Below are positions 1-64,000 of a stretch of 64,000 nucleotides of DNA, piece after piece. Each line of letters opens with the position of its first letter. The first letter of the stretch is position 1. The translations under genes and the position numbers were made by a program. Under the pieces are notes generated by a model that was not told the DNA's origin, did not search any database, and worked only from the letters and a program-made list of their open reading frames with translations. The DNA is taken from the NCBI GenBank assembly GCA_963752475.1, contig CAVVYR010000001.1:1-64000 (forward strand), written 5' to 3'. The DNA comes from an uncultured Chloroflexia bacterium. Its GTDB lineage: Bacteria; Chloroflexota; Limnocylindria; Limnocylindrales; CSP1-4.

Positions 1-116
1 CCCAAAGCATGTGCGCTACCTCTGCGCTACACCCCGACGAGGTTCGTGCGTGGACAAGAGTACACAGCGGGGCCCTACGGCGGTAGCGGAGGGCCTACAC
101 CGCTCGAACCGCACGA
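1..116 (-). repeat. tRNA-Pro(TGG) 5'-half repeat, copy 1 (cut by window edge in the anticodon loop; could be the intact tRNA)
   Basis: Reverse complement of 1-36 = CGGGGTGTAGCGCAGAGGTAGCGCACATGCTTTGGG; upstream TACTCT; right box CTCGAACCGCACGA at 103-116. Confidence 0.9.
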
Positions 117-288
117 AGGCCTGGGTCCTCCGCAACCTCGCTAGGGCAGTGCCTGCGAAAGAACTTCGACGACCTCGGGATCGCTGAGCTCCATCACGTG
201 CACGGTGTCCCGGTGACATTCACGTGCAGCCCTTCGAACGCCGGGCCCGTCCGCGCCCTCACGACATCCTTGTCCTCTGTCTGCTGGG

Positions 289-1350
289 TTAGGCACCAAG
301 GCTGGGCTCGGTGTCGGTGTGGATCTCGCGCTGGACCGGCAGCGCATACGGGTGCTCCCGCTGGAGGTACCCGATGAGCTGCTCGCGCACGAGGCAACGA
401 AGGCTCCACTCCACGCTGGCGTCGGGGGCGCTGTAGAGCGCCCGCACCGTGATGGTGTGATCGTCGGCACCGGTCACCAGCACTGACCAGGCCTCGCCGT
501 CCCAGAGCCCCGACTCGTCGAGGATGCGCTTGTACTCGGTGCGGATCTCATCGATGGGCGCGCGGTAGTCGAGGTAGAGCTTGACCGTACCGAGCAGATC
601 CTTGGTCTTGCGGGTCCAATTCTCGAGCGGCTGGTTCACGATCTGACTGAGGGGCACGATGAGTCGGCGCTTGTCCCAGATGTAGACCACCACATAGGCC
701 GCGGTGATCTCGCCGATGTGACCCCACTCCCCTTCGATGACGACGACGTCACCGATCTTGATGGGCTGGGTGAGGGCGATCTGGACGCCGGCGATGAGGT
801 TGCCGATGAGTGGACCCGCCGCGACACCAAGCACGATGCCCAGCACGCCTGCACCGGCCAGCAAGCTGGCGGCCAGGGGCTGGACACCAGGGATGGTCAG
901 GAAAGCACAGGCGATCGCGACCAGCCAGATGATGATCGACCCGAAGCGCTGCAGCACGGCCAGCTGGGTCCTGACCTGCCGAGCCTCGAGGTCGTCCACT
1001 TCATCGGGGAACCGCGACCGGGCGACATCCTCTCCGACCAAGGTCAGGGACACCGCCAGCCATCCCAAGCCGATGATGCCCAGGAAGACGACGGCTCGAC
1101 GCACGAACTCGGCGGCTTCGGCTCCCATCCAGATCGTCGAGACGAGGATGGTCACGAGCACGACCAGGAAGCGCATCGGGTTGAGCGTGCGCTCGACGAG
1201 GTACTCGTCGAGTTTGGAGTCAGTGTGCCCATGCAAGCGGAGAGCGATGCGCCACGACACCCAGTGGATGACGATCCCGATGAGCACCGCCGCGAAGATG
1301 ATGGCGATAGCGACCAGGTCCCCGCCCGGATCACGAATCTCGATGTTCAA
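289..1350 (-). CDS. Small-conductance mechanosensitive channel (MscS family)
   Basis: TM helices, PLIGNLIAGVQIALTQPIKIGDVVVIEGEWG, ENWTR; TTG start at 1350 with GGAGG RBS. Confidence 0.9.
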   Translation of the reverse strand: MNIEIRDPGGDLVAIAIIFAAVLIGIVIHWVSWRIALRLHGHTDSKLDEYLVERTLNPMRFLVVLVTILVSTIWMGAEAAEFVRRAVVFLGIIGLGWLAVSLTLVGEDVARSRFPDEVDDLEARQVRTQLAVLQRFGSIIIWLVAIACAFLTIPGVQPLAASLLAGAGVLGIVLGVAAGPLIGNLIAGVQIALTQPIKIGDVVVIEGEWGHIGEITAAYVVVYIWDKRRLIVPLSQIVNQPLENWTRKTKDLLGTVKLYLDYRAPIDEIRTEYKRILDESGLWDGEAWSVLVTGADDHTITVRALYSAPDASVEWSLRCLVREQLIGYLQREHPYALPVQREIHTDTEPSLGA

Positions 1351-1540
1351 CTCTCGACCTCCGTCTTGTTTCGGCTCGACCCGCGCCGTGATCGACGCAA
1401 CGATAGCGAGGCCACGCATGGTCCAACTGGTGCCGTGAGGAAGTGCTACCGCTAAGTGCGGACGTCGGACGTCGGACGCCGGTGGCCAGTTCTGAGGGAG
1501 TGGTCTCCGTTGGAGCGCAGGCCGATCGGCTGGCGCGTCT

Positions 1541-2482
1541 CTAGGACGGGTCTCCAGGCACCATGACGTCCAGGGCGCCCGGCATGATGCGAGCCAGCAG
1601 GCTGCCCTCTCCCACGTAGTCGCCGTCGACTTCCAACGGCAGCGGAGTGTCGGCCTCGATCGCGATCTCGCGGCCTCGGAGGCGGAGGCTGGTGGAGCCC
1701 GAGCCGCCTCCCAGGGAGGTTCGGCGCAATTGGTCGGCCAGGACCCGGATACCCCCGATGGGACCGCGGGCACCGACCACGATGAGGTCCAGAAGCCCGT
1801 CGTCCGGCACGATGGGCAGTCGCAGGTCCATGATCCCCGGGAGGAGTCGGCCCATGTTCCCCACGAGTGCGATGGAGGCGTCCGTTTCGATGGCCCGGCC
1901 ATCCAGGGTCAAGCGGTAGGGTGTCGCGTCGAGCCGGGCGACCAACTTGAGTCCCTGGACGAGATACGCCGACCGACCGACCCTCTGCTTCCATGAAGAC
2001 GGTGTCGTGGCCATGATCCGTGCGTCCAGGCCGGCTCCGCACCCGATGGTCATGATGGTCGTACTCTCGGGCTCCCCGATCAGTCGAAGCGTGACCTCTC
2101 CGAGGTCGATGGTGTGGGGCCGAGCGGTCGCGAGGGCCTCAGCGGCCTCCTCCATCGAAGACGGGACGCCGAGGACGTCAGCGAGCTGGTTCGCGGTGCC
2201 CGCTGGGACGACGCCCAGCGGCACACCCGTGCCAGAGAGCGATGCGGCGATATCACGAAGCGTGCCGTCGCCGCCGACCCCGACGACCATGCCGACGCCT
2301 TCCGCAAGAGCGGCGTCCACCGCCGGTCGAGTCTCATCCTGGGCCCTGGTCTCGACGATCCGTGGTGCCGTCCCGTCACGTCGTGTCAGCTCGACGTTGA
2401 GCTTCTCCACCAGCGCCCGTCGTCTGTCCCCATCCCTCGCCTTCGAAGCATTGGGGTTCACGACAACGAGGGAGCCTGCCAC
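1541..2482 (-). CDS. Diacylglycerol/lipid kinase family (YegS/Rv2252-like)
   Basis: VVNPNAS, GGDGT, PAGTANQLA, EVDGD motifs. Confidence 0.9.
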   Translation of the reverse strand: MAGSLVVVNPNASKARDGDRRRALVEKLNVELTRRDGTAPRIVETRAQDETRPAVDAALAEGVGMVVGVGGDGTLRDIAASLSGTGVPLGVVPAGTANQLADVLGVPSSMEEAAEALATARPHTIDLGEVTLRLIGEPESTTIMTIGCGAGLDARIMATTPSSWKQRVGRSAYLVQGLKLVARLDATPYRLTLDGRAIETDASIALVGNMGRLLPGIMDLRLPIVPDDGLLDLIVVGARGPIGGIRVLADQLRRTSLGGGSGSTSLRLRGREIAIEADTPLPLEVDGDYVGEGSLLARIMPGALDVMVPGDPS

Positions 2483-2649
2483 GCGGGAATGCTAGCAGGG
2501 CACCAGCTCGGTTCGTGCCCAGCGTCCGCGCACGAGAGCCAGGAGCGCACCGTCGCTCGGCACCGCATCTACGGTTGTGACAGGGGCGTTGCAGGTTGCC
2601 GACACTGTGGCCACCATTGCGTCGGCTCTGGGTACGCTACCGTTCGATG

Positions 2650-2860
2650 CGGATGCAGCACGCGCGTTCGGAGGGCCGCAGCCTCACCGCGGCGTGCCGG
2701 TCGATGGACCAGCGCACGGACATATGACGCGATGATCGCGGCTGTGGCCATCGCCAACCAACTGCCCCTCTACACCTGTAACCCACGCGACTTCCAGCAC
2801 ATCGATGGTCTGGAAGTCGTGACCGTGCCAATGCCAACCCTGGAGGATGCTGATGGCTGA
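2650..2860 (+). pseudogene. C-terminal remnant of VapC/PIN toxin
   Basis: RTYDAMIAAVAIANQLPLYTCNPRDF is a typical PIN C-terminus; no recognisable N-terminal DT motif or antitoxin. Confidence 0.65.
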
Positions 2861-4016
2861 TCATCACCGCTGGCGCATCGGAGCCCGGCGGGACCGAGCC
2901 GAGACGTATCTCGTCATCACCATCGCCGCCTTCGCCATCACGGTGGGTGGCGTGCGCTGGTATCTGGAGGCGGCCGGCTATCCCACGATCGGCGATGGCG
3001 ACCTGCACGTGGCGCACGTGCTGTGGGGTGGGCTGGCCCTGTTCATCGGTGCCTTGCTACCACTCCTCTGGGTGGGCCGGCGTGCCCTGCTGCTCTCAGC
3101 GCTCCTGGCGGGCATCGGGGCCGGCCTGTTCATCGACGAGGTGGGCAAGTTCCTGACCACTTCCAGCAACTACTTCTTTGCCCCGGCCGCGCCCATCATC
3201 TACGGCAGCATCCTGCTGCTGGTCGTGCTGGTCCTGCTGGTCCGGCGGCGTGACGTGGACCACGACGACGCCACGCACGCGATCCTTGAAGCCCTGCGCG
3301 ATGGCGCGGACGGGCGCCTGACCGCTGAGGACCGCGCACGAGCCCTTGATCTCGCCGAGCGCGCCAATCACGAGTCGAAGGCGGAGGACGACGGCCTCCA
3401 GGCCATCCTCGTCGAGGCCCTGCAGTCAACGGCCATCGACGAACGTCTCGCCTCGGCGGGGCCCGTGGCCCGAGGCGACGCCCGGCGCTGGCTCGAACGC
3501 CTGCTGCCCACACGCGTCGAGCACTGGTTAGTCGTCCTGGTGCTCATCGGCAGCAGCCTTCTTGCGGCCGTCTTGGCGGTCGGCCTCGTGGCATTTGCGC
3601 TCGACCCAGAGATCGTCGACGAGATGATGGCAGACCTGGCCGCTGACGGCGGCCGCTCGGACATCCCAACCAACCCGATCTGGATGGTCTTGCTGCTCGG
3701 CGTGATCGTGGTCGCCGGCAGCCTCGCGACCGCAGCGCTCGTCCTGCTCCGCCTCGGCCGCAGCACGTTGGGGCTCAACGTAGCCCTGCTCGGCGGGCTG
3801 GTCTTCCTCGGCCTCGGAGGGCTGTTGTCGTTCTACGCCGTCCAGTTCGCAGCGCTCACTAACAACGTCCTCGGGCTGGTCTTCCTCGGCCTCATCATCG
3901 ACTACCGCATCCGCATCGCCAACAGCCCGGTCATGCCCACGCCGCCGAGCCGCATACCCGTGGTCGCGTTGCTGCTGATCCTCGTCGTCGTGGTCGTTGT
4001 GTGGAGTCTTCAATGA
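2847..4016 (+). CDS. Multi-pass membrane protein of unknown function
   Basis: Many hydrophobic segments; HVAHVLWGG and GLFIDEVGKF conserved-looking motifs. Confidence 0.75.
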   Translation: MLMADHHRWRIGARRDRAETYLVITIAAFAITVGGVRWYLEAAGYPTIGDGDLHVAHVLWGGLALFIGALLPLLWVGRRALLLSALLAGIGAGLFIDEVGKFLTTSSNYFFAPAAPIIYGSILLLVVLVLLVRRRDVDHDDATHAILEALRDGADGRLTAEDRARALDLAERANHESKAEDDGLQAILVEALQSTAIDERLASAGPVARGDARRWLERLLPTRVEHWLVVLVLIGSSLLAAVLAVGLVAFALDPEIVDEMMADLAADGGRSDIPTNPIWMVLLLGVIVVAGSLATAALVLLRLGRSTLGLNVALLGGLVFLGLGGLLSFYAVQFAALTNNVLGLVFLGLIIDYRIRIANSPVMPTPPSRIPVVALLLILVVVVVVWSLQ

Positions 4017-4077
4017 TCGGTATGCGCTCTGCCGAGAAGTGGGTCCTCGCCTTCAAAACGCAGCCGAGCGATCCACG

Positions 4078-4280
4078 CTCACGAACCGCACAATAATCGA
4101 GGCCTTCACCGCTCGGCCCACCACGCTCAGCGGGGCGGAACCTACGCCGCAAACCGCTCGTAGGCTCCCAAAGCAGGTGCGCTACCGCTGCGCTACACCC
4201 CGACGAGGTTCGTGCGTGACTAGGGTACAAACCCGCCTTGGAGGCGGTAGCGGCGGGACTGAAGCGCTTGGAGCCCGCCA
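4078..4280 (-). repeat. tRNA-Pro(TGG) 5'-half repeat, copy 2
   Basis: Reverse complement of 4164-4202 = CGGGGTG TA GCGC AGCGGTA GCGC A CCTGC TTTGGGA GC; no T-arm follows; TACCCT upstream. Confidence 0.92.
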
Positions 4281-4412
4281 TGGCATCCGCCAAGCATGAG
4301 AGACGGCACGAACTGGCGAGGGTAGGTCTTGCATTCCAGGCCGTGATGTCGTGTGATTTGCAGAACGCTGTGAGCGCTCGGGTGCGTGCACGCACACACA
4401 GGGGGATGAACC

Positions 4413-6401
4413 GTGGGTCCGATGCGATCGTCGGTGAGGGGAACGGTCAGCGGAAGGGGGCTCGCGTCCGGCGCTGCGCTTGTGCTCGCCGCATCCGCAC
4501 TGGCGGCCGCAAACGCGGGAGCAGCGGACGACGAGTCGCTGGTCTACGTCATCGGCGGCGAGATCACCACGCTGAACAACGCGGCCAATGATGGCGCTAC
4601 CGCCGCCGTGATGCCGTGGCTCTACAACGCCCTGTACGTCTACGACGAGAGCCTGACCCCCGTACCGGACATCGCGGCCGACTACGCCGAGACGAGCGAG
4701 AACGGCACCGTCTGGACCATCAGGGTTCGCGATGACGTCTACTTCCAGCCCACCGGGGAGCAACTGACCGCCGAGGACGTCGTCTTCACTTACCAGTTGG
4801 CCAACAGCCAGAACTGCCGCTTCCTCCCGGACAGCTGTCTGGCCTTCGTGACCGTCACCCCCGAGGATGCCGAGGAGCCCGTGAAGGTGCTGCAGAAGGT
4901 CGAGGCACTCGACGACTTCACCGTGCAGTTCACGCTCGCGGAGCCCTACGCGCCATTCGCCACCGGGAGCCTCGCCGGCATGCCGATCAACAGCAGGGAC
5001 GCGACCATGGCCGCGTTCGAGCGGTTCCAGCAGCAGACGGCGGACGTTCAGGCCGCCACCGTCGACGCGCTCCTGTCCGCGCTGGAGGAGGTGGATGACC
5101 CGGTCCCGCTCCGCTCGGGGGCAGAAGCCCTGCTCACGTCCGCCGGACTCGAGCTCCCGGACGAGGCGTCGTACATCGATGAGGATGGCGCGCTCGACGA
5201 GGCCCGCTACGTGGATGCACTCCAGGCCGCGCTCGACGAACTGAGTCTCGTCCTCAACGCAGAAGAGATCGACCGGGTCGCGGCCGCGTACGTCTACCTC
5301 GACATCGGGTCGGCGCCAGTCGGCACCGGCCCGTTCTACCTGTCCGAGTTGCGGGCAGGCCAGGACCTGACCCTTACGCGGAACGAGCAGTACCACCACG
5401 GACCCGCATCGCTCGCGACGGTCTACATGCCCATCATCAAGGACGACGTCGCGAGCGCCGCCGCGCTGGCCGCCGGCGAGATCGACTGGAAGGACGGCTT
5501 CACGGCCGATGGCTACGTGCAGGTCGAGGACGCCCCCGGCGTGAAGTTCGCGCGCTATCCGGACTTCGGCTACTACGCCCTCCAGTTCAACCTGCGCTCC
5601 GGGCGCCTCTTCGCCGATAGGGCCGTGCGGCAGGCGTTGGCATACTGCATCGACAAGGAGGCCACCGTCGCCGCCGCGACCGATGGCGAAGGCATCCCCA
5701 TCTACGCGGATCAGCCGCCCGCGAGCTGGGCGTACAACCCCGATGTCCCCCGCTACGAGTACGACGTGGAGAGGGCCCGGGCGATCCTCGAGGAGGCCGG
5801 CTGGATCGACGCCGACGGCGATGGGGTCCGGGAGAAGGACGGCCGCCCCCTCGCCAGCCACATCCTGCTGCGCGCCGGCAAGCCCGACCGTTCCAAGTTC
5901 ATGCACCTGCTGGCCGAACAGGTCCGCGACTGCGGCTTCGAGCTGACGTTCGAAGAGGTCGACTTCTCGCTCATGTGGGTCGGCCTCTCCTGGCCCCTCA
6001 AGTTCAGCGGGCAGGACGAGCAATGGGACGCCTACTTCGGCGGCTGGGGCACCTGGTACGACCCCGACCCCTTCAGCCTCTGGCACTCGAGCAACTGCGT
6101 GACCGCGGACAAGCCGGATCGCCTCAACTACATCTGCTTCCAGGACAAGCGGGCGGACGAGCTCATCGAGGCCGGCCAGGTGGAGCTCGACCAGGCGAGG
6201 CGGGCGCAGATCTACCAGGAGTTCGAGATGATCATGGCTCAGGAGCTGCCCTACCTGTGGGCCTGGTCCGACCAGGCGATCGAGGGTCTGGCGGAGGACG
6301 TCCACGGTGCCGACGAGTGGACCGAGGATGTGATGTCCACTCCGACCTGGTTCTGGGAGCTGGAGAAAGTCCGCAAGGGCGGCTTCCCGACCATGGAGTA
6401 G
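4413..6401 (+). CDS. Peptide/nickel-type ABC transporter substrate-binding protein (family 5) with internal helical insertion
   Basis: Signal peptide, LTAEDVVFT, PVGTGPF, VRQALAYCIDK, YDVERARAILEEAGW. Confidence 0.88.
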   Translation: MGPMRSSVRGTVSGRGLASGAALVLAASALAAANAGAADDESLVYVIGGEITTLNNAANDGATAAVMPWLYNALYVYDESLTPVPDIAADYAETSENGTVWTIRVRDDVYFQPTGEQLTAEDVVFTYQLANSQNCRFLPDSCLAFVTVTPEDAEEPVKVLQKVEALDDFTVQFTLAEPYAPFATGSLAGMPINSRDATMAAFERFQQQTADVQAATVDALLSALEEVDDPVPLRSGAEALLTSAGLELPDEASYIDEDGALDEARYVDALQAALDELSLVLNAEEIDRVAAAYVYLDIGSAPVGTGPFYLSELRAGQDLTLTRNEQYHHGPASLATVYMPIIKDDVASAAALAAGEIDWKDGFTADGYVQVEDAPGVKFARYPDFGYYALQFNLRSGRLFADRAVRQALAYCIDKEATVAAATDGEGIPIYADQPPASWAYNPDVPRYEYDVERARAILEEAGWIDADGDGVREKDGRPLASHILLRAGKPDRSKFMHLLAEQVRDCGFELTFEEVDFSLMWVGLSWPLKFSGQDEQWDAYFGGWGTWYDPDPFSLWHSSNCVTADKPDRLNYICFQDKRADELIEAGQVELDQARRAQIYQEFEMIMAQELPYLWAWSDQAIEGLAEDVHGADEWTEDVMSTPTWFWELEKVRKGGFPTME

Positions 6402-6429
6402 TCGCCGAGTCGTAGCCCCGACCCGTACC

Positions 6430-9400
6430 ATGGCGCCCATGGAGTGCGGGGGATGTGGCCGGGCGCTCGACACGGACGCCCGCTTCTGCAAGCACTGCGG
6501 CCGGCCGATCGAGGGTCGCGGGGACGCGCCTGCCACGGCTGGTCCGGGCCTCGCGCGCGAGCGCAAGGTGGCCACGCTCCTGTTCGCCGACCTCGCCGGT
6601 TTCACCGCCCTCGGTGAGGCCCACGACCCCGAGCTTGTGTCGGCGCTGGTGACCGGCACCTTCGAGCGCCTCGCGGTGGTGGTCCGCCGCCACGAGGGCA
6701 CCATCGAGAAGTTCGCCGGCGACGCCATGCTCGCCGTCTTCGGCGTACCGGCCGCCCACGAGGACGACGCCCTGCGGGCCATCCGCGCGGCGCTGGAGAT
6801 GCAGGCCGTCATGGCCACAGCGGGAGCCGACGCCGACGGTGGTCCCGAGCTTGCGCTGCGTATCGGGGTCGAGACCGGCGAGGTGCTCGTCGATCATGCC
6901 CGCCTAGCCACGGAACGCGACCTCTTCGTCACTGGCGATGCGGTCAACACGGCCGCGCGGCTCGAGGCCACGGCGGTGCCGGGCTCCGTCGTGGTCGGTT
7001 CCGGCACGTACCGCATGACCAGCCACCTCGTCGACTACGAGGCGTTGCCGGCACTCGCGCTGAAGGGCAAGGCCGCTCCGGTCTCGGCCTGGCGGGCCCT
7101 GGTAGCGCACGCTGATCGCGCGGGCGGTCGGCGCTGGCCGAGCCCCGAGGCGCCGATGGTCGGTCGGGATGCGGAGCTGGCTCGCCTGCTGGAGACAGTC
7201 GGGGTGGCGGTGGAGACGGGCCGACCACAGCTCGTCACCGCCGTCGGCAGCGCCGGCGTGGGCAAGAGCCGCCTAGCGCAGGAGTTCGAGCGGTCGTTCA
7301 CCGGGACGCCCCATCGGCCTCGCTGGCTCACGGGCCGCTGTCTGGCCTACGCCGACAGCAGTTACGGTGCCCTCGCCGAGGTCATGCGCGCCGATGCCGG
7401 TCTCGCCAACGACCCCGGGTCGGCGCAGTCGGCACTCAGAGCCCGCCTCGACGAGCTGGGCCTCGCCGCAGACGAAGAGGTCTGCGACGCGCTCGCCATC
7501 GTCCTCGGCATCGACGCGCGCCGTCGCCCCAAGGACGAGCTCTTCGCCGGCTGGCGCCGCTACCTGGAGGCCGCCGCGCAAAAGGTGCCGCTGGTCCTCG
7601 CGGTCGAGGACATCCACTGGGCCGACGAGGAGCTGCTCACCTTCCTGACCGTGCTCGTGCGCTGGGGCGAGGGTCCGGTGGTCGTCCTCTGCCTTGGCCG
7701 TCACGAGCTCCTCGAGCAGCACCCCGGATGGGGTGCGGGACTGCCCCAGGCGACGACCATCACCCTGGAGCCACTGACCACCGACGACAGCATGGCCCTC
7801 CTCGACGGGCTCCTGGGGGGCGGCATCCCCGCGAGGCTGCGCGAGCGCATCGTCGAGCTAGCCGAGGGCAACCCACTCTTCGCCGAGGAGACCGTGCGCA
7901 TGCTGGTCGATGAGGGCAGCCTGCAGCGCACCGACGGTGAGTGGCGGCTGGCGAAGCCGCTCGAGGAGCTCGAGATGCCCGGCTCGGTCCAGGCCGTCAT
8001 CGCCGCCCGGCTTGACTCGCTGCCACAGGAGGAGAAGCGCACAGCGCAGGATGCCGCGGTCATCGGCCGCATCTTCTGGGACCGATTGGTGGTCTATCTG
8101 GCCGCCGAGGACACCGACCGCACGAACGAGCACATCGGCGCGCTCCGCGTCAAGGAGCTCGTCGTGCCCCGCCTCACGTCGTCCCTCGCCGATGCCGCTG
8201 AGTACAGCTTCCACCACGTGCTCATCCATGACGTCGCCTACGACTCGCTGCCCAAGCGTGACCGGGCCCGACTGCACGAGGAGGTCGCTACCTGGGCGGA
8301 AGGACACCTCGCCGACCGCATCGGGGAGTTCGCCGAGCTCATCGCCAGCCACATCGTGGCGGCCGTCGGCTACGGGGAGGAGCTCGGCGCCGGCCGCTCG
8401 AGCGAGCTCCGCGAGACCCGGGAGCTCGCCTACGTGGCCTGCCTGCGGGCCGCCCGCCGGGCCGCCTCGCTGGACCTGATCGCCCGCGCCTGTCGCTGGA
8501 TGTGGACGGCCATCGGTCTCGGTCGCGCCCTCGACCTTGGTCCGCGCGAACTCGCCGCGCTCGCCGACGAGGACGCGACTTGGCATTGGAACTCGGCCTG
8601 GGAGGGCCACCATGCCGAGGCGCTCGCCCCCATCATCGATACCCTCGAGGCATCCCCGGACGTGACCGACCAGGACAAGCAGTTGCTGTCACGCCTCCGT
8701 TGTGCTCTCATCAAGCCGCCTCAGAAGCCTGCCGACATCCAGACCGCCGAAGCCATCCTGCACGCGGGGCTCGACCGGCTCGAGGGGGGCGACCCCTCGC
8801 CAGGCCGGGCGCGACTCCTGCGCACGCTCGGCTGGGTCACAGGTCACGCTCAACGGCACGAGGAAGCGGTATCCCTGCTCGAGCAGGCCATCGCCGAAGC
8901 GCGGGCATGCTCGGATGGCTGGACGCTGCGCTGGGCACTTATGGACATGGCCATGAATGCCTGCTTCGTGGAGGGACTGGCCGACGGTCTCGAGTTGATC
9001 GAAGAGAGCCACCGACTGGCCCTGGAGGCGAACGACCAGGGCTTGATCCATCGCTATCGGAACAACATGCCCTGGATCCGCACGGAGCTTGGGGAGTCGC
9101 CAGAGCCTTCCGTGAGCGTGTTCAAGGAGGGGCTCGCGCGTGCGCGGCGCGAAGCGGAGGGCGGTTCAGACGTCTCGTTCGCCTTCAACCTTGCGATCGC
9201 CTACTCGTGGATGGGGCGTCTCGACGACGCGCTCACGCACATCGAGGAAGCCATCTCGACGGCGCGCGCGATCGACGGCGAGTCAGACGATTGGCTCCTT
9301 GTCGACCGCGCTGTCATCCACCGGCTCCGTGGCGAGATCGCTGCGGCCGAAGGGGACGAGGCCGAGCTCGAGCGGCGTGCTTACGAGCCCCCCTTGCAGC

Positions 9401-9891
9401 TGGCCTACGTGTGGCTGATCGAACGGGCCTGGGCCGAGTGGCCCCGCGACCCCGCTGCAGCGCTTCGTGAGCTGACGGCGTATCTCGAGCGCGACGACCC
9501 ACAGGTGGACACCCGTGGGGAAGTGCCGTATGGCATCGGCCGGATCGCACTCCGGCTGGGCGACTTCGATGTCGTGCGCCGAGCGGTCGAGCAGCACCGG
9601 CGAACACGCAGGTTCGGCAACCAGGTGCTGCCGGCCATGTATGGCAGGGTCGACGGACTCATCACCGACGATGACGGCATCACGCTCGAAGCAGCGGCCA
9701 CGGCCCTGGAGGCACGTGACTACATCTGGCATTCGCTGGAGGCCTGGGCCGACGCGGCCCTGCTGGCGGCTCGGGCGGACCGGCCGTCAGTGGCGCAGGA
9801 GCGGGCCCTGGCCATCACCGAGCGCACGGGCATGCACCACCTACTCGGCCCGCTGCCCGAGACCCGTTGGATCCCCCTTCAGCCGAGGTAG
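6430..9891 (+). CDS. Zinc-ribbon + class III adenylate cyclase + AAA ATPase + TPR-like protein
   Basis: CxxC...CKHCG, LFADLAGFT, EKFAGDA, GDAVNTAARL, Walker A GSAGVGKS, EDIHWAD, GNPLF. Confidence 0.92.
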   Translation: MAPMECGGCGRALDTDARFCKHCGRPIEGRGDAPATAGPGLARERKVATLLFADLAGFTALGEAHDPELVSALVTGTFERLAVVVRRHEGTIEKFAGDAMLAVFGVPAAHEDDALRAIRAALEMQAVMATAGADADGGPELALRIGVETGEVLVDHARLATERDLFVTGDAVNTAARLEATAVPGSVVVGSGTYRMTSHLVDYEALPALALKGKAAPVSAWRALVAHADRAGGRRWPSPEAPMVGRDAELARLLETVGVAVETGRPQLVTAVGSAGVGKSRLAQEFERSFTGTPHRPRWLTGRCLAYADSSYGALAEVMRADAGLANDPGSAQSALRARLDELGLAADEEVCDALAIVLGIDARRRPKDELFAGWRRYLEAAAQKVPLVLAVEDIHWADEELLTFLTVLVRWGEGPVVVLCLGRHELLEQHPGWGAGLPQATTITLEPLTTDDSMALLDGLLGGGIPARLRERIVELAEGNPLFAEETVRMLVDEGSLQRTDGEWRLAKPLEELEMPGSVQAVIAARLDSLPQEEKRTAQDAAVIGRIFWDRLVVYLAAEDTDRTNEHIGALRVKELVVPRLTSSLADAAEYSFHHVLIHDVAYDSLPKRDRARLHEEVATWAEGHLADRIGEFAELIASHIVAAVGYGEELGAGRSSELRETRELAYVACLRAARRAASLDLIARACRWMWTAIGLGRALDLGPRELAALADEDATWHWNSAWEGHHAEALAPIIDTLEASPDVTDQDKQLLSRLRCALIKPPQKPADIQTAEAILHAGLDRLEGGDPSPGRARLLRTLGWVTGHAQRHEEAVSLLEQAIAEARACSDGWTLRWALMDMAMNACFVEGLADGLELIEESHRLALEANDQGLIHRYRNNMPWIRTELGESPEPSVSVFKEGLARARREAEGGSDVSFAFNLAIAYSWMGRLDDALTHIEEAISTARAIDGESDDWLLVDRAVIHRLRGEIAAAEGDEAELERRAYEPPLQLAYVWLIERAWAEWPRDPAAALRELTAYLERDDPQVDTRGEVPYGIGRIALRLGDFDVVRRAVEQHRRTRRFGNQVLPAMYGRVDGLITDDDGITLEAAATALEARDYIWHSLEAWADAALLAARADRPSVAQERALAITERTGMHHLLGPLPETRWIPLQPR

Positions 9892-9959
9892 GCGGTCCTG
9901 CTCGGCGCGAAAGCAGGGCCATGCTGGCTGTCGCGGGCGAAACCGGAACGGCATCGACG

Positions 9960-10163
9960 CTCACGAACCGCACGATGATCGAGCCCTTCACCGCTTCGGC
10001 CGTCACGCTCACGGGCCCCGAGCCCGCGCCGCTTGAGCCCGAAAGGCCCCCAAAGCATGTGCGCTACGGCTGCGCTACACCCCGACGAGGTTGGTGCGTA
10101 ACTAGGGTACACAGCGCGCCTCGATAGCGACACCGGTGGGCCTACACCGCTCGAATCGCCCGA
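9960..10163 (-). repeat. tRNA-Pro(TGG) 5'-half repeat, copy 3
   Basis: tRNA half at 10046-10084; left box CTCACGAACCGCACGA, right box CTCGAATCGCCCGA; TACCCT. Confidence 0.92.
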
Positions 10164-10207
10164 CACCGCGTTGACAAGGATGGCTGGGTAGCCAGCCGGT
10201 CAGACAT

Positions 10208-10237
10208 GCAACAGGTGGGCGTGTCTCAGGCCTCTCT
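10208..10237 (+). promoter_or_regulatory. Putative ECF sigma promoter GCAACAG-N16-CCTCTCT
   Basis: Same motif and spacing recur at 10974-11003 before the ECF gene. Confidence 0.7.
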
Positions 10238-10378
10238 ATGACAGGGAGGTCGCGCTCGCCGAGCTCGATGACGGCGAGGATGCGGTGCTGAGTGGCACGG
10301 TCCACCGTGCCGACCGCTAGGGACTGTAGCGGACCGCTGACCGATGCGACCCCGGACCGCGGCCGAAGGGGGATCGTC

Positions 10379-10873
10379 ATGTCCAGAAAGATGTGCAGCG
10401 CAGGGACTCTGGCGGTGGCGGGTCTGTTGGCCACGGCAGCGATCGGCATCGCAGCCGAGCCGGTGGACGTGACTGGCGAAGCGACGGCCGAGCAGGTCGG
10501 AGAGTCCGTCTGGAGCGGCGAGCCGGTGCCCGGACTACCCGGGTCGCACCAGTCGAACTACCTCGAGGAAGGCACTCTAGTCACCTCCGACAAGCGCCTG
10601 TCAGGAGCGGGCGACAACGTGGTCACGTGTGATTTCACGGCTACGGAAGGGACCACCGTCGGTACGTGCTGGGGCACCGCGACCGTGCATAACGAGCGCG
10701 GGGCCTGGGCCGGCACCATCTCCGGCACGACCACCTGGAGCGACACCGCGCCGGCGCACGTCCACGTGATGAACCTGGAATACCTCGGGGCGGGCGACTA
10801 CGAAGGGCTCCGCTTCAAGGGCGTGATCGAGGGCACCGACTACCCATGGACGATCACCGGGACCATCGAGTAG
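10379..10873 (+). CDS. Secreted beta-rich protein, paralog of the anti-sigma C-terminal domain
   Basis: Signal peptide; SDKRLSG...GTCWGT...GAWAG...YLGAGDYEGLRF aligns to 11542-12210. Confidence 0.8.
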   Translation: MSRKMCSAGTLAVAGLLATAAIGIAAEPVDVTGEATAEQVGESVWSGEPVPGLPGSHQSNYLEEGTLVTSDKRLSGAGDNVVTCDFTATEGTTVGTCWGTATVHNERGAWAGTISGTTTWSDTAPAHVHVMNLEYLGAGDYEGLRFKGVIEGTDYPWTITGTIE

Positions 10874-10973
10874 ACGGTTCGGCCATCGACCTCGCGAGAA
10901 GGGACCTAGGCCTCTTGCCGAGTGCTCCGAGTCAGCACAACCTGTGGCAGACCGACGAAGCACTCGGCGAGGC

Positions 10974-11003
10974 GCAACAGCGACATGGGTTCGGAGCCTC
11001 TCT
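10974..11003 (+). promoter_or_regulatory. Putative autoregulatory ECF promoter GCAACAG-N16-CCTCTCT
   Basis: Ends 5 nt before ATG 11009 (leaderless-like). Confidence 0.7.
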
Positions 11004-11008
11004 CTGGT

Positions 11009-11549
11009 ATGACGGCACTGGCAGCGGCTGAGTCGATGACGGTCGTACTGCAGCAGGCGGCCGCTGGCGACGAGGCCGCCTTCACCCGTATCGTCGACGC
11101 CTACCACCCTGACATGGTCCGGGTCGCCTACGGCATCTGCGGCGAAAGAGACCTGGCGCTCGACGCGGTCCAATCGGCCTGGATGATCGCGTGGCGCAAG
11201 CTGCACACGGTGCGCCAGCCCGATCGACTGCGTTCGTGGCTCGTGGCGGTCGCCGCCAACGAGGCTCGCCACCTGGTCCGCCGCCGTGGTCGACGGCGGC
11301 TCGTCGAGCTGGCCATGCACCCGCCCGATACCGGCTCGCCTGACCCGGCGGACGAAATCCGCCGCGTCGACCTGGTCAACGCACTGCAGCGCCTCAAGCC
11401 CGAGGAGCGCTCGCTGATCGCATTGCGCTACGGCGCTGACCTCGATTTCGGCCGAGATCGGCCCCTTGCTGGGCCTCACCGCGTCGGGCGTCCGGGCACG
11501 CCTCGCGAGACTGATGGGTCGACTAAGGAAGGAACTCGGCGATGTCTGA
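11009..11549 (+). CDS. ECF sigma-70 factor (one +1 frameshift near 11447)
   Basis: AAAGDEAAF, DAVQSAW, LRSWLVAVAANEAR; region 4 AEIGPLLGLTASGVRARLARL continues in a shifted frame after GATTTCG. Confidence 0.88.
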
Positions 11550-12210
11550 GCGCGAAGCCTTCGAGACACGCTTCCGTCGCGCCTATCGCTGCTATCTCGA
11601 CGAGGCCCCCACCGAGGTCGATGCCGCTGCCGTCGCGCGAGCGGCCGCCACACAGCGCCGCTTCGCAGGCTTGGCCTGGCCCAGTTTCGCCGGGCCGGCC
11701 CGTGTCCTCATATGGGTCGTGCTCCTGGCCCTGCTGATCGCGGCTCTTGCCACCAGCACCCTGTTCACCGGTTCGGAGGGACCCGCGATCGTTGTGGGCA
11801 CGGAGGTGACCGGTACGTCGCTGTGTACGCAGACGTATCCGGGTCAGTGGCACGGCGCACGCGTCCCGGGTGGCGTGACCGAGAGACTCTCGGAGATGAC
11901 CCAGGAGTGCACGATGGAGGCCTCCGACCCGCGGCTCACGGGGGACGCCGATAACGTGGTCGACTGCAGCTACGCCGAGGTCGATGGTGTCCTGATCGGT
12001 GAGTGCTGGGGTACCAGCGTCATCCGCAACGAGGATGGCGCCTGGGGCGGCGTCTTCTCGGGCACGACACGTGAAGAGCCGGGGGCCAAGGACCCGATGG
12101 ACCTGGTCTACCTCGGGAGTGGCGACTACGCCGGGCTTCGCTTCGTCGGCAGCACCACCACGACCTTGTCACCGGACCGTTTCACCGGGACGATCGAGTC
12201 GGTCGAGTGA
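11542..12210 (+). CDS. Putative transmembrane anti-sigma factor
   Basis: Overlaps sigma stop; short cytoplasmic N-terminus, one TM, extracytoplasmic domain. Confidence 0.72.
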   Translation: MSEREAFETRFRRAYRCYLDEAPTEVDAAAVARAAATQRRFAGLAWPSFAGPARVLIWVVLLALLIAALATSTLFTGSEGPAIVVGTEVTGTSLCTQTYPGQWHGARVPGGVTERLSEMTQECTMEASDPRLTGDADNVVDCSYAEVDGVLIGECWGTSVIRNEDGAWGGVFSGTTREEPGAKDPMDLVYLGSGDYAGLRFVGSTTTTLSPDRFTGTIESVE

Positions 12211-12276
12211 GCCGCGCAAGATACCGATGGCGACTGGCTCCAAGTGTCGCCCGAGGACTGGACTGACGGGCCTGAG

Positions 12277-12480
12277 CGTGTGAACCGCACCAACAGTCGA
12301 GGCCTTCGCCGCTCAACCCGCCAGGCACAGGACCCGGGAGCCTTCGCCGCTCGAGCCTGAAGGGCTCCCAAAGCACGTGCGCTACCTCTGCGCTACACCC
12401 CGACGGGTTCGTGCATGACTAGGGTACAGAGCGCGACTCCATGGCGACACCGAGGGACCGATACCGCCTGAACCGCACGA
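12277..12480 (-). repeat. tRNA-Pro(TGG) 5'-half repeat, copy 4
   Basis: tRNA half at 12364-12402; GCCTTCGCCGC at 12302 and 12340; GAACCGCAC at both ends; TACCCT. Confidence 0.92.
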
Positions 12481-12561
12481 TGGTCGGGCGATGCGAGCGC
12501 GAGGCCTGCCAGCCACGGACATACATCCTTCCTACAGGGAAGCTGTGCCACCATCGCGCCG

Positions 12562-13239
12562 ATGCATCTACTGGTGGTCGAGGATGACGTTCGCCTTGCC
12601 CGCTCGCTGGCCCGACTCCTCGTCGAGGACCACCACGTGGTGGAACTCGCCCTGACTGGCCACGAAGGCCTCGAGCTCGCCGTGGGCGCCGACGGGCTGG
12701 ACGTCGTCATCCTCGACATCGGCCTGCCCGACATCGACGGACTGCAGGTCTGCCGCTCCCTCCGGGCCGAAGGGCTCAGCCTGCCGGTCCTCATGCTTAC
12801 CGCGCGCGATGCCGTCGGAGATCGAGTGGCCGGTCTCGATGCGGGCGCCGACGACTACCTCGTCAAGCCCTTCGCCTATGCCGAGCTCAGCGCCCGTCTT
12901 CGCGCTCTCGGCCGCCGCCGTGCCGCCGAGCGGACCCGACACGAGCCAACGCTCCGACTCGGAAGCATCGTCCTCGACGAGGCCGCACGGCAGGTCCACG
13001 TCGCCGAGGGATCGGTGGAGCTCTCCCAGCGTGAGTTCGCGCTGCTCGAATGCCTCATGCGCCATCCCGACCAGGTCCTGACACGGGACCAACTGCTCGA
13101 CCACGCCTGGCCCATGGCCGTGGCGGTGATGCCCAACACCGTCGACCAGTACGTGAGCTTCCTGCGGCGCAAGCTCGGCCCCGAGGCCGAGCGCATCCGG
13201 ACGGTGCGCGGCGTCGGCTACCGCATGACCAGCACATGA
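12562..13239 (+). CDS. OmpR-family response regulator
   Basis: VVEDD, LDIGLP, LTARD, GADDYLVKPF, TVRGVGY. Confidence 0.95.
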   Translation: MHLLVVEDDVRLARSLARLLVEDHHVVELALTGHEGLELAVGADGLDVVILDIGLPDIDGLQVCRSLRAEGLSLPVLMLTARDAVGDRVAGLDAGADDYLVKPFAYAELSARLRALGRRRAAERTRHEPTLRLGSIVLDEAARQVHVAEGSVELSQREFALLECLMRHPDQVLTRDQLLDHAWPMAVAVMPNTVDQYVSFLRRKLGPEAERIRTVRGVGYRMTST

Positions 13240-14594
13240 GTCCATCACCACCCCGAGCCGAGGCGCAGGTGCTGCGGCGGACCCGGCTCCGTCTGGCGCT
13301 CTGGAGCGGCGGTACCACGCTCGTCGTGCTGCTCATCCTCGGCGTCATCGTCTACGCCTTCGTAGCGCAGCAACTCGCCCGCGACTCCGAGGAACAGCTG
13401 CGCACGCGCGCGACCCTCGTCGCGGCGCTCAAGGACCCAGCGAGCGACGCTGCCGACGACGACGTTGCCCTCGTGGCCGCCGCCGACAAGACCGGCGTGC
13501 TGTTCGGCGGGCCGCTGTCGGGCACGATCGCGATCACTTCGGAGAAGTCGGAGGGTGCCACGACCGGCCTCGCAGGCAAGGTTGCCGCGAAGACGACGGC
13601 CACGACCGAGACAGACCTCGCGGTCAAGGAAGCCTCGGTCGAACTGAAGGCCCGGATCGCCGACGCCGTAGCTGATGCGAGCTCGAGGACCGATGGCAGC
13701 GAGCTCACGCTGAAGGACATCGACGGCGTCCCGACGAGGATCGTCTCGGTCTACGCTGGAACGCCTGAGGAACCCTTCGTCGTACACGCGATCGCGGACC
13801 GCACCATCGAGCTGCGCACGATGTCCAACCTGGCGATAGCGCTGTTCGCAGGAGGTGCGCTTGCCGTGCTCGCGGCCTCGCTCGCAGGTTGGGTGTACTC
13901 GGGAAGGGCGCTGGTCCCCATCCGCGCCTCGCTCCGCCGTCAGCGTGAGTTCGCGGCGGACGCTAGCCACGAGCTACGCACACCGCTGACCGTGGTGCGC
14001 AACAACCTCGAGATCCTGGCCCGACACCAGGCGGACGACCCCGCTGATCTGGTCGCTCTCGAGGATGCGACCGCAGCGACCGAACGGATGGGCCGCCTGA
14101 TCGAAGACCTGTTGCTGCTCGCCAGGACGGACGCTGACGCCGCCCCGATCGAACACGCTGAGCTTGACCTTGCCGAGGCGGCGCTCGGCGCAGTCGACGG
14201 GTTGACCGACGATGCAGAGCGTCGGCGCATCTCCATCGAACTGGACCTGGACCTGACCCCCGTCCACGGTGACGCCGGGCGGCTACGACAGTTGGTCACC
14301 ATCCTTGTCGACAACGCCATCAGGCATGGCCGTGAGAGCGGGCACGTCTGGGTCAAGGTGGGGCTTCGTGACGGACGTGCCGAGCTGGTCGTGGCCGACG
14401 ACGGGCCGGGCATCCCCGAAGCACACCGACATGACGTCTTCGGGCGCTTCTGGCGGTCGCCGACTGCGGAGATGAGCGGTAGCGGACTCGGCCTCTCCAT
14501 CGCCGCGTGGATCGTGGCGGCCCACGAGGGGTCCATCGAGCTGGACGAGCGACCGGGTGGCGGTGCCAGGTTCACGGTCGAGCTGCCGCGCTGA
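13236..14594 (+). CDS. Sensor histidine kinase
   Basis: Two TMs, ADASHELRTPL, LVDNAIRH, DDGPGI, GSGLGL; ATGA overlap with regulator. Confidence 0.95.
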   Translation: MSPSPPRAEAQVLRRTRLRLALWSGGTTLVVLLILGVIVYAFVAQQLARDSEEQLRTRATLVAALKDPASDAADDDVALVAAADKTGVLFGGPLSGTIAITSEKSEGATTGLAGKVAAKTTATTETDLAVKEASVELKARIADAVADASSRTDGSELTLKDIDGVPTRIVSVYAGTPEEPFVVHAIADRTIELRTMSNLAIALFAGGALAVLAASLAGWVYSGRALVPIRASLRRQREFAADASHELRTPLTVVRNNLEILARHQADDPADLVALEDATAATERMGRLIEDLLLLARTDADAAPIEHAELDLAEAALGAVDGLTDDAERRRISIELDLDLTPVHGDAGRLRQLVTILVDNAIRHGRESGHVWVKVGLRDGRAELVVADDGPGIPEAHRHDVFGRFWRSPTAEMSGSGLGLSIAAWIVAAHEGSIELDERPGGGARFTVELPR

Positions 14595-14680
14595 CACCTC
14601 GAGTCGGGATACAGACAGCCTTCAGCCTCCCCCGACAGGCTTGACCGATCGCAGCACATCACAGCACGGAGACGCCACAG

Positions 14681-15277
14681 ATGCACCATCCCAGCTCGCC
14701 AGACCGGATCCGCCGCTGGCTGGCCGTAGCCAGTATCACCGCCGTCGTCGTCGTCGCTATCGCGGCGCCGCCGACGCTCGCGCAGGTGGCGACGCTCGGC
14801 TCCCCTCCCCCGGACGCCGAGGCCAGCACGGTCCCGGCCGAGGCGCTCGGCGAGCAGGACACGATGCTGGCGTGGGCCGAGTGCATGCGCGCCAACGGTG
14901 TCGAGGTCACCGACCCGATCTTCGACGCGTCAGGCGCGTTCATCGGCGGGCTCGAGTTCGAGGGGACCAAGGACGCCGGGCCCAAGGACGCGAAGAGCGA
15001 GCCTTTCCAGGCGGCCAGCGAGGCCTGCAGCGACTTCCTCGTCGCCTTCAAGCCCGTCGCCGATCCCGCGCTCGAGGCCGAGCAGACCGAAGCCGCCCTG
15101 CGCTTCGCGGCGTGCATGCGCGAGCAGGGGCTCGACTGGCCGGACCCGGCCCCTGACGGCACGAAGTTCGCTGGCTCCGACATCAAGACCGACAAGAAAT
15201 CGGTGGAGTTCCAGGCCGCCTACGAGGTCTGTGACGACGAACTCGCGGTCGAGGACGAGGGCGGAGCCGGCACGTAA
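14681..15277 (+). CDS. Secreted protein with two A-x-CMR-x-x-G...DP repeats
   Basis: Signal peptide; WAECMRANGV..DP and FAACMREQGL..PDP, each followed by FQAA.E.C. Confidence 0.78.
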   Translation: MHHPSSPDRIRRWLAVASITAVVVVAIAAPPTLAQVATLGSPPPDAEASTVPAEALGEQDTMLAWAECMRANGVEVTDPIFDASGAFIGGLEFEGTKDAGPKDAKSEPFQAASEACSDFLVAFKPVADPALEAEQTEAALRFAACMREQGLDWPDPAPDGTKFAGSDIKTDKKSVEFQAAYEVCDDELAVEDEGGAGT

Positions 15278-15316
15278 CTCAAGCCGGGCATGGGAGCCGT
15301 TGGACCTCGGACCACG

Positions 15317-15464
15317 CTCGCGAACCACACAACGATCGAGGCCTTCGCCGCTCGGATCATCAGGCTCAGGACCCCGGAGCCTTCGCCGCAAACCCTTCGT
15401 GGGCTCCCAAGCACGCGCGCCACCGCTTCGCTGTCCCGACGAAGACCGTGCGTGCCCTGGGTAC
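15317..15464 (-). repeat. tRNA-Pro 5'-half repeat, copy 5 (degenerate)
   Basis: Left arm well conserved (GCCTTCGCCGC at 15341 and 15379); tRNA part 15403-15438 mutated. Confidence 0.85.
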
Positions 15465-15494
15465 GCCACGCGCCTCGGACGCGAGGCTGCGCCG

Positions 15495-16245
15495 TCAGGC
15501 TGCGGGATCCTCCACGCTCTCCGCCTCTACGTTCGAGCCCACGTGGAGGAGGAGCCAGATGACGCCCGCGAGGGCGGCGCCGATGGCCGGGAACAGGATG
15601 AAGGCCCAGACCTGGCCGAGCGCCCAGTCAGCCTGGAAGACGGCCTGCCGATCGAACGAGCCGGGTTCACCGACGCGTTCGACACCGGGATCGAGATGAG
15701 GTGCACGAGGGTCAGGCCGATGCCGGCGGCGATGGGGCCGAAGCACTTGGGCACGCCGAGCTCGTTCGTCGTGCCCAGCACGATGAGGACGAAGACCGCG
15801 GTGACCACGATCTCGAGGATCGCGACCGAGAGCAGGTCGAAGCCCGCGGGCGAGTGCGCGCCGTAGCCGTTCGAGGCGAAGCCGGCGTCCTGCGCCATGG
15901 TGAAGTAGCCGTCGGTGCCCAGCAGGATGAGCGCGAGGATGCCCGCCCCGACGATGCCACCGATCACCTGGCCGGTGAAGTAGGGCCACGACTTCGCGGG
16001 CTCGAGCTTGCCCGCGATGAGCATGCCGATGGTCACCGCGGGATTGACGTGACAGCCCGAGACACGGCCGATGAGATAGGCCATCGCGAGGAGGCTGAAG
16101 CCGAAGGCGAGCGAGACACCGAGGATGCCGACGCTGAGGCCTCGTCGAAGCCGCCGGTGGCGAAGATTGCGGTGCCGGCTCCCCCGATCACCAGGACCGC
16201 GGTGCCGAGGGCTTCGGCCAACCCGATCCGCAGGTGGTCGTTCAT
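15495..16245 (-). CDS. aqpZ: Aquaporin Z (frameshifted copy)
   Basis: SGCHVNPAVT and ASVNPARS NPA motifs; two indels relative to the intact paralog at 42307-43059. Confidence 0.85.
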
Positions 16246-16345
16246 TCGTTCGTCCTCAAGGAGGGTGATGAAGCGGGTAACCCAGCGCTGACGCCGTTCG
16301 GATCGCAGCGCATCCGCAGAGCCAGGCGGTCGATCAGCGGTGCTG

Positions 16346-17155
16346 TCACGATGGCGGCCCGATCTGCTCCTGAAGCTGAACCAGCGGTACCTGGCTCACC
16401 GTGAGCGTGCCGCCCTGCGGGCGCTCGATGTCGATGATGAGCGTGATGACGGCGCCCAGCACGACGATGAGCGCGAGCGCCGTGAGCGGGCTGCGTCGTC
16501 CCGTCAGTCCGGCGCTGAAGCCGACCATCCCGAGCGTGAGCGCCGAGCCGAGGAACAACAGGAGCAGGACGGTCTCCGGCACACGGGCATAGATCGCCGC
16601 CACCTCACGCGTGGAGGCGACGTCGATCGTCTCGTTGAGCGATTCGGTGTAGCTCGCGTGATAGACCGCGAGCACCGTCGGGTCGTCGTAGTCGGGCGTC
16701 GTCCGTGCGAGCCCCTCGGCGATGGCCCACAGCTCGTCCCGGATCTCGGCGGCGCGGGCGAGCTCGTCCGCGATGTCGCTCAGGACCACCCCTTCGGTCA
16801 CGGTCCGCAGCGGCACATACTCACGGAGCAGCTCCCGGCTCTCGTCTGCGGCAGGCTCGGGCAGGTAGCCGGCACGGAGGTACGTGGTGCCGATCGAGTT
16901 GGCCTCTTCGAGCACCAGCCCACGGCGGGTATCGAAGCGGTCGGTGGCCATGCCCATGGTGATCGCCAGCAGGAAGGCCATGAGCGCGAGGATCGAGCCC
17001 ACGAGCATGCCCGTGGGCCCTTCCTTCTCCTCGGGTGTGCGGGACTGCCACCAGCGCCCGAAGCGGAACCCCAGCTCGTAGAGCACGAGCGCGAGCAGGG
17101 CGAAGGCAAGGAACACGCCCGGGATGGGAAGCGAGTCGATGAGATCCTGGAACAT
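16346..17155 (-). CDS. Membrane protein, DUF4239/bestrophin-like
   Basis: LAFLLA...RFDTRR..EEANSIGTTYLRA, DIERPQGG; near-identical copy at 41096. Confidence 0.7.
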   Translation of the reverse strand: MFQDLIDSLPIPGVFLAFALLALVLYELGFRFGRWWQSRTPEEKEGPTGMLVGSILALMAFLLAITMGMATDRFDTRRGLVLEEANSIGTTYLRAGYLPEPAADESRELLREYVPLRTVTEGVVLSDIADELARAAEIRDELWAIAEGLARTTPDYDDPTVLAVYHASYTESLNETIDVASTREVAAIYARVPETVLLLLFLGSALTLGMVGFSAGLTGRRSPLTALALIVVLGAVITLIIDIERPQGGTLTVSQVPLVQLQEQIGPPS

Positions 17156-17245
17156 CTGATGCTCTTCCTGTGTCGTGGATACGTGATCCGTGTGGGGCGC
17201 CGCTCCCGGGCGTCAGTCGCATGTGGCCGCTCAGGCCGACCGAAC

Positions 17246-18730
17246 TCAGGTCCGCTCGACGTCCCCGGGCTTCCAGGACTGGTCGAACCAGGGCTCCAGC
17301 GGCCCATACAGGCGAAGGATGACGAACCAGCCCTTGCCCGGGACCGTCTGGATCCAATTCTCCGATGCCGTGGCTGGTGGCTCGGGGCCGAACGTGATGT
17401 CGACCGACCCGTCCGCGTTGTAGGTGAGCGCGTCACGCTTGCCGTTGCGGCCGGGGAATGGCTGACCGGTCTGAAGCTCGGAGCGCGTCTGCGGGTCGTA
17501 GACCACGACGGACCAGAAGTCCTTCACAGGCACGTCCGGCGGAAGACGCAAGCGGTACGAGGCGCCGCCGTCGAAGGAATCCCCCTCGAGGTCGCGAGTC
17601 GCGCACACGTACTGCGACCCGAGCCCGACCATCTCCATCGCCATCGCCGGCGTGTTGACCGTGGCCACGTAGAAGAACAGCGTCCTTGCGTCGAGGTGGC
17701 GGCCACCGAGCCCATCGTCACGCAGCCAACGGTAGTCGCCGCCGATGAAGGGCGTCGTCCACTGGCGGTCGGGGTACACGTAGGCATCGCGCTCTCGGTT
17801 CTGGAAGAAGGTGGCGCGTGCGGTAGCGTTCCCGACCGCTGCAGCGTCCAGCAGGATCTCGCGCATCCGATCGTCAGGCTGGAAGGGCCGGCCCTTCTGG
17901 ATCCCCAGGGACGCGAGAAGGCCGCGAAGCTCCGGGTCGAGCATCTCCACGGGCTCACGCTCGATGACCGAGGCGATCTCCTCGTAGAAGGAGTAGTCGT
18001 TCGCGTGGATGGTGTTGAACTGAGCTCCCGACGCAGAGATGAACCGCATCTCCGGCGATGCCGCGGCCTTGGACAGCGGATAGACCCGCAGCCCCATACG
18101 GAACATCTGCACTGCCGTGTCGGGCTTGCCATCGACCAGGAAGCCGCGCAGGATCAGCCAGTTGATGCGGCTCGTAGATGCCGCCACGAAGTACCCGCCC
18201 GGGACCGGCCCGTCGTAGCCGGGCGGCAGGATGAGGTACTTGCCGCCGGCGCCGCGATCGGGACCAGGCGAGCCCATGTCGGTGACGAAGCGGAAGAAAG
18301 CGTCGTTGACCGTACCGGGTCCGCACTCGGGCGGAACCTCCACCACGGTAGGGCCATCGCGTTCCAGATCGAGGATGCCTGACAGGTAGACGGTATCGGT
18401 GTTACCCGTCAGGAACAGGGGATTGGAATCCAGGAGCCGGTCCATGATGAGGACCTTGTGGCAAGCGTCGGCGCCCTGCGCGTCGTGGGCACGACGCATC
18501 GCTTCGACCGAGGCAGCAGGTATGCCGTCAAGGAAAGCCTTCACGCCACGACCGAAGTCGAGGTTGTCAAAGACAAGGCGAGACGTCTCGGAGGTCGGGA
18601 CACCATCGACGAACTCCAGATCCCCGATCCGCGATTCGACGAGGTCGGGCGTCATGATCTGCAGTGGGACAGGCGTGTTGTAGCCCGGCGGGACCGATGC
18701 GGTCCTGCCGGCCTGGGCGCGCTCTGGCAT
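17246..18730 (-). CDS. DUF1254/DUF1214 domain protein
   Basis: LTGNTDTVY, GPDRGAGGKYLILPPGY, FWSVVVYD, LRLYGPLEPWFD. Confidence 0.88.
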   Translation of the reverse strand: MPERAQAGRTASVPPGYNTPVPLQIMTPDLVESRIGDLEFVDGVPTSETSRLVFDNLDFGRGVKAFLDGIPAASVEAMRRAHDAQGADACHKVLIMDRLLDSNPLFLTGNTDTVYLSGILDLERDGPTVVEVPPECGPGTVNDAFFRFVTDMGSPGPDRGAGGKYLILPPGYDGPVPGGYFVAASTSRINWLILRGFLVDGKPDTAVQMFRMGLRVYPLSKAAASPEMRFISASGAQFNTIHANDYSFYEEIASVIEREPVEMLDPELRGLLASLGIQKGRPFQPDDRMREILLDAAAVGNATARATFFQNRERDAYVYPDRQWTTPFIGGDYRWLRDDGLGGRHLDARTLFFYVATVNTPAMAMEMVGLGSQYVCATRDLEGDSFDGGASYRLRLPPDVPVKDFWSVVVYDPQTRSELQTGQPFPGRNGKRDALTYNADGSVDITFGPEPPATASENWIQTVPGKGWFVILRLYGPLEPWFDQSWKPGDVERT

Positions 18731-18751
18731 CTCGACCTCCTGACGTGCTCG

Positions 18752-19115
18752 CTAGGCGAGCAGCTTGGCCTTGGCCGCCGAGAACTCCTCATCGGTCAGC
18801 GCACCAGCCTGGTGGAGCTGGGCCAGCTGGTTCAGCTGCGTCATGAGGTCGTCGCTGGCGGCCGGCGGGGGCCGCAGCTGCTGCCGCGGGTGCTGCCGCT
18901 GCCTCCGCTGCCTGCTGGGCCTGCATCTCTTCCATCTGACGCTGCATCTGCTCCGCCTGCGCCTGCTGCGCTTCGGCCGTCTGGGCCTGCTGCTGAGCGG
19001 CCTGATTGGCGTACTTCTGCTGCTGGCGGTGTTGGACCGCTCCGGCAGTGCCCGCCACCACGGCCGTCGTGGCCACGGCGCCTACGATGCCTCGTCCACC
19101 TCGTCGTCGCATCAT
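18752..19115 (-). CDS. SHOCT domain protein (one frameshift)
   Basis: ATTAVVAGTAGAV..RQQ N-terminus; C-terminal QLNQLAQLHQAGALTDEEFSAAKAKLLA in a shifted frame. Confidence 0.8.
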
Positions 19116-19161
19116 CGTTCTGTTCCTCCGTTCGTTCGTTGGGTTGGGCGGCGATGGAGGC

Positions 19162-19593
19162 CTAGGCCTGAGCCGCCTCGATATCGGCGTAGAGCTGCTG
19201 TACCACGGCACGGGGGACGCGCTCGTCCATGACGACGGATCCGCCGGCGTTCTCGATGGCATCGCTGATGCGTGATGCCCAGGCATGCTCGAACAGCAGG
19301 AGGGCAACCGACGAGTCGGGTCCCAGACCCTCGCTCAGGGCGTACGCGTCCTGCTCGCTGAGCATGGCGGTGACATCGCCCACGACAGGCTCGAAGCGCT
19401 GCAGGACCTCATCCTCGAGCTCGTTGAGCTCAAGCACGCGCACGGGTTCGTCACCGACACGGATGGCCAGGAGGATGTCGATGACGCGGATGACACCGGC
19501 GTCCACGACTCGCTGGATCTCAGGGATGATCTCGCCCTTGAACTGGTTGCCCGGGAACTTGAGCACCACGAGCTCGAGTGGGCCGGTTGACAT
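19162..19593 (-). CDS. DUF6325-like protein
   Basis: GPLELVVLKFPGNQFKGEI, IRVIDIL, LLFEHAWA; typical neighbour of SHOCT genes. Confidence 0.78.
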   Translation of the reverse strand: MSTGPLELVVLKFPGNQFKGEIIPEIQRVVDAGVIRVIDILLAIRVGDEPVRVLELNELEDEVLQRFEPVVGDVTAMLSEQDAYALSEGLGPDSSVALLLFEHAWASRISDAIENAGGSVVMDERVPRAVVQQLYADIEAAQA

Positions 19594-19687
19594 AGGTACC
19601 TCCTCAGGTGCGGGAGCGGCGGCAACGGGACGCCCGCAGCCGATGATGCACTGGGGGAAAAGATAAGCGGCTCGATGAACGATGTCA

Positions 19688-19704
19688 TCACCCTCAAGGG
19701 GTGA
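19688..19704. promoter_or_regulatory. Palindrome TCACCC-N5-GGGTGA, candidate operator of MalT-like LuxR regulator
   Basis: Perfect inverted repeat between the regulator and the DUF6325 operon start. Confidence 0.5.
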
Positions 19705-19730
19705 GCCCGGGCGTTCGGGTCGAGCGAGCC

Positions 19731-22098
19731 CTACCGGCCAACCTCGGCGGATGACTCCGCGAGGATATCGAGCGGCGGCAGTAGTCCGCGGCCCACCGCC
19801 AGCTCGACGGCCTCACTGCGAGAGGTCGCCCCCAACTTCGAGTAGACCGCGCCTGCCTGCGTCTTGATGGTGTTCCTGCTCACGCCCAGGCGGTCACCGA
19901 TCTCTCCCAGCGTCAGATATGTCTGGAGGAACGGGAGAAGCCGCAGCTCGCGATCGGTCAACGATGCCGCCTGGTCGGCAGGGGTACCCGAAGACTCCTC
20001 GGTCATCTCGTCCAGGTCGTCCACCGCGTCTACGAGGGTGCCGAGGAGCGGCCGGTGGGCGATGATCGCGCGGGCCTGCGCGAGCGATGCACGCGCACCG
20101 ATCGCGTCGCTGACACCGAGCTGGGCGCGCGCCAGCTCCGTCAGACAGCGCAGGCCCAGCCAGGGGACCGCCCACGAAACGAGGCGGCGCAGCAGCTGGA
20201 CCCGAGACAGCTCCCTCTTCGCTTCCTGCACGTCTCCCCGGCGGATCGCGACCCGAGCCGCGGCGACCATCCCCAGCAGCGACGTCAGGTAGTCCTCGGC
20301 CCCCGCGTCGCGCAGCGAGCGCCAGAACTCCTCCACCAGCGACTCCGCTCGGCGCCTGCTTCCGTGGTCCAGCTCCATCAGGGCGCACTCTGCGAGCGCC
20401 ACCCTGCGGGTATCGGGAGCCAGCGGTTCAGCCGTCTCGACGATCTGGGCGAACTGCTCCTGTGCTCCATCGACATCGCCATCCATCTGACGCGCGTACG
20501 CGGCCAGCAACATGGCGACCGGTCGCCATGGACTCCAGACGGGCTCGGCGTCGAGGGAGACCTGGGCATGGGCCAGCATGGCCCGCGGCCCCTCGTGACA
20601 ACCGAGCGCCTCCACGAGCGCGCGTGAAGAGGCCATCGACGCGGTGCCATCACCCGGAGGGCTGACGACCTCGCCTGCCCGGGCTGCGGCTCTCCAACGC
20701 TCGAAGTCCTCGGGCCGCCCGTCAAGGGCGGCAAGCCATGCGGCCATCGAGGCGACCGGTGGATGCCGCAGAACGGTCTCCGCATCGAACCGCGCGAACC
20801 ACCGATTGAGCGTGGCGTTCGCACCCTTCTCGTGCAGTGGCTTGGTCGATCGCACCACGAGTCGCGCCGCCTCGTCGATGAGGCCGCCGGCGAACGCGTG
20901 TTCGACTGCTGCCTCCTTCTCACCCGCTCCGGTGAACCATGCGCTCGCGCGCCGGTGGAGCTCCGGCAACAACTCCGGTCGTGTCAGCTCCAGCTCACGG
21001 TGTAGATGCTCACGGAGCAGGTCGTGGCACTTGTACCAGTGTCGGTCCTGGTCGAGCGGCGCCAGGAATGGCGTCTTGCTCGCCAAGGACTCGAGCCGTC
21101 CGGCAGTCCCTGTGCGCTCCAGGACGGCATCCGCCAGCGGCCCGCTCAGGCTATCGAGGATCGACGTCTGCGACAGCAGCGAGCGCTCCTCGGTGCTCAT
21201 CAAGGGAAGAACCTGCGCTTCCAGGTAGTCGGAGATGTATGCGGGGTCCCACGCTGCGCCCGTGTCCACGTGCGCGGTTTCGCGTCCGCGATGGGAGAGG
21301 CCCGCCAGATAGGTCGCGGCCGGCCATCCCTTCGTCCGCTGGTGGATATCCCGGGCCTCCTCGACAGTGAGATCGAGCTTGAGCTCGCGAAGGAGCGACT
21401 GAGATTCTGCCTGGTCAAGCGCGAGATGCTCTGCGTCGACATCGAACAGCTGGCCAGCAGCCCGCCAGCGGCTGTACGGCAGGGCCATGCGTGAACGCGC
21501 GCCGATGGCCATCCGGCTGCCGGCGGGGAGACGGTCGACGAGCCCGGCGATCGCATCGATCGCAGCGGGCTCGTTGACGACGTGTCCGTCGTCCAGGACG
21601 AGGAGCATGGCCTGCGATCGATGATGGATGGCGTCGACCGCTCGATACAGCAGCCTTCGCTCGGCCGGGCCCGGGAACGACCTCATCGCTCTGGGAGCCT
21701 GCCTGGTGGGGCCGCGTGATGCCCAGTGCACCCAGTAGGTGAGAGAGCAGGATCACCGGGTCGTTGTCGATGGTGTCGAGAGACAGCCAGGCCACGTGGG
21801 GACCACACAGGGCGGCCCATTGGCCAAGCAGCGTGGTCTTGCCGTAGCCAGCTGGCGCGACGACGCTGACCAATCGAACACCGCGGCTTTGGCGCAGAGC
21901 GTCAAGCAGTCGGGTTCGCACGATGACACCCGTGCCGGGCACCGGCGGTTCGGTCCGAGCGAGATCGAGCCACACTCCGCCTGCGGACTCGGCCGTCTCC
22001 GCCCTGGGCAGGCCCGCTTGGTCGCGCTGACTGGGTTGCTCGTCCCGGATCGTCCGCTCCTCGTAGCTGCCCGGCGATCGCCAGGAATGCGACGTCAT
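19731..22098 (-). CDS. MalT-like ATP-dependent LuxR-family regulator (frameshift near 21690; start uncertain)
   Basis: APAGYGKTTLL, LVLDDGH, TKGWPAA, C-terminal LTDRELRLL..SRNTIKTQ..VYSKLG. Confidence 0.9.
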
Positions 22099-22170
22099 TG
22101 TCACCCAGGTCCGTCGTTCGGGGTGGACGGAAAGCGACCTCCAGCATAGGGAAGGGACGAGATCGACACG

Positions 22171-22385
22171 CTCGCGAACCACGCTCGCGAACCGGACGAA
22201 AGTCGTCGCCTTCGCCGCTCGGCCCATCGTGCGTGGAACCCCAGGGCCTCCGCCGCAACCCCGCGTGGGCTCCCAGAGCATGTGCGCTACCGCGGGCGAC
22301 ACCCCGACGAGGTTCGTAGCGTGGGATATGGCGCACAGCGGGCCGTGAAGCCATAGCGGGGGGCTACAGCGCTCGAACCGCACGA
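22171..22385 (-). repeat. tRNA-Pro 5'-half repeat, copy 6 (degenerate; left box duplicated)
   Basis: ACGCTCGCGAACC twice (22168-22193); tRNA part 22269-22306; right box CTCGAACCGCACGA. Confidence 0.88.
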
Positions 22386-22422
22386 TAGTCAGCCTTCGTT
22401 CGGCTGGAACTGCCACGTCCTG

Positions 22423-23031
22423 TCACGTGACCAGGCCTTGTGCCCGGTCGCGGATGGTGAGCATCTGCTTGCGTATCATCAGCAGCACGACGAACCCGAT
22501 CACCTGCATCGCGGCCGCACTCACGCGACGCGGGAGAGCCGGGCGGGACCGGATGCGCTCGACGAGACGGGAACGTCTGCCGCCGTCCATCGGTTCGAGG
22601 ACGAACGCCCAGCTCCAACTGCCGGCGATCTCGCTGTGGAGCACCAATGCCCGCTCGGGCTCGAGCCCACGGACGACCCACTCGTTGACCTGGTCTCCCA
22701 CGGCCAGGTCCTGCCACTCGGGCACGATCCGCTCGGCACCCTTGCGGTGCGGCAAGCCGAAGAGCGAATAGCTGTATTCGCCGCCCCGGTCGTCGCCCAT
22801 CTGCACGAGCCATGGCCAGACGGCCGATGGCGGGGCGGCGATCTCGAGGGATCGCGTATCGACTGCGGCCGGGTCGAGCACGAGGTCATCACCCGGAAGC
22901 ACGCTGGCACTGACGGTGGGATCGACGCCCCAAGAGACCACGCGCTGCCAGACACCGCTGAGCCGTAGCGCAACCGCCGCCGAGCCGATGACGGCGACGA
23001 TCGCGAGGCTCACCACCCTCGATCTACCCAT
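22423..23031 (-). CDS. SRPBCC-like protein
   Basis: IAAPPSAVWPWLVQMG..RGG.YSY, WQDLAVGD. Confidence 0.75.
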   Translation of the reverse strand: MGRSRVVSLAIVAVIGSAAVALRLSGVWQRVVSWGVDPTVSASVLPGDDLVLDPAAVDTRSLEIAAPPSAVWPWLVQMGDDRGGEYSYSLFGLPHRKGAERIVPEWQDLAVGDQVNEWVVRGLEPERALVLHSEIAGSWSWAFVLEPMDGGRRSRLVERIRSRPALPRRVSAAAMQVIGFVVLLMIRKQMLTIRDRAQGLVT

Positions 23032-23122
23032 CACTCGCTCTCGATCCGAAGTTGTGTGCATCTGACGGCCCGATGCGCCTGTCGCGAGGTTCGAGATCGG
23101 ACCGGCTTCGGATGCCTCATCG

Positions 23123-23569
23123 TCAGGCGTACGCCGGGACCTTGGCTTCGGCGAGGTCCTTGAAGTCATCGAGCATCTTGCGCATGCTTCGTTCGATCCA
23201 GACCTTGGCCACCATGTCCTTGAGGAAGCCCGGCAGCCGACCCGGCATCTCGCAGTCGGCATCGAAGACCACACGAGTGGAGTCGCCCATCGGCTCGAAC
23301 CGCGCGTACTGGTCCATCGAGCCGAAGTCGCTGCGTTCGTGGTAGAGCCGCTGCGGCTCGACCTCCACGACCTCGTTCAGGGACTCCAGCTCGAAGCCCA
23401 CGAGCCGCATCCTCCCCACGAACGTCGTCCCGACCGCGTCCACCGGCCCGCTGAAGTCCGAGCACTCGCCCCACGGCATCCAGTCCTTCCAGTGGGACAC
23501 GTCGCAGAAGAGCTGCCAGACATGCTCGACCGGCGCCTCGATGCGGATCTCGGCGTGCAAGTGCGTCAC
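23123..23569 (-). CDS. SRPBCC/polyketide cyclase family protein
   Basis: IRIEAPVEHVW; tandem paralog of 23585-24031. Confidence 0.85.
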   Translation of the reverse strand: MTHLHAEIRIEAPVEHVWQLFCDVSHWKDWMPWGECSDFSGPVDAVGTTFVGRMRLVGFELESLNEVVEVEPQRLYHERSDFGSMDQYARFEPMGDSTRVVFDADCEMPGRLPGFLKDMVAKVWIERSMRKMLDDFKDLAEAKVPAYA

Positions 23570-23584
23570 CGCTTCGCTCCTTGG

Positions 23585-24031
23585 CTATGTCTGCACCGGG
23601 ACCTCCGCCTCGGCGGTGGTCTTGAGGTTCTGCATCATCTGGTGGGCGTTCCGCTCGCCCCAGACCTTGGCCAAGACGTCCTTGAGGAAGCCCGGCATCC
23701 GGAAGGCGATGTCGTAGTCGCACTCCACGAGCAGGCGGGTCGCGACACCGTCAGGCTCCAGCCGGATGACCGTGTCCACCGGCCCGGTCTCGCTGTGCTC
23801 GTGGTAGAGCCGCAGCGGTTCCACCTCGACGACCTCGTTCGTCATCTTGAATGCCAAGCCCATCAGGCGCGTCGTGTCGCTGTATGTGGTCCCGACCTGG
23901 TCCAACGGCCCGCTGAAGTCGGAGAACTCGCTCCGTGGCGTCCATTCGTGCAAGCGCGACGAGTCACACAGGACCGCCCAGACTTGCTCGACCGGCGCCT
24001 CGATGCGGACCTCGTCACGGAAGTGGCGCAT
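23585..24031 (-). CDS. SRPBCC/polyketide cyclase family protein
   Basis: VRIEAPVEQVW, EVVEVEPLRLYHE. Confidence 0.85.
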   Translation of the reverse strand: MRHFRDEVRIEAPVEQVWAVLCDSSRLHEWTPRSEFSDFSGPLDQVGTTYSDTTRLMGLAFKMTNEVVEVEPLRLYHEHSETGPVDTVIRLEPDGVATRLLVECDYDIAFRMPGFLKDVLAKVWGERNAHQMMQNLKTTAEAEVPVQT

Positions 24032-24048
24032 ATCTCCCCCTTGGTTCG

Positions 24049-24124
24049 CGGGCCGGGTTCGCCAGTGGCTCGACGCGGTCCAGGGCGGCCAGGGTCTGCG
24101 GACCGAGTGTCATCGCCTCCCGCT
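24049..24124 (-). ncRNA. c-di-GMP-II riboswitch
   Basis: GGGAGGCGATGAC-stem(CGGTCC/GGACCG)-GGCCGCC...CGAGCCACTGGCGAACCCGGCCC, with pseudoknot CGCC/GGCG, just upstream of the RBS. Confidence 0.75.
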
Positions 24125-24178
24125 CAGACGATTCTCCGCCCGATGTCCATGCGATCGAACGATCTGGATAACGCATCC

Positions 24179-25675
24179 TCAGGCGTGCAGGAAGTCGGGC
24201 TCGACGTTCACTGGTTCACCCCGACTCACCCGGAAGTCGCAGCGTTGGCCGCCTTGGGCGATGGTCTCGGTGCGGTCGAGCCGCAAGCCCATGGCCGCGA
24301 ACTGGGGATAGTCGATCCAGCAGAGGAACGGGGTGAGCTCGGGAGCACCTTCGCGTTCGAGATACTTCACGGCCCCGCACTCGATGCAGTCCAGCTGCAT
24401 CCCGGCGTCGCTTCCGTCACCGTCGACGACCTCGTACACCCAGTCGTCCGGGTAGCGGCGTTCCTGGCTGGTGGCAGCGATACGCCGCCACATGTCGATG
24501 CCCCTCTGGCTGAGGAAGCCTCGGCCCTGCAAGCGCATCACCCAGCGCATCGGGACGCTCTTGTAGAAGGCCACCTCCCCGAGGTGGATGAGGCGGGCCG
24601 CTTCCTCCTTCGATGCCCCGCGGGCCCGGAGTGCTCGGTACATCGCCAGCTTGGCCGTGACCTTGACAAGGGTGACGGTCATGCTGTTCTTGCCGCCGCC
24701 GATGTAGGGGATGTCCGGCAGTAGACCCTCGAAGCGCTTGAGCGCGTCCCCGGCGATCAGCTCCGCGGCCGTCTTGCCGTAGGCCTCGGCAAGCGGCTTG
24801 CGGAAGGGTCGGTAGTAGAACCTCGCCAATCGCATGAACCGACCCTTGTGCCTGCGGTACCAGTAGTCTGGGCCCGTGTGCCGGACCTGTTCGACCTTGG
24901 CCGGCGATGCGGCGGGCTCACGACGAAGCTCTGAGGGCAGTTCCTTGCCGCTGACCCAGGCCTCCACCGTGCGGATATGCAGGTCGGGGTCGGCCCGTTG
25001 CCAGCAATGGCCCAGCCCCGGTACATACCAGGCCTCGGCCTCAGGCATGAGCTCAGCCAGGGCAGCATCGATCGGTCGGACGTGGCTCTCCTTCTCGCCG
25101 GCCACGAGCAGCGTGGGGCTGGGGGCACCGAAGGCTGCGTAGTCACTGAAGCATTCCGCGACGACGCGCGCCAACGCCAGGCTCGACGCGACTCGCAGAT
25201 CGTGCGGGTCGTGGGTGTCACTCCACAGGGCCACGCCCGGACGGGTGTGGATAAGGAGCGCCTCGGCGACCGTGATCAGGCGCATGACTTCGCGGGCGAT
25301 GCGCGGGGCGTCGAAGGGCGGTGAGCCATCGATGATGGCCCGCTCGACACGATCGGGATGGCGGTCCAGCAGGGCGTGGACGTGCAGCCCACCCGAGGAG
25401 ATGCCGAAGACGCTCGCCCGTTTCGCGGGGACACGCGCCTCGATGAGCTCCGCGAGCAGGTCGGCGATCCCCTCCTTCGAAGGAGAGGACAGATGATTGC
25501 TGCGCCCGAAGCCGGGCAGGTCCGGGGCCAGGCAGTGGAAGTCGGCGAGCCTGGCCATGTGCTCGTGCCACGCCCGGCTGCTCTGGCCGGCGCCGTGGAT
25601 GAAGACGATGGCCGGCGAGCCGGGAGTCCCGGACTCTGCGACATACAGGTCACCAGGAGAACGCTGCTCACTCAT
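24179..25675 (-). CDS. Alpha/beta hydrolase fused to ATC-hydrolase-like (L-2-amino-thiazoline-4-carboxylic acid hydrolase) domain
   Basis: HGAG, PDLPGFGRS, GISSGG, GH; C-terminal IPYIGG, ECG..K, LCWID, TIAQGGQRCDF. Confidence 0.8.
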   Translation of the reverse strand: MSEQRSPGDLYVAESGTPGSPAIVFIHGAGQSSRAWHEHMARLADFHCLAPDLPGFGRSNHLSSPSKEGIADLLAELIEARVPAKRASVFGISSGGLHVHALLDRHPDRVERAIIDGSPPFDAPRIAREVMRLITVAEALLIHTRPGVALWSDTHDPHDLRVASSLALARVVAECFSDYAAFGAPSPTLLVAGEKESHVRPIDAALAELMPEAEAWYVPGLGHCWQRADPDLHIRTVEAWVSGKELPSELRREPAASPAKVEQVRHTGPDYWYRRHKGRFMRLARFYYRPFRKPLAEAYGKTAAELIAGDALKRFEGLLPDIPYIGGGKNSMTVTLVKVTAKLAMYRALRARGASKEEAARLIHLGEVAFYKSVPMRWVMRLQGRGFLSQRGIDMWRRIAATSQERRYPDDWVYEVVDGDGSDAGMQLDCIECGAVKYLEREGAPELTPFLCWIDYPQFAAMGLRLDRTETIAQGGQRCDFRVSRGEPVNVEPDFLHA

Positions 25676-25709
25676 CTCGTCACCTCGTATGTGGACACGA
25701 ACATGGGTT

Positions 25710-26450
25710 TCACCGTTTCGGGCGAGCGAGGTGGCCGATGCCCACCTCGCGTGCGGCGGCCACGGCGGTCGCCACGCCTTCGGTCCAGGGCTCCCCATGG
25801 CCGGGCAGCAGCCATCGCGCCTCGAGCCCTTCGATGCTGGACAGGGAGGCCAGGGCCTCATCGGGATCCGCTGCGAAGGGACAGATCTGCGGACCACGGC
25901 GCTCGGTGATCACCGCGTCCGTGGCCAGCGCGTCACCTACGAAGAGGGCGTCGTGCCCCGGCGCATGGAAGGTGACGCTGCCGTGCGTATGTCCGGGAGT
26001 GTGGATGACCTGCAGTGCGCCGGGCAGGTCGAGCGTCGTGCCCGCGTCGAATGTGCCGACCTCCGTCAGCGCCTTGGTGCGCATCGCGCCGCGACGCATG
26101 AGCCACAGCAGGTAGTGCAGCAGGGAGCGGAGCCTGCGCTCGCCCATTCCAGCGCTCGGGTTGCCGACCTCGCCCCGCGCGAGAGCCATGTCACGCTCGT
26201 GGATGCTGGCGGGAACGTCGTGCTCGACGCGCAGCCGTTCGGCGAACCCGATGTGGTCTTCGTGACCGTGGGTCAGCACGAGCGCGCGGACGTCCTCGAT
26301 CGTGCGACCCATGGCCGCAAGCTCGGTGGTGAGGTCAGCGTAGTACGCGGGCACGCCCGCATCGACGATGGTGACCTCGCCGGCTTCCTCCAGCAGGTAG
26401 CAGGCGACGACGGTCTCTCCCAGCCGGTGCAGGGACGGCGCTATCCGCAT
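25710..26450 (-). CDS. MBL-fold metallo-hydrolase
   Basis: THGHEDHIG, TPGHTHG, GDA, PGHG. Confidence 0.92.
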   Translation of the reverse strand: MRIAPSLHRLGETVVACYLLEEAGEVTIVDAGVPAYYADLTTELAAMGRTIEDVRALVLTHGHEDHIGFAERLRVEHDVPASIHERDMALARGEVGNPSAGMGERRLRSLLHYLLWLMRRGAMRTKALTEVGTFDAGTTLDLPGALQVIHTPGHTHGSVTFHAPGHDALFVGDALATDAVITERRGPQICPFAADPDEALASLSSIEGLEARWLLPGHGEPWTEGVATAVAAAREVGIGHLARPKR

Positions 26451-26460
26451 CGAATCGGAC

Positions 26461-27102
26461 TCACGCCACGCTCGCTGGCTTCACGCCTCGGGCGAGTAGC
26501 GCCTTCGAGAACACCTTCATCACCGAGACGGTGACATCTTCGAAGCCAGCCTCCTCCACCAGCAGCTGCGCGGCTTCGTCGGTCCACTGCCATTGGCCAA
26601 AGCCGTCGACCACGGCCTCGGTCGACTCCTTCGGGGCGTACCCCGCCTCACCCAGAGTGACTGCCATCCGACCACCCGGACGCAGGACACGGTGCATCTC
26701 CCGCAGCGCTGCCGATGGGTCGGGGACGAACTTCAGGGCATTGACCGATGTAGCAACGCTGAAGCGGTCATCCTCCCAAGGCAGATGGTGGGCCTCGCCC
26801 TCGGCGATCTCCGCGGTGCCCGCAGCGATGCGCTCGGCGAGGCGCCTACGTGCCATGTCGAGCTGCAGCTTGGAGGCATCGAGGCCGGCGACGTAGCGCA
26901 CATGCCTCGCGTGGTCCACGAACAACGTTGCGGAACCACAGCCCACGTCGATCAACTCGTCCTCCGGCTGAAGACCCAACTCAGTAGCGATCGCGCTGTG
27001 AAATGGCCGGCTGCTCCTCGGCATCAGCCTGACACCGAGCCGTCCAGGCAGGCCGTGCGGCACCCCGAAGAACGACATCCACCAGTTTCGGCGCAGGCCC
27101 AT
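26461..27102 (-). CDS. Class I SAM-dependent methyltransferase
   Basis: IDVGCGS, GLDAS, EMHRVLRPGG. Confidence 0.9.
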   Translation of the reverse strand: MGLRRNWWMSFFGVPHGLPGRLGVRLMPRSSRPFHSAIATELGLQPEDELIDVGCGSATLFVDHARHVRYVAGLDASKLQLDMARRRLAERIAAGTAEIAEGEAHHLPWEDDRFSVATSVNALKFVPDPSAALREMHRVLRPGGRMAVTLGEAGYAPKESTEAVVDGFGQWQWTDEAAQLLVEEAGFEDVTVSVMKVFSKALLARGVKPASVA

Positions 27103-27119
27103 CGAGCGTCCCCCCGAAT

Positions 27120-27195
27120 GCGGGCCGGGTTCGCCAGTGGCTCGGCGTGGTCCTCAGCGGCCATGGTCGACGGACCGCGCGTCGTCGCCTCCCGC
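27120..27195 (-). ncRNA. c-di-GMP-II riboswitch (second copy)
   Basis: Same core as 24049-24124 with compensatory outer-stem changes (GC.../...GC versus AC.../...GT). Confidence 0.75.
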
Positions 27196-27296
27196 TACAT
27201 CCGATTATCCGGCGCCTGCCAACCCGGGGGGTCGGAGTCAGGCGGCTCGCTCGGCCAGCCAGGCCAACAGCATCGGGAGTCGACCGTGGAACAAGG

Positions 27297-27410
27297 CTCG
27301 CGAACCGCACGATGAACGAGGCCTTCTCCGCTCGGCCTGCCACGCTCAGAGGCTCGGAGCCTTCGCCGCATACCCCTCGTGGGCTCCCAACGCAGTAGCG
27401 CTACGGGTGC
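27297..27410 (-). repeat. tRNA-Pro 5'-half repeat, copy 7 (truncated)
   Basis: Left arm intact (CTCGCGAACCGCACGA...GGAGCCTTCGCCGCA...GGGCTCCCAA); similarity lost after GCGCTAC. Confidence 0.82.
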
Positions 27411-27442
27411 ACCAGCCTGCCCAGCCATCGTATCTTGGGCCG

Positions 27443-29797
27443 GTGAGCGGTCAGACCAAGCGGACAGGCGAAGCCCCCGAGTCCCTCAGCAGCCGGGTGG
27501 CCGAATCTGGAACCGCCCCGCTCCATGGGGATCAAGGCTCGGTCTTTCGGCCGTCCTTCCCGCTCGTCCAGGCCAAGCTCCGCCCGCGCACGTCGCCCCC
27601 GGTGACCGTGCCGCGAGAGCGGCTCATCCGCCAGCTCACAGCCGAGCCGCGAAACCCGATCGTGTCGGTCACCGCACCACCCGGTTACGGCAAGACCGTG
27701 CTGCTCTCCCAATGGGTGGCACGAGAGGAGCGGGGTGTCGCGTGGCTGACGCTCGACGATCTCGACAATGACCCCAGCGTCTTCCTCACGAATGTCGCTT
27801 CGTCACTCGACCAGGTTCGACCGATCGACGCCTCGATGGGAGCTGCTATCGCCGTCCATGGACATCGGGTCCTTGCGACGGCCGTGCCACGGATCGCCTG
27901 GGAGTTGTCCCGCTGGGAACAGCCCGGCCTGCTCGTCCTCGATGACGTCCACCAACTGACCGATCGGATCTGTCTCGATGCCCTGGCTCAGCTCCTCGAT
28001 CTCCTGCCCCCTGGCTTCCAGGTCGCCATGGCGGCGAGGGTCGAGCTCGATCTGCCGCTGGCGCGGTATCGGGCGCGGCAGGCGGTGCTCGAGCTCGGCG
28101 GTGCGGACCTCGCGCTCGACCCGGAGGAGACGCTCGCCCTGGTGTCCGCGATGGGCGAGCCACTCGATGCGACCGAGGCCCGACTCCTGAGCGAGCGGGC
28201 CGAGGGCTGGGCTGCCGGGATCTACCTCCTGACCCTCGAACGCACACGACACGACGGGGGCCGGGACGCAACCGACATCTCGGGCGGGGTCGGGTACGTC
28301 GCCGAGTATCTGCGGGCTGAGCTCGAGCAAGACCTGAGCGACAACGACGTCGCCCTCCTCACGCGGACATCGATCCTCGAAGTCGTCGAGCCGAGCCTTG
28401 CCGAGTCCGTCGCTGCAGTCCCACATGCCGAGGAGCGGCTGAGTTCGCTGGCCCACACGAATCAGCTCATCGGGCGGGTCGAGGGGCCAGACGTGGCCTT
28501 TCGCTACCACGCGCTGCTGCGTGACTTCCTCTTGGCGGAGCTCGAGCGACGTGAGCCAGGAACGGCGCCCGAGCTTCATCGTCGGGCTGCTGCCTGGTAT
28601 GCCGACTCGGGACGCATGGAGCTTGCTATCGAGCACGCGCTGGCTGGCGGGGATATGGACGGCGCGGCTCCGCTCGTCACCGCTGCGGTCCTGTCGATGC
28701 ATCACCGTGGCCATGACGATCGGCTGCAGCGTTGGCTCGGCAGCTTCGACGACAGGGTGGTCGCGCGACACCCGTCACTGGCGGTGGTCGCAGCCTGGAT
28801 CTACGCGGTCAACGGGCGACCGGGTGCCGCCGATCACATGGCGGACATCGCCGAGCAGTTCGACATCACCGGCGCACCTGACGACGGCGCGTCGTCATTC
28901 GGGTCGTCGAAGGCGATGCTGCGCGCGGCTCTGGCCCGAAACGGACCCGCTGCGATGCTCTCGGACGCGGCGCTCGCGGCGACGGAAGAGGAACGGGGTC
29001 GTCCGTGGCGCATGTACGCGTTCACGCTGGTCGGGTGGGCGCACCGCCTGCTGGGCGAAGCCGACGCGGCCGACGCAGCCTTCGCGGAGGCTGTCGCCTC
29101 GGCCAGCGTGAGCGGCGTCAACCCGTTCATCGCCCTCGCGAGCCGAGCGTCGAACGCGATCCACACAGGGGATTGGCATTCCGCAGAACGGCTGGCCCAG
29201 GACAGCCATGAGGAATTCAGGCGGACGAACCTCGGGGAGATCGCCTCGTCGCTTCTCGCTCACGCGGTCGTGGCCCGTGTGGCGATCCACAACGGGGACC
29301 AGCCAAGAGGCCGGGCCGAGCTCGTCCACGCACAACTGGCACGTCCGCAGGCCACCTACGCTCTGCCCTGGCTCGCGGTCGCTGCACTGCTCGACCTGGC
29401 GCGCGCCTATCTGGCGATCTCGGATGTGACGGGTGCCCGCAGCACGGTCGCCGAAGCGGCGCGTATCGCTCGTCGACGCCCGCAGTTGGGGACGCTCATC
29501 GTGGACCTCGACGACATCCGGCAGCAGCTGGCCGACGCCAGCGAGACCCTCGTGGGCTCGTCTGCCCTCACCCCCGCGGAGCTGCGGTTGCTGCCCTTCC
29601 TCTCGACCTATCTCACGTTCGAGGAGATCGCCGGCCGGCTCTCGCTGTCACGCCACACCATCAAGAGCCAGGCCGTCGCCGTCTACGCCAAGCTTCAGGC
29701 CACGAGCCGGAGCCAAGCCGTCGAGCGGGCCATCGAGCTGGGCCTGATCGAGCCTCTACCGGGCCTGCTGCTTGCGCGTAGGACGCCGGAGGACTGA
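27443..29797 (+). CDS. MalT-like ATP-dependent LuxR-family regulator (start approximate)
   Basis: APPGYGKT, LVLDDVH, AEGWAAG, C-terminal LuxR HTH. Confidence 0.92.
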   Translation: MSGQTKRTGEAPESLSSRVAESGTAPLHGDQGSVFRPSFPLVQAKLRPRTSPPVTVPRERLIRQLTAEPRNPIVSVTAPPGYGKTVLLSQWVAREERGVAWLTLDDLDNDPSVFLTNVASSLDQVRPIDASMGAAIAVHGHRVLATAVPRIAWELSRWEQPGLLVLDDVHQLTDRICLDALAQLLDLLPPGFQVAMAARVELDLPLARYRARQAVLELGGADLALDPEETLALVSAMGEPLDATEARLLSERAEGWAAGIYLLTLERTRHDGGRDATDISGGVGYVAEYLRAELEQDLSDNDVALLTRTSILEVVEPSLAESVAAVPHAEERLSSLAHTNQLIGRVEGPDVAFRYHALLRDFLLAELERREPGTAPELHRRAAAWYADSGRMELAIEHALAGGDMDGAAPLVTAAVLSMHHRGHDDRLQRWLGSFDDRVVARHPSLAVVAAWIYAVNGRPGAADHMADIAEQFDITGAPDDGASSFGSSKAMLRAALARNGPAAMLSDAALAATEEERGRPWRMYAFTLVGWAHRLLGEADAADAAFAEAVASASVSGVNPFIALASRASNAIHTGDWHSAERLAQDSHEEFRRTNLGEIASSLLAHAVVARVAIHNGDQPRGRAELVHAQLARPQATYALPWLAVAALLDLARAYLAISDVTGARSTVAEAARIARRRPQLGTLIVDLDDIRQQLADASETLVGSSALTPAELRLLPFLSTYLTFEEIAGRLSLSRHTIKSQAVAVYAKLQATSRSQAVERAIELGLIEPLPGLLLARRTPED

Positions 29798-29833
29798 CCG
29801 CCCGCGGGCTGGTCCAAGCTCGATAGCCCCGGG

Positions 29834-30235
29834 CTACAGCCCGCCGTGGTGCTCTGCGAGCGGCAACCCGGCATCCCGCCAGGCGGTGATCCCGCCGTCG
29901 AGGTTGGCGACACGCTCGTAGCCCATCTCCTGCATGGAACGCGCTGCGAGCACGCCACGAGCGCCGGAGTTGCAGTAGACGATCACCCTGCGGGTGGGGT
30001 CCAGGTCGTACTTGAGCGTGGGCGGCAAGCGCGGTCCACACTCGGGGTCCGAAACGAACTCAAGCAGGCCCCGGGGGATCTGGTAGGCGCCCTTGATGTG
30101 GTGCTCCCACTCCACCTGTTCGCGGACGTCGATGAAGATGGCAGCCCCAGCCTCGAGCTCCGCCTGAGCGTCGTTCGGAGAGATGCTCTCGATGTTGTTG
30201 CTGGCCTCCGCGACCAGTTCTCGCACGCTCTTCAC
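29834..30235 (-). CDS. Rhodanese-like domain protein
   Basis: IDVRE..EW, IPRGLLEF, YCNSGARG, LDGGITAW. Confidence 0.92.
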   Translation of the reverse strand: MKSVRELVAEASNNIESISPNDAQAELEAGAAIFIDVREQVEWEHHIKGAYQIPRGLLEFVSDPECGPRLPPTLKYDLDPTRRVIVYCNSGARGVLAARSMQEMGYERVANLDGGITAWRDAGLPLAEHHGGL

Positions 30236-30425
30236 GCTGGATCCTCCTCCTGACTCGTGCTGCCCTGCCTGGCCCAAGTCAAGCGCCGTCACCGGCCGCA
30301 GGCATCGGGCGATTCGTCCGATGCGGACTGCGGGCGCGCGACGCACATTGCGAGGACGAGACCGTGATCGGGTACGGCCGGTCGTCGAACGACGCTCGGG
30401 TCGCGACAGAGGGAGGAAGGCACTG

Positions 30426-31613
30426 ATGAACGCTCAGACCACAGCCAGCGGCGGTGAGGGCAGGGTTTCCACGACGGTTCCTCTGGACTGGAGCGAGGTC
30501 TGGTTCACCAACTGCCCCATGGTCTCCGCCAACAACGTGGACCAGGAGCTGGGGTGGTGCCGCGAGGAGTACAAGAAGATCGGCGTCGAGTACGCCTACT
30601 TCCGCCACGCTCCGGAGAACAACTGGTACCCGCATTACATCCACAACCTCGACAACCTCATCCGCTTCGGTGGCCTCTATCCGCCGATCCACGTCCAAGC
30701 CGACATCCGGCGCACGGTGCTGCTGGGAGCGACGTGGGTCTATGAGGGCGGCTGCATGGCCGTGCGCGCCCGCGACGGGTTGCATCGGATGGAGGACCTG
30801 AAGGGCAAGAAGATCGGCATCTCCAAGAGCCTGAACACCATCAAGAACGACTGGTGGCGCATCCAGGAGCACATGGGCATCGAGAACATGCTCGCGCTCC
30901 ACGACATGACCATGGACGACATCGAACTGGTGGAGTTCCCCTACCCGGACGATTGGTACGACAAGCCAGAGATGCTCGTCCCGCCCATGAACAATCCCTC
31001 AGAGCTGTGGATGCGACGCGACCACAAGCACGACCTGGCGTTCCGCCCGCTGGAGTCGGCACTACTCGCCGGCACCGTCGACGCGATCTACACGCAGAGC
31101 AAGGTCTTCCAGCACCTCCAGGAAGCGACCGGCCGGATCACGATGATCGAGGACCTATCCCGGTATCCCGACTGGACGATCCAGGTCGCCAACACGCCCG
31201 CGGTGATCACCTGTACCGACGTCATGGCTGATGAGCACCCCGAGCTCGTCCTCGCCTATATGCGAGCGATGATCAGGGTCGGTCGCTGGGCCAACGAGCA
31301 CAAGCGCGCCGCTGGCGCGATCCTCGATCGCCAGACCTTCTACCGCGATGCCGAGGACACCTACCAGGGCATCAGGGACGTCGACATGGTGCCGAGTCTG
31401 AGCGCGCAGAACATGCAGTGCATCAAGATCGGCAAGGACTTCATGGTGAGCCACGACTACATCAAGAACGATTTCGACGTCGACGAGTGGGCTCGTCCCG
31501 AGTTCCTGGAGCAGGCAGCGACGCAGGTGCTCGAGGAGGAATGGGAGCGACGGAGCTGGAGCAAGCTGCCGGCCGGGGGCGGGCTCGAGGCGGAAGGCAC
31601 TCGGCTGGGGTAG
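30426..31613 (+). CDS. DszB-like desulfinase / SsuA-type periplasmic-binding-fold protein
   Basis: FTNCPMVSA and HY..NL..LIRFGGLYPP resemble DszB SNCP and HF...TRFGGEIPP; no signal peptide. Confidence 0.72.
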   Translation: MNAQTTASGGEGRVSTTVPLDWSEVWFTNCPMVSANNVDQELGWCREEYKKIGVEYAYFRHAPENNWYPHYIHNLDNLIRFGGLYPPIHVQADIRRTVLLGATWVYEGGCMAVRARDGLHRMEDLKGKKIGISKSLNTIKNDWWRIQEHMGIENMLALHDMTMDDIELVEFPYPDDWYDKPEMLVPPMNNPSELWMRRDHKHDLAFRPLESALLAGTVDAIYTQSKVFQHLQEATGRITMIEDLSRYPDWTIQVANTPAVITCTDVMADEHPELVLAYMRAMIRVGRWANEHKRAAGAILDRQTFYRDAEDTYQGIRDVDMVPSLSAQNMQCIKIGKDFMVSHDYIKNDFDVDEWARPEFLEQAATQVLEEEWERRSWSKLPAGGGLEAEGTRLG

Positions 31614-31681
31614 CTGACGACAGCCTGAACACATCGCAGCTGAGATCTTGCGCGCAGCGCAACCCATAGGAGGAGACAGAC

Positions 31682-31948
31682 ATGCCACGCGGACCACGGA
31701 GAGGACCCGGACGAGGACCAGCCCCTGCCATGCGAGCCATGCGTCGCCGTCGCCGTCGCCGCCGGCTGTTGGTGGGCGGGATGCTCGCCTTTGGCGCCTA
31801 CAAGATGAGCAAGCAGCAGGCCGACCAGGTCCAGCAGCACACCGGTGTGGATCCTGAGGAACTGACCGATCAGGAGCTGGCACAGGCGATGGATGAGCTC
31901 GGCATCGACAAGCAGGAAGTCACCGACGCGGACCAGGACGCCGGATAA
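31682..31948 (+). CDS. Small protein with Arg-rich N-terminus
   Basis: AGGAG RBS; RRRRRRR-LLVGG, acidic C-terminus. Confidence 0.65.
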   Translation: MPRGPRRGPGRGPAPAMRAMRRRRRRRRLLVGGMLAFGAYKMSKQQADQVQQHTGVDPEELTDQELAQAMDELGIDKQEVTDADQDAG

Positions 31949-31994
31949 GCTCTGGCTCATCCGTCGTGACGGTCACCGGTTCAAGGAGGTCACC

Positions 31995-32555
31995 ATGATC
32001 GCCAGCCATCCTGAGGGCATGATCGCCACGGAGCGTCGGACGAACCTGGGCCTGTACCTCACCGCCCGGGAGGCGTATGACCTATGGCAGGAAGACCCCG
32101 ACGGCGTCCGGATCCTCGACTGCCGCACGCCTGAGGAGTACGTCTTCGTGGGCCACCCACCCATGGCCGTCAACATCCCCTTCGCGTTCCAGTCCTTCGA
32201 GTGGGATCCGGAGCGCAAGGGCTTCCACTGGGAACTCAACCCGGGCTTCCTGGCGGCCGTTCGACGCTGGGCAGGGCCAGACGAGACCATCCTCGTCGGC
32301 TGCCGCTCCGGCGGCCGCGCGGCGACGGCTATCGACCTCCTTGCCGCGGAGACGGGATACACGAGGACCTACAACATCCTTGACGGGATGGAAGGCGCCA
32401 AGGTCGATGATCCCGATAGCGTCTTCGACGGCATGCGCATGAAGAACGGCTGGAAGAACTCCGGCCTGCCGTGGACCTATGAGATCGATCCGGCGAAGAT
32501 GGTCCTCCCGGCACGGCAAAGCGAGGCGTTGATGCCGGGGAACGAGCACGACTGA
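31995..32555 (+). CDS. Rhodanese-like sulfurtransferase
   Basis: LDCRTPEEYVFVGH, CRSGGRA, NILDGMEG, NGWKNSGLPW. Confidence 0.88.
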   Translation: MIASHPEGMIATERRTNLGLYLTAREAYDLWQEDPDGVRILDCRTPEEYVFVGHPPMAVNIPFAFQSFEWDPERKGFHWELNPGFLAAVRRWAGPDETILVGCRSGGRAATAIDLLAAETGYTRTYNILDGMEGAKVDDPDSVFDGMRMKNGWKNSGLPWTYEIDPAKMVLPARQSEALMPGNEHD

Positions 32556-32691
32556 CCCCGTGTCGCGGTCGAGTCCTCGATGGTGAGCGGCGTCTGCGGC
32601 TGCCCGATCTGGCCGTGTGTTGCGAGCGGTGCCGCGGCTGTTCTCCTGGATCACATTCGGGCAGCGCAGCCGCGGGCGGACGCCGGGTCGG

Positions 32692-33873
32692 CTACGGATC
32701 GATCAGGTCGGCCAAGGCCTGGAACCCCGGGTCGAGGACGGCGAGCGCGCTGAACAGGGCCCCGCTGTCCGCGCAGGTGTTGGTGAAGACGACGGCCGTC
32801 TCGCCGGTCTCGGGATCGTGGCCGGCCCAGCCCTCCCAGCCGATGGCTTCGCCCTCGTGGCCGAACTGGGTCCCAGCCTGCATGATGCCGAGGCCGTAGG
32901 TGAGGGGGCCTCCAAGGGCGGCGTCGTGCATCTCGAGGCGCTGCGCGGCGAGCTCGTCGGAGAGCAGCGCACTGCCGCTCATCGAGGCAGCCCAAGTGCC
33001 GAGGTCGTCGAGGTCGGAGTGCATGCTGCCACCGATCTGGCCGTAGCTCGCGTTCCAGTCGGTGAGGTCGGTACCGTCCGGGACCGGATCGGCACCGTCG
33101 CCCACCAGCTCTTCGTTGCAGGCCGGGCTCATGTAGCCGCGGGCGAACGGCTCGGGCAGCGTGGTGTCGTCGTTGTACGGCAGGGCCGTGTCGGGCATGC
33201 CCAAGGGCTCGGTCAGGCGCTCCGTGACCAGCTCCTGGATGGGCTGCCCGGTGAGCGTCTCGGCGATCTCCTGGAGGATGACGTAGCCGGTGGTGCTGTA
33301 GCCGGGGGTACCCACGGGCGCCAGGCCACGCTCGACGCCGTAGCCGATGAGGTCGATCGGGTCCCACTGCGTATCGGGCGCCCGGGTCACAGCGGCCACC
33401 GTCGCATCGGACACGTTCATGTAGTCGGGGATGCCACTGGTCATGCCCAGCAGATCGCTGACACTGATGTCAGCTACCTCGGGGAACTGCTCTGCCAGGG
33501 CGGGATCGGCATCGGCGACGGTGTCGTCGAGCGCCAACAGCCCCTCGTCCACGAGCTGCAGGATGATGGCCGCGCCGAAGGTCTTGCTGACGCTGCCGAT
33601 GCGGAAGTGGTCGTCGATGGCGGCCGCCCGATCGTTGGCCACGTCCGCGAGGCCGTAGGCCTGCTGGTACACGCCCCGCTCGGGGCTCCACAGGCCAACG
33701 TAGAAGGCGGGCACCTCTGGATGCTTCTCCATGACCGCGACGATGCCGGCGTCGATGGCAGCGGCATCCTCGGCGGACATGGGCTCGGTGGGCAGCGGCA
33801 CGTCCGCAGCAGCGACGGGGGCGGCCAGCGACAGCGCGAGAACGGCGGTGGTGAGGAGCGTGGGCGTGCGCAT
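32692..33873 (-). CDS. Secreted serine hydrolase (beta-lactamase/D-Ala-D-Ala carboxypeptidase family)
   Basis: FRIGSVSK, LLGMTSG, YST, GHEG; signal peptide. Confidence 0.88.
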   Translation of the reverse strand: MRTPTLLTTAVLALSLAAPVAAADVPLPTEPMSAEDAAAIDAGIVAVMEKHPEVPAFYVGLWSPERGVYQQAYGLADVANDRAAAIDDHFRIGSVSKTFGAAIILQLVDEGLLALDDTVADADPALAEQFPEVADISVSDLLGMTSGIPDYMNVSDATVAAVTRAPDTQWDPIDLIGYGVERGLAPVGTPGYSTTGYVILQEIAETLTGQPIQELVTERLTEPLGMPDTALPYNDDTTLPEPFARGYMSPACNEELVGDGADPVPDGTDLTDWNASYGQIGGSMHSDLDDLGTWAASMSGSALLSDELAAQRLEMHDAALGGPLTYGLGIMQAGTQFGHEGEAIGWEGWAGHDPETGETAVVFTNTCADSGALFSALAVLDPGFQALADLIDP

Positions 33874-33989
33874 CGGTTCTCCAAGGCGTAGGAAGGCTGG
33901 GTGGACCATTCTGCCAAACACCGACGAGATGAGCGCCGATGGGCCTGCTGCGAGCACGACCCCCGAACGACAGAGACAGTTCCAGCCCG

Positions 33990-34700
33990 TCAGTCATCTT
34001 CCTCGCGCTCGTCCTTTTCGTCGCGTTCATCTCGCTCGTCCTTCTCATCGCGCTCGTCCCGCTCCTTCGGCTCCGGTGTCTCGCGCTTCTCTTTCTGCTG
34101 GCGCTCCTCCGGCTCGGGCGTCTCACGCTCCGTGCGGTCCTCGGAGTCGGTCCGTGCCCGTTCGGTGACCGACGGCGTCGCGACCGGGGTCGGCGAGGGT
34201 GACGGTGTCGGCGAGGGTGACGGTGTCGCGACCGGGGTCGGAGATGGTGACGGTGTCGGCTCGCTGGTCGCAGCCGGCGACTCCGTGGGTACTGCCCCGG
34301 GAACGATCGCCGCAGGCGTCGTGCCATCCGGCCCCAGGAGTGACAAGGCGCCACCAGTCACGAAGGCCCCTCCGACGCCGACCACGATGATCACGCTCAG
34401 GAACAGCGCCGCCGCAGAGGCACGGGCCGACGTCGCGACCTGGGAGGTCGGCTCGAAAGCCAGCCGCCACGCAGCTGCCAACGCGGCGAGAGCATCACGG
34501 ATGGCAAGGCGTCGAACAGAACGCAGGAAGACCCGACCTGGTGACGGCGTCGGCTCCTCCGCGACGCGAGCCATGACGCGGTCGGTGAAGGATCCACGCT
34601 CCATCGAGGTACCGCTCCGCTGCAGCCGTGTCGTTCCGTCTACCGGTCCGACGGACCCGCGCTCCGGCCCCTGGGTTTCGTGCCGCTGTCTCCTCGTCAT
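33990..34700 (-). CDS. Putative anti-sigma factor with Pro/Thr linker and charged tail
   Basis: Overlaps sigma stop; FTDRVMARVA, TM, PTP repeats, DERDE repeats. Confidence 0.68.
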   Translation of the reverse strand: MTRRQRHETQGPERGSVGPVDGTTRLQRSGTSMERGSFTDRVMARVAEEPTPSPGRVFLRSVRRLAIRDALAALAAAWRLAFEPTSQVATSARASAAALFLSVIIVVGVGGAFVTGGALSLLGPDGTTPAAIVPGAVPTESPAATSEPTPSPSPTPVATPSPSPTPSPSPTPVATPSVTERARTDSEDRTERETPEPEERQQKEKRETPEPKERDERDEKDERDERDEKDEREEDD

Positions 34701-35326
34701 GACCCAAGCCTCCCCCGTAGGGCTGCCAGTGCCCGATGCAGTCGCGACTTGACCGTCCCGAGGGGCGCGCCGGTGGCCGAGGAGATCTCCTCGAGCGACA
34801 TGCCGCGATAGAAGCGCATCTCGACGATGCGGCGCTGATGCTCCGGCAGCGTGGAGATCGCCCGCTGGACCTCCGCTCGGCGTTCTCCATCAAGGAGGAC
34901 GCGCTCGGGGTCGATACCCTCTCCTGCGTCGATGAGCCAGCCGTCCTCACGGGTGGGGTCAGCCCGCAACTCGGTCGGGCGCTTGAGCTTGGCGTAGGCC
35001 ATGCGCGAAGCGATCCGGCCGACCCACGCGCCGAAGGCCCCGTCACCGCGGAAGGTCGGCAGAGCTCGGTACGCCTGGATGAACGCCTCCTGGGCGACAT
35101 CCTCGGCGAGCTGGGGATCACGGAGCACGCGGCGACAGAGGCCGATCACGTTCTCCTTCTCCCGATCGACGAGCAGGCGGTAGGCCTCATCATCACCCGC
35201 GATCACGGCGTCCACGAGGGCCCGATCCGTCGGCTCCAGCGTCATCGATCTCGAATCGCTGTCATCGAATCCACTGTAGGCGGCCCGGTCGGGACGCGTC
35301 AGCGGAACGGCTAGCTCCAACCCCAT
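34697..35326 (-). CDS. ECF sigma-70 factor (SigW/RpoE-like)
   Basis: AEDVAQEAFIQAY, GTVKSRLHRAL. Confidence 0.92.
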   Translation of the reverse strand: MGLELAVPLTRPDRAAYSGFDDSDSRSMTLEPTDRALVDAVIAGDDEAYRLLVDREKENVIGLCRRVLRDPQLAEDVAQEAFIQAYRALPTFRGDGAFGAWVGRIASRMAYAKLKRPTELRADPTREDGWLIDAGEGIDPERVLLDGERRAEVQRAISTLPEHQRRIVEMRFYRGMSLEEISSATGAPLGTVKSRLHRALAALRGRLGS

Positions 35327-35401
35327 GCTCCACGCTGGGCATCACTCGAGATCTTCATCTCCACCTGCTTGCTGCACTCCGGCACATCGATCTTCGTCAC
35401 C

Positions 35402-35482
35402 TACCTGAGGGTCGAACCGCCTCGAAGGTTCCATCTGATTCGGAACCCGATGGAACCTTTTCGACCGACGGGCCCTCAGGTA
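35402..35482. promoter_or_regulatory. Back-to-back ECF promoters GATGGAACCTT-N13-CCCTCAGGTA
   Basis: Identical motif on minus (35435-35402) and plus (35449-35482) strands. Confidence 0.8.
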
Positions 35483-35514
35483 TTCGACACAGCGAGCAGT
35501 AGGAGTCCCCCACC

Positions 35515-35928
35515 ATGCGACAACGTCTCGCCATCGCCCTGAGCGGCCTCGTCGCCGCCGCGGTCCTGGCGGTTGGCCTGACCGCCGCCGGCTTCGGCCC
35601 GGAGCCGCGACCGGCTGCAGCCGATGAGATCGAGGCCGTGGCTGCCGAGATGACGATCGAGGACACCGAGCCCGAGGTCGTCTACATCAAGCCCGCGCCC
35701 AAGCCCAAGACCGTGGTCGTGAAGAAGCGCGTGCAACAGCAGGCTGCAAGCTCTGCCAGGAAAGACACCAAGCGGGCTCGTACCACGCGGTCTAGGGACG
35801 ACGAGGACGAGGCCGAGCACCGGCGCGAGTCGAGGAAGGAGCGCCGCGAGGACCGACGCGAGGAGGCGAAGGAGCGCCGCGAGGAGCGCCGGGAGCACGA
35901 GCGCGAAGATGAGGAGGACGACGACTGA
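35515..35928 (+). CDS. Secreted low-complexity charged protein
   Basis: Signal peptide, RBS, E/R/D-rich tail. Confidence 0.7.
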   Translation: MRQRLAIALSGLVAAAVLAVGLTAAGFGPEPRPAAADEIEAVAAEMTIEDTEPEVVYIKPAPKPKTVVVKKRVQQQAASSARKDTKRARTTRSRDDEDEAEHRRESRKERREDRREEAKERREERREHEREDEEDDD

Positions 35929-36320
35929 TGGAGCCGAGGAACGCGGCCGCACCGAGCGAGCAGAAGCCGCCGGCGCGAGGACTCCGCCGCGACAAGCCCG
36001 ATCCACGGCCTGCACGCCTGATGCTTGGGGCGGCCGCGCTCGCCGCCGTGACGGTCGTCGGAGCTGGCCTGGTCGACTTCCCGCCGGCGGTGGCGGAAGA
36101 GCCGCTGCCCGCACCCGCCAAGGCGGGAGTCACGAAGGTCGACAAGGTGAAACAGCCGATCAAGTACGTTCGCCTGAAGCCGGGGCAGAAGGCTCCGAAG
36201 GGAGCGAAGGTCATCAAGGAAGCCGCGCCCACGCCACGTGTCGTCGTGCAGCGGGTGGTCGTGCCGGCACAGAGCCAGACACGACGTCCCGTGACTCGCT
36301 CCAGGCAGTCGGGCGGATGA
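35928..36320 (+). CDS. Membrane-anchored protein, candidate flavinylation substrate
   Basis: One TM; ends TRSRQSGG; coupled to apbE. Confidence 0.65.
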   Translation: MEPRNAAAPSEQKPPARGLRRDKPDPRPARLMLGAAALAAVTVVGAGLVDFPPAVAEEPLPAPAKAGVTKVDKVKQPIKYVRLKPGQKAPKGAKVIKEAAPTPRVVVQRVVVPAQSQTRRPVTRSRQSGG

Positions 36321-37264
36321 TGGTCGTTCCCACCAGCGACGCACCGACGGTCCGGCAGGCCACGCTCGAGACCGAGCTCAGGACGCGATCGATGGGTGGC
36401 GGACTCCGGCTCATCGTCACCTCCGCGGTGGAGGACGGCGAACGAGCCGAGCAGGAGTTGCGACGTGCCGCCGAACGCATCGATGCATGGGCCCGTCGGC
36501 TAACGCGCTTCACGGACACGTCAGACTTGGCCATCCTCAATGCAGAGCCCGAGCGATCGCCGCTGGCTCTCCGCCCGACGCTCGCCTCGGTCCTGTCGCA
36601 CGCGCGTCACATGGCCGCGGCGACGGAAGACATGGTCGACGTCACGATGCTGGACGCGCGCCTCGCGGCGGAGACCGGCGAGTGGACGGTGCCAAGTGGC
36701 CATTCGGCCTGGCATCTGACCGGTAGCGGGCGACGGCAGACCCTCGTGCGCGCTGGTCGGGTCCGGTTCGATCTGGACGGTGTCGCGAAGGGCTGGATGG
36801 CCGACCGTGCCCTGCGCCTTCTCGAGACCTATCCGAACGCACTCGTCGACGCCGACGGCGACGTTGCCGTGCGGTCGTCGTCCGCCGGCTGGGGCATCGC
36901 CGTGGCGCACCCCGACGACGATCTCGTCGAGCTGGCGCGGCTGCGACTCCCCCGAGACTGGCCCACGGACAGCTTCGGCGTGGCGACGTCGGGAATCAGC
37001 GTGCACCAGTGGCGACTTCCCACGGGAGCGAGCCACCACCTGATCGATCCGCGCACGAGCCGCCCCGCTGTGACCGACGTCGTGCAGGCGTCCGTGGTTG
37101 CCACGAGCACCGGCTTGGCCGAGGCCCTCGCCAAGTCGGCCGTCATCCGGGGTTCGCACGACGGCCTCGAGCTTCTTGATCGTGCCGGGGCATGGGGGGC
37201 GTTGCTCCTGCTGGAGGATGGCGACCTGGTGATGACTCCCGACACGACGCGGTGGATCGCCTGA
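36317..37264 (+). CDS. apbE: FAD:protein FMN transferase (ApbE)
   Basis: SMGG, LTRF..SDL..LN, DLDGVAKGW, VATSG, HHLIDPRT. Confidence 0.9.
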   Translation: MMVVPTSDAPTVRQATLETELRTRSMGGGLRLIVTSAVEDGERAEQELRRAAERIDAWARRLTRFTDTSDLAILNAEPERSPLALRPTLASVLSHARHMAAATEDMVDVTMLDARLAAETGEWTVPSGHSAWHLTGSGRRQTLVRAGRVRFDLDGVAKGWMADRALRLLETYPNALVDADGDVAVRSSSAGWGIAVAHPDDDLVELARLRLPRDWPTDSFGVATSGISVHQWRLPTGASHHLIDPRTSRPAVTDVVQASVVATSTGLAEALAKSAVIRGSHDGLELLDRAGAWGALLLLEDGDLVMTPDTTRWIA

Positions 37265-38013
37265 TGCGACAAGGTCGATTTCCTCGCCTGCGTTGGGTTC
37301 GCTGGGGACTCTTCGCGGTGCTCGTCGTCCTCATCGTCGGCGCGACCGGACCTCGGGCCTGGGACCAGGCATCCGGTTGGCTTCGCGACGAGTACGAACG
37401 CCTCCCCTGGTACACGACGCGCATCACCGCGCTGCTGTCGTACCTGGCCTTGAGTGCTTCGACGATCTACGGGCTGCTGCTCTCGACCAAGCTGCTCGAC
37501 CGAGTGACGCATCGTCCGATCTCGTTCACGCTCCATCAGGATCTCGCCGGGGTCGGGGTCGCGCTCGCGCTGGTCCATGCGGCCGTGCTGATGATCGACC
37601 GCTCCGTGCCGTACTCCCCCCTCGAGGTCGTCGTCCCGTTCGCCGGTCCATACCGGCCGCTGTGGGTAGGCATCGGCCAGATCGCCATGGGCCTGTCCCT
37701 GGTCGTCTTGCTGAGCTTCTACGTCCGCAAGCGCATCGGGACTCGAGCCTGGCGCACTGTCCACTACCTGTCGTTCGCCGCGTTCGTCGGTGCCACGATC
37801 CACGGGCTCATGGCGGGGTCCGACACCAGCGCGGGCTGGGTCTACGCGGGGTATCTCGCGGCCACGGTCGTGGTGGTATTCCTCACGACGTATCGAGTCG
37901 TTCTTGCGATGGGCGCCAGGAGCGGCGAGCGACGCGTGCCGACTCCCGCAGGACGCACGAAGACCACGGCAGGCCCAGGCACGCTACCGCCTGTCGAGCC
38001 ATCGGCGGGCTGA
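37264..38013 (+). CDS. Ferric reductase-like (MsrQ-like) heme-binding membrane protein
   Basis: WYTTR, LHQ..LVH, WRTVHYLSF, IHGLMAGSDT. Confidence 0.85.
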   Translation: MRQGRFPRLRWVRWGLFAVLVVLIVGATGPRAWDQASGWLRDEYERLPWYTTRITALLSYLALSASTIYGLLLSTKLLDRVTHRPISFTLHQDLAGVGVALALVHAAVLMIDRSVPYSPLEVVVPFAGPYRPLWVGIGQIAMGLSLVVLLSFYVRKRIGTRAWRTVHYLSFAAFVGATIHGLMAGSDTSAGWVYAGYLAATVVVVFLTTYRVVLAMGARSGERRVPTPAGRTKTTAGPGTLPPVEPSAG

Positions 38014-38016
38014 GCG

Positions 38017-38313
38017 CTACCTGTTGCGGAGCCAGCGTTCCAGAACCGCCCGATCGACGATGCCGAGCACCAACAGCACTCGGTCGCTGTCGATGACGTC
38101 GTACATCACACGGTAGTCGCCGATCCGCAGCCGGTGGAAGGTGTCGTCTGTGCCGCTGATGGTCTTGACTGACTTGCCAGGGACGCGTCCCGAGCGGGCC
38201 ACGTCGCGCGCCAGCCGCTCGAGTACGCGGCGAACGCGACCGCGCTCGGCATCACCGAGCTTCCTGAACTGCCGGAGCGCCGACCGTGAGAGCCGGACCT
38301 CGTAGGCGGTCAG
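38017..38313 (-). CDS. RelE/ParE family toxin (apparent CTG start)
   Basis: YEVRLSRSALRQFRKL...RLRIGDYRVMYDV; overlaps antitoxin stop. Confidence 0.85.
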   Translation of the reverse strand: MTAYEVRLSRSALRQFRKLGDAERGRVRRVLERLARDVARSGRVPGKSVKTISGTDDTFHRLRIGDYRVMYDVIDSDRVLLVLGIVDRAVLERWLRNR

Positions 38314-38546
38314 TCGATGTCCTCCAGACTTGCGGTCCGCCCCTTCGCGTAGTCAGCGCGAGCGACCTTTCGCTGACGGACATACTCGCCGGCATTGGCG
38401 AGCACGAGATCCTCGGCCTCGTCGAGCGGCAACAGGACCGCAGCCGGCCGTCCACGCTTGGTGACGACGTAGGCGGAGCCACCTTCGACCTCATCGATGA
38501 CCGATGAAGCTGTCGCCTTCAGATCCTTGATCCCGATCTCTGCCAT
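38310..38546 (-). CDS. Phd/YefM family antitoxin
   Basis: IGIKDLK, VTKRGRPAAVL. Confidence 0.9.
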   Translation of the reverse strand: MAEIGIKDLKATASSVIDEVEGGSAYVVTKRGRPAAVLLPLDEAEDLVLANAGEYVRQRKVARADYAKGRTASLEDID

Positions 38547-38652
38547 GTCGCAGCTCCATCATGTAGTAGTCACTGAGGTGGTCACCTTATCACCGGCGGT
38601 CCCCACCCTTCACCAACTCCCAGGCGCCCGAGGATCGACTGCGGGAGCTCCC

Positions 38653-41001
38653 TCAGTCGGACGGAGTTTCCTCCGTGTCAGGACCAAACCGCGAGACGAT
38701 GAAGTCGGGCACGTCCCATAGGGCCGCCAGGTCGTCACCGAAGAAGACCGGAGCACCAAAACGCCGCAGCGTGTCACGGAGGCTGCCTGCCAGGGTCCCC
38801 TGCCCCAGGTCTTCCGCGTCCGCGGCCAGTCGGTCGTCGACGCGCAGCCGGACATCATCGGTGGGGTCGAGGAATAGCTGGCCGAAGTTGCGATAGGCGA
38901 AGTCATGACGGAGACAGGCCGCTTCCAGACGCTCATCGAAGAGTTCGCGCAGTGGACCGGCCGAGCAACCGTCGCTGCTCCAGTCGAAGTCGGCATCGAC
39001 GCCGGAGTGCGTGGCCCTGGCGCGCTCGGCGATGAAGTCCTGGAGCGGCAGCTCGAACGCCAGTTCCTCGAGCCGTTGGAGCTGCGACGGGGTCGCTTGC
39101 GGGGTCAGCGGCGGCAGTGGGGCCGACTCCGTCTGACATCGATCAGGTCTGAAGCGGAGGATGACGCAGACCTCTAGCGAGACGTCCCGCAGTGCGGTCC
39201 CGACTCGCGGAGCGAAGCGGTCACTCGACCGTACCGTCACGCCCTCGCCCTCGTCATTCACGACCGACGCGGTCTCGTCCCGTGCCTCGGCTACGTCGAG
39301 GCTGAGCCTGGCTTCCACGGCGTGGCCGTCATCCGCCGTATCCGTCAGCTCCGCCGTCCAGAGAGCGCCAAAGCGGTCACGCCGAGCGCAGACCTCACCT
39401 ACCGCGCCTTCGACTACTGAGGAGACGCAGACTTCGTCGCCGATGTTGGCCGGCGCAGGCTCGGCCTCGGCGTTCGCCAGCCATCGATCGATGGCCGCGC
39501 GCAGCTCATCGGGGCCCGTCAGATGCAATGGCTGACCCGATGGCTCCATATGGCTTGGATAGAGCACAAAGGGTTCCATCTGCGCCCCTCCGATACCGCC
39601 ATGCGAGCCGAGCTGCGGCTCGAACGAGAAGGTCTCCTCGGTGACCGGGTCGTACGTCGAGACCACGACCAGGTCGCCCGCGTTGGCCGGGGCCATGATG
39701 TTCGCCATGCTGATGGCCGCCAGCGGACCATACGGCGCGAGCGGGTCCGTACCGCTGACCGCGCCAGTGACAAGGTCGCGGCTGCCGTCGGCGCCCCTTG
39801 CCTGGTAGCCGTCGGCCGCCTGCAGGCCGACGATCCCGATCCCAGGATGTGCGGCCAGCCCATCGATGAGGCCCGGATGCAACGCCTCGAGCTCTGCTGC
39901 GTCCAGGCGTTGACCGTCGCCGGGGAAGTAGACGTGGGCGAGATTCCCGGATGCCGCCACGACGAGCTCTGGCAGTACGGCCTCGGCCAGCTCCGCGCCC
40001 GGGTCGGACACGAGCCCGCGGACGACCTGGTCCAGCGTCTCGCCGTAGCGCACCGCGAAGGGCTGTCCGTCCGTCTGGCCATGGTCGGAGAGGATGACCA
40101 GGTGATACGGCAGATCGGCCCTCTCGGCCGCGGCGTGGATGAGTCGCAACGAATTGTCGATGTGTCCAAGGGCATCGAGGGCCGCCGGATGGGCCGGGCC
40201 AGCGTAGTGGCCGACCTCATCGTACGTGGTGAACGTGGCGTACATCAGCGGGGTTCCGCGCTGGAGCTCCCGTAGCACCGCCGCGGCTGTCACGTCCACG
40301 AGCGCCCACTCCAGCGCCGGGCCCACGACCGGCACCGGTGCTTTCCGACCGATCTCGCCCAGAGCGAGCGGCGCCGATTCTCCACGGATGACGCGCATGA
40401 GGCCGGCTACCACCCCGTCGGTGAACCCGGCCACGACATGCACATCCTTGGGCAGGTCGGCAACGTAGCGCAGGAGCTCCCAAGCGAGGGCAGCGCCGTC
40501 CAGTCGGGTGGCCGTCAAGACGACGCGGGGCGCACCTCCAGCGAAGAGGTTGGTGATGCTGGCCCCGCCGTCGGTGAGCAGGTCATGCGGACCCTCGAGG
40601 CCCTCGGCGAAGACACGCGCCTGCTCACGATCGAGGAAGTCCAGGAGCTGGCCCGTCTGGCGGTCCCACCAGCGGAAGGCCGGGATGTGTCGCCAGTTCC
40701 CATGCAGCAGACTTCCCTGCGTCACGGGCGTCGAAGTGGCTGCCGTGGTCCGCCAACTGCCGAGGGAGTGCGAGCCGCCGTCCACGAGACTCTGGACGAA
40801 GGGCATGGCGCCAGACTCGAGCGCGAGGCGCAGCGCCGGTTCGGAGAGTCCATCGACTTGCAAGATCACCAGACCCGTCGACTTGCCGCCGGCATCCACG
40901 CCGGGCGCCGGACCACCTCCGGCGTCGACGGCCGCTGACGCAGGGGCCCACGACAGCAGGAGGGTCAGCGTGAACAACGCCCTCGTGACCAGCTTGATCA
41001 T
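38653..41001 (-). CDS. Secreted alkaline-phosphatase-superfamily (nucleotide pyrophosphatase-like) protein fused to prokaryotic phospholipase A2 domain
   Basis: QVDGL, YDEVGHYAGP, LSDHG, SHGG; C-terminal DWSSDGCS...ACLRHDFAYRN. Confidence 0.8.
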   Translation of the reverse strand: MIKLVTRALFTLTLLLSWAPASAAVDAGGGPAPGVDAGGKSTGLVILQVDGLSEPALRLALESGAMPFVQSLVDGGSHSLGSWRTTAATSTPVTQGSLLHGNWRHIPAFRWWDRQTGQLLDFLDREQARVFAEGLEGPHDLLTDGGASITNLFAGGAPRVVLTATRLDGAALAWELLRYVADLPKDVHVVAGFTDGVVAGLMRVIRGESAPLALGEIGRKAPVPVVGPALEWALVDVTAAAVLRELQRGTPLMYATFTTYDEVGHYAGPAHPAALDALGHIDNSLRLIHAAAERADLPYHLVILSDHGQTDGQPFAVRYGETLDQVVRGLVSDPGAELAEAVLPELVVAASGNLAHVYFPGDGQRLDAAELEALHPGLIDGLAAHPGIGIVGLQAADGYQARGADGSRDLVTGAVSGTDPLAPYGPLAAISMANIMAPANAGDLVVVSTYDPVTEETFSFEPQLGSHGGIGGAQMEPFVLYPSHMEPSGQPLHLTGPDELRAAIDRWLANAEAEPAPANIGDEVCVSSVVEGAVGEVCARRDRFGALWTAELTDTADDGHAVEARLSLDVAEARDETASVVNDEGEGVTVRSSDRFAPRVGTALRDVSLEVCVILRFRPDRCQTESAPLPPLTPQATPSQLQRLEELAFELPLQDFIAERARATHSGVDADFDWSSDGCSAGPLRELFDERLEAACLRHDFAYRNFGQLFLDPTDDVRLRVDDRLAADAEDLGQGTLAGSLRDTLRRFGAPVFFGDDLAALWDVPDFIVSRFGPDTEETPSD

Positions 41002-41095
41002 GGCCGGGAGCCTAGCGCAGTTGCTACCGCGAGGTTGGCATCTGAGCCTTCCGGCCGTTGGCGCCAAGCGCGTCTTCGACGTCGAGGCTCGGAGG

Positions 41096-41923
41096 CTACG
41101 GTGTCGGCGGCCCGATCTGCTCCTGAAGCTGAACCAGCGGTACCTGGCTGACCGTGAGCGTGCCGCCCTGCGGGCGTTCGATGTCGATGATGAGCGTGAT
41201 GACGGCGCCCAGCACGACGATGAGCGCGAGCGCCGTGAGCGGGCTGCGTCGTCCCGTCAGTCCGGCGCTGAAGCCGACCATCCCGAGCGTGAGCGCCGAG
41301 CCGACGAACAACAGGAGCAGGACGGTCTCCGGCACACGGGCATAGATCGCCGCCACCTCACGCGTGGAGGCGACGTCGATCGTCTCGTTGAGCGATTCGG
41401 TGTAGCTCGCGTGATAGACCGCGAGCACCGTCGGGTCGTCGTAGTCGGGCGTCGTCCGTGCGAGCCCCTCGGCGATGGCCCACAGCTCGTCCCGGATCTC
41501 GGCGGCGCGGGCGAGCTCGTCCGCGATGTCGCTCAGGACCACCCCTTCGGTCACGGTCCGCAGCGGGACGTACTCACGGAGCAGCTCCCGGCTCTCGCCC
41601 GCGACAGGCTCGGGCAGGTAGCCGGCACGGAGGTACGTGGTGCCGATCGAGTTGGCCTCTTCGAGCACCAGCCCACGGCGGGTATCGAAGCGGTCGGTGG
41701 CCATGCCCATGGTGATCGCCAGCAGGAAGGCCATGAGCGCGAGGATCGAGCCCACGAGCATGCCCGTAGGTCCTTCCTTCTCCTCGGGCGTGCGGGACTG
41801 CCACCAGCGCCCGAAGCGGAACCCCAGCTCGTAGAGCACGAGCGCGAGCAGGGCGAAGGCCGCGAAGACGCCCGTGATGGGCAGCGAGTCGATGAGATCC
41901 TGGAACAAGGTGACCTCCTTCAC
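41096..41923 (-). CDS. Membrane protein, DUF4239/bestrophin-like (duplicate of 16346-17155)
   Basis: Near-identical nucleotide and protein sequence. Confidence 0.72.
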   Translation of the reverse strand: MKEVTLFQDLIDSLPITGVFAAFALLALVLYELGFRFGRWWQSRTPEEKEGPTGMLVGSILALMAFLLAITMGMATDRFDTRRGLVLEEANSIGTTYLRAGYLPEPVAGESRELLREYVPLRTVTEGVVLSDIADELARAAEIRDELWAIAEGLARTTPDYDDPTVLAVYHASYTESLNETIDVASTREVAAIYARVPETVLLLLFVGSALTLGMVGFSAGLTGRRSPLTALALIVVLGAVITLIIDIERPQGGTLTVSQVPLVQLQEQIGPPTP

Positions 41924-42100
41924 GTGCCCTGTCGGCGGGTATCAGCAGGTCGTCGTTGTCCGGGTGGCCGGCCAGGGAGCCGAGCCGGAGCCGAACCAGC
42001 CACGACCCTCATCCACGCCGGAGCGGCGGTGACGTCCACCGGCCATCAAGCGTCTCAGGTACCAAAGCATAGAGCCAGAGCGTGATGCCCAGCGGACCGC

Positions 42101-42205
42101 ACGGTTCCGGGCAAGGGACGGTTCACGATCCTGCGCCTCTACGGCCCCACCGACGGCTACCTCGACCACTCGTGGAAGCCCAGCGACATCACCGCCGCCA
42201 GCTAG
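42101..42205 (+). pseudogene. C-terminal fragment of DUF1214-type gene
   Basis: TVPGKGRFTILRLYGPTDGYLDHSWKPSDI* matches the C-terminus of 17246-18730. Confidence 0.75.
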
Positions 42206-42306
42206 GCGATCAGTCGCATGGCGACGGATCGCGCGCGGAGCGAGATGCTGAGATCCTGATCGGCGCCAGACAGGAAACAACGCGCCTCGAAAGCGAGGCT
42301 GCACGG

Positions 42307-43059
42307 TCAGGCCGCAGAATCCCCCGCGCTCTCCGCCTCAGAGGTGGAGCCCACGTCGAGGACGAGCCAGATGACGCCGGCGAGGGCGGCACCGATGGCC
42401 GGGAACAGGATGAAGGCCCAGACCTGGCCGAGCGCCCAGTCACCCTGGAAGACGGCCGTGCCGATCGAACGAGCCGGGTTAACCGACGCGTTCGACACCG
42501 GGATCGAGATCATGTGCACGAGGGTCAGGCCGATGCCGGCGGCGATGGGGCCGAAGCCCTTGGGCACGCCGAGCTCGTTCGTCGTGCCCAGCACGATGAG
42601 GACGAAGACCGCGGTGACCACGATCTCGAGGATCGCGACCGAGAGCAGATCGAAGCCCGCCGGCGAGTGCGCGCCATAGCCGTTCGAGGCGAATCCGGCG
42701 TCCTGCGCCATGGCGAAGTAGCCGTCCGTGCCCAGCAGGATGAGCGCGAGGATGCCCGCACCGAGGATGCCGCCGATGACCTGACCGGTGAAGTAGGGCC
42801 ACGACTTCGCAGGCTGGAGCTTGCCCGCGATAAGCATGCCGATGGTCACCGCGGGATTGATGTGACAGCCCGAGACACGGCCGATGAGATAGGCCATCGC
42901 GAGGAGGCTGAAGCCGAAGGCGAGCGACACACCGAGGATGCCGACGCTGAGGCCCTCGTTGAAGCCGCCGGTGGCGAAGATGGCGGTGCCGGCTCCCCCG
43001 ATCACCAGGACCGCGGTGCCGAGGGCCTCGGCCAACCCGATCCGCAGCTCGTCGTTCAT
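42307..43059 (-). CDS. aqpZ: Aquaporin Z
   Basis: Two NPA motifs, SNGYGAHSP. Confidence 0.93.
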   Translation of the reverse strand: MNDELRIGLAEALGTAVLVIGGAGTAIFATGGFNEGLSVGILGVSLAFGFSLLAMAYLIGRVSGCHINPAVTIGMLIAGKLQPAKSWPYFTGQVIGGILGAGILALILLGTDGYFAMAQDAGFASNGYGAHSPAGFDLLSVAILEIVVTAVFVLIVLGTTNELGVPKGFGPIAAGIGLTLVHMISIPVSNASVNPARSIGTAVFQGDWALGQVWAFILFPAIGAALAGVIWLVLDVGSTSEAESAGDSAA

Positions 43060-43156
43060 CTCTCCACTCCCTCTCTGGCGGCTATTCGCTCAGGACTCTA
43101 GCTCAGTGCGCGACCCCACCGCGACCCGGGCAGGATGGCGAAGGCGTCGGTGGCAA

Positions 43157-43175
43157 CGTCACGACACGGTCACAG
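43157..43175 (+). promoter_or_regulatory. 19-bp site CGTCACGACACGGTCACAG (GTCAC direct repeat, 11-bp period)
   Basis: Exact copy at 44692-44710. Confidence 0.65.
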
Positions 43176-43245
43176 CGGCCCGCTAGCTTCGTGCACGCTG
43201 GCGCAGGCCGGTCCTCACACGAACCAAACGACAGGGGTCGAACCC

Positions 43246-43914
43246 ATGAGAGACAAGCTACTGGTGACGCTGACGCTGGTCGGGCTGACGCTCGCGCTGG
43301 TGGTGTTCAGCGTCGCCGCGAGCGACCAGGACGAAACCGTCGAAGCCAAGGCGGCCATCCCCGAGGACGCCGCGCTGGCCACCTTCGCCGGCGGCTGCTT
43401 CTGGTGCACCGAGGCGGCCTTCGAGAAGACCGAGGGCGTCCACGAAGCCATCTCCGGCTTCACCGGCGGCGACGTCGAGGACCCGACATACCAGCAGGTC
43501 GTGACCGGCACCACCGGCCACGCCGAGGCGGCGCAGGTCTACTTCGACCCCGACGTCGTCAGCTACGACGAGCTGTTGACGATCTACTGGCGCACCATCG
43601 ACCCGACCGATGCAGACGGGCAGCGCTTCGACCGCGGGACGCAGTACCGGACGGCGATCTTCTACCACGACGACGAGCAGCGGGCGCTGGCCGAGGCCTC
43701 ACGTGACGCCCTCGACGAGAGCGGCCGTTTCGACGTGCCGATCGTGACCGAGATCCTCGAGGCGGGCACCTTCTACCCGGCCGAGGAGTACCACCAGGAC
43801 TTCTACCTCAAGGCCCCTGAGCGCTACGAGGCCTACGTCGAAGGCTCCCTCTACGACCCCTTCCTGGAGTCCATCTGGGGCCCGGCTGAGGAACTCAGAG
43901 CGGACGACGAATAG
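43246..43914 (+). CDS. msrA: Exported peptide-methionine (S)-S-oxide reductase
   Basis: AGGCFWC, TGHAE, AEEYHQDFY; signal peptide. Confidence 0.95.
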   Translation: MRDKLLVTLTLVGLTLALVVFSVAASDQDETVEAKAAIPEDAALATFAGGCFWCTEAAFEKTEGVHEAISGFTGGDVEDPTYQQVVTGTTGHAEAAQVYFDPDVVSYDELLTIYWRTIDPTDADGQRFDRGTQYRTAIFYHDDEQRALAEASRDALDESGRFDVPIVTEILEAGTFYPAEEYHQDFYLKAPERYEAYVEGSLYDPFLESIWGPAEELRADDE

Positions 43915-44353
43915 CCGATCGGGCTGCGGCTACCCGCGGTGTCGGAGGCCTGAACGGATCCTCCACGCGGATCCCGTCGTAGTCGGTCCCATGGTCGAGG
44001 TCCTCGGAGAGCACGACCGAGCAGCCAAGGGCTCGTCCGGCCTCGAGGATGGCCGCGTCCCAGTAGGAAATGCCGAACCGGCGTCGCGTCGACAGTGCCG
44101 CTGCCATCACATCGACGGTCACAGCCTGCACAGGGAACCGACACCACGACTCCACCAAGCCCACGGCCTGTTCGTGGGTGATCGCATCGCCGCGGCTGGC
44201 ACGCGTGGACTGGACGTAGAACTCCTGCAGGACCTGGACCGAGAGCCCGATCCCTCCGGCGGCCAGGATCTCGTTGGCCCGAACGGCCTTGTCGTGCTCC
44301 TCGGGGTCCTGCGAGATGGCATAGAGCAGGATGTTCGTGTCAGCGAAGCGCAC
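43895..44353 (-). CDS. PIN/VapC toxin
   Basis: FADTNILLY, QVLQEFY, SYWDAAI, LSEDL. Confidence 0.9.
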   Translation of the reverse strand: MRFADTNILLYAISQDPEEHDKAVRANEILAAGGIGLSVQVLQEFYVQSTRASRGDAITHEQAVGLVESWCRFPVQAVTVDVMAAALSTRRRFGISYWDAAILEAGRALGCSVVLSEDLDHGTDYDGIRVEDPFRPPTPRVAAARSAIRRPL

Positions 44354-44579
44354 GGTCGTGGACCACATCTCGCTGGAGTCGGTCGGCTGCTCGGAATCCC
44401 TTGATGCCGGCCTGGATGCGACGCTGCTGCGCTTCCAGACGAGCGAACTCGGAATCCGCACCAGATACGGAGCGCAGGTACTCGGCGACCATGCCGCTCA
44501 CCGAGCGTCCCTCCTCCGCAGCGCGGATACGAGCAGCCCGGTAGACGTCGTCCGGCACCGATACGGTGATGTTCTTCAT
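44340..44579 (-). CDS. RHH-type antitoxin
   Basis: MKNITVSVPDDVYRAARIRAAE..SVSGMVAEYL. Confidence 0.85.
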   Translation of the reverse strand: MKNITVSVPDDVYRAARIRAAEEGRSVSGMVAEYLRSVSGADSEFARLEAQQRRIQAGIKGFRAADRLQRDVVHDRALR

Positions 44580-44592
44580 CGCGAGGACCTTA

Positions 44593-44632
44593 TCACAGTC
44601 TCACAGTCACACAGTCACACAGTCTCACAGTC
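44593..44632. repeat. Five tandem 8-mers WCACAGTC upstream of antitoxin
   Basis: tcacagtc tcacagtc acacagtc acacagtc tcacagtc. Confidence 0.85.
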
Positions 44633-44691
44633 TCATCTCACCGTTGCGCGATCTCCCGTTGATCTGGCACTCGACACCTGGCTGACCGTCT

Positions 44692-44710
44692 CGTCACGAC
44701 ACGGTCACAG
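44692..44710 (+). promoter_or_regulatory. 19-bp site CGTCACGACACGGTCACAG
   Basis: Exact copy at 43157-43175. Confidence 0.65.
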
Positions 44711-44730
44711 GTCCTCGTCACGGTGCTGCC

Positions 44731-46209
44731 ATGTCGTACCGTCGCGCGTTCCTTGCTCCCATCCTGGCCGTGCTGCTGCTCCCGACGCCGGTGGGTGCCC
44801 AGGAGCCGACCACCGGCGTAGAGGCCGCCGACCAGATCGTGCCTCCGACCGTCACGAGCACGGTGCGCAACCAGCTTGGCTTCGCCTTCCCCGAACCACC
44901 GACCACGCCGGAGGGTCCAGCCGACCCGGAGCTCGTCGAGGCGGTCGACCGGCTCTTCGGCTCCCTGCGCGACGGCGTCGATACCACCGCCCTGGCAGAC
45001 ATCGGCGAGGCGAAGGACCCGCGTGCGGCCTGGCTCATCTCGGACCTGCTCCGCTTCTTCGGACCGGGTCCGGTGTTCGACACCGGCCAGGCCTCGTTCG
45101 AAGGCCTGACCGGCGCGGACCTGTCGGCCGATCCCGTGTCGGCCCGGAGCCCGTGGCAGTCGATGACCGACCACCTCATCGCCTGGGACACCCCGGCTTT
45201 GCCGGACTACGAACGCTGGAAGGGCGCGCTCTTCACGCTCGTCGACCCCCGCTGGGCGCCGTTCTTCGATGATGAGGACGCCGCGATCGATTGGCGGCTC
45301 GTGTCCTGGGGTGGCGTGCTCATGGACGACCGGCCCTTCGGCGCGACCGAGCCCTGCGAGTTCGGCTGCATCCCGGCGCTCGACGATCCGGCCGTGACCG
45401 ACGCCGCGGAAGGCGACTGGTATCCCGACGACCGGCTCGTCTTCGGCGTGACCGTGAACGACGAGTCGCGCGCCTACCCCAAGCACATCATGGAAGTCCA
45501 CGAGATGGTCAACGATGAGCTCGGTGGGCGCAGGTTGGCCATCCCCTACTGCACGCTCTGTGGCTCGGCCCAGGCCTACTTCACCGATGACGTGGAGGGA
45601 GCCGACGAGATGCCGGTGCTGCGCACGTCCGGGCTGCTCTCGCGCTCGAACAAGGTCATGTTCGACCTGCCCACCTTCTCCGTCTTCGACACCTTCAGCG
45701 GCGAGGCCCTCTCCGGCCCGCTACACGATGCCGGCGTCGAGCTGGCGCAGGCTTCGGTGGTGACCTCGACGTGGGGCGCGTGGAAGGCCGCGCACCCGGA
45801 CACGACCATCCTGGCCGAGGACGGTGGCATCGGCGCTGAGTACCCCTTCGATCCACTCGGCGGACGCGACGACGCCGGCGCCATCTTCCCCATCGGCGAT
45901 GTCGATGAGCGCCTGCCGGCGCAGGAGAAGGTGCTGGGCGTCTTCACCGACGACGGGCGGGCGCTGGCCTTCCCGGTGGCCGCGGCCCGGGCCGAGCTGG
46001 ACGCTGGTCGGCCGGTCTCTGCCCTCGGCGTGAGCGTCGTTGCGGACGCGGGCGGAGTACGCGCCGAACGCGAGGACGGCAGCGAGATCGTGAGCCATGA
46101 GGCCTTCTGGTTCGCCTGGAGCCAGTTCAATCCCGACACCCTGCTGTGGACGGAGCGAGGTCGGGGCGAAGGACGCGCGGCGACGAGCCCAGCTAGGTCC
46201 TGCGAGTGA
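44731..46209 (+). CDS. DUF3179 domain exported protein
   Basis: IPALDDP, RAYP..I..HEMVND, YCTLCGS, SGLL.RSNKVMFD, FWFAW. Confidence 0.85.
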   Translation: MSYRRAFLAPILAVLLLPTPVGAQEPTTGVEAADQIVPPTVTSTVRNQLGFAFPEPPTTPEGPADPELVEAVDRLFGSLRDGVDTTALADIGEAKDPRAAWLISDLLRFFGPGPVFDTGQASFEGLTGADLSADPVSARSPWQSMTDHLIAWDTPALPDYERWKGALFTLVDPRWAPFFDDEDAAIDWRLVSWGGVLMDDRPFGATEPCEFGCIPALDDPAVTDAAEGDWYPDDRLVFGVTVNDESRAYPKHIMEVHEMVNDELGGRRLAIPYCTLCGSAQAYFTDDVEGADEMPVLRTSGLLSRSNKVMFDLPTFSVFDTFSGEALSGPLHDAGVELAQASVVTSTWGAWKAAHPDTTILAEDGGIGAEYPFDPLGGRDDAGAIFPIGDVDERLPAQEKVLGVFTDDGRALAFPVAAARAELDAGRPVSALGVSVVADAGGVRAEREDGSEIVSHEAFWFAWSQFNPDTLLWTERGRGEGRAATSPARSCE

Positions 46210-46288
46210 ACGCTGGCGGCCAGCGCACGGTCGACGTCGAAGCTCGCGGCCGAGCCGGTCGCGGCCGAAGATGCAGAGGGATCGATCC

Positions 46289-46828
46289 ATGACGACAGAA
46301 CGCCGAGGCCGAGGGCTTCGCCGACGGGACATCGTGCGCGACCGCAAAGGCACGTCCGAGGGCGCGAGCCGGCCACCTCACGACCGGCATGGCGATCCGT
46401 CGAAGCCGAAGCGCGGACGACCGGGGTCCACTCCGAGACACGACTCGCTAGGAATGGCATCCCGACCCCATCAGCTACATGTAGTACTTCACGTCCGACC
46501 GGAGTCGCCAAGGTTGGGCATTGCGCAAGCGCTCCAGACCGTTACTTCGTCATCCGCGGCGAGGTCGAATTGGTGCTCTACGACGTGCGGCCGGATTCGC
46601 CCACGCTCGGCCAGATCTGCAAGCTCGCCCTCACGGAACGAGACCACCTCATCGTCAATGTCCCCATCCATGTGTGGCATGCGACACGCAACATCGGAGA
46701 TGGGGAGGCCCTCATCGTCAATCTGCCCACGCGGCTGTACGACCACGCAGGATCCAGACAAGTACCGACTGCCGCTCGACACGCCCCTCATCCCCTATTC
46801 CTTCGGCGACACTCGCGGCTGGCGATGA
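46289..46828 (+). CDS. dTDP-4-dehydrorhamnose 3,5-epimerase-like cupin (multiple indels)
   Basis: LVLYDVRPDSPTLG, IVNVPIHVWHA, NLPTRLYDH, DKYRLP. Confidence 0.7.
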   Translation: MTTERRGRGLRRRDIVRDRKGTSEGASRPPHDRHGDPSKPKRGRPGSTPRHDSLGMASRPHQLHVVLHVRPESPRLGIAQALQTVTSSSAARSNWCSTTCGRIRPRSARSASSPSRNETTSSSMSPSMCGMRHATSEMGRPSSSICPRGCTTTQDPDKYRLPLDTPLIPYSFGDTRGWR

Positions 46829-46861
46829 CTTGATACGTCGCGTGAGCGAGGTGGGCTCCTG

Positions 46862-47985
46862 ATGGCTCGGCGCTTCAGCGTGCTGTTGCCACGCACGACC
46901 GCGCCGATGTCGTGGGCTACGCCATCAGGTCGGTCCTCGCTCAGACGGAGCAAGACTTCGAGTTCCTGGTCGTCGGGGATGGCTGCAGCGATGACACCGC
47001 ATCCGTCATCGATTCGTTCGCGGACGAGCGCATCAGCTGGTTCGACCTGCCCAAGGCTCCGAACTTCGGCTACGCCAACCGCAACGTCGCGCTGCGCGAG
47101 GCGACTGGCGAGATGATCGCGTTCATGGCCCACGACGATCTCCTCCTGCACGACCATCTGGAGCTCATGGGTGAGGCCCTCGAGCAGCCCGAGGTGGAGT
47201 GGGCGTACAGCCGGCCGCTATGGATGGACGATGCGGGCGTGGCGATCCCGTTCGTCGTCGACCTTCGTCGACCCGAAGCGCTCCGTGTCTTCATGGAGGA
47301 CCACAACTCGATCCCAGCGTCGTGCGTGGTGTTCCGTCGCGATTGCCTCGACCGATATGGCTACTGGCCCGAAGAGGCACCTCGCTCGGGTGACTGGGAA
47401 CTGTGGCGTCGCATCATCGGGCCCTCGGGTGGAGCCAACCTCGCGTATTGCCCGGCCGTCACCTGCATCGACTTCCGGGCGAACTGGCGGAAGGGTGCCG
47501 TGTGGGGGCCGTCGCCGCTCGGGGAGTGGCTAGCCGAGTCCGCGACCTCCTGGTGGCCAGAAGCCCTGCGACTGAGACTCAAGCCGGACACCTTGCCTCA
47601 GGCAGAGGTGTGGCATCGACTCGAAGCCGACCCTAGCGGCTGGGGTGATCGGATGCGCGAGGGCGTGATCGATGTCGTCGATGGCGCCGCCTGGGCTTCG
47701 CCCGAGCTACGCGCGAGCTGGCAGCGCGCAGCCGAACGCGCGGAAGCGTCCAGGGCCGCGTCGACGAGCTGCACGATCGCGTCGACGTACTGCAGGGTCC
47801 CTTGGACGCTAGCGCCCATGAACTAGAGCGGTGGACCGACGAGTCGAATCTCCTGTGCCGCGAGCAATAGCCGCCGTGCAGGCGACGAACGAGCACTCCT
47901 TGGCTCGACCTCATGGCACGTCACGGCCCCACTTCGCTTGCTCGGTGCGAAGGTGCGACAGTCGCGCACGTGCTCGGGCCGGATG
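46862..47985 (+). CDS. Glycosyltransferase family 2 with C-terminal coiled coil (indels; end approximate)
   Basis: AIRSVLAQT, VGDGCSD, AHDD; LGSTSWHVTAPLR near the end. Confidence 0.78.
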
Positions 47986-48053
47986 ACCCTGCGGCCTCGT
48001 GGTGGGGTCGGTAGTGTCAGCGGACCAGCGGTGAGCACGATCGAGGAGCATCC

Positions 48054-49074
48054 ATGGAACTGACCCGAAGCGAGCGCGTGCGGCGGGCCCTGACCTATCA
48101 GGAGGTCGACCGTCTGCCCACGCAGTTCAACTTCACCGGCTCCATGGGCGAAGCGATGGCCCAGCACTTCGGGGTCGACGTGGCCGACCTGCCCGGGCGC
48201 CTCGACAACCACCTCGTGCGCCTCGACCTGACCTACGAGTCCCGCCTCAGCGAGGACGGCCGCGCCAGGTTCGACTGGTGGGGTGCCGGCCACGACACCG
48301 AGGAAGAGGGCTACTACATCCGGGTCGAACCCGCTCCTCGAGGATCCCGACCTCGACAAGCACGACTGGCCGGACCCGCACGATCCGCATCTCCTCGACG
48401 ACGCCGAGGCCGTGCGCGAGCGGGTCGGCGACAGCGCCTTCGTGGTGCCCAACATCGGCTGGGCCCTCTTCGAGCGCGCCTGGTCGCTGCGCGGCATGGA
48501 GAACATGCTCCTCGAGATCGCCCTCGACCCCGACTACATCGGCGAGCTGCTCGACCGCATCGTGGACATCCGCCTCGTGGTCATCGAGCGCTACCTCGAG
48601 CTCGGCGTCGACGGCGGCTACTTCGGCGACGACTACGGCGCCCAGGTCTCGACGCTCTTCTCTCCGGCCGACTGGCGGAAGCTCATCAAGCCGCGGCTGG
48701 CGCGCCTCTTCGCGCCGTTCCTCGACCGCGGCCTGCCGGTGATGATGCACTCCGACGGCGACATCGCCCCCATCGTCCCCGACCTCGTGGAGATCGGCCT
48801 GACCGCGCTCAACCCGGTCCAGCCCGAGGTCGTGGACCACGAGTGGCTGCACGAGGAGTTCGACGGGAAGCTGGCCTTCTACGGCGGCGTCTCGACCCAG
48901 ACGGTGCTGCCCTACGGCTCGCCCGAGGAGGTCAAGGAGGCGGCCCGCAAGTGCGTGGCCGACCTGGCGCCCAACGGCACGGGCCTGATGCTGGCGCCCT
49001 CGCATCGGATGATGAGCGACATCTCGATGGAGAACATCGAGGCCCTCAAGGAGGCCATGGAGGAGCTGGCCTGA
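48054..49074 (+). CDS. Uroporphyrinogen decarboxylase/MtaA-family protein (one frameshift)
   Basis: LFERAWSLRGMEN, GDDYG, HSDGD, NPVQPE, GGVSTQ, APSH. Confidence 0.85.
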
Positions 49075-49077
49075 GCC

Positions 49078-50258
49078 ATGGATCGGAGCCGGCGCGGTCG
49101 AGGCCCTCACGCTCGAGTTCGCGAAGCTCTACGGCGCGCCACCGACCGACTGGTTCCGGGCGCCCGGCCGGGTGGACCTGATGGGCAGCCACACCGACTA
49201 CAACGACGGCTTCGTGGCCACCATGACCGTCGACCGCGACACCTGGCTGGCCATCCGGCCGCGGACCGACCGGCGGGTGCGCATCGCCACGCTGAACCTG
49301 CCGGGCTCGGCCGACTTCGCGCTCGAGGCCATCGAGCACGATGCCGAGGTGCCCTGGACCGACTACGTCCGCGGCGCGGCCCAGGTGCTGAAGCGACGAC
49401 GGGATCGACGTCGAGGGCTTCGACGGACTGCTGCACAGCACCGTGCCCTTCGGCAGCGGGCTGTCGTCGTCGGCGGCCATCGAGTCGGTGGTGCTGCTGG
49501 CCTTCGCTTCGGTCAGCGGGGTGCGAGATCGAGCCGCTGCGAGCTGGCGCTGCTGGGCCAGCGGGTGGAGAACGAGTTCGTGGGCGTGGCCTGCGGCATC
49601 CTCGACCAGTACACCTCGGTGCTGGGGACGGCGGGGCATGCGCTGCTGCTCGACTGCCGGGAGCTGACGAGCCGAGGCGGTGAGATCGCGCCGGACGCTG
49701 GCGGTGGTCATCTGCGACACGCGCGCGCCGCGGCAGCTGACCGGCTCCGAGTACGACGAGCGGCGGGCACAGTGCGAGGCCGGCGCCGCCCACTTCGCCG
49801 GCTGCGACCCGGACGTCAGGGCCCTGCGCGACGTGCCGCTGGAGCTGTTCGAGGCCCACGAGGCGGAGCTGGACCCGGTCGTGGCGCGGCGCTGCCGCTT
49901 CATCATCGAGGAGAACGAGCGAGTGCTGCGACCTGGCCGAGGCCGCTGCCCAGCGGCGACCGCGAGGTGCTCGGCCGCTCTTCGACGCCTCCTTGGCGGG
50001 CGCCACCGGCTCTTCGAGATCGGCGCGCCCTCGATGGAGGCGATGCACGACGCCATGACCGGCGCCCCGGGCTCATCGCCCGGCGCCAGGCCGGTGCCGG
50101 GCTTCGGCGGCTGCCTCGTGGCGATCGTGGACCGCTGGATCGGTAGAGGACTTCGCGGCGCACGTCGAGCCGCGAGTACTACGGCGCCACGGGCATCGAG
50201 CCCAGCGTCTTCGGCGTCGAGGCCTCGGCCGGGCGCGTGCCGCCTCGAGGTCGGCTGA
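49078..50258 (+). CDS. galK: Galactokinase (multiple indels)
   Basis: APGRVDLMGSHTDYNDG, PFGSGLSSSAA, CGILDQY, GFGGC. Confidence 0.85.
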
Positions 50259-50458
50259 GCCGCCCGAACCGGGCCGGCAGCAAGTCTCCCGAGCGGAAGC
50301 TACCGGTCAGATCGTAGCGCGGAGGGCGCCTGCCGGACCGAAGCCTGACCGTTCGCGGCTCGATGCCCCGGGTACCATGGGAGCAGCGAACCGCCCACGA
50401 GGGTGAGGTCCAGGACCAAGAGCATCGAACGAGCCTTGGCTATCGAAGACTCCGAGAC

Positions 50459-51882
50459 ATGAGCGCGCACGCTCGTTCTCGACGTCGACAACGCGACGAC
50501 GCCGACGGGACGACCATCGAGTCGAGCTCACGACTGGAAGCACCCGACGCCGCACCAGAGGTCAGCCGAGCGACGTTCAAACACGAAGCAAAGCGTCGAC
50601 ACCACAGGTACTCGATGGGTACGTCTTCGCCGTGCTTCATCTACGCCTTTGCACGCGCAGACCGGGTCGTGGTCAACGGCCCGGTGTCGGCAAAGGCCTG
50701 CGGAACGCGCAAATCCTAGGGGAAGCTGGAACGCCTGGCTTCCGGATCTATATCGCCCATCGAGACCACCCCAGAGGCGGTCGTGTCCGAGTCCGACCTG
50801 CGTGCGGCAGAGACCCTCAGCCAGAGGACACGAGCGATCGCGGCCTTCTCGGGCGGGGTGGATTTGACGTTCCTGGCCCTGCGACACTCGACCGGGACGC
50901 TGGGGAGTGCATCGTTCCCTCTCGACGACGTCGTGCTCGTTCACGGGTTCGATGTCGATGAGGGCAACTCCACGGGCTTCGGTGAACTGCTCGCGCGAAC
51001 GCGACCGCTGACCGACTCCCTCGTAACCTGCTGTACATGTGGTTCGGACGAACGCCAAGGATGCGCGGAGCAGCAGCAGGGGAGCACTAACACGGAGCGC
51101 CGCTGGCCTCCATCCTGCATCAGTTCGCCGACAGTTTCGAGTACGGCCTCATAGGGAGCACCGGGACGTTCCGCACCGTACACGACTGGGGTTCACGGGC
51201 AGTACGGACCACCTCTTCTCGGGCGGCCACTTCGAAGTCGTCCATGCGCGTGCCGGAACACAAGAACCGCCAAGATCGAGTCGACGCGCCACCTCTCGCG
51301 AAGCGAGACATTGAAGGTGTGCTTCGACGGCACCGACCAGGCCGGAACTGTGGTGCCTGCCGACAAGTGCATCCTAACGCGGCTGGGATTCCTGGCCGTC
51401 GGCCACCCCCCCCGGAGTGCTTCGATACGCCCTTCGACCAGGATAGAATCGTCCCTGTCGACCATACGGATCCCGAGCTTGACGACCATCCTCGCTATCG
51501 CGAGACGCCGAGGGGTCGAGGAGCAGTGGGTCCGGATGCTCAGCGAGCGCGTCGCGGAGCTGACCGAGCAGCCGGCGCCGAACGCGACCTCGCCGAACGT
51601 ACCGCACTCGCCGACCGGGACGCCGCAGTGGCGGCACGTGACGCGGCGACAGTGGCCGAGACGAGGCGAGCTCGCCCGTGACAGGGCATTGGTCGCTCGA
51701 CGGTCGAGCGCTCGCGCTCGTGACAAGGCCGTCGCCGCTCGGAGCCGAGCCGTGGCGGCTCAGCGCTCACGACTCGGAGCCGCCCGGGAGCCGTCGAGAG
51801 CAGCCGGACCTGGCGGTGGAGCGCCTGGTATCGTCGGCTCGGCGCCAGCCTCCGTTCTGGACTCGTGGGACGGTCGGAGTAG
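50459..51882 (+). CDS. PP-loop-like (SGGxD) protein with CxxCxKC and coiled-coil tail, paralog 1 (many indels)
   Basis: AIAAFSGGVD, VHGFD, NCGA.DKCILTRL, SSRTWRW pieces across frames. Confidence 0.6.
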
Positions 51883-51950
51883 CGGACGCCCACCAGGCGA
51901 ATTGCGGACCTGGAGCGTCGGCGCGCCTTGGCTGTGGGAGACTCCGGAGA

Positions 51951-53329
51951 ATGACGCGCACGCTCGTCCTCGACGTCGACGAACGCGACGACGGCGACGG
52001 TACGCGGTTCGAGTTGAACGCACGACTGGAGTGACCGGCGCCCCTCCGGAGGTCAGCCGCGCGACCTTCAGACATGAGACCAGAGCCGCGTCACCCGGGT
52101 GCTCGATGGCTACATCTTGGCGGTCTTGATCTATGCCCGCGCATGTGCGGACCGCGTCGTCGTCAACGGCCCGGTGTCGGCCAAGGCGTTGCGGAACGCA
52201 CGGATCCTTGGGGAAGCGTGGAACCCACGGTTCCCCGACCGCTATCGACCGGTCGAGCTCGTTCCCGAGCCGTCGTGTCCGACCACGTGAACCGAAGCGA
52301 GAGCACGACCACCGGGATGCACGCGCCATCGCGGCTTTCTCGGGCGGGGTGGACTCGGCCTTCCTGGCGTTGCGCCATACGTCCGGGGTGCTTGGTAGCG
52401 CATCGTACCAGCTGACAGACGTCGTACTCGTCCATGGCTTCGATATCAGACTGCAAACCACGCCGCATTCGATGAACTCGTAGCGCGAACGGCGCCCCTG
52501 CCGACGAACTAGGCCTCCGCCTGCATGTCGTCCGGACCGACGTCCGCGAGCGATCGAGCAGCACTGGGTGCACGCGCATGGAGCCATGCTGGCATCGGTC
52601 CTGCATCAGTCCTCCGACCGGTTCGAGCACGGGCTCATCGCGAGCACGGCTGCTGACCCGGCCTGGCGATCCGCTTGGGGCACGACCTATGCTGGGGACC
52701 ACCTGTTCTCGGGCGGCGACTTCGAAATCGTCCACGACGGCGCAGCCTACTCGCGGACCAGAAGGTGGCGGCGATCGCAACCCACCCACGGCAAGGCGAG
52801 CCGTCAAGGTCTGCTGGGGGGGCGCGACCAGGGTCGAAACTGCGGTGTCTGCGAGAAGTGCGTACGCACCCGGCTTGATTTCATGGCCGCGGACCATGCG
52901 GCGCCCGAGTGCTTCGATACGCCGTTCGATCCAGGCAGCATCGCCCCTCTGGCAGTCGGCACGGAGGGCAAGCTGGCTCATGTCCGTGCCACCCTGGAGT
53001 TCGCGAAGAACCGTGGTATCGATGAGGAGTGGGTCCGGCTGCTCGACGAACACGTGGCCAAGCTTTCCGATGAGCTACGGGCAGAGCGGCTATTGGCCAA
53101 GGAACGCGGTGCCGCGATCGCCGAACGTGATACGGCGTACGCCGAACGTGATGCCGCGATCGCCGAACGTGATGCTGCCGAGATGGCGCGTGATGAAGCG
53201 GTGTCGAGTCTTGACTCCGTCTTGAGCAGCCGGATCTGGCGCTGGGGCAGTCTGTACCGCAGGCTCGGTGACCGGCTTAGGGCGGTCCTACCCGATGGCT
53301 CATCACCCGGACGCGGCCAGGATACCTAG
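51951..53329 (+). CDS. PP-loop-like protein, paralog 2 (indels)
   Basis: AFSGGVDS, VHGFDI, NCGVCEKCVRT, AERD repeats, SSRIWRW. Confidence 0.65.
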
Positions 53330-53399
53330 CGCCGGGAGTCCCCTCAACTCTCCTTGGCGAGGCGGCCAGACACCGAGGGACGTCACCGGTCGGCTGCGT

Positions 53400-54302
53400 G
53401 GTGAGGCGCCCCTGGAGGTGGTGGCTCGCTAGACTCGCTGGCAATGCCGGGCTATCACTCGCGACTGCAGATGATGGCGACCTCATCTGCTCGTTCATCC
53501 TGCAGGTCAAGCCAGTGCGGCTGCTCACTGGCATGCCAGCAATACCGGCGACCGCTTGATCTGGCGCGGAGGCGAACGCCTGCTGTCGAGCCACGGTGTC
53601 GAACCCACGCCGCTTCCCTTCCCGGAAGCCAGGGTGCTCGAAGACAAGTGGCGCGGGGGGACCTTGGTGATACCGGGCAATGCGGCCTACACGGCAAGCT
53701 GGCACGAATGGATGCCGGAACTCACGAGCCGTGTCGCGCCGACGGTCGAACGCGTTGTCATCCTGCCGTCCTCCTACGACCCCTCGGTGCCAGGCGTGGC
53801 CGAGGCCCTCTCGCGACCGAACGTCTTCGCGTTCACCCGGGAGGCCGCGTCATCCACCGGATCAAAGCTCGGACGAAGGCGTGTCTGGCCATGGATCCGG
53901 CCCTCTATGCACTCGACCCGGTGGCGCCGCCCGCGGACACGGCTGGGGGCGGGACGAGCGATTCCGTGCTCGTGGCCCTGAGAACGGATCGAGATAGCAC
54001 GCTGAGGGAGCACGGCGTCAGCCCTCTCGACGGAGTGAACGACGACATCAGCGCCACCGTCGAAGACCTCGACGAGTTCCTCGATCGTATCCGAGACGTC
54101 GACACGGTCGTGAGCGACCAATTGACGTGGTCGTCGCGGCGGTGATGCTGGGCAAGCAGGTGCGCTATATCGACCCGGTCGATCGCAAGATCAGCACCTA
54201 CGTCGAGTGGTCATTCCAGGATGAGTTCCGAGACCGGTTGCGGCGAGTGCGACGCGGACTGGCTCATCGAGCACGGCTACGTCGAGACCCTGCAAGTCAT
54301 GA
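53400..54302 (+). CDS. Polysaccharide pyruvyl transferase-like protein (indels; start approximate)
   Basis: N.GD.LIW.G, ILPSSYD, FTRE, D.ALY, LRTD.DS, VVSD, MLGKQV. Confidence 0.55.
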
Positions 54303-55673
54303 GCGAGGCGCGCATCCTCGGCTACGTCATGGCTCGTGACGAGTGGCCCTTGCTGGCGGTGGCCGGTCGTCCACGAGCTCTGGAGCGCCACGTCGATCAT
54401 GTGCTGGTCGTCGATCACGCCAGTCGCGGACGGCACCCGGGATGGCCTGACGGAACTCCAGCGGGATCTGGCCTGGACGGCTCTCCGTCTTATCGCCTCG
54501 ACGGCGAGGATTTCCACCAGGAAGCCACCACCACGGTGATGACGCGCGTCGGAGGGGTCGCGGCCTACAGTTGGGTCTACGTGTTCGACGCTGACGAGTT
54601 CCTGCTTCACCGAGACCGGGCACAGGGTTGCGCACGGTCCTGGGGGACGTCCCGGACAACATCGACCTCATCAGGTACGAGGTCCACAACTGGATCGCGC
54701 CCGACGACTTCGACGAGAACGATCTCGGGTCGCTATGGAGGAGATCCTGTTATCGATCTCGACCCTCCGTCTTCATGCCGATCCCCGGGCTGCTCGCCGC
54801 AGATATGGTCGAACACGGGAATGCGAACTTCTTCGACCTGCCCTTCCGCTCGAAGGGCATCGTCCTGGCCGAGATGGGCGGACCGGATCGCAGGCAGGGG
54901 CTCACTCGCTCAGAGCAGCACGCTCACGAGCGGGAGTTCACCCTACCTCCGACGCGGACTGCGGGCAGGCCACGTGCCGTTGGTTGAGCCGAGGCCCGGC
55001 TGGCCAGGAAGTGTGCTGCACGGCCAACGGCTCAAGGACTCAGGCTTCCCGCCCCATCACGGCTGGCAGAGCCGGATGATCCGACGACTGGAAGTCGGCT
55101 GGGCGGCTCGACGAGTTCTGGGCAGCTCCACTCCATCCCGTCGGAGCCGGTCAGCAGCCCCTTCGCAATGGCCGGAGATCGCAGCCGGACGGATTCCTGG
55201 GCCGAGGCGTTGATGGCGTCGGCGGCAGTCTTGGATGGACGGGCTCTCGAGGGAACCCAGCACGACGTCAGCGGAGCAGAAGACGCAGGTACCTCACCCT
55301 CGAGCAGGGCCGTGGACGCTGTGCGTGCAGCCCAGACCGTGCACCCACGACGCCGAGACCGAACGAAGTGAAGCTGTTGCTCGAGCGCAACGCTGCCGAG
55401 GGTCGAACGAAGTGAAGCTGTTGCTCGGCGCAACGCTGCCGAGGTCGAACGCGATCGGTTGGACTCGATGACCGCATCGAGGAAGCAGGAGGGCTATCGC
55501 CGCGCCAGCGGGATCGGGCCAGAGCCGCACGCGACCGCGCGGTGGCCGACCGGGACGCGATCCTGGCCAGCAGGAGGTGGCGGAGCGACCGCGTGGTACC
55601 GGAGCGCTGATGGATCGGCTGCGGCGGTGACGAACGGGAGGCCGGAGGGCGGCTCAAGGACACGCGCTGCTAG
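54299..55673 (+). CDS. Glycosyltransferase family 2-like with repetitive coiled-coil tail (indels)
   Basis: MARDE, VVDHAS.DGT, FDADEF. Confidence 0.65.
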
Positions 55674-55904
55674 AGTCCGAGACCATGCCTGCCGATAAGC
55701 CCCGGTCGAGACGCGCACACGCCGTCACTCGGTTGACCGCGAGCCTCTCGAGGCTCATCAGCGCGTCTCGAACGGCGGGCCGTCGACTGTGGCCCGCGCC
55801 GATCGCGCTCGCCCATACAGATGCTTGCCGAGCAGCGGCACAGCAAAGCCATTCCTCGCCCGGATTAGGTAGAGCTGCAGTTCGCGAACCTGGGCCCGGA
55901 GAGG

Positions 55905-57250
55905 GTGATCGACTTCGTGCACCGAGACGAGCACGTGCGGATGTGGCTGCCGTATGCGCAGCAAGACTGGGTCCAGAGCCACATCCTCCGCGACCGCGAC
56001 TTCTTCGAGCACAGGTCGCTGACGGGCATCCGTCCACGCCTCACCGGCCGCGACATCTTCGTCGACGCTGGCGCGAACATCGGGAACCACAGCCTCTACT
56101 TCGCCCTCATCTGTGGAGCGCAGCGGGTGATCGCCTTCGAACCGCAGAAGGTGATGCTCGACATCCTGCACAAGAACATCGCCCTCAACGGGCTGGAGGA
56201 GAGGATCGAGGTGAGACCGGTGGCGCTGGGGCGTGCTCGAGGGTTCGCGGACTTCGACGAGTACCGAACGAACAACTTCGGCGCGACGTCACTCTCGATG
56301 GGGCTCGTTCGCGGCCCGGTCGAGGTCGTCCCGCTCGACGATCTCGCTCTACAGCACGTTGACGTGCTCAAGATCGATGTCGAGGGCGCCGCGTTGGAAG
56401 TGCTCGACGGCGCCAGAGAGACGATCACCGCGGCCCGACCCATCATCATCCTGGAGGCACTCAGCGGTCGCGAGGATGTGGCCGGCCCCATGGCCTACCT
56501 TGCCGACCTCCGGTACACGGTCGAAACGCTCCACGCCGACAACTACCTCTGCCTGCCGTCATCCGAAGCTTGTCCACCTCATCTGGATCGACTAGCGGGG
56601 GGAGACGCCCCACCCCCACCCGATATCGCCGCGCGCCTCGAGCGCTGGAAGACACTGCACCCTTGCACGAGGTCAGGGTCTGGACCACCAGCGACCTCCG
56701 CTCGCAGATCCGGACACCCCCGGGCGTCGACCTCGTCGAAGCAGTCGACCGGACGCGGCTGCCGGCGATGCAGTCGGACCTGCTGCGGCTTGCGATCCTC
56801 TTGGAATACGGCGGCTTCTACTCCGACCTCAAGAACGACCCGGCGATGTCGTTCCTCGGATTCCTGTCCTATGAGACTCGGGCCGTCGTCAGTGTCCACC
56901 CTCCGACCATCCGAGGCTACGAGATGCGCGTGTGCAACGCATTCCTGGGCGGCCCGGCGGGACATGGCTTCTGGCTCGATTGGCTCAAGCTCGCATGCGC
57001 CAACGTGCTCGCGCGCGCTGAGTCGAGCGTCTCAGATGTGACGGGTGGCTTGGTGCTGGAGCGCGTACTCGCCCAGCGCCGAGCCTCTGGCATCGACGAC
57101 GTGCTCGTTCTTCCGTCAGCGCAGGTGTGGGGCACACCAGAAGTCGAGAGCGGATGGATGCGGCGACGACCGGCGAGCTACAACGCCGAGGACATGTCGC
57201 AGCACTGGTCGGTGCTGCAGGGAGAGCGTGGCCTCTACGTCGACGATTGA
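55905..57250 (+). CDS. FkbM methyltransferase probably fused to GT32/capsule-synthesis-like domain (frameshift near 56665)
   Basis: VDAGANIGNHS, AFEP, KIDVEG; then SDLLRLAILLEYGGFYSD, NAFLG, VTGG. Confidence 0.72.
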
Positions 57251-57335
57251 CCTGACACGTCGGCTATCCTCCGTGCCTGAGGGACTTCCGCGTATTGCAT
57301 CGGCCTCGGCCGAGCTGACCATGAGGAGAGGCTGA

Positions 57336-59278
57336 GTGGCGCTGTTCGGCTGCCTGACGGGATCGCTGCTGGCGATCGCTCCGCGCGTCGTGCTCATCGG
57401 TGCCTGGCTGGTCGCCGACCGCTGGCAGCAGGTCTGGGACGGGACGGTCCTAATCCCCCTCGTGGGCATCGTCTTCCTGCCCTACACCACCGTGATGTAC
57501 CTGTTCGTGTGGACGCCCCAGGCATCGCCGGCTACGCCTGGGTGTGGCTGGCACTGGGGCTCTTGCTCGATGTGGCCCACATGGGCTTCGTGGCCACGGA
57601 CGCTGGAGAGGGCCGCCGCGGCACGTCAGAGGCTTTGGACTGGCTGCGCCGCTCCACGCGTCGGACGATCGACGTCGTCCGCGGAACGCCGCTCCTGGTC
57701 TGGCTGATCTTCCTGCTGGCGCTGGTAGTGCGGCTCGTGGGCACGCCCTACGCCCTGCCTCAGCAGCTGGACCCGGACGACCGATCTTCGTCGACGGCGC
57801 GCTCCGCATGATGAGCAACGGCGACCTGGACCCGGACTGGTACGGCGCTCCGGCAAGCACGCTGATGACCGGCATGGCCGCGCTCTACGCCGCCTATGGC
57901 TTCGCCGGCATCCTGCTCGGGAACCTCGGCTCCATGGCCGACATCGTCCCCGCCTACCAGGCCGACGGTACCTACTTCCTGCTGTCCGGACGGATCTACA
58001 CGGCCATCGCCGCCACGGCCGTGGTCGTGGCCACCTACGCGGTCACGCGCGAACTGCGGGTGTCGCACTTCTGGTCGGGACTGGCCGCGCTGGTGATCGC
58101 GCTGTCGCCGCTGATGATCGGCTACTCCTGGCTGGTGCGCATGGACATGTTCCAGGTCCTCTTCATGCTGCTGGCACTGTTGATGGTGCTGCGCGCACTG
58201 CGGAAGCCGACCCTGACCGCGTTCGTGCTGGCCGGTGTCTTCGTCGGCCTGGGCGTTGCCAGCAAGTACCCGGCCGTCGTGGTCGCCATCCCGATCCTGG
58301 CTGCGGCCATCGTGCTCGCGGGTCAGGGTCGGCTTTCGATCCGGGCCTCGATCGGCTATCTCGTGAGCGCTGGTGTAGCGAGCCTCATCGCTGCCGCTGT
58401 CGTCGCGCCGTACCTGTTCATCGACTTCGAGGAAGTGTTGGCGCACGTCGAACGGGAGAACCGCAGTACGCACCTCGGACATACCGGCCAGGGCTTCTTC
58501 ACGGATCTGTGGGACTACCTGAACGTGGCGCTGCCGCAGGCGCTCAAGGGACCCGGCACCCTGCTCGGGATCATCGGCCTGGGCTCGATGCTCGCCTCGC
58601 GCCGTGGCTGGCTGTTGCCGCTGGCCTTCGCCATCTACCTGCTGTTCATCTCCTACCTCTCGCTGTGGTGGGTACGGTGGGCCTTGCCGCTGGTCCCGCT
58701 CGCGGCGATCGGCGCAGTCTTCCTCGCTCACCGACTGGAGCTCCGCCTCCGGCCGCGCCTGCCGGCGTTCGTGACGTACGGTGCGCGCATCGCCGTAGCC
58801 GCGCTACTGCTCGTCCCGGTCGCCATCCCCACAGCGGAGATGGTCTGGTCCCGCGCCACGACCGACGACGTCCGCGTCGAGGCCGCCAAGTGGATGGACG
58901 CGAACATCCCGGCCGGTAGCACGCTGGTCATCGAGTCGTATGTGCCACAGGTGCTCGCGGAGGAGTACGAGTGCTCTTCGCGCTCAATGGTGAGGTCATC
59001 CGCTGGCAGGAGTTCAGCGATCAGGTCCGGCCGGCCAGGTTCTTCGGCTCACTGGGCGATGGCTCGCGCGACATGACGCCCGAGGAGCTCATGGCCGAGT
59101 TCGAGGCACGGGACGTCGACTACGTGCTGCTGAGTTCGAGTTGATCGGTCGCTATGGCGCCGAGCGTGAGGACTACCCTGACGAGTGGGCCGTGTACGAG
59201 ACGCTGCTCGAGGAGTACCCCACGGTCAAGACCTTCCGCGACGGTGAGATCGTGGTCCTCGACGCCAAGCAGGAGTAG
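57336..59278 (+). CDS. ArnT/PMT-like GT-C (family 39) glycosyltransferase (indels)
   Basis: DPDE-like motif, many TMs, ASKYPA, RWALPLVP, AAKWMDANIP. Confidence 0.75.
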
Positions 59279-59300
59279 GAGCTCGCCAAGCGGGACCTGG

Positions 59301-60198
59301 CTAGTCGATCGTCACCGGACCGGGCACCGTCAGCCCGAGGTGCGCGATGAGCGCGTCGAGCTCACGCAGCGTCACCTCGTCGAGCGGCGGATAGGGCCGC
59401 CGCGGGGGCGTGGTCCATGGCCCCGCGCATGGTGTAGATGAGCTTGCGCAGCGGCAGGTTCAGGCCAGGCTGGTTCTCGTAGCGGATGAGCGGCAGGTAG
59501 CGATAGAACGTGTCGCGCGCCCGTTCCTCGCGGCCGGCCCGGAAGTCGCGGTAGATCGAGACCAGGATCTCCGGGAAGCCGAAGCCGGTCATCATGCCGA
59601 CCACGCCACGCTGCAGCTCCTCGAACATGAAGTTGCCGCCGAGTCCACCGAAGATGGCCACATCCGGGTTGGCGGCGAGGATGGCGGTCACCTTCTGCGC
59701 CGTGGGGTCGTCCTCGAGCTTGAGGTAGCGACACGAGGCAGTTCGGCGGCGAGGTTCGCCGATGAACGCGGCGTCATGAACACGCCGAGCTGGCGGGGAA
59801 GTCCTGAACCACGATGGGCACGTCGACCGCGTCCGCGAGCGCCTCGTAGTGGCGTCGCACCCCGGCCTCGTTGGGCCGGTTGGTCCGCGGCGGCGCCACG
59901 AGCAGCCGGCGGCGCCGCGATCGGCCGCGTCGCGCGCGTTGCGCAGGCAGGGGTCGAGGGCTGGAGCGGTGGCACCGACCACGACGGCAGGCGGCCGTCG
60001 GCCACCTCGATGGTCACATCGATGACCTGCGCCCGTTCGGCCTCGGACAGCTTGGCCGCCTCGCCCAGGAAGCCCAGGATGGTCAGCCCATCGACGCCGG
60101 TGTCGATGATGAAGTCGACGAGCCGTCGCAGGCTGGGCTCATCGATGCGCGCCCGACTCGTCGAAGGGCGTGGGCACGATGTTGTAGATGCCGTCCAT
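59301..60198 (-). CDS. Dihydrodipicolinate synthase family protein (indels)
   Basis: IVPTPFD, LGFLGEA, YLKLED, FGGLGG. Confidence 0.82.
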
Positions 60199-60223
60199 GG
60201 CCCCCCCGTGGGTCGCTCGTCGA

Positions 60224-60988
60224 TCACGGCAGCGCGCTGACCAGGCCGCCGTCGACGGGCACGATGGCACCGGTGACGTAGGAAGCGGCGGGCGAGAGCA
60301 GGAAGGCCGCCACGCGCCCGATCTCGGCGGTATCACCGTATCGGCCGAGCGGGATCGTCGCCTCCGCCTGGCGCTGGACCTCCTCGACCGCCGGCCGGTC
60401 GACTCCGCACGCGCGGCGTCGAGCTGCCGGACGCGGTCGGTGGCGAAGCGGCCGGGGGCCACGCCGTTGATGCGGATCGGGGCGATCTCGAAGCTCAGGT
60501 TCTTGATCAGGCCGGCCAGGCCGGGTCGCAGCACATTGCTGGTGGTGAGCCCGGGCAGGGCTGGCGGACCGACGAGCTGAGGTTGACGACGATGGCCGGG
60601 TCGCTCCCCTCGCGCAGGTGTGGCAGCGCGGCGCGGATGAGCCGCAGCGCGGAGTGCAGCGTGCCATCGATGGCGCGGGCCCATTCCTCCTCGCCGATGG
60701 CCTCGAAGGTGCCGGCGGGCGGGCCGCCGGAGTTGACCACGAGCAGGTCGAGTCCACCGAGCTGCTCGACGGCGGACGCGACCGCGCAGCCGGACCATCC
60801 GGCGTGGAGAGGTCGGCCACGACGGTGCCGGCACCCAGCTCGGCGGCGCGCGCGTCGAGCGTCTCCGCCGTGCGTCCGGCGAGGACCAGGCGGGCGCCCT
60901 CGGCCGCCAGCACGCCGGCGATCCCGGCGCCGATGCCACCTGCGCCGCCGCCCACCAGGGCGCGCCGTCCGCCTAGTCCCAGATCCAT
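60224..60988 (-). CDS. SDR oxidoreductase (indels)
   Basis: GGAGGIG, VNSGGPP, SNVLR, APGRFATDRV. Confidence 0.85.
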   Translation of the reverse strand: MDLGLGGRRALVGGGAGGIGAGIAGVLAAEGARLVLAGRTAETLDARAAELGAGTVVADLSTPDGPAARSRPPSSSSVDSTCSWSTPAARPPAPSRPSARRNGPAPSMARCTPRCGSSAPRCHTCARGATRPSSSTSARRSASPARAHHQQCAATRPGRPDQEPELRDRPDPHQRRGPRPLRHRPRPAARRRACGVDRPAVEEVQRQAEATIPLGRYGDTAEIGRVAAFLLSPAASYVTGAIVPVDGGLVSALP

Positions 60989-61048
60989 ATCGTCCTCCGC
61001 TGTCGGGCGAACGTACGCCCGTGCTTCGTCAGGCTTGGTCGCAGTGAT

Positions 61049-61795
61049 TTAGGCGGTCAGCCGCGGGATGCGCCGCGCCAGCCGCTGCGCCTTCTGCACC
61101 GTGCTCTCGCGGGTCGACCACCAATCGGCAACGAGCTTGATGGCCCCCTCCTCGTCGGTGGGATGCATCAGTTCTCGGTGCCTCTGGGTGTCGAAGTAGG
61201 TGAGCCTGGAGACAGCCTCGAGGTCATCGAAGAAGGGCTTGCGCCTGGGCTCCTTCGCACGCCACACGAACGTCTGCGGCTTGCCCGGCCCGGTGATGGT
61301 GGCGTACTGGAGGCCCGGATGGAAGTCACGTATCGCGAACACGACCTTGTACACGTCACCGTGCCAGGAGGCAACCTGTACCTCGAGATCGCCTCGCCGC
61401 AGGTCTACGGCGAGGCGGTGCTCACGTTCCGCGGAATACGCGTCCGAGGGCACGGTGTCATCGAGGACGATCAGGGAGTTGGCGTGCGTGTGGAGTAGCG
61501 CGTTGGTCAGGTCGCGATAGGCCTGCTCGAAGATATGCAGGCCATCGATGAAGACGATGTCAAAGGCCCTGTCTACATCGAGGCCTTCGAAGTACTCGTC
61601 CGACGTGATCTCGTAGGCTTCCGCACCGGAACCGCGCAGCGTCTCGAGGTCGACGAGGAACTCGGGGTCGACGGCCACGCGAGACTCGATCTCGATGCCC
61701 TCGAAGGTGACGCCGCGCTCGACACCGATCTCGAGGTAGGTCCGAGCCCCGGTCAGGGCGGCGAGGGCGTTCATCCGCCTGATCGAGCGCTTCAC
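61049..61795 (-). CDS. Class I SAM-dependent methyltransferase (Methyltransf_24-like)
   Basis: YLEIGV..G, FIDGLH, WHGDVYK. Confidence 0.82.
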   Translation of the reverse strand: MKRSIRRMNALAALTGARTYLEIGVERGVTFEGIEIESRVAVDPEFLVDLETLRGSGAEAYEITSDEYFEGLDVDRAFDIVFIDGLHIFEQAYRDLTNALLHTHANSLIVLDDTVPSDAYSAEREHRLAVDLRRGDLEVQVASWHGDVYKVVFAIRDFHPGLQYATITGPGKPQTFVWRAKEPRRKPFFDDLEAVSRLTYFDTQRHRELMHPTDEEGAIKLVADWWSTRESTVQKAQRLARRIPRLTA

Positions 61796-61892
61796 GGTCA
61801 GTCTCCGTTGGGTGTCCGGCGCTGACGATCCGAGCCGGGCGACAGGAGCGTCGCGCTTGATGCTACCTCTTCGGACGGGACCGCCGGGTACC

Positions 61893-62947
61893 ATGGCTCA
61901 CGTGACCGAGACCGAATGGCGGAAGCTCGCCAGCCCCCGGCCAGCGCCAGCGGACGAGCCGACCGTGGCGGTGCTCCCACGGGGCGATCCTGACACCGTT
62001 CAAGGCCGGAGCTCTGCGCTCGCTGCAGGCCCCGGTCAAGTGGACAACGCGGTGCCGTCTACGACCGCGACGGTCAGCTCCAGGTGGCATCCCAGCGCAT
62101 CGGTCGGCCTGGCGGGGGACCGCGTCGTCGCGGCCGATCCCCAGCGCCTCGAGGAGGCGCTGCCTGGGGTCTCGATCCCACCCCGGGAGGCCCAACGCCT
62201 CCGCGGACGCTGGCTCTACGTGGGCAATTGGATGCGCCACTTCGGGCACTTCCTGACCGAGACGCTGACGACGCTCTGGCCGGCGGAGGTCGAGGTCGCC
62301 GGGCTGGTCGGCCACCCGTTCGTCTTCGGTTCAGCGAGCACGGAGTGGCAGGAGCGGCTGCTGGCACTCGCCGGCTACGGCGGGCTGCCCCGTGCTGTCG
62401 CGGCCGACACCACCGTGGTGGACGAGCTCATCCTACCCGAACGAACGTACCTGCCGAACGGCTACGCCCGACCTCAGGCAGTCGAGACCTGGCAGCGGGT
62501 GGCACAACGGGCTGGTGACGCCACCCAAGCCGGTGGGGCGGTCTTCCTCTCGCGTAGCTCGTGGAACAGACGGCCAGCCGCGCTGCCGGCCGGGCGACGC
62601 CCAGAAGCATGGACAACGAGGCCGAGCTCGACGCGCTGATGCGCGCTCGCGGTGCCACCGTCATCGAGCCCGAACGGCTCGACGTCGAGGACCAGGTTCG
62701 TGCCGTCAGGGGCGCCGACCTGATCGTCGGTCCCAGTGGCTCCGCCATGCACCTGTCCGCCTTCGCCCATCCGGGCACCCGGGTACTGGAGGTCTGCGAC
62801 GCGCGCTCCCCAGCAAAGCGACTGCCCAATCAGCAGGTCATCGATGCCGCCTGTGGCCATCTGACCGCGGTCATCCAGTACCGAGAACACGAGGGAGGGC
62901 TGGACATGACGAACGTGAGGCGCGAGCTGGATCGGCTGGAGGCGTAA
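61893..62947 (+). CDS. Glycosyltransferase family 61-like (frameshift)
   Basis: HFGHFLTETL, FLSRS, NEAEL, EQV-like, GSAMH. Confidence 0.75.
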
Positions 62948-62953
62948 GGGGCG

Positions 62954-64000
62954 CTAGGCCCGCAGGACGAGTGTGTCCTGGTACACCCGCTGCGTGGGGC
63001 GACCGCACCAACTGCCCAACTCGAGCGTCGACCTCGAACCCGATGGAGCGCAGCAGTGACTCCACCCAGGCCTGATCGCAGGCGAAGGCGTGGAGTGGGT
63101 CCTCTTCGTCGAAGTAGCGAGACACGTCGTCATGCCGATTGCGCATCGGGTACGCCGAGCGGCCCTCCCGCTCCATCCGCGCTTGGCTCTCGTTCAGCAG
63201 GAAGAACGTGGCAAAGACCCGACCGTCCGGGGCGATGACCTTGTGCGTCTCACGGAGGTAGTGCTCGATGGCATCGGGGTACATATGCGTGAACAGGCTG
63301 GTGGCGATGACAAGGTTCGGGGCTGGCCCGAGATCCAAAAGACATCGGTCGGACGCAGGCTTCCCGTCGGGTTGTAGCGCGAGTTCTCCACGTCGAGGTG
63401 ATGGAAGGTATGGCGGCCGTAGCTGACCGGCGTGAGGCGATCGGCACACCAGACGACGTGTCTGGCGAGGATGTCCAGGCCAACGTACCTGCCCACGTGA
63501 CCGTGGCGCAGCAGCGCATGCGCGACCCGGCCGTAGCCACAACCGATGTCCAGGATGTCGTCGTCTGGCTGTAGCCCCACAAGGTCCTTGAGTTCGGACA
63601 CGACGTCATCACCGACGTCGAGGAAGGCCTCGTCGGACCTGCCCATCAAGCGAAGCTCGGGCGGTGGCAACGGGAGCGCGTCGGGCGGAGCCGGAGCCTC
63701 GACCCCCAGGATGGATTCGATGGTGGCTGAGAGCCGCTGGGCTCGGGCGTCGAAGCTGTGGTCGCGCTCGATGGCTCGGGCCAGTTCCTCGCGCGCCTCG
63801 CGTGTGCTCTCCGACTGGTCGATGGCCTGCTGCACGACCTCGGCCAGTTCATCGCGGTGACTATAGGTGCGGACCAAGTCGCCGAAGACGTCGTCCAGGC
63901 CCTCGGTGTGGTCACTGATGATGACAGCGCCACAGGCCGCAGCATCGAAGAGGCGGTTCGAGATGAAGCCGTGCATCCGCATATCATCCCAGTGGTCGCT
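62954..64000 (-). CDS. CgeB-like glycosyltransferase fused to class I methyltransferase (partial, indels)
   Basis: DHWDDMR..GFISNRLFDAAACG, HSFDARA; LDIGCGYGR, SLFTHM. Confidence 0.75.

Follow-up and report, generated by a model that had tools for sequence, protein, structure and literature searches.

The first 27,410 nt of the window, as the whole 64,000-nt stretch under analysis is called here, are occupied by cassettes that alternate with partial copies of tRNA-Pro(TGG). This is probably a tandem accretion array, built by repeated site-specific integration at the anticodon-loop region of a single tRNA-Pro(TGG) gene, and as a variant of tandem accretion it is new. In the proposed mechanism, an incoming circle would carry an attP of about 210 bp. 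Its P arm would bring arm motifs, a box resembling a promoter and a new 5' half for the tRNA, and its P' arm two hairpins and a further arm motif. Upon integration, with the crossover presumably inside the anticodon loop, the newcomer's P arm would take over the tRNA, and the old P arm with its tRNA half would be displaced upstream and joined to the newcomer's P' arm, leaving an attP-like junction between cassettes. The recombinase would be an Xer-like tyrosine integrase of approximately 312-350 aa in which a catalytic domain follows a SAM-like N-domain. Small "driver" elements adjoining the tRNA would encode it, from a divergent gene about 120-180 nt upstream. The six cassettes of the window and 51 other bodies carry no integrase, and so their entry would have needed help, either from an integrase acting in trans or by riding in cis on a driver element (accretion-mobilisation).

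Anatomy of the array

Seven copies of a junction repeat of about 210 nt were found in the window by repeat search, alignment and nhmmer with a 37-copy profile (E-values 7e-29 to 5e-65), all on the minus strand. A preliminary description of this DNA had reported seven co-oriented intergenic elements with the 5' half of tRNA-Pro(TGG) as their core and no T arm; both claims hold, with profile ranges slightly wider than those first given. Each copy consists of an upstream arm, tRNA-Pro(TGG) bases 1-40 and a downstream arm. When aligned to the tRNA gene, the copies match from base 1 past the anticodon loop to ...TTTGGGAGC (approximately tRNA position 40) and diverge thereafter, with no T arm in any of them. 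Arm motifs GTGCGGTTCG(N0-2)GAGCG are present at both junction ends in direct orientation, and an inverted copy lies just 5' of the tRNA start. A conserved TGTGTACCCTA about 20 nt 5' of the tRNA start suggests a putative promoter in the repeat; a strict scan of positions 1-16000 returned no sigma-70 sites. Across all junction copies, identity is 77-94% in the arm motifs, promoter box and tRNA half, and 57-73% in the hairpin blocks. The 40-nt tRNA half is the longest and best conserved stretch of the junction (94% identity).

In a profile search of the genome (E<=1e-3), there is one other, partial copy, on the plus strand of contig C5 (59313-59408), and a maximum-sensitivity scan of the whole window (E<=10) gave no credible copies beyond position 27410. 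The copies are therefore not scattered genome-wide, in line with the earlier expectation. With seven copies in one array and one partial copy elsewhere in 4.25 Mb, the repeat does not behave like a dispersed one of the MITE/REP type, of which many copies in both orientations would be expected.

The window is the start of contig C1 in an assembly of 4.25 Mb that is 88.8% complete, and the 3' half of tRNA-Pro(TGG) lies at the end of contig C32. Because of this position of the 3' half, copy 1 is the live tRNA gene. ARAGORN calls tRNA-Pro(TGG) on the C32 end joined by N to the C1 start, and finds no second tRNA-Pro(TGG) in the assembly. Thus the intact tRNA that had been predicted at the array end is present, split between the two contigs. 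All six displaced copies are upstream of this tRNA and co-oriented with it, as in the displaced-fragment criterion of Islander.

Junction 1 (1..122, minus strand; nhmmer profile and ARAGORN) comprises the P arm and bases 1-39 of the live tRNA, and is cut inside the anticodon loop by the contig start. Junctions 2 to 7 were delimited by alignment and profile, also on the minus strand, and cassette genes were assigned with Pfam, supplemented by frame statistics in cassette 1 and Rfam in cassette 6. Cassette 1 (123..4060) has genes on both strands: an MscS-like channel (289-1902) and a DAGK/YegS-like kinase (1541-2482) on the minus strand, and a weak PIN-like ORF (2114-2860) and a 389-aa protein of no family (2847-4016) on the plus strand. 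Junction 2 (4061..4283) is a full attP-like repeat. Its tRNA 5' half is preceded by the 5' arm motif, a variable hairpin (V1) and a -10-like box, and followed by two hairpins and the 3' arm motif. Junctions 3 (9940..10175) and 4 (12266..12490) are also full repeats, and the tRNA halves of copies 2-4 have 2-3 mismatches over 40 columns. All genes in cassettes 2 to 4 are on the plus strand. Cassette 2 (4284..9939) encodes a family-5 solute-binding protein (4413-6401) and an adenylate cyclase-AAA-TPR protein (6430-9891). Cassette 3 (10176..12265; family F28) encodes an ECF-type sigma factor (10922-11737) between two related proteins, at 10292-10873 and 11542-12210, that belong to no known family. 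Cassette 4 (12491..15299) has genes for a response regulator (12562-13239), a histidine kinase (ORF 13050-14594) and, at 14681-15277, a protein of 198 aa without a known family.

The distal junctions have degenerate tRNA halves, scored here over the same 40 columns. Junction 5 (15300..15484; 8 mismatches and 3 gaps) is without the outer 5' arm motif, and junction 6 (22162..22402; 5 mismatches and 1 gap) is full-length. In junction 7 (27281..27410; 7 mismatches and 16 gaps), where the recognisable array ends distally, the P' arm is well preserved, the upstream arm is missing and the tRNA core has degenerated. The genes between these junctions are on the minus strand. Cassette 5 (15485..22161) carries a MIP channel fragment (15527-16084), a bestrophin-like protein (16346-17155), a DUF1254/DUF1214 protein (17246-18730), a DUF6325 protein (19162-19593) and a LuxR-type regulator with an NTPase part (19731-21731). 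Cassette 6 (22403..27280) carries two tandem SRPBCC genes (23123-23569 and 23585-24031), a hydrolase (24179-25897), a metallo-beta-lactamase-fold protein (25710-26450) and a methyltransferase (26461-27102), plus two c-di-GMP-II-GAG riboswitch matches (24042-24129 and 27114-27201).

The intervals had been described as free of recombinases, and this is confirmed both by Pfam searches of 30 ORFs in the array intervals and by six-frame searches of the whole genome, in which PF00589, PF00239 and PF07508 have no match in C1:1-64000.

Arrays and the cognate integrase in related genomes

The junction repeat was matched in 32 of 36 same-genus genomes. All ten relatives that were fetched have an intact tRNA-Pro(TGG) with an array of 2-19 junctions, co-oriented with it and located only on its 5' side; syntenic core genes occupy the 3' side (DUF2568, GGDEF, Cys/Met PLP enzyme and GlnA). 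Cassette cargo across arrays includes toxin-antitoxin pairs, regulators and enzymes, and no recombinase. In total 57 cassette bodies were measured (the window's six cassettes and 51 from the ten relatives), ranging from 432 to 9039 nt with a median of 1.9 kb. Seventeen of the 57 are <=1.2 kb, and thus too small for an integrase plus cargo.

Cassettes have been reordered, and have recently been transferred between species. Cassette order conflicts in 8 of the 10 genome pairs that share at least three families, so gene order across the repeats is not conserved, a point on which the preliminary description had made its model depend. Some cassettes share 90-95% identity between species whose core flanks share 75-83%, and in 11 of 83 cassette alignments identity exceeds the core value of the genome pair by more than 5 points. 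No two junctions have both flanks in common (25 pairs share the left only and 50 the right only).

A cognate integrase family is found at the tRNA site. Within the genus it is present there in only 1 of 49 genomes (G008), where a 5.7-kb element separates the tRNA from a displaced ...AGCGCACATGCTTTGGGAGCC-plus-P'-arm copy. This element encodes an Xer-like tyrosine integrase that matches PF00589 and SAM-like domains and has no obvious arm-binding domain; no replication family was found among the element's 10 ORFs with Pfam. The 20 closest homologues in the order have 59-77% identity in the genome search (66-78% by later tblastn). Sixteen of these, in sister genera, lie upstream of an intact tRNA-Pro(TGG) at a distance of about 180 nt and in divergent orientation, three have the same layout at tRNA-Val(GAC), and the remaining locus is cut by a contig end. 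At all upstream junctions inspected (L109, L115, L118 and L121), a tRNA 5' half, partial in L115, is fused to a homologous P' arm. L109, and possibly L115, shows a driver in tandem with a unit that lacks an integrase; the window's genome does not.

The preliminary description had also asked for a recombinase at the array end. This is borne out for G008 and the 16 sister-genus loci, and not for the window's genome or five relatives checked, in which none is present at that position. The best match to the cognate integrase in the window's genome is a 128-residue fragment on contig C29 (50% identical), and there is no intact one. Two Xer-like genes are found in 48 of 49 genus genomes, on a loose count in which the strong pair is listed or implied. 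Elements that exploit Xer/dif (IMEX, dif modules) form a class of their own, in which host Xer proteins move units flanked by dif-like XerC/XerD sites. Of the earlier proposal that small circular cassettes, each with a promoter, are stacked at tRNA-Pro by a trans-acting integrase, the stacking and the cognate integrase are thus observed, and the promoter, the circles and the action in trans would be parts of the model. A read-based attempt, itself inconclusive, revealed no circular or empty-site molecule.

Mosaic junctions and alternative origins

Under the simple form of the integration model, each arm should move in its entirety with its neighbour, the P arm with the left cassette and the P' arm with the right. 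However, flank-linked identity is observed only at the outermost motifs: the 5' motif reaches a mean percentile of 0.73 against the left flank, the 3' block one of 0.68 against the right flank, and all blocks between stay near 0.5. The breakpoints had been placed in the anticodon loop; tRNA identity does end there, but flank-linked identity stops instead at the outermost arm motifs, and so this simple picture is incomplete. The repeat blocks are also unlinked to each other (Mantel r <=0.26). As they follow neither the flanks nor each other, other exchange, homologous or at arm motifs, must be frequent, and the mosaic nature of the junction repeats indicates that homologous exchange also acts. 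These mosaics make the cassette-exchange route of the arrays directly testable.

It is conceivable, although unlikely, that junctions once made by integration now serve mainly as portable homology, and that DNA arriving from relatives replaces or inserts cassettes through RecA-type double crossovers in which no integrase takes part. The fine-scale mosaics, with blocks unlinked beyond the outermost motifs, are consistent with this, as are the lack of any detected within-genome homogenisation of junction repeats, the absence of an integrase from the locus in nearly all array-bearing genomes, and three internally deleted junctions that retain only outer motifs, together with one precise outer-motif fusion. 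However, the longest and best conserved stretch is the tRNA half, yet the breaks beside high-identity cassettes coincide with the shorter outer motif in 5 of the 8 left-flank pairs examined. The arm motifs are moreover conserved as if selected, a dedicated integrase family occupies the same site in sister genera, and the addition of new junction repeats would be left unexplained.

More doubtful still is that the array is a graveyard, in which each unit came with its own integrase, as in tycheposon or Islander tandems, then lost it by deletion, so that nothing is mobile now. The degenerate distal copies in the window would fit such a history, as would driver elements with an integrase being seen only adjoining the tRNA, and a modest trend for tRNA halves farther from the tRNA to be more decayed (Spearman rho 0.32, p 0.013, from data that are not independent). 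A possible 20-residue integrase remnant adjoins a P arm in G014, but at E 0.16 this is the best tblastn match in 11 arrays (57 bodies), and 75 further loci have no match at E<=1e-3. The small size of 17 of the 57 bodies and the frequent order conflicts also argue against a graveyard, as do the tRNA halves that are still nearly intact at ranks 15-18 in G035, and the recurrence in several species of one integrase-less cassette, its ends unchanged, at 92-95% identity, against about 75% in the core flanks. That the repeat acts as a functional RNA or regulatory unit, or is a local non-autonomous MITE/REP-like repeat, and so is unrelated to integration, is very improbable, since its three hairpins with variable stems and conserved loops, and a promoter-like box per copy that could yield a truncated tRNA-like transcript, have to be set against array copies that are co-oriented and anchored on the tRNA with only one partial copy outside, the use of the same arms by integrase-bearing elements, no Rfam family covering the repeat at gathering score, and no convincing covariation in consensus folding.

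Repeated integration at the tRNA thus remains the preferred reading. A more far-reaching form of it is tentatively put forward, in which the array would be a tRNA-anchored analogue of the integron, dedicated to capturing cassettes: integrase-less mini-cassettes of down to one gene, each with an attP of about 210 bp that holds a spare promoter and tRNA 5' half, would be excised and re-inserted singly, in trans, by an Xer-like integrase visiting on minimal driver elements, cassette bodies would be shuffled between junction modules by further exchange at the outer arm motifs, and the same architecture with unrelated arm motifs would have arisen or spread in Gemmatimonadota. If integrase-less tRNA-half attP cassettes do move as units, they would represent a second, independent route to integron-like accessory-gene libraries. 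The lineages concerned are abundant in soil and sediment but uncultured (records labelled Limnocylindrales/Chloroflexia), and Gemmatimonadota have a parallel form. An essential single-copy tRNA would be a safe, self-repairing landing pad, and the compact integrase-attP pair, with its defined specificity and Pro(TGG), Val(GAC) and Arg(CCG) variants, is a candidate genome-engineering tool.

Relationship to known systems

In integrons, IntI is encoded next to attI, and attC sites that are imperfect palindromes separate co-oriented, mostly promoterless cassettes. Sedentary chromosomal integrons are one-ended arrays of small, often single-gene cassettes, including toxin-antitoxin pairs. The array has in common with integrons a between-species cassette pool, cassette reordering and structured sites between cassettes. 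Unlike integrons, it has no intI, attI or attC; its junctions are tRNA halves with direct arm motifs, and its anchor is an essential tRNA gene that would be rebuilt by each newcomer. The cognate integrase is not an IntI (58.3 bits on TIGR02249, against a cut-off of 265). Cassette genes are found on both strands, so the expression logic is unlike that of an integron and the cassettes must carry their own promoters. Cis-mobilisable elements (CIMEs), a concept reportedly from Pavlovic 2004, are a further point of comparison, as the window's units are bounded by putative att sites, judged by sequence, and have no integrase.

In the Dehalococcoides ssrA islands, 15 units without an integration module are read as att-flanked passengers of accretion; these islands are much larger, sit at the ssrA 3' end with a 20-bp repeat, and employ CcrB-like serine recombinases (PMC3146451). 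Both systems are tandem islands of Chloroflexota at a single-copy small-RNA gene, and the array differs in its tRNA 5' half, long att with arm motifs, Xer-like tyrosine recombinase and cassettes of about 1-7 kb. The Islander report lists 159 of 3919 islands with a 5' fragment and only four tandems with at least three members, and requires an integrase in every member (PMC4383910). Islander islands resemble the array in having an intact tDNA, displaced fragments of it that are co-oriented and lie on the correct side, and an att site centred on the anticodon. The array differs in that 5' fragments are the norm, junctions number up to 19, and members are without integrase. An integrase per island is absent from the window and is found only in G008 and the 16 sister-genus loci; finders demanding one per unit would miss the hypervariable island that the array explains.

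Prochlorococcus tycheposons carry their own integrase and replication genes, number 1-2 elements per genome, and include tRNA-Pro(tgg) among seven target tRNAs (bioRxiv 10.1101/2020.12.28.424599). Tycheposons and the array both involve tRNA integration and tandem elements split by partial tRNA copies, with older ones pushed inward, and both leave remnants and carry cargo. The array is unlike them in having up to 19 junctions, integrase-less bodies with a median of 1.9 kb, a full attP-like site of about 210 nt per junction, and a host in another phylum. The tycheposon mobility module (recombinase plus primase/helicase) is absent from the window, and of this module the G008 driver has, by Pfam, the integrase but no replication family. 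The tandem arrangement of full and partial tRNA that characterises tycheposons is present in the window.

Junction repeats and the tRNA gene at the array end

A unit of ~210 nt is common to seven stretches of the window between positions 1 and 27410, all on the minus strand (repeat finding and alignment). The array is real and beyond chance, and its co-oriented copies lie where the preliminary description had placed them, its coordinates being correct within ~20 nt by alignment and profile searches. The assembly (4.25 Mb in 38 contigs, 88.8% complete, 5.8% contamination) was mapped with a profile built from the window copies (E<=1e-3), which returned the seven copies in contig C1 and a single partial one elsewhere. 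An unfiltered scan of the window with a profile of 37 full copies from 11 genomes added nothing credible past 27410. The sole copy outside the array, at C5:59313-59408 on the plus strand (L022:15313-15408), consists of the upstream arm and a shortened tRNA start followed by unrelated sequence.

Read in tRNA orientation, the repeat opens with an outer motif, (A)TCGTGCGGTTCGAGCGCTGTAGGCC, which is followed by a variable hairpin (V1), a conserved TGTGTACCCTA box and an inverted copy of the motif (CCACGCACGAACC) placed directly before the tRNA start. Bases 1 to ~40 of tRNA-Pro(TGG), ending in ...CATGCTTTGGGAGC, come next, then hairpins V2 and V3 with variable stems and a last block, GAGCGGCGAAGGCCTCGATTATTGTGCGGTTCGCGAGCGTG. 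The outer arm motif of the junctions is GTGCGGTTCG..GAGCG. Hairpins 3' of the tRNA half are predicted by single-sequence folds, and consensus RNA folding of the 37 repeat copies gave no convincing covariation except in the D-arm. A strict sigma-70 scan of positions 1-16000 returned no sites.

ARAGORN called neither any tRNA within the window nor a tRNA-Pro(TGG) anywhere in the assembly, where tRNA-Pro is represented only by Pro(CGG) (two genes) and Pro(GGG) (one gene). The window starts inside the anticodon loop of copy 1, and contig C32 closes with 40 bases that, when reverse-complemented, form a tRNA 3' half with an acceptor strand that pairs with copy 1. When the C32 end, one N and the C1 start are joined, ARAGORN calls tRNA-Pro(TGG). 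Thus, copy 1 is the live tRNA-Pro(TGG) gene, and the assembly break was placed at the point where repeat and gene diverge. The 20 kb on the 3' side of the tRNA encode DUF2568, sulfotransferase-like and GGDEF proteins, a Cys/Met PLP enzyme, glutamine synthetase and dehydrogenases, with no recombinase.

The repeat was matched in 32/36 same-genus genomes; in a second genus sampled, the match is confined to the tRNA part. The locus was fetched from 10 of the 32 repeat-bearing genomes, and in all ten one end is formed by an intact tRNA-Pro(TGG), as had been expected of the array, with every repeat copy co-oriented and on the tRNA 5' side. Arrays range from 2 to 19 junctions across these relatives and the window's genome. 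The 3' flank is syntenic across genomes and the 5' side is not. Public records carrying the repeat are titled as uncultured Chloroflexia or Candidatus Limnocylindrales MAGs.

An integrase clade associated with the site

That none of the intervals between junctions encodes a recombinase was upheld by Pfam scans of 30 ORFs and by six-frame genome searches with PF00589, PF00239 and PF07508, which gave no match in C1:1-64000. Elsewhere in the window's genome, these searches matched two strong Xer-like genes on C14 and a fragment at C1:210935-211123. No resolvase was found in the six-frame search, and PF07508 (Recombinase) gave one weak match, at C5:48531-48665, ~11 kb from the partial repeat copy on that contig. 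Five relatives have no tyrosine recombinase near the array (G009 has an Xer-like pair only). A recombinase among the conserved neighbours was also considered and rejected, as the tRNA 3' flank and the distal flank carry housekeeping or cargo families only.

A tyrosine integrase adjoins tRNA-Pro(TGG) in one of 49 genomes of the genus (G008). In that genome, the tRNA is separated by a 5.7-kb element from a displaced copy reading ...AGCGCACATGCTTTGGGAGCC, which is followed by a P' (downstream) arm with the usual outer motif; the upstream arm of the element bears related motifs. The 312-aa integrase combines SAM-like and catalytic domains, and among NCBIfam models it scores best with XerC (163 bits, where the cut-off is 335). 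Its gene begins ~120 nt from the tRNA and points in the opposite direction, and the remainder of the element holds small ORFs, among them those downstream of the integrase at L098:12851-13212, plus PRC-barrel and ferritin-like cargo. Homologues at E<=1e-45 occur in 129/401 sampled genomes of the order, a tally that includes the unpublished G252 and G273. The 20 closest were fetched (59-77% identity in the genome search, 66-78% by tblastn), and 16 of them lie ~180 nt upstream of an intact tRNA-Pro(TGG), in divergent orientation. The recombinase anticipated beside the tRNA was not found at the array end in the window's genome or the five relatives, but is present in G008 and in these 16 loci.

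In the upstream junctions inspected (L109, L115, L118, L121), the tRNA 5' half is kept and gives way, past ...GGGAGC or ...GGGACC, to a P' arm with this same architecture, with just the final bases of the half remaining in L115. As homologues adjoin intact tRNAs and the upstream junctions keep tRNA 5' halves, the G008-type clade appears to target the anticodon region of specific tRNAs and to supply a new 5' half. L109 has the integrase-bearing element next to the tRNA and then an additional integrase-less unit of 1.6 kb. Three of the 20 homologues (L119, L120, L123) adjoin tRNA-Val(GAC) in the same divergent layout, and one is cut by a contig end, at a locus where a tRNA-Arg(CCG)-like 5' half is fused to this type of P' arm (L122:5850-6110). 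From these tRNA-Val layouts and the tRNA-Arg-like remnant, the family has evidently switched tRNA targets.

The window's genome retains only fragments of this integrase family, on C29 and C6; that at C29:235145-235486 adjoins tRNA-Gly(TCC) and that at C6:724582-724716 is near tRNA-Arg(TCG). Integrase remnants were not detected in the arrays themselves (best E-value 0.16 in 11 arrays, none at E<=1e-3 in 75 further loci).

Cassette content and movement

Window cargo recognised by Pfam includes a mechanosensitive channel with a DAG-kinase-like enzyme, a solute-binding protein with an adenylate cyclase-STAND-TPR protein, an ECF sigma factor, a two-component pair, a MIP channel fragment, a bestrophin-like protein, DUF1254/1214, a LuxR-type regulator, two SRPBCC proteins, hydrolases and a methyltransferase, and cassette genes occupy both strands. 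In cassette 6 (22403-27280), the SRPBCC (polyketide-cyclase-like) genes are in tandem on the minus strand (23123-23569 and 23585-24031), each encoding 148 aa with ~70-75% DNA identity, as a local duplication. Two c-di-GMP-II-GAG riboswitch matches on the minus strand of this cassette score above the gathering score of 40, one directly upstream of an SRPBCC gene (24042-24129, 54.6 bits) and the other upstream of the methyltransferase gene (27114-27201, 52.5 bits). The family of this methyltransferase, F3, is found again beside junctions in many relatives.

A conserved distal island flank is found at ~43135-44579, with an MsrA-like gene and a PIN toxin plus partner; 27.4-43 kb is therefore variable DNA without recognisable junctions. 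A 6.3-kb contig of the same genome (C38) is a second copy of this flank, with ~80% identity at the protein level, so that strain mixture or contamination is suspected.

Across arrays, the 57 cassette bodies measure 432-9039 nt (median 1919), with 17 of them at or below 1.2 kb. Recurrent cassettes encode a PemK/MazF toxin plus partner, PIN toxin, Phd/YefM antitoxin, NYN protein, beta-lactamase-family hydrolase, methyltransferases, ECF sigma factors, sulfatase, MIP and solute-binding proteins. When junctions were paired by homologous flanks, none shared both flanks, 25 pairs shared the left only and 50 the right only. Gene order conflicts in 8/10 genome pairs (those with three or more single-copy families in common on the array side), bearing out the predicted reordering of cassettes between relatives; in the two conflict-free pairs the shared families belong mainly to the conserved distal flank.

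Nucleotide identity of the housekeeping flank is 75-83% in most species pairs and up to 89% in a few. Toxin-antitoxin cassette F11 reaches 92-95% among G009, G021, G024 and G031, G031 and G035 share a 3.5-kb cassette at 89.6% identity, and 11/83 cassette alignments exceed the core value of their pair by more than 5 points. As some cassettes are far closer than the housekeeping flank, integrase-less cassettes have, judging from these comparisons, recently passed between species. Circles or empty sites were sought in contigs of 4 of the 20 sequencing runs matching positions 1-10000, placed on 1-20000; the contigs were short, with joint sides of at most 31 nt, and joints within repeats connected equivalent positions of different repeats, as expected from repeat cross-matching. 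Cassette coverage in other samples was uneven and carries no weight here.

Mosaic junctions and related systems

Under serial integration with crossover in the anticodon loop, the upstream part of a junction would travel with the left cassette and the downstream part with the right. In rank tests, linkage to the flanks is seen for the outermost blocks only (the 5' motif has a mean percentile of 0.73 against the left flank, the 3' block one of 0.68 against the right flank), with inner blocks at 0.46-0.65. Similarity falls directly past ...GCTGTAGGCC in 5/8 left-flank pairs with flank identity of at least 86%, repeat blocks are mutually unlinked (Mantel r 0.01-0.26), and three junctions have lost the inner part while keeping both outer motifs. 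As flank linkage is confined to the outermost blocks, blocks are unlinked and inner parts are lost, the junctions are mosaics, with frequent exchange at the outer motifs or close to them. Thus, the proposal of breakpoints in the anticodon loop alone is incomplete.

Homologous recombination may account for the exchange at the outer motifs, as may a second site-specific activity or the integrase itself acting with a motif-binding partner. Crossover at outer motifs only, with a body and one motif moving, was rejected, there being 2 plausible solo motifs against 57 in-repeat motif matches in 11 arrays, and none in the window. Concerted evolution of junctions within a genome was rejected as well, since within-genome identity equals between-genome identity for every block.

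Two further junctions have unusual structures. At oriented position 34736 of the G021 array, a module-less junction has its outer 5' motif and outer 3' block precisely fused (...GATTCGAGCGCTG|AAGGCCTCGATCATCG...), as though a deletion between two similar GAGCG..AGGCC boxes had removed the inner module. In the G035 array (L005-L007 region, oriented 24773-25672), a junction is split at the promoter-proximal inverted motif by a 650-nt insert with a 119-aa ORF, and ~11 model columns are present on both sides.

Stacking of cassettes at tRNA-Pro is mostly borne out, by the array, the tRNA, the reordering and the integrase of the site, but the breakpoint picture is more complex than first proposed. 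We infer circular intermediates and action of the integrase in trans. The likeness to an integron stands for the outcome, but every defining integron test failed.

In the Islander paper (PMC4383910), a 5' fragment is reported for 159/3919 islands, with just 4 tandems of three or more, each member with an integrase. The tycheposon preprint (bioRxiv 10.1101/2020.12.28.424599) describes seven target tRNAs, Pro(tgg) among them, as well as remnants and tandem elements with partial tRNAs between them. The ssrA islands of Dehalococcoides are likewise tandem (PMC3146451), 15 being without an integration module and proposed as cis-mobilisable passengers. The principle of tandem accretion is common to these and to the window's system. 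The latter differs in that 5' halves are the rule, an attP-like site of full length makes up each junction, the very small units are numerous, arrays are almost without integrases, and the integrase is of another type. The literature listings searched, with tycheposons covered in the preprint version, yielded no description of integrase-less tRNA-5'-half cassette arrays.

The repeat pattern search also matched Gemmatimonadota and Longimicrobiales MAG records (L024, L027, L043, L064, L087, L088, L092). Their contigs have several tRNA-Pro(TGG) 5' halves, 1-4 kb apart, each followed by a conserved arm that is unrelated in sequence to the window's arm and has the same layout, and a direct motif, TTTGGCACAGTTT, flanks the tRNA half ~90 nt upstream and ~150 nt downstream. 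In five Gemmatimonadota array genomes, matches to the G008 integrase are Xer-like only, at 29-32% identity, and in G073 no integrase match falls on the presumed array contigs, the numbering of which was presumed from record suffixes. At the end of a Planctomycetota MAG contig (L089), the tRNA-half pattern occurs twice, at a distance of 216 nt, within a ~216-nt tandem repeat.
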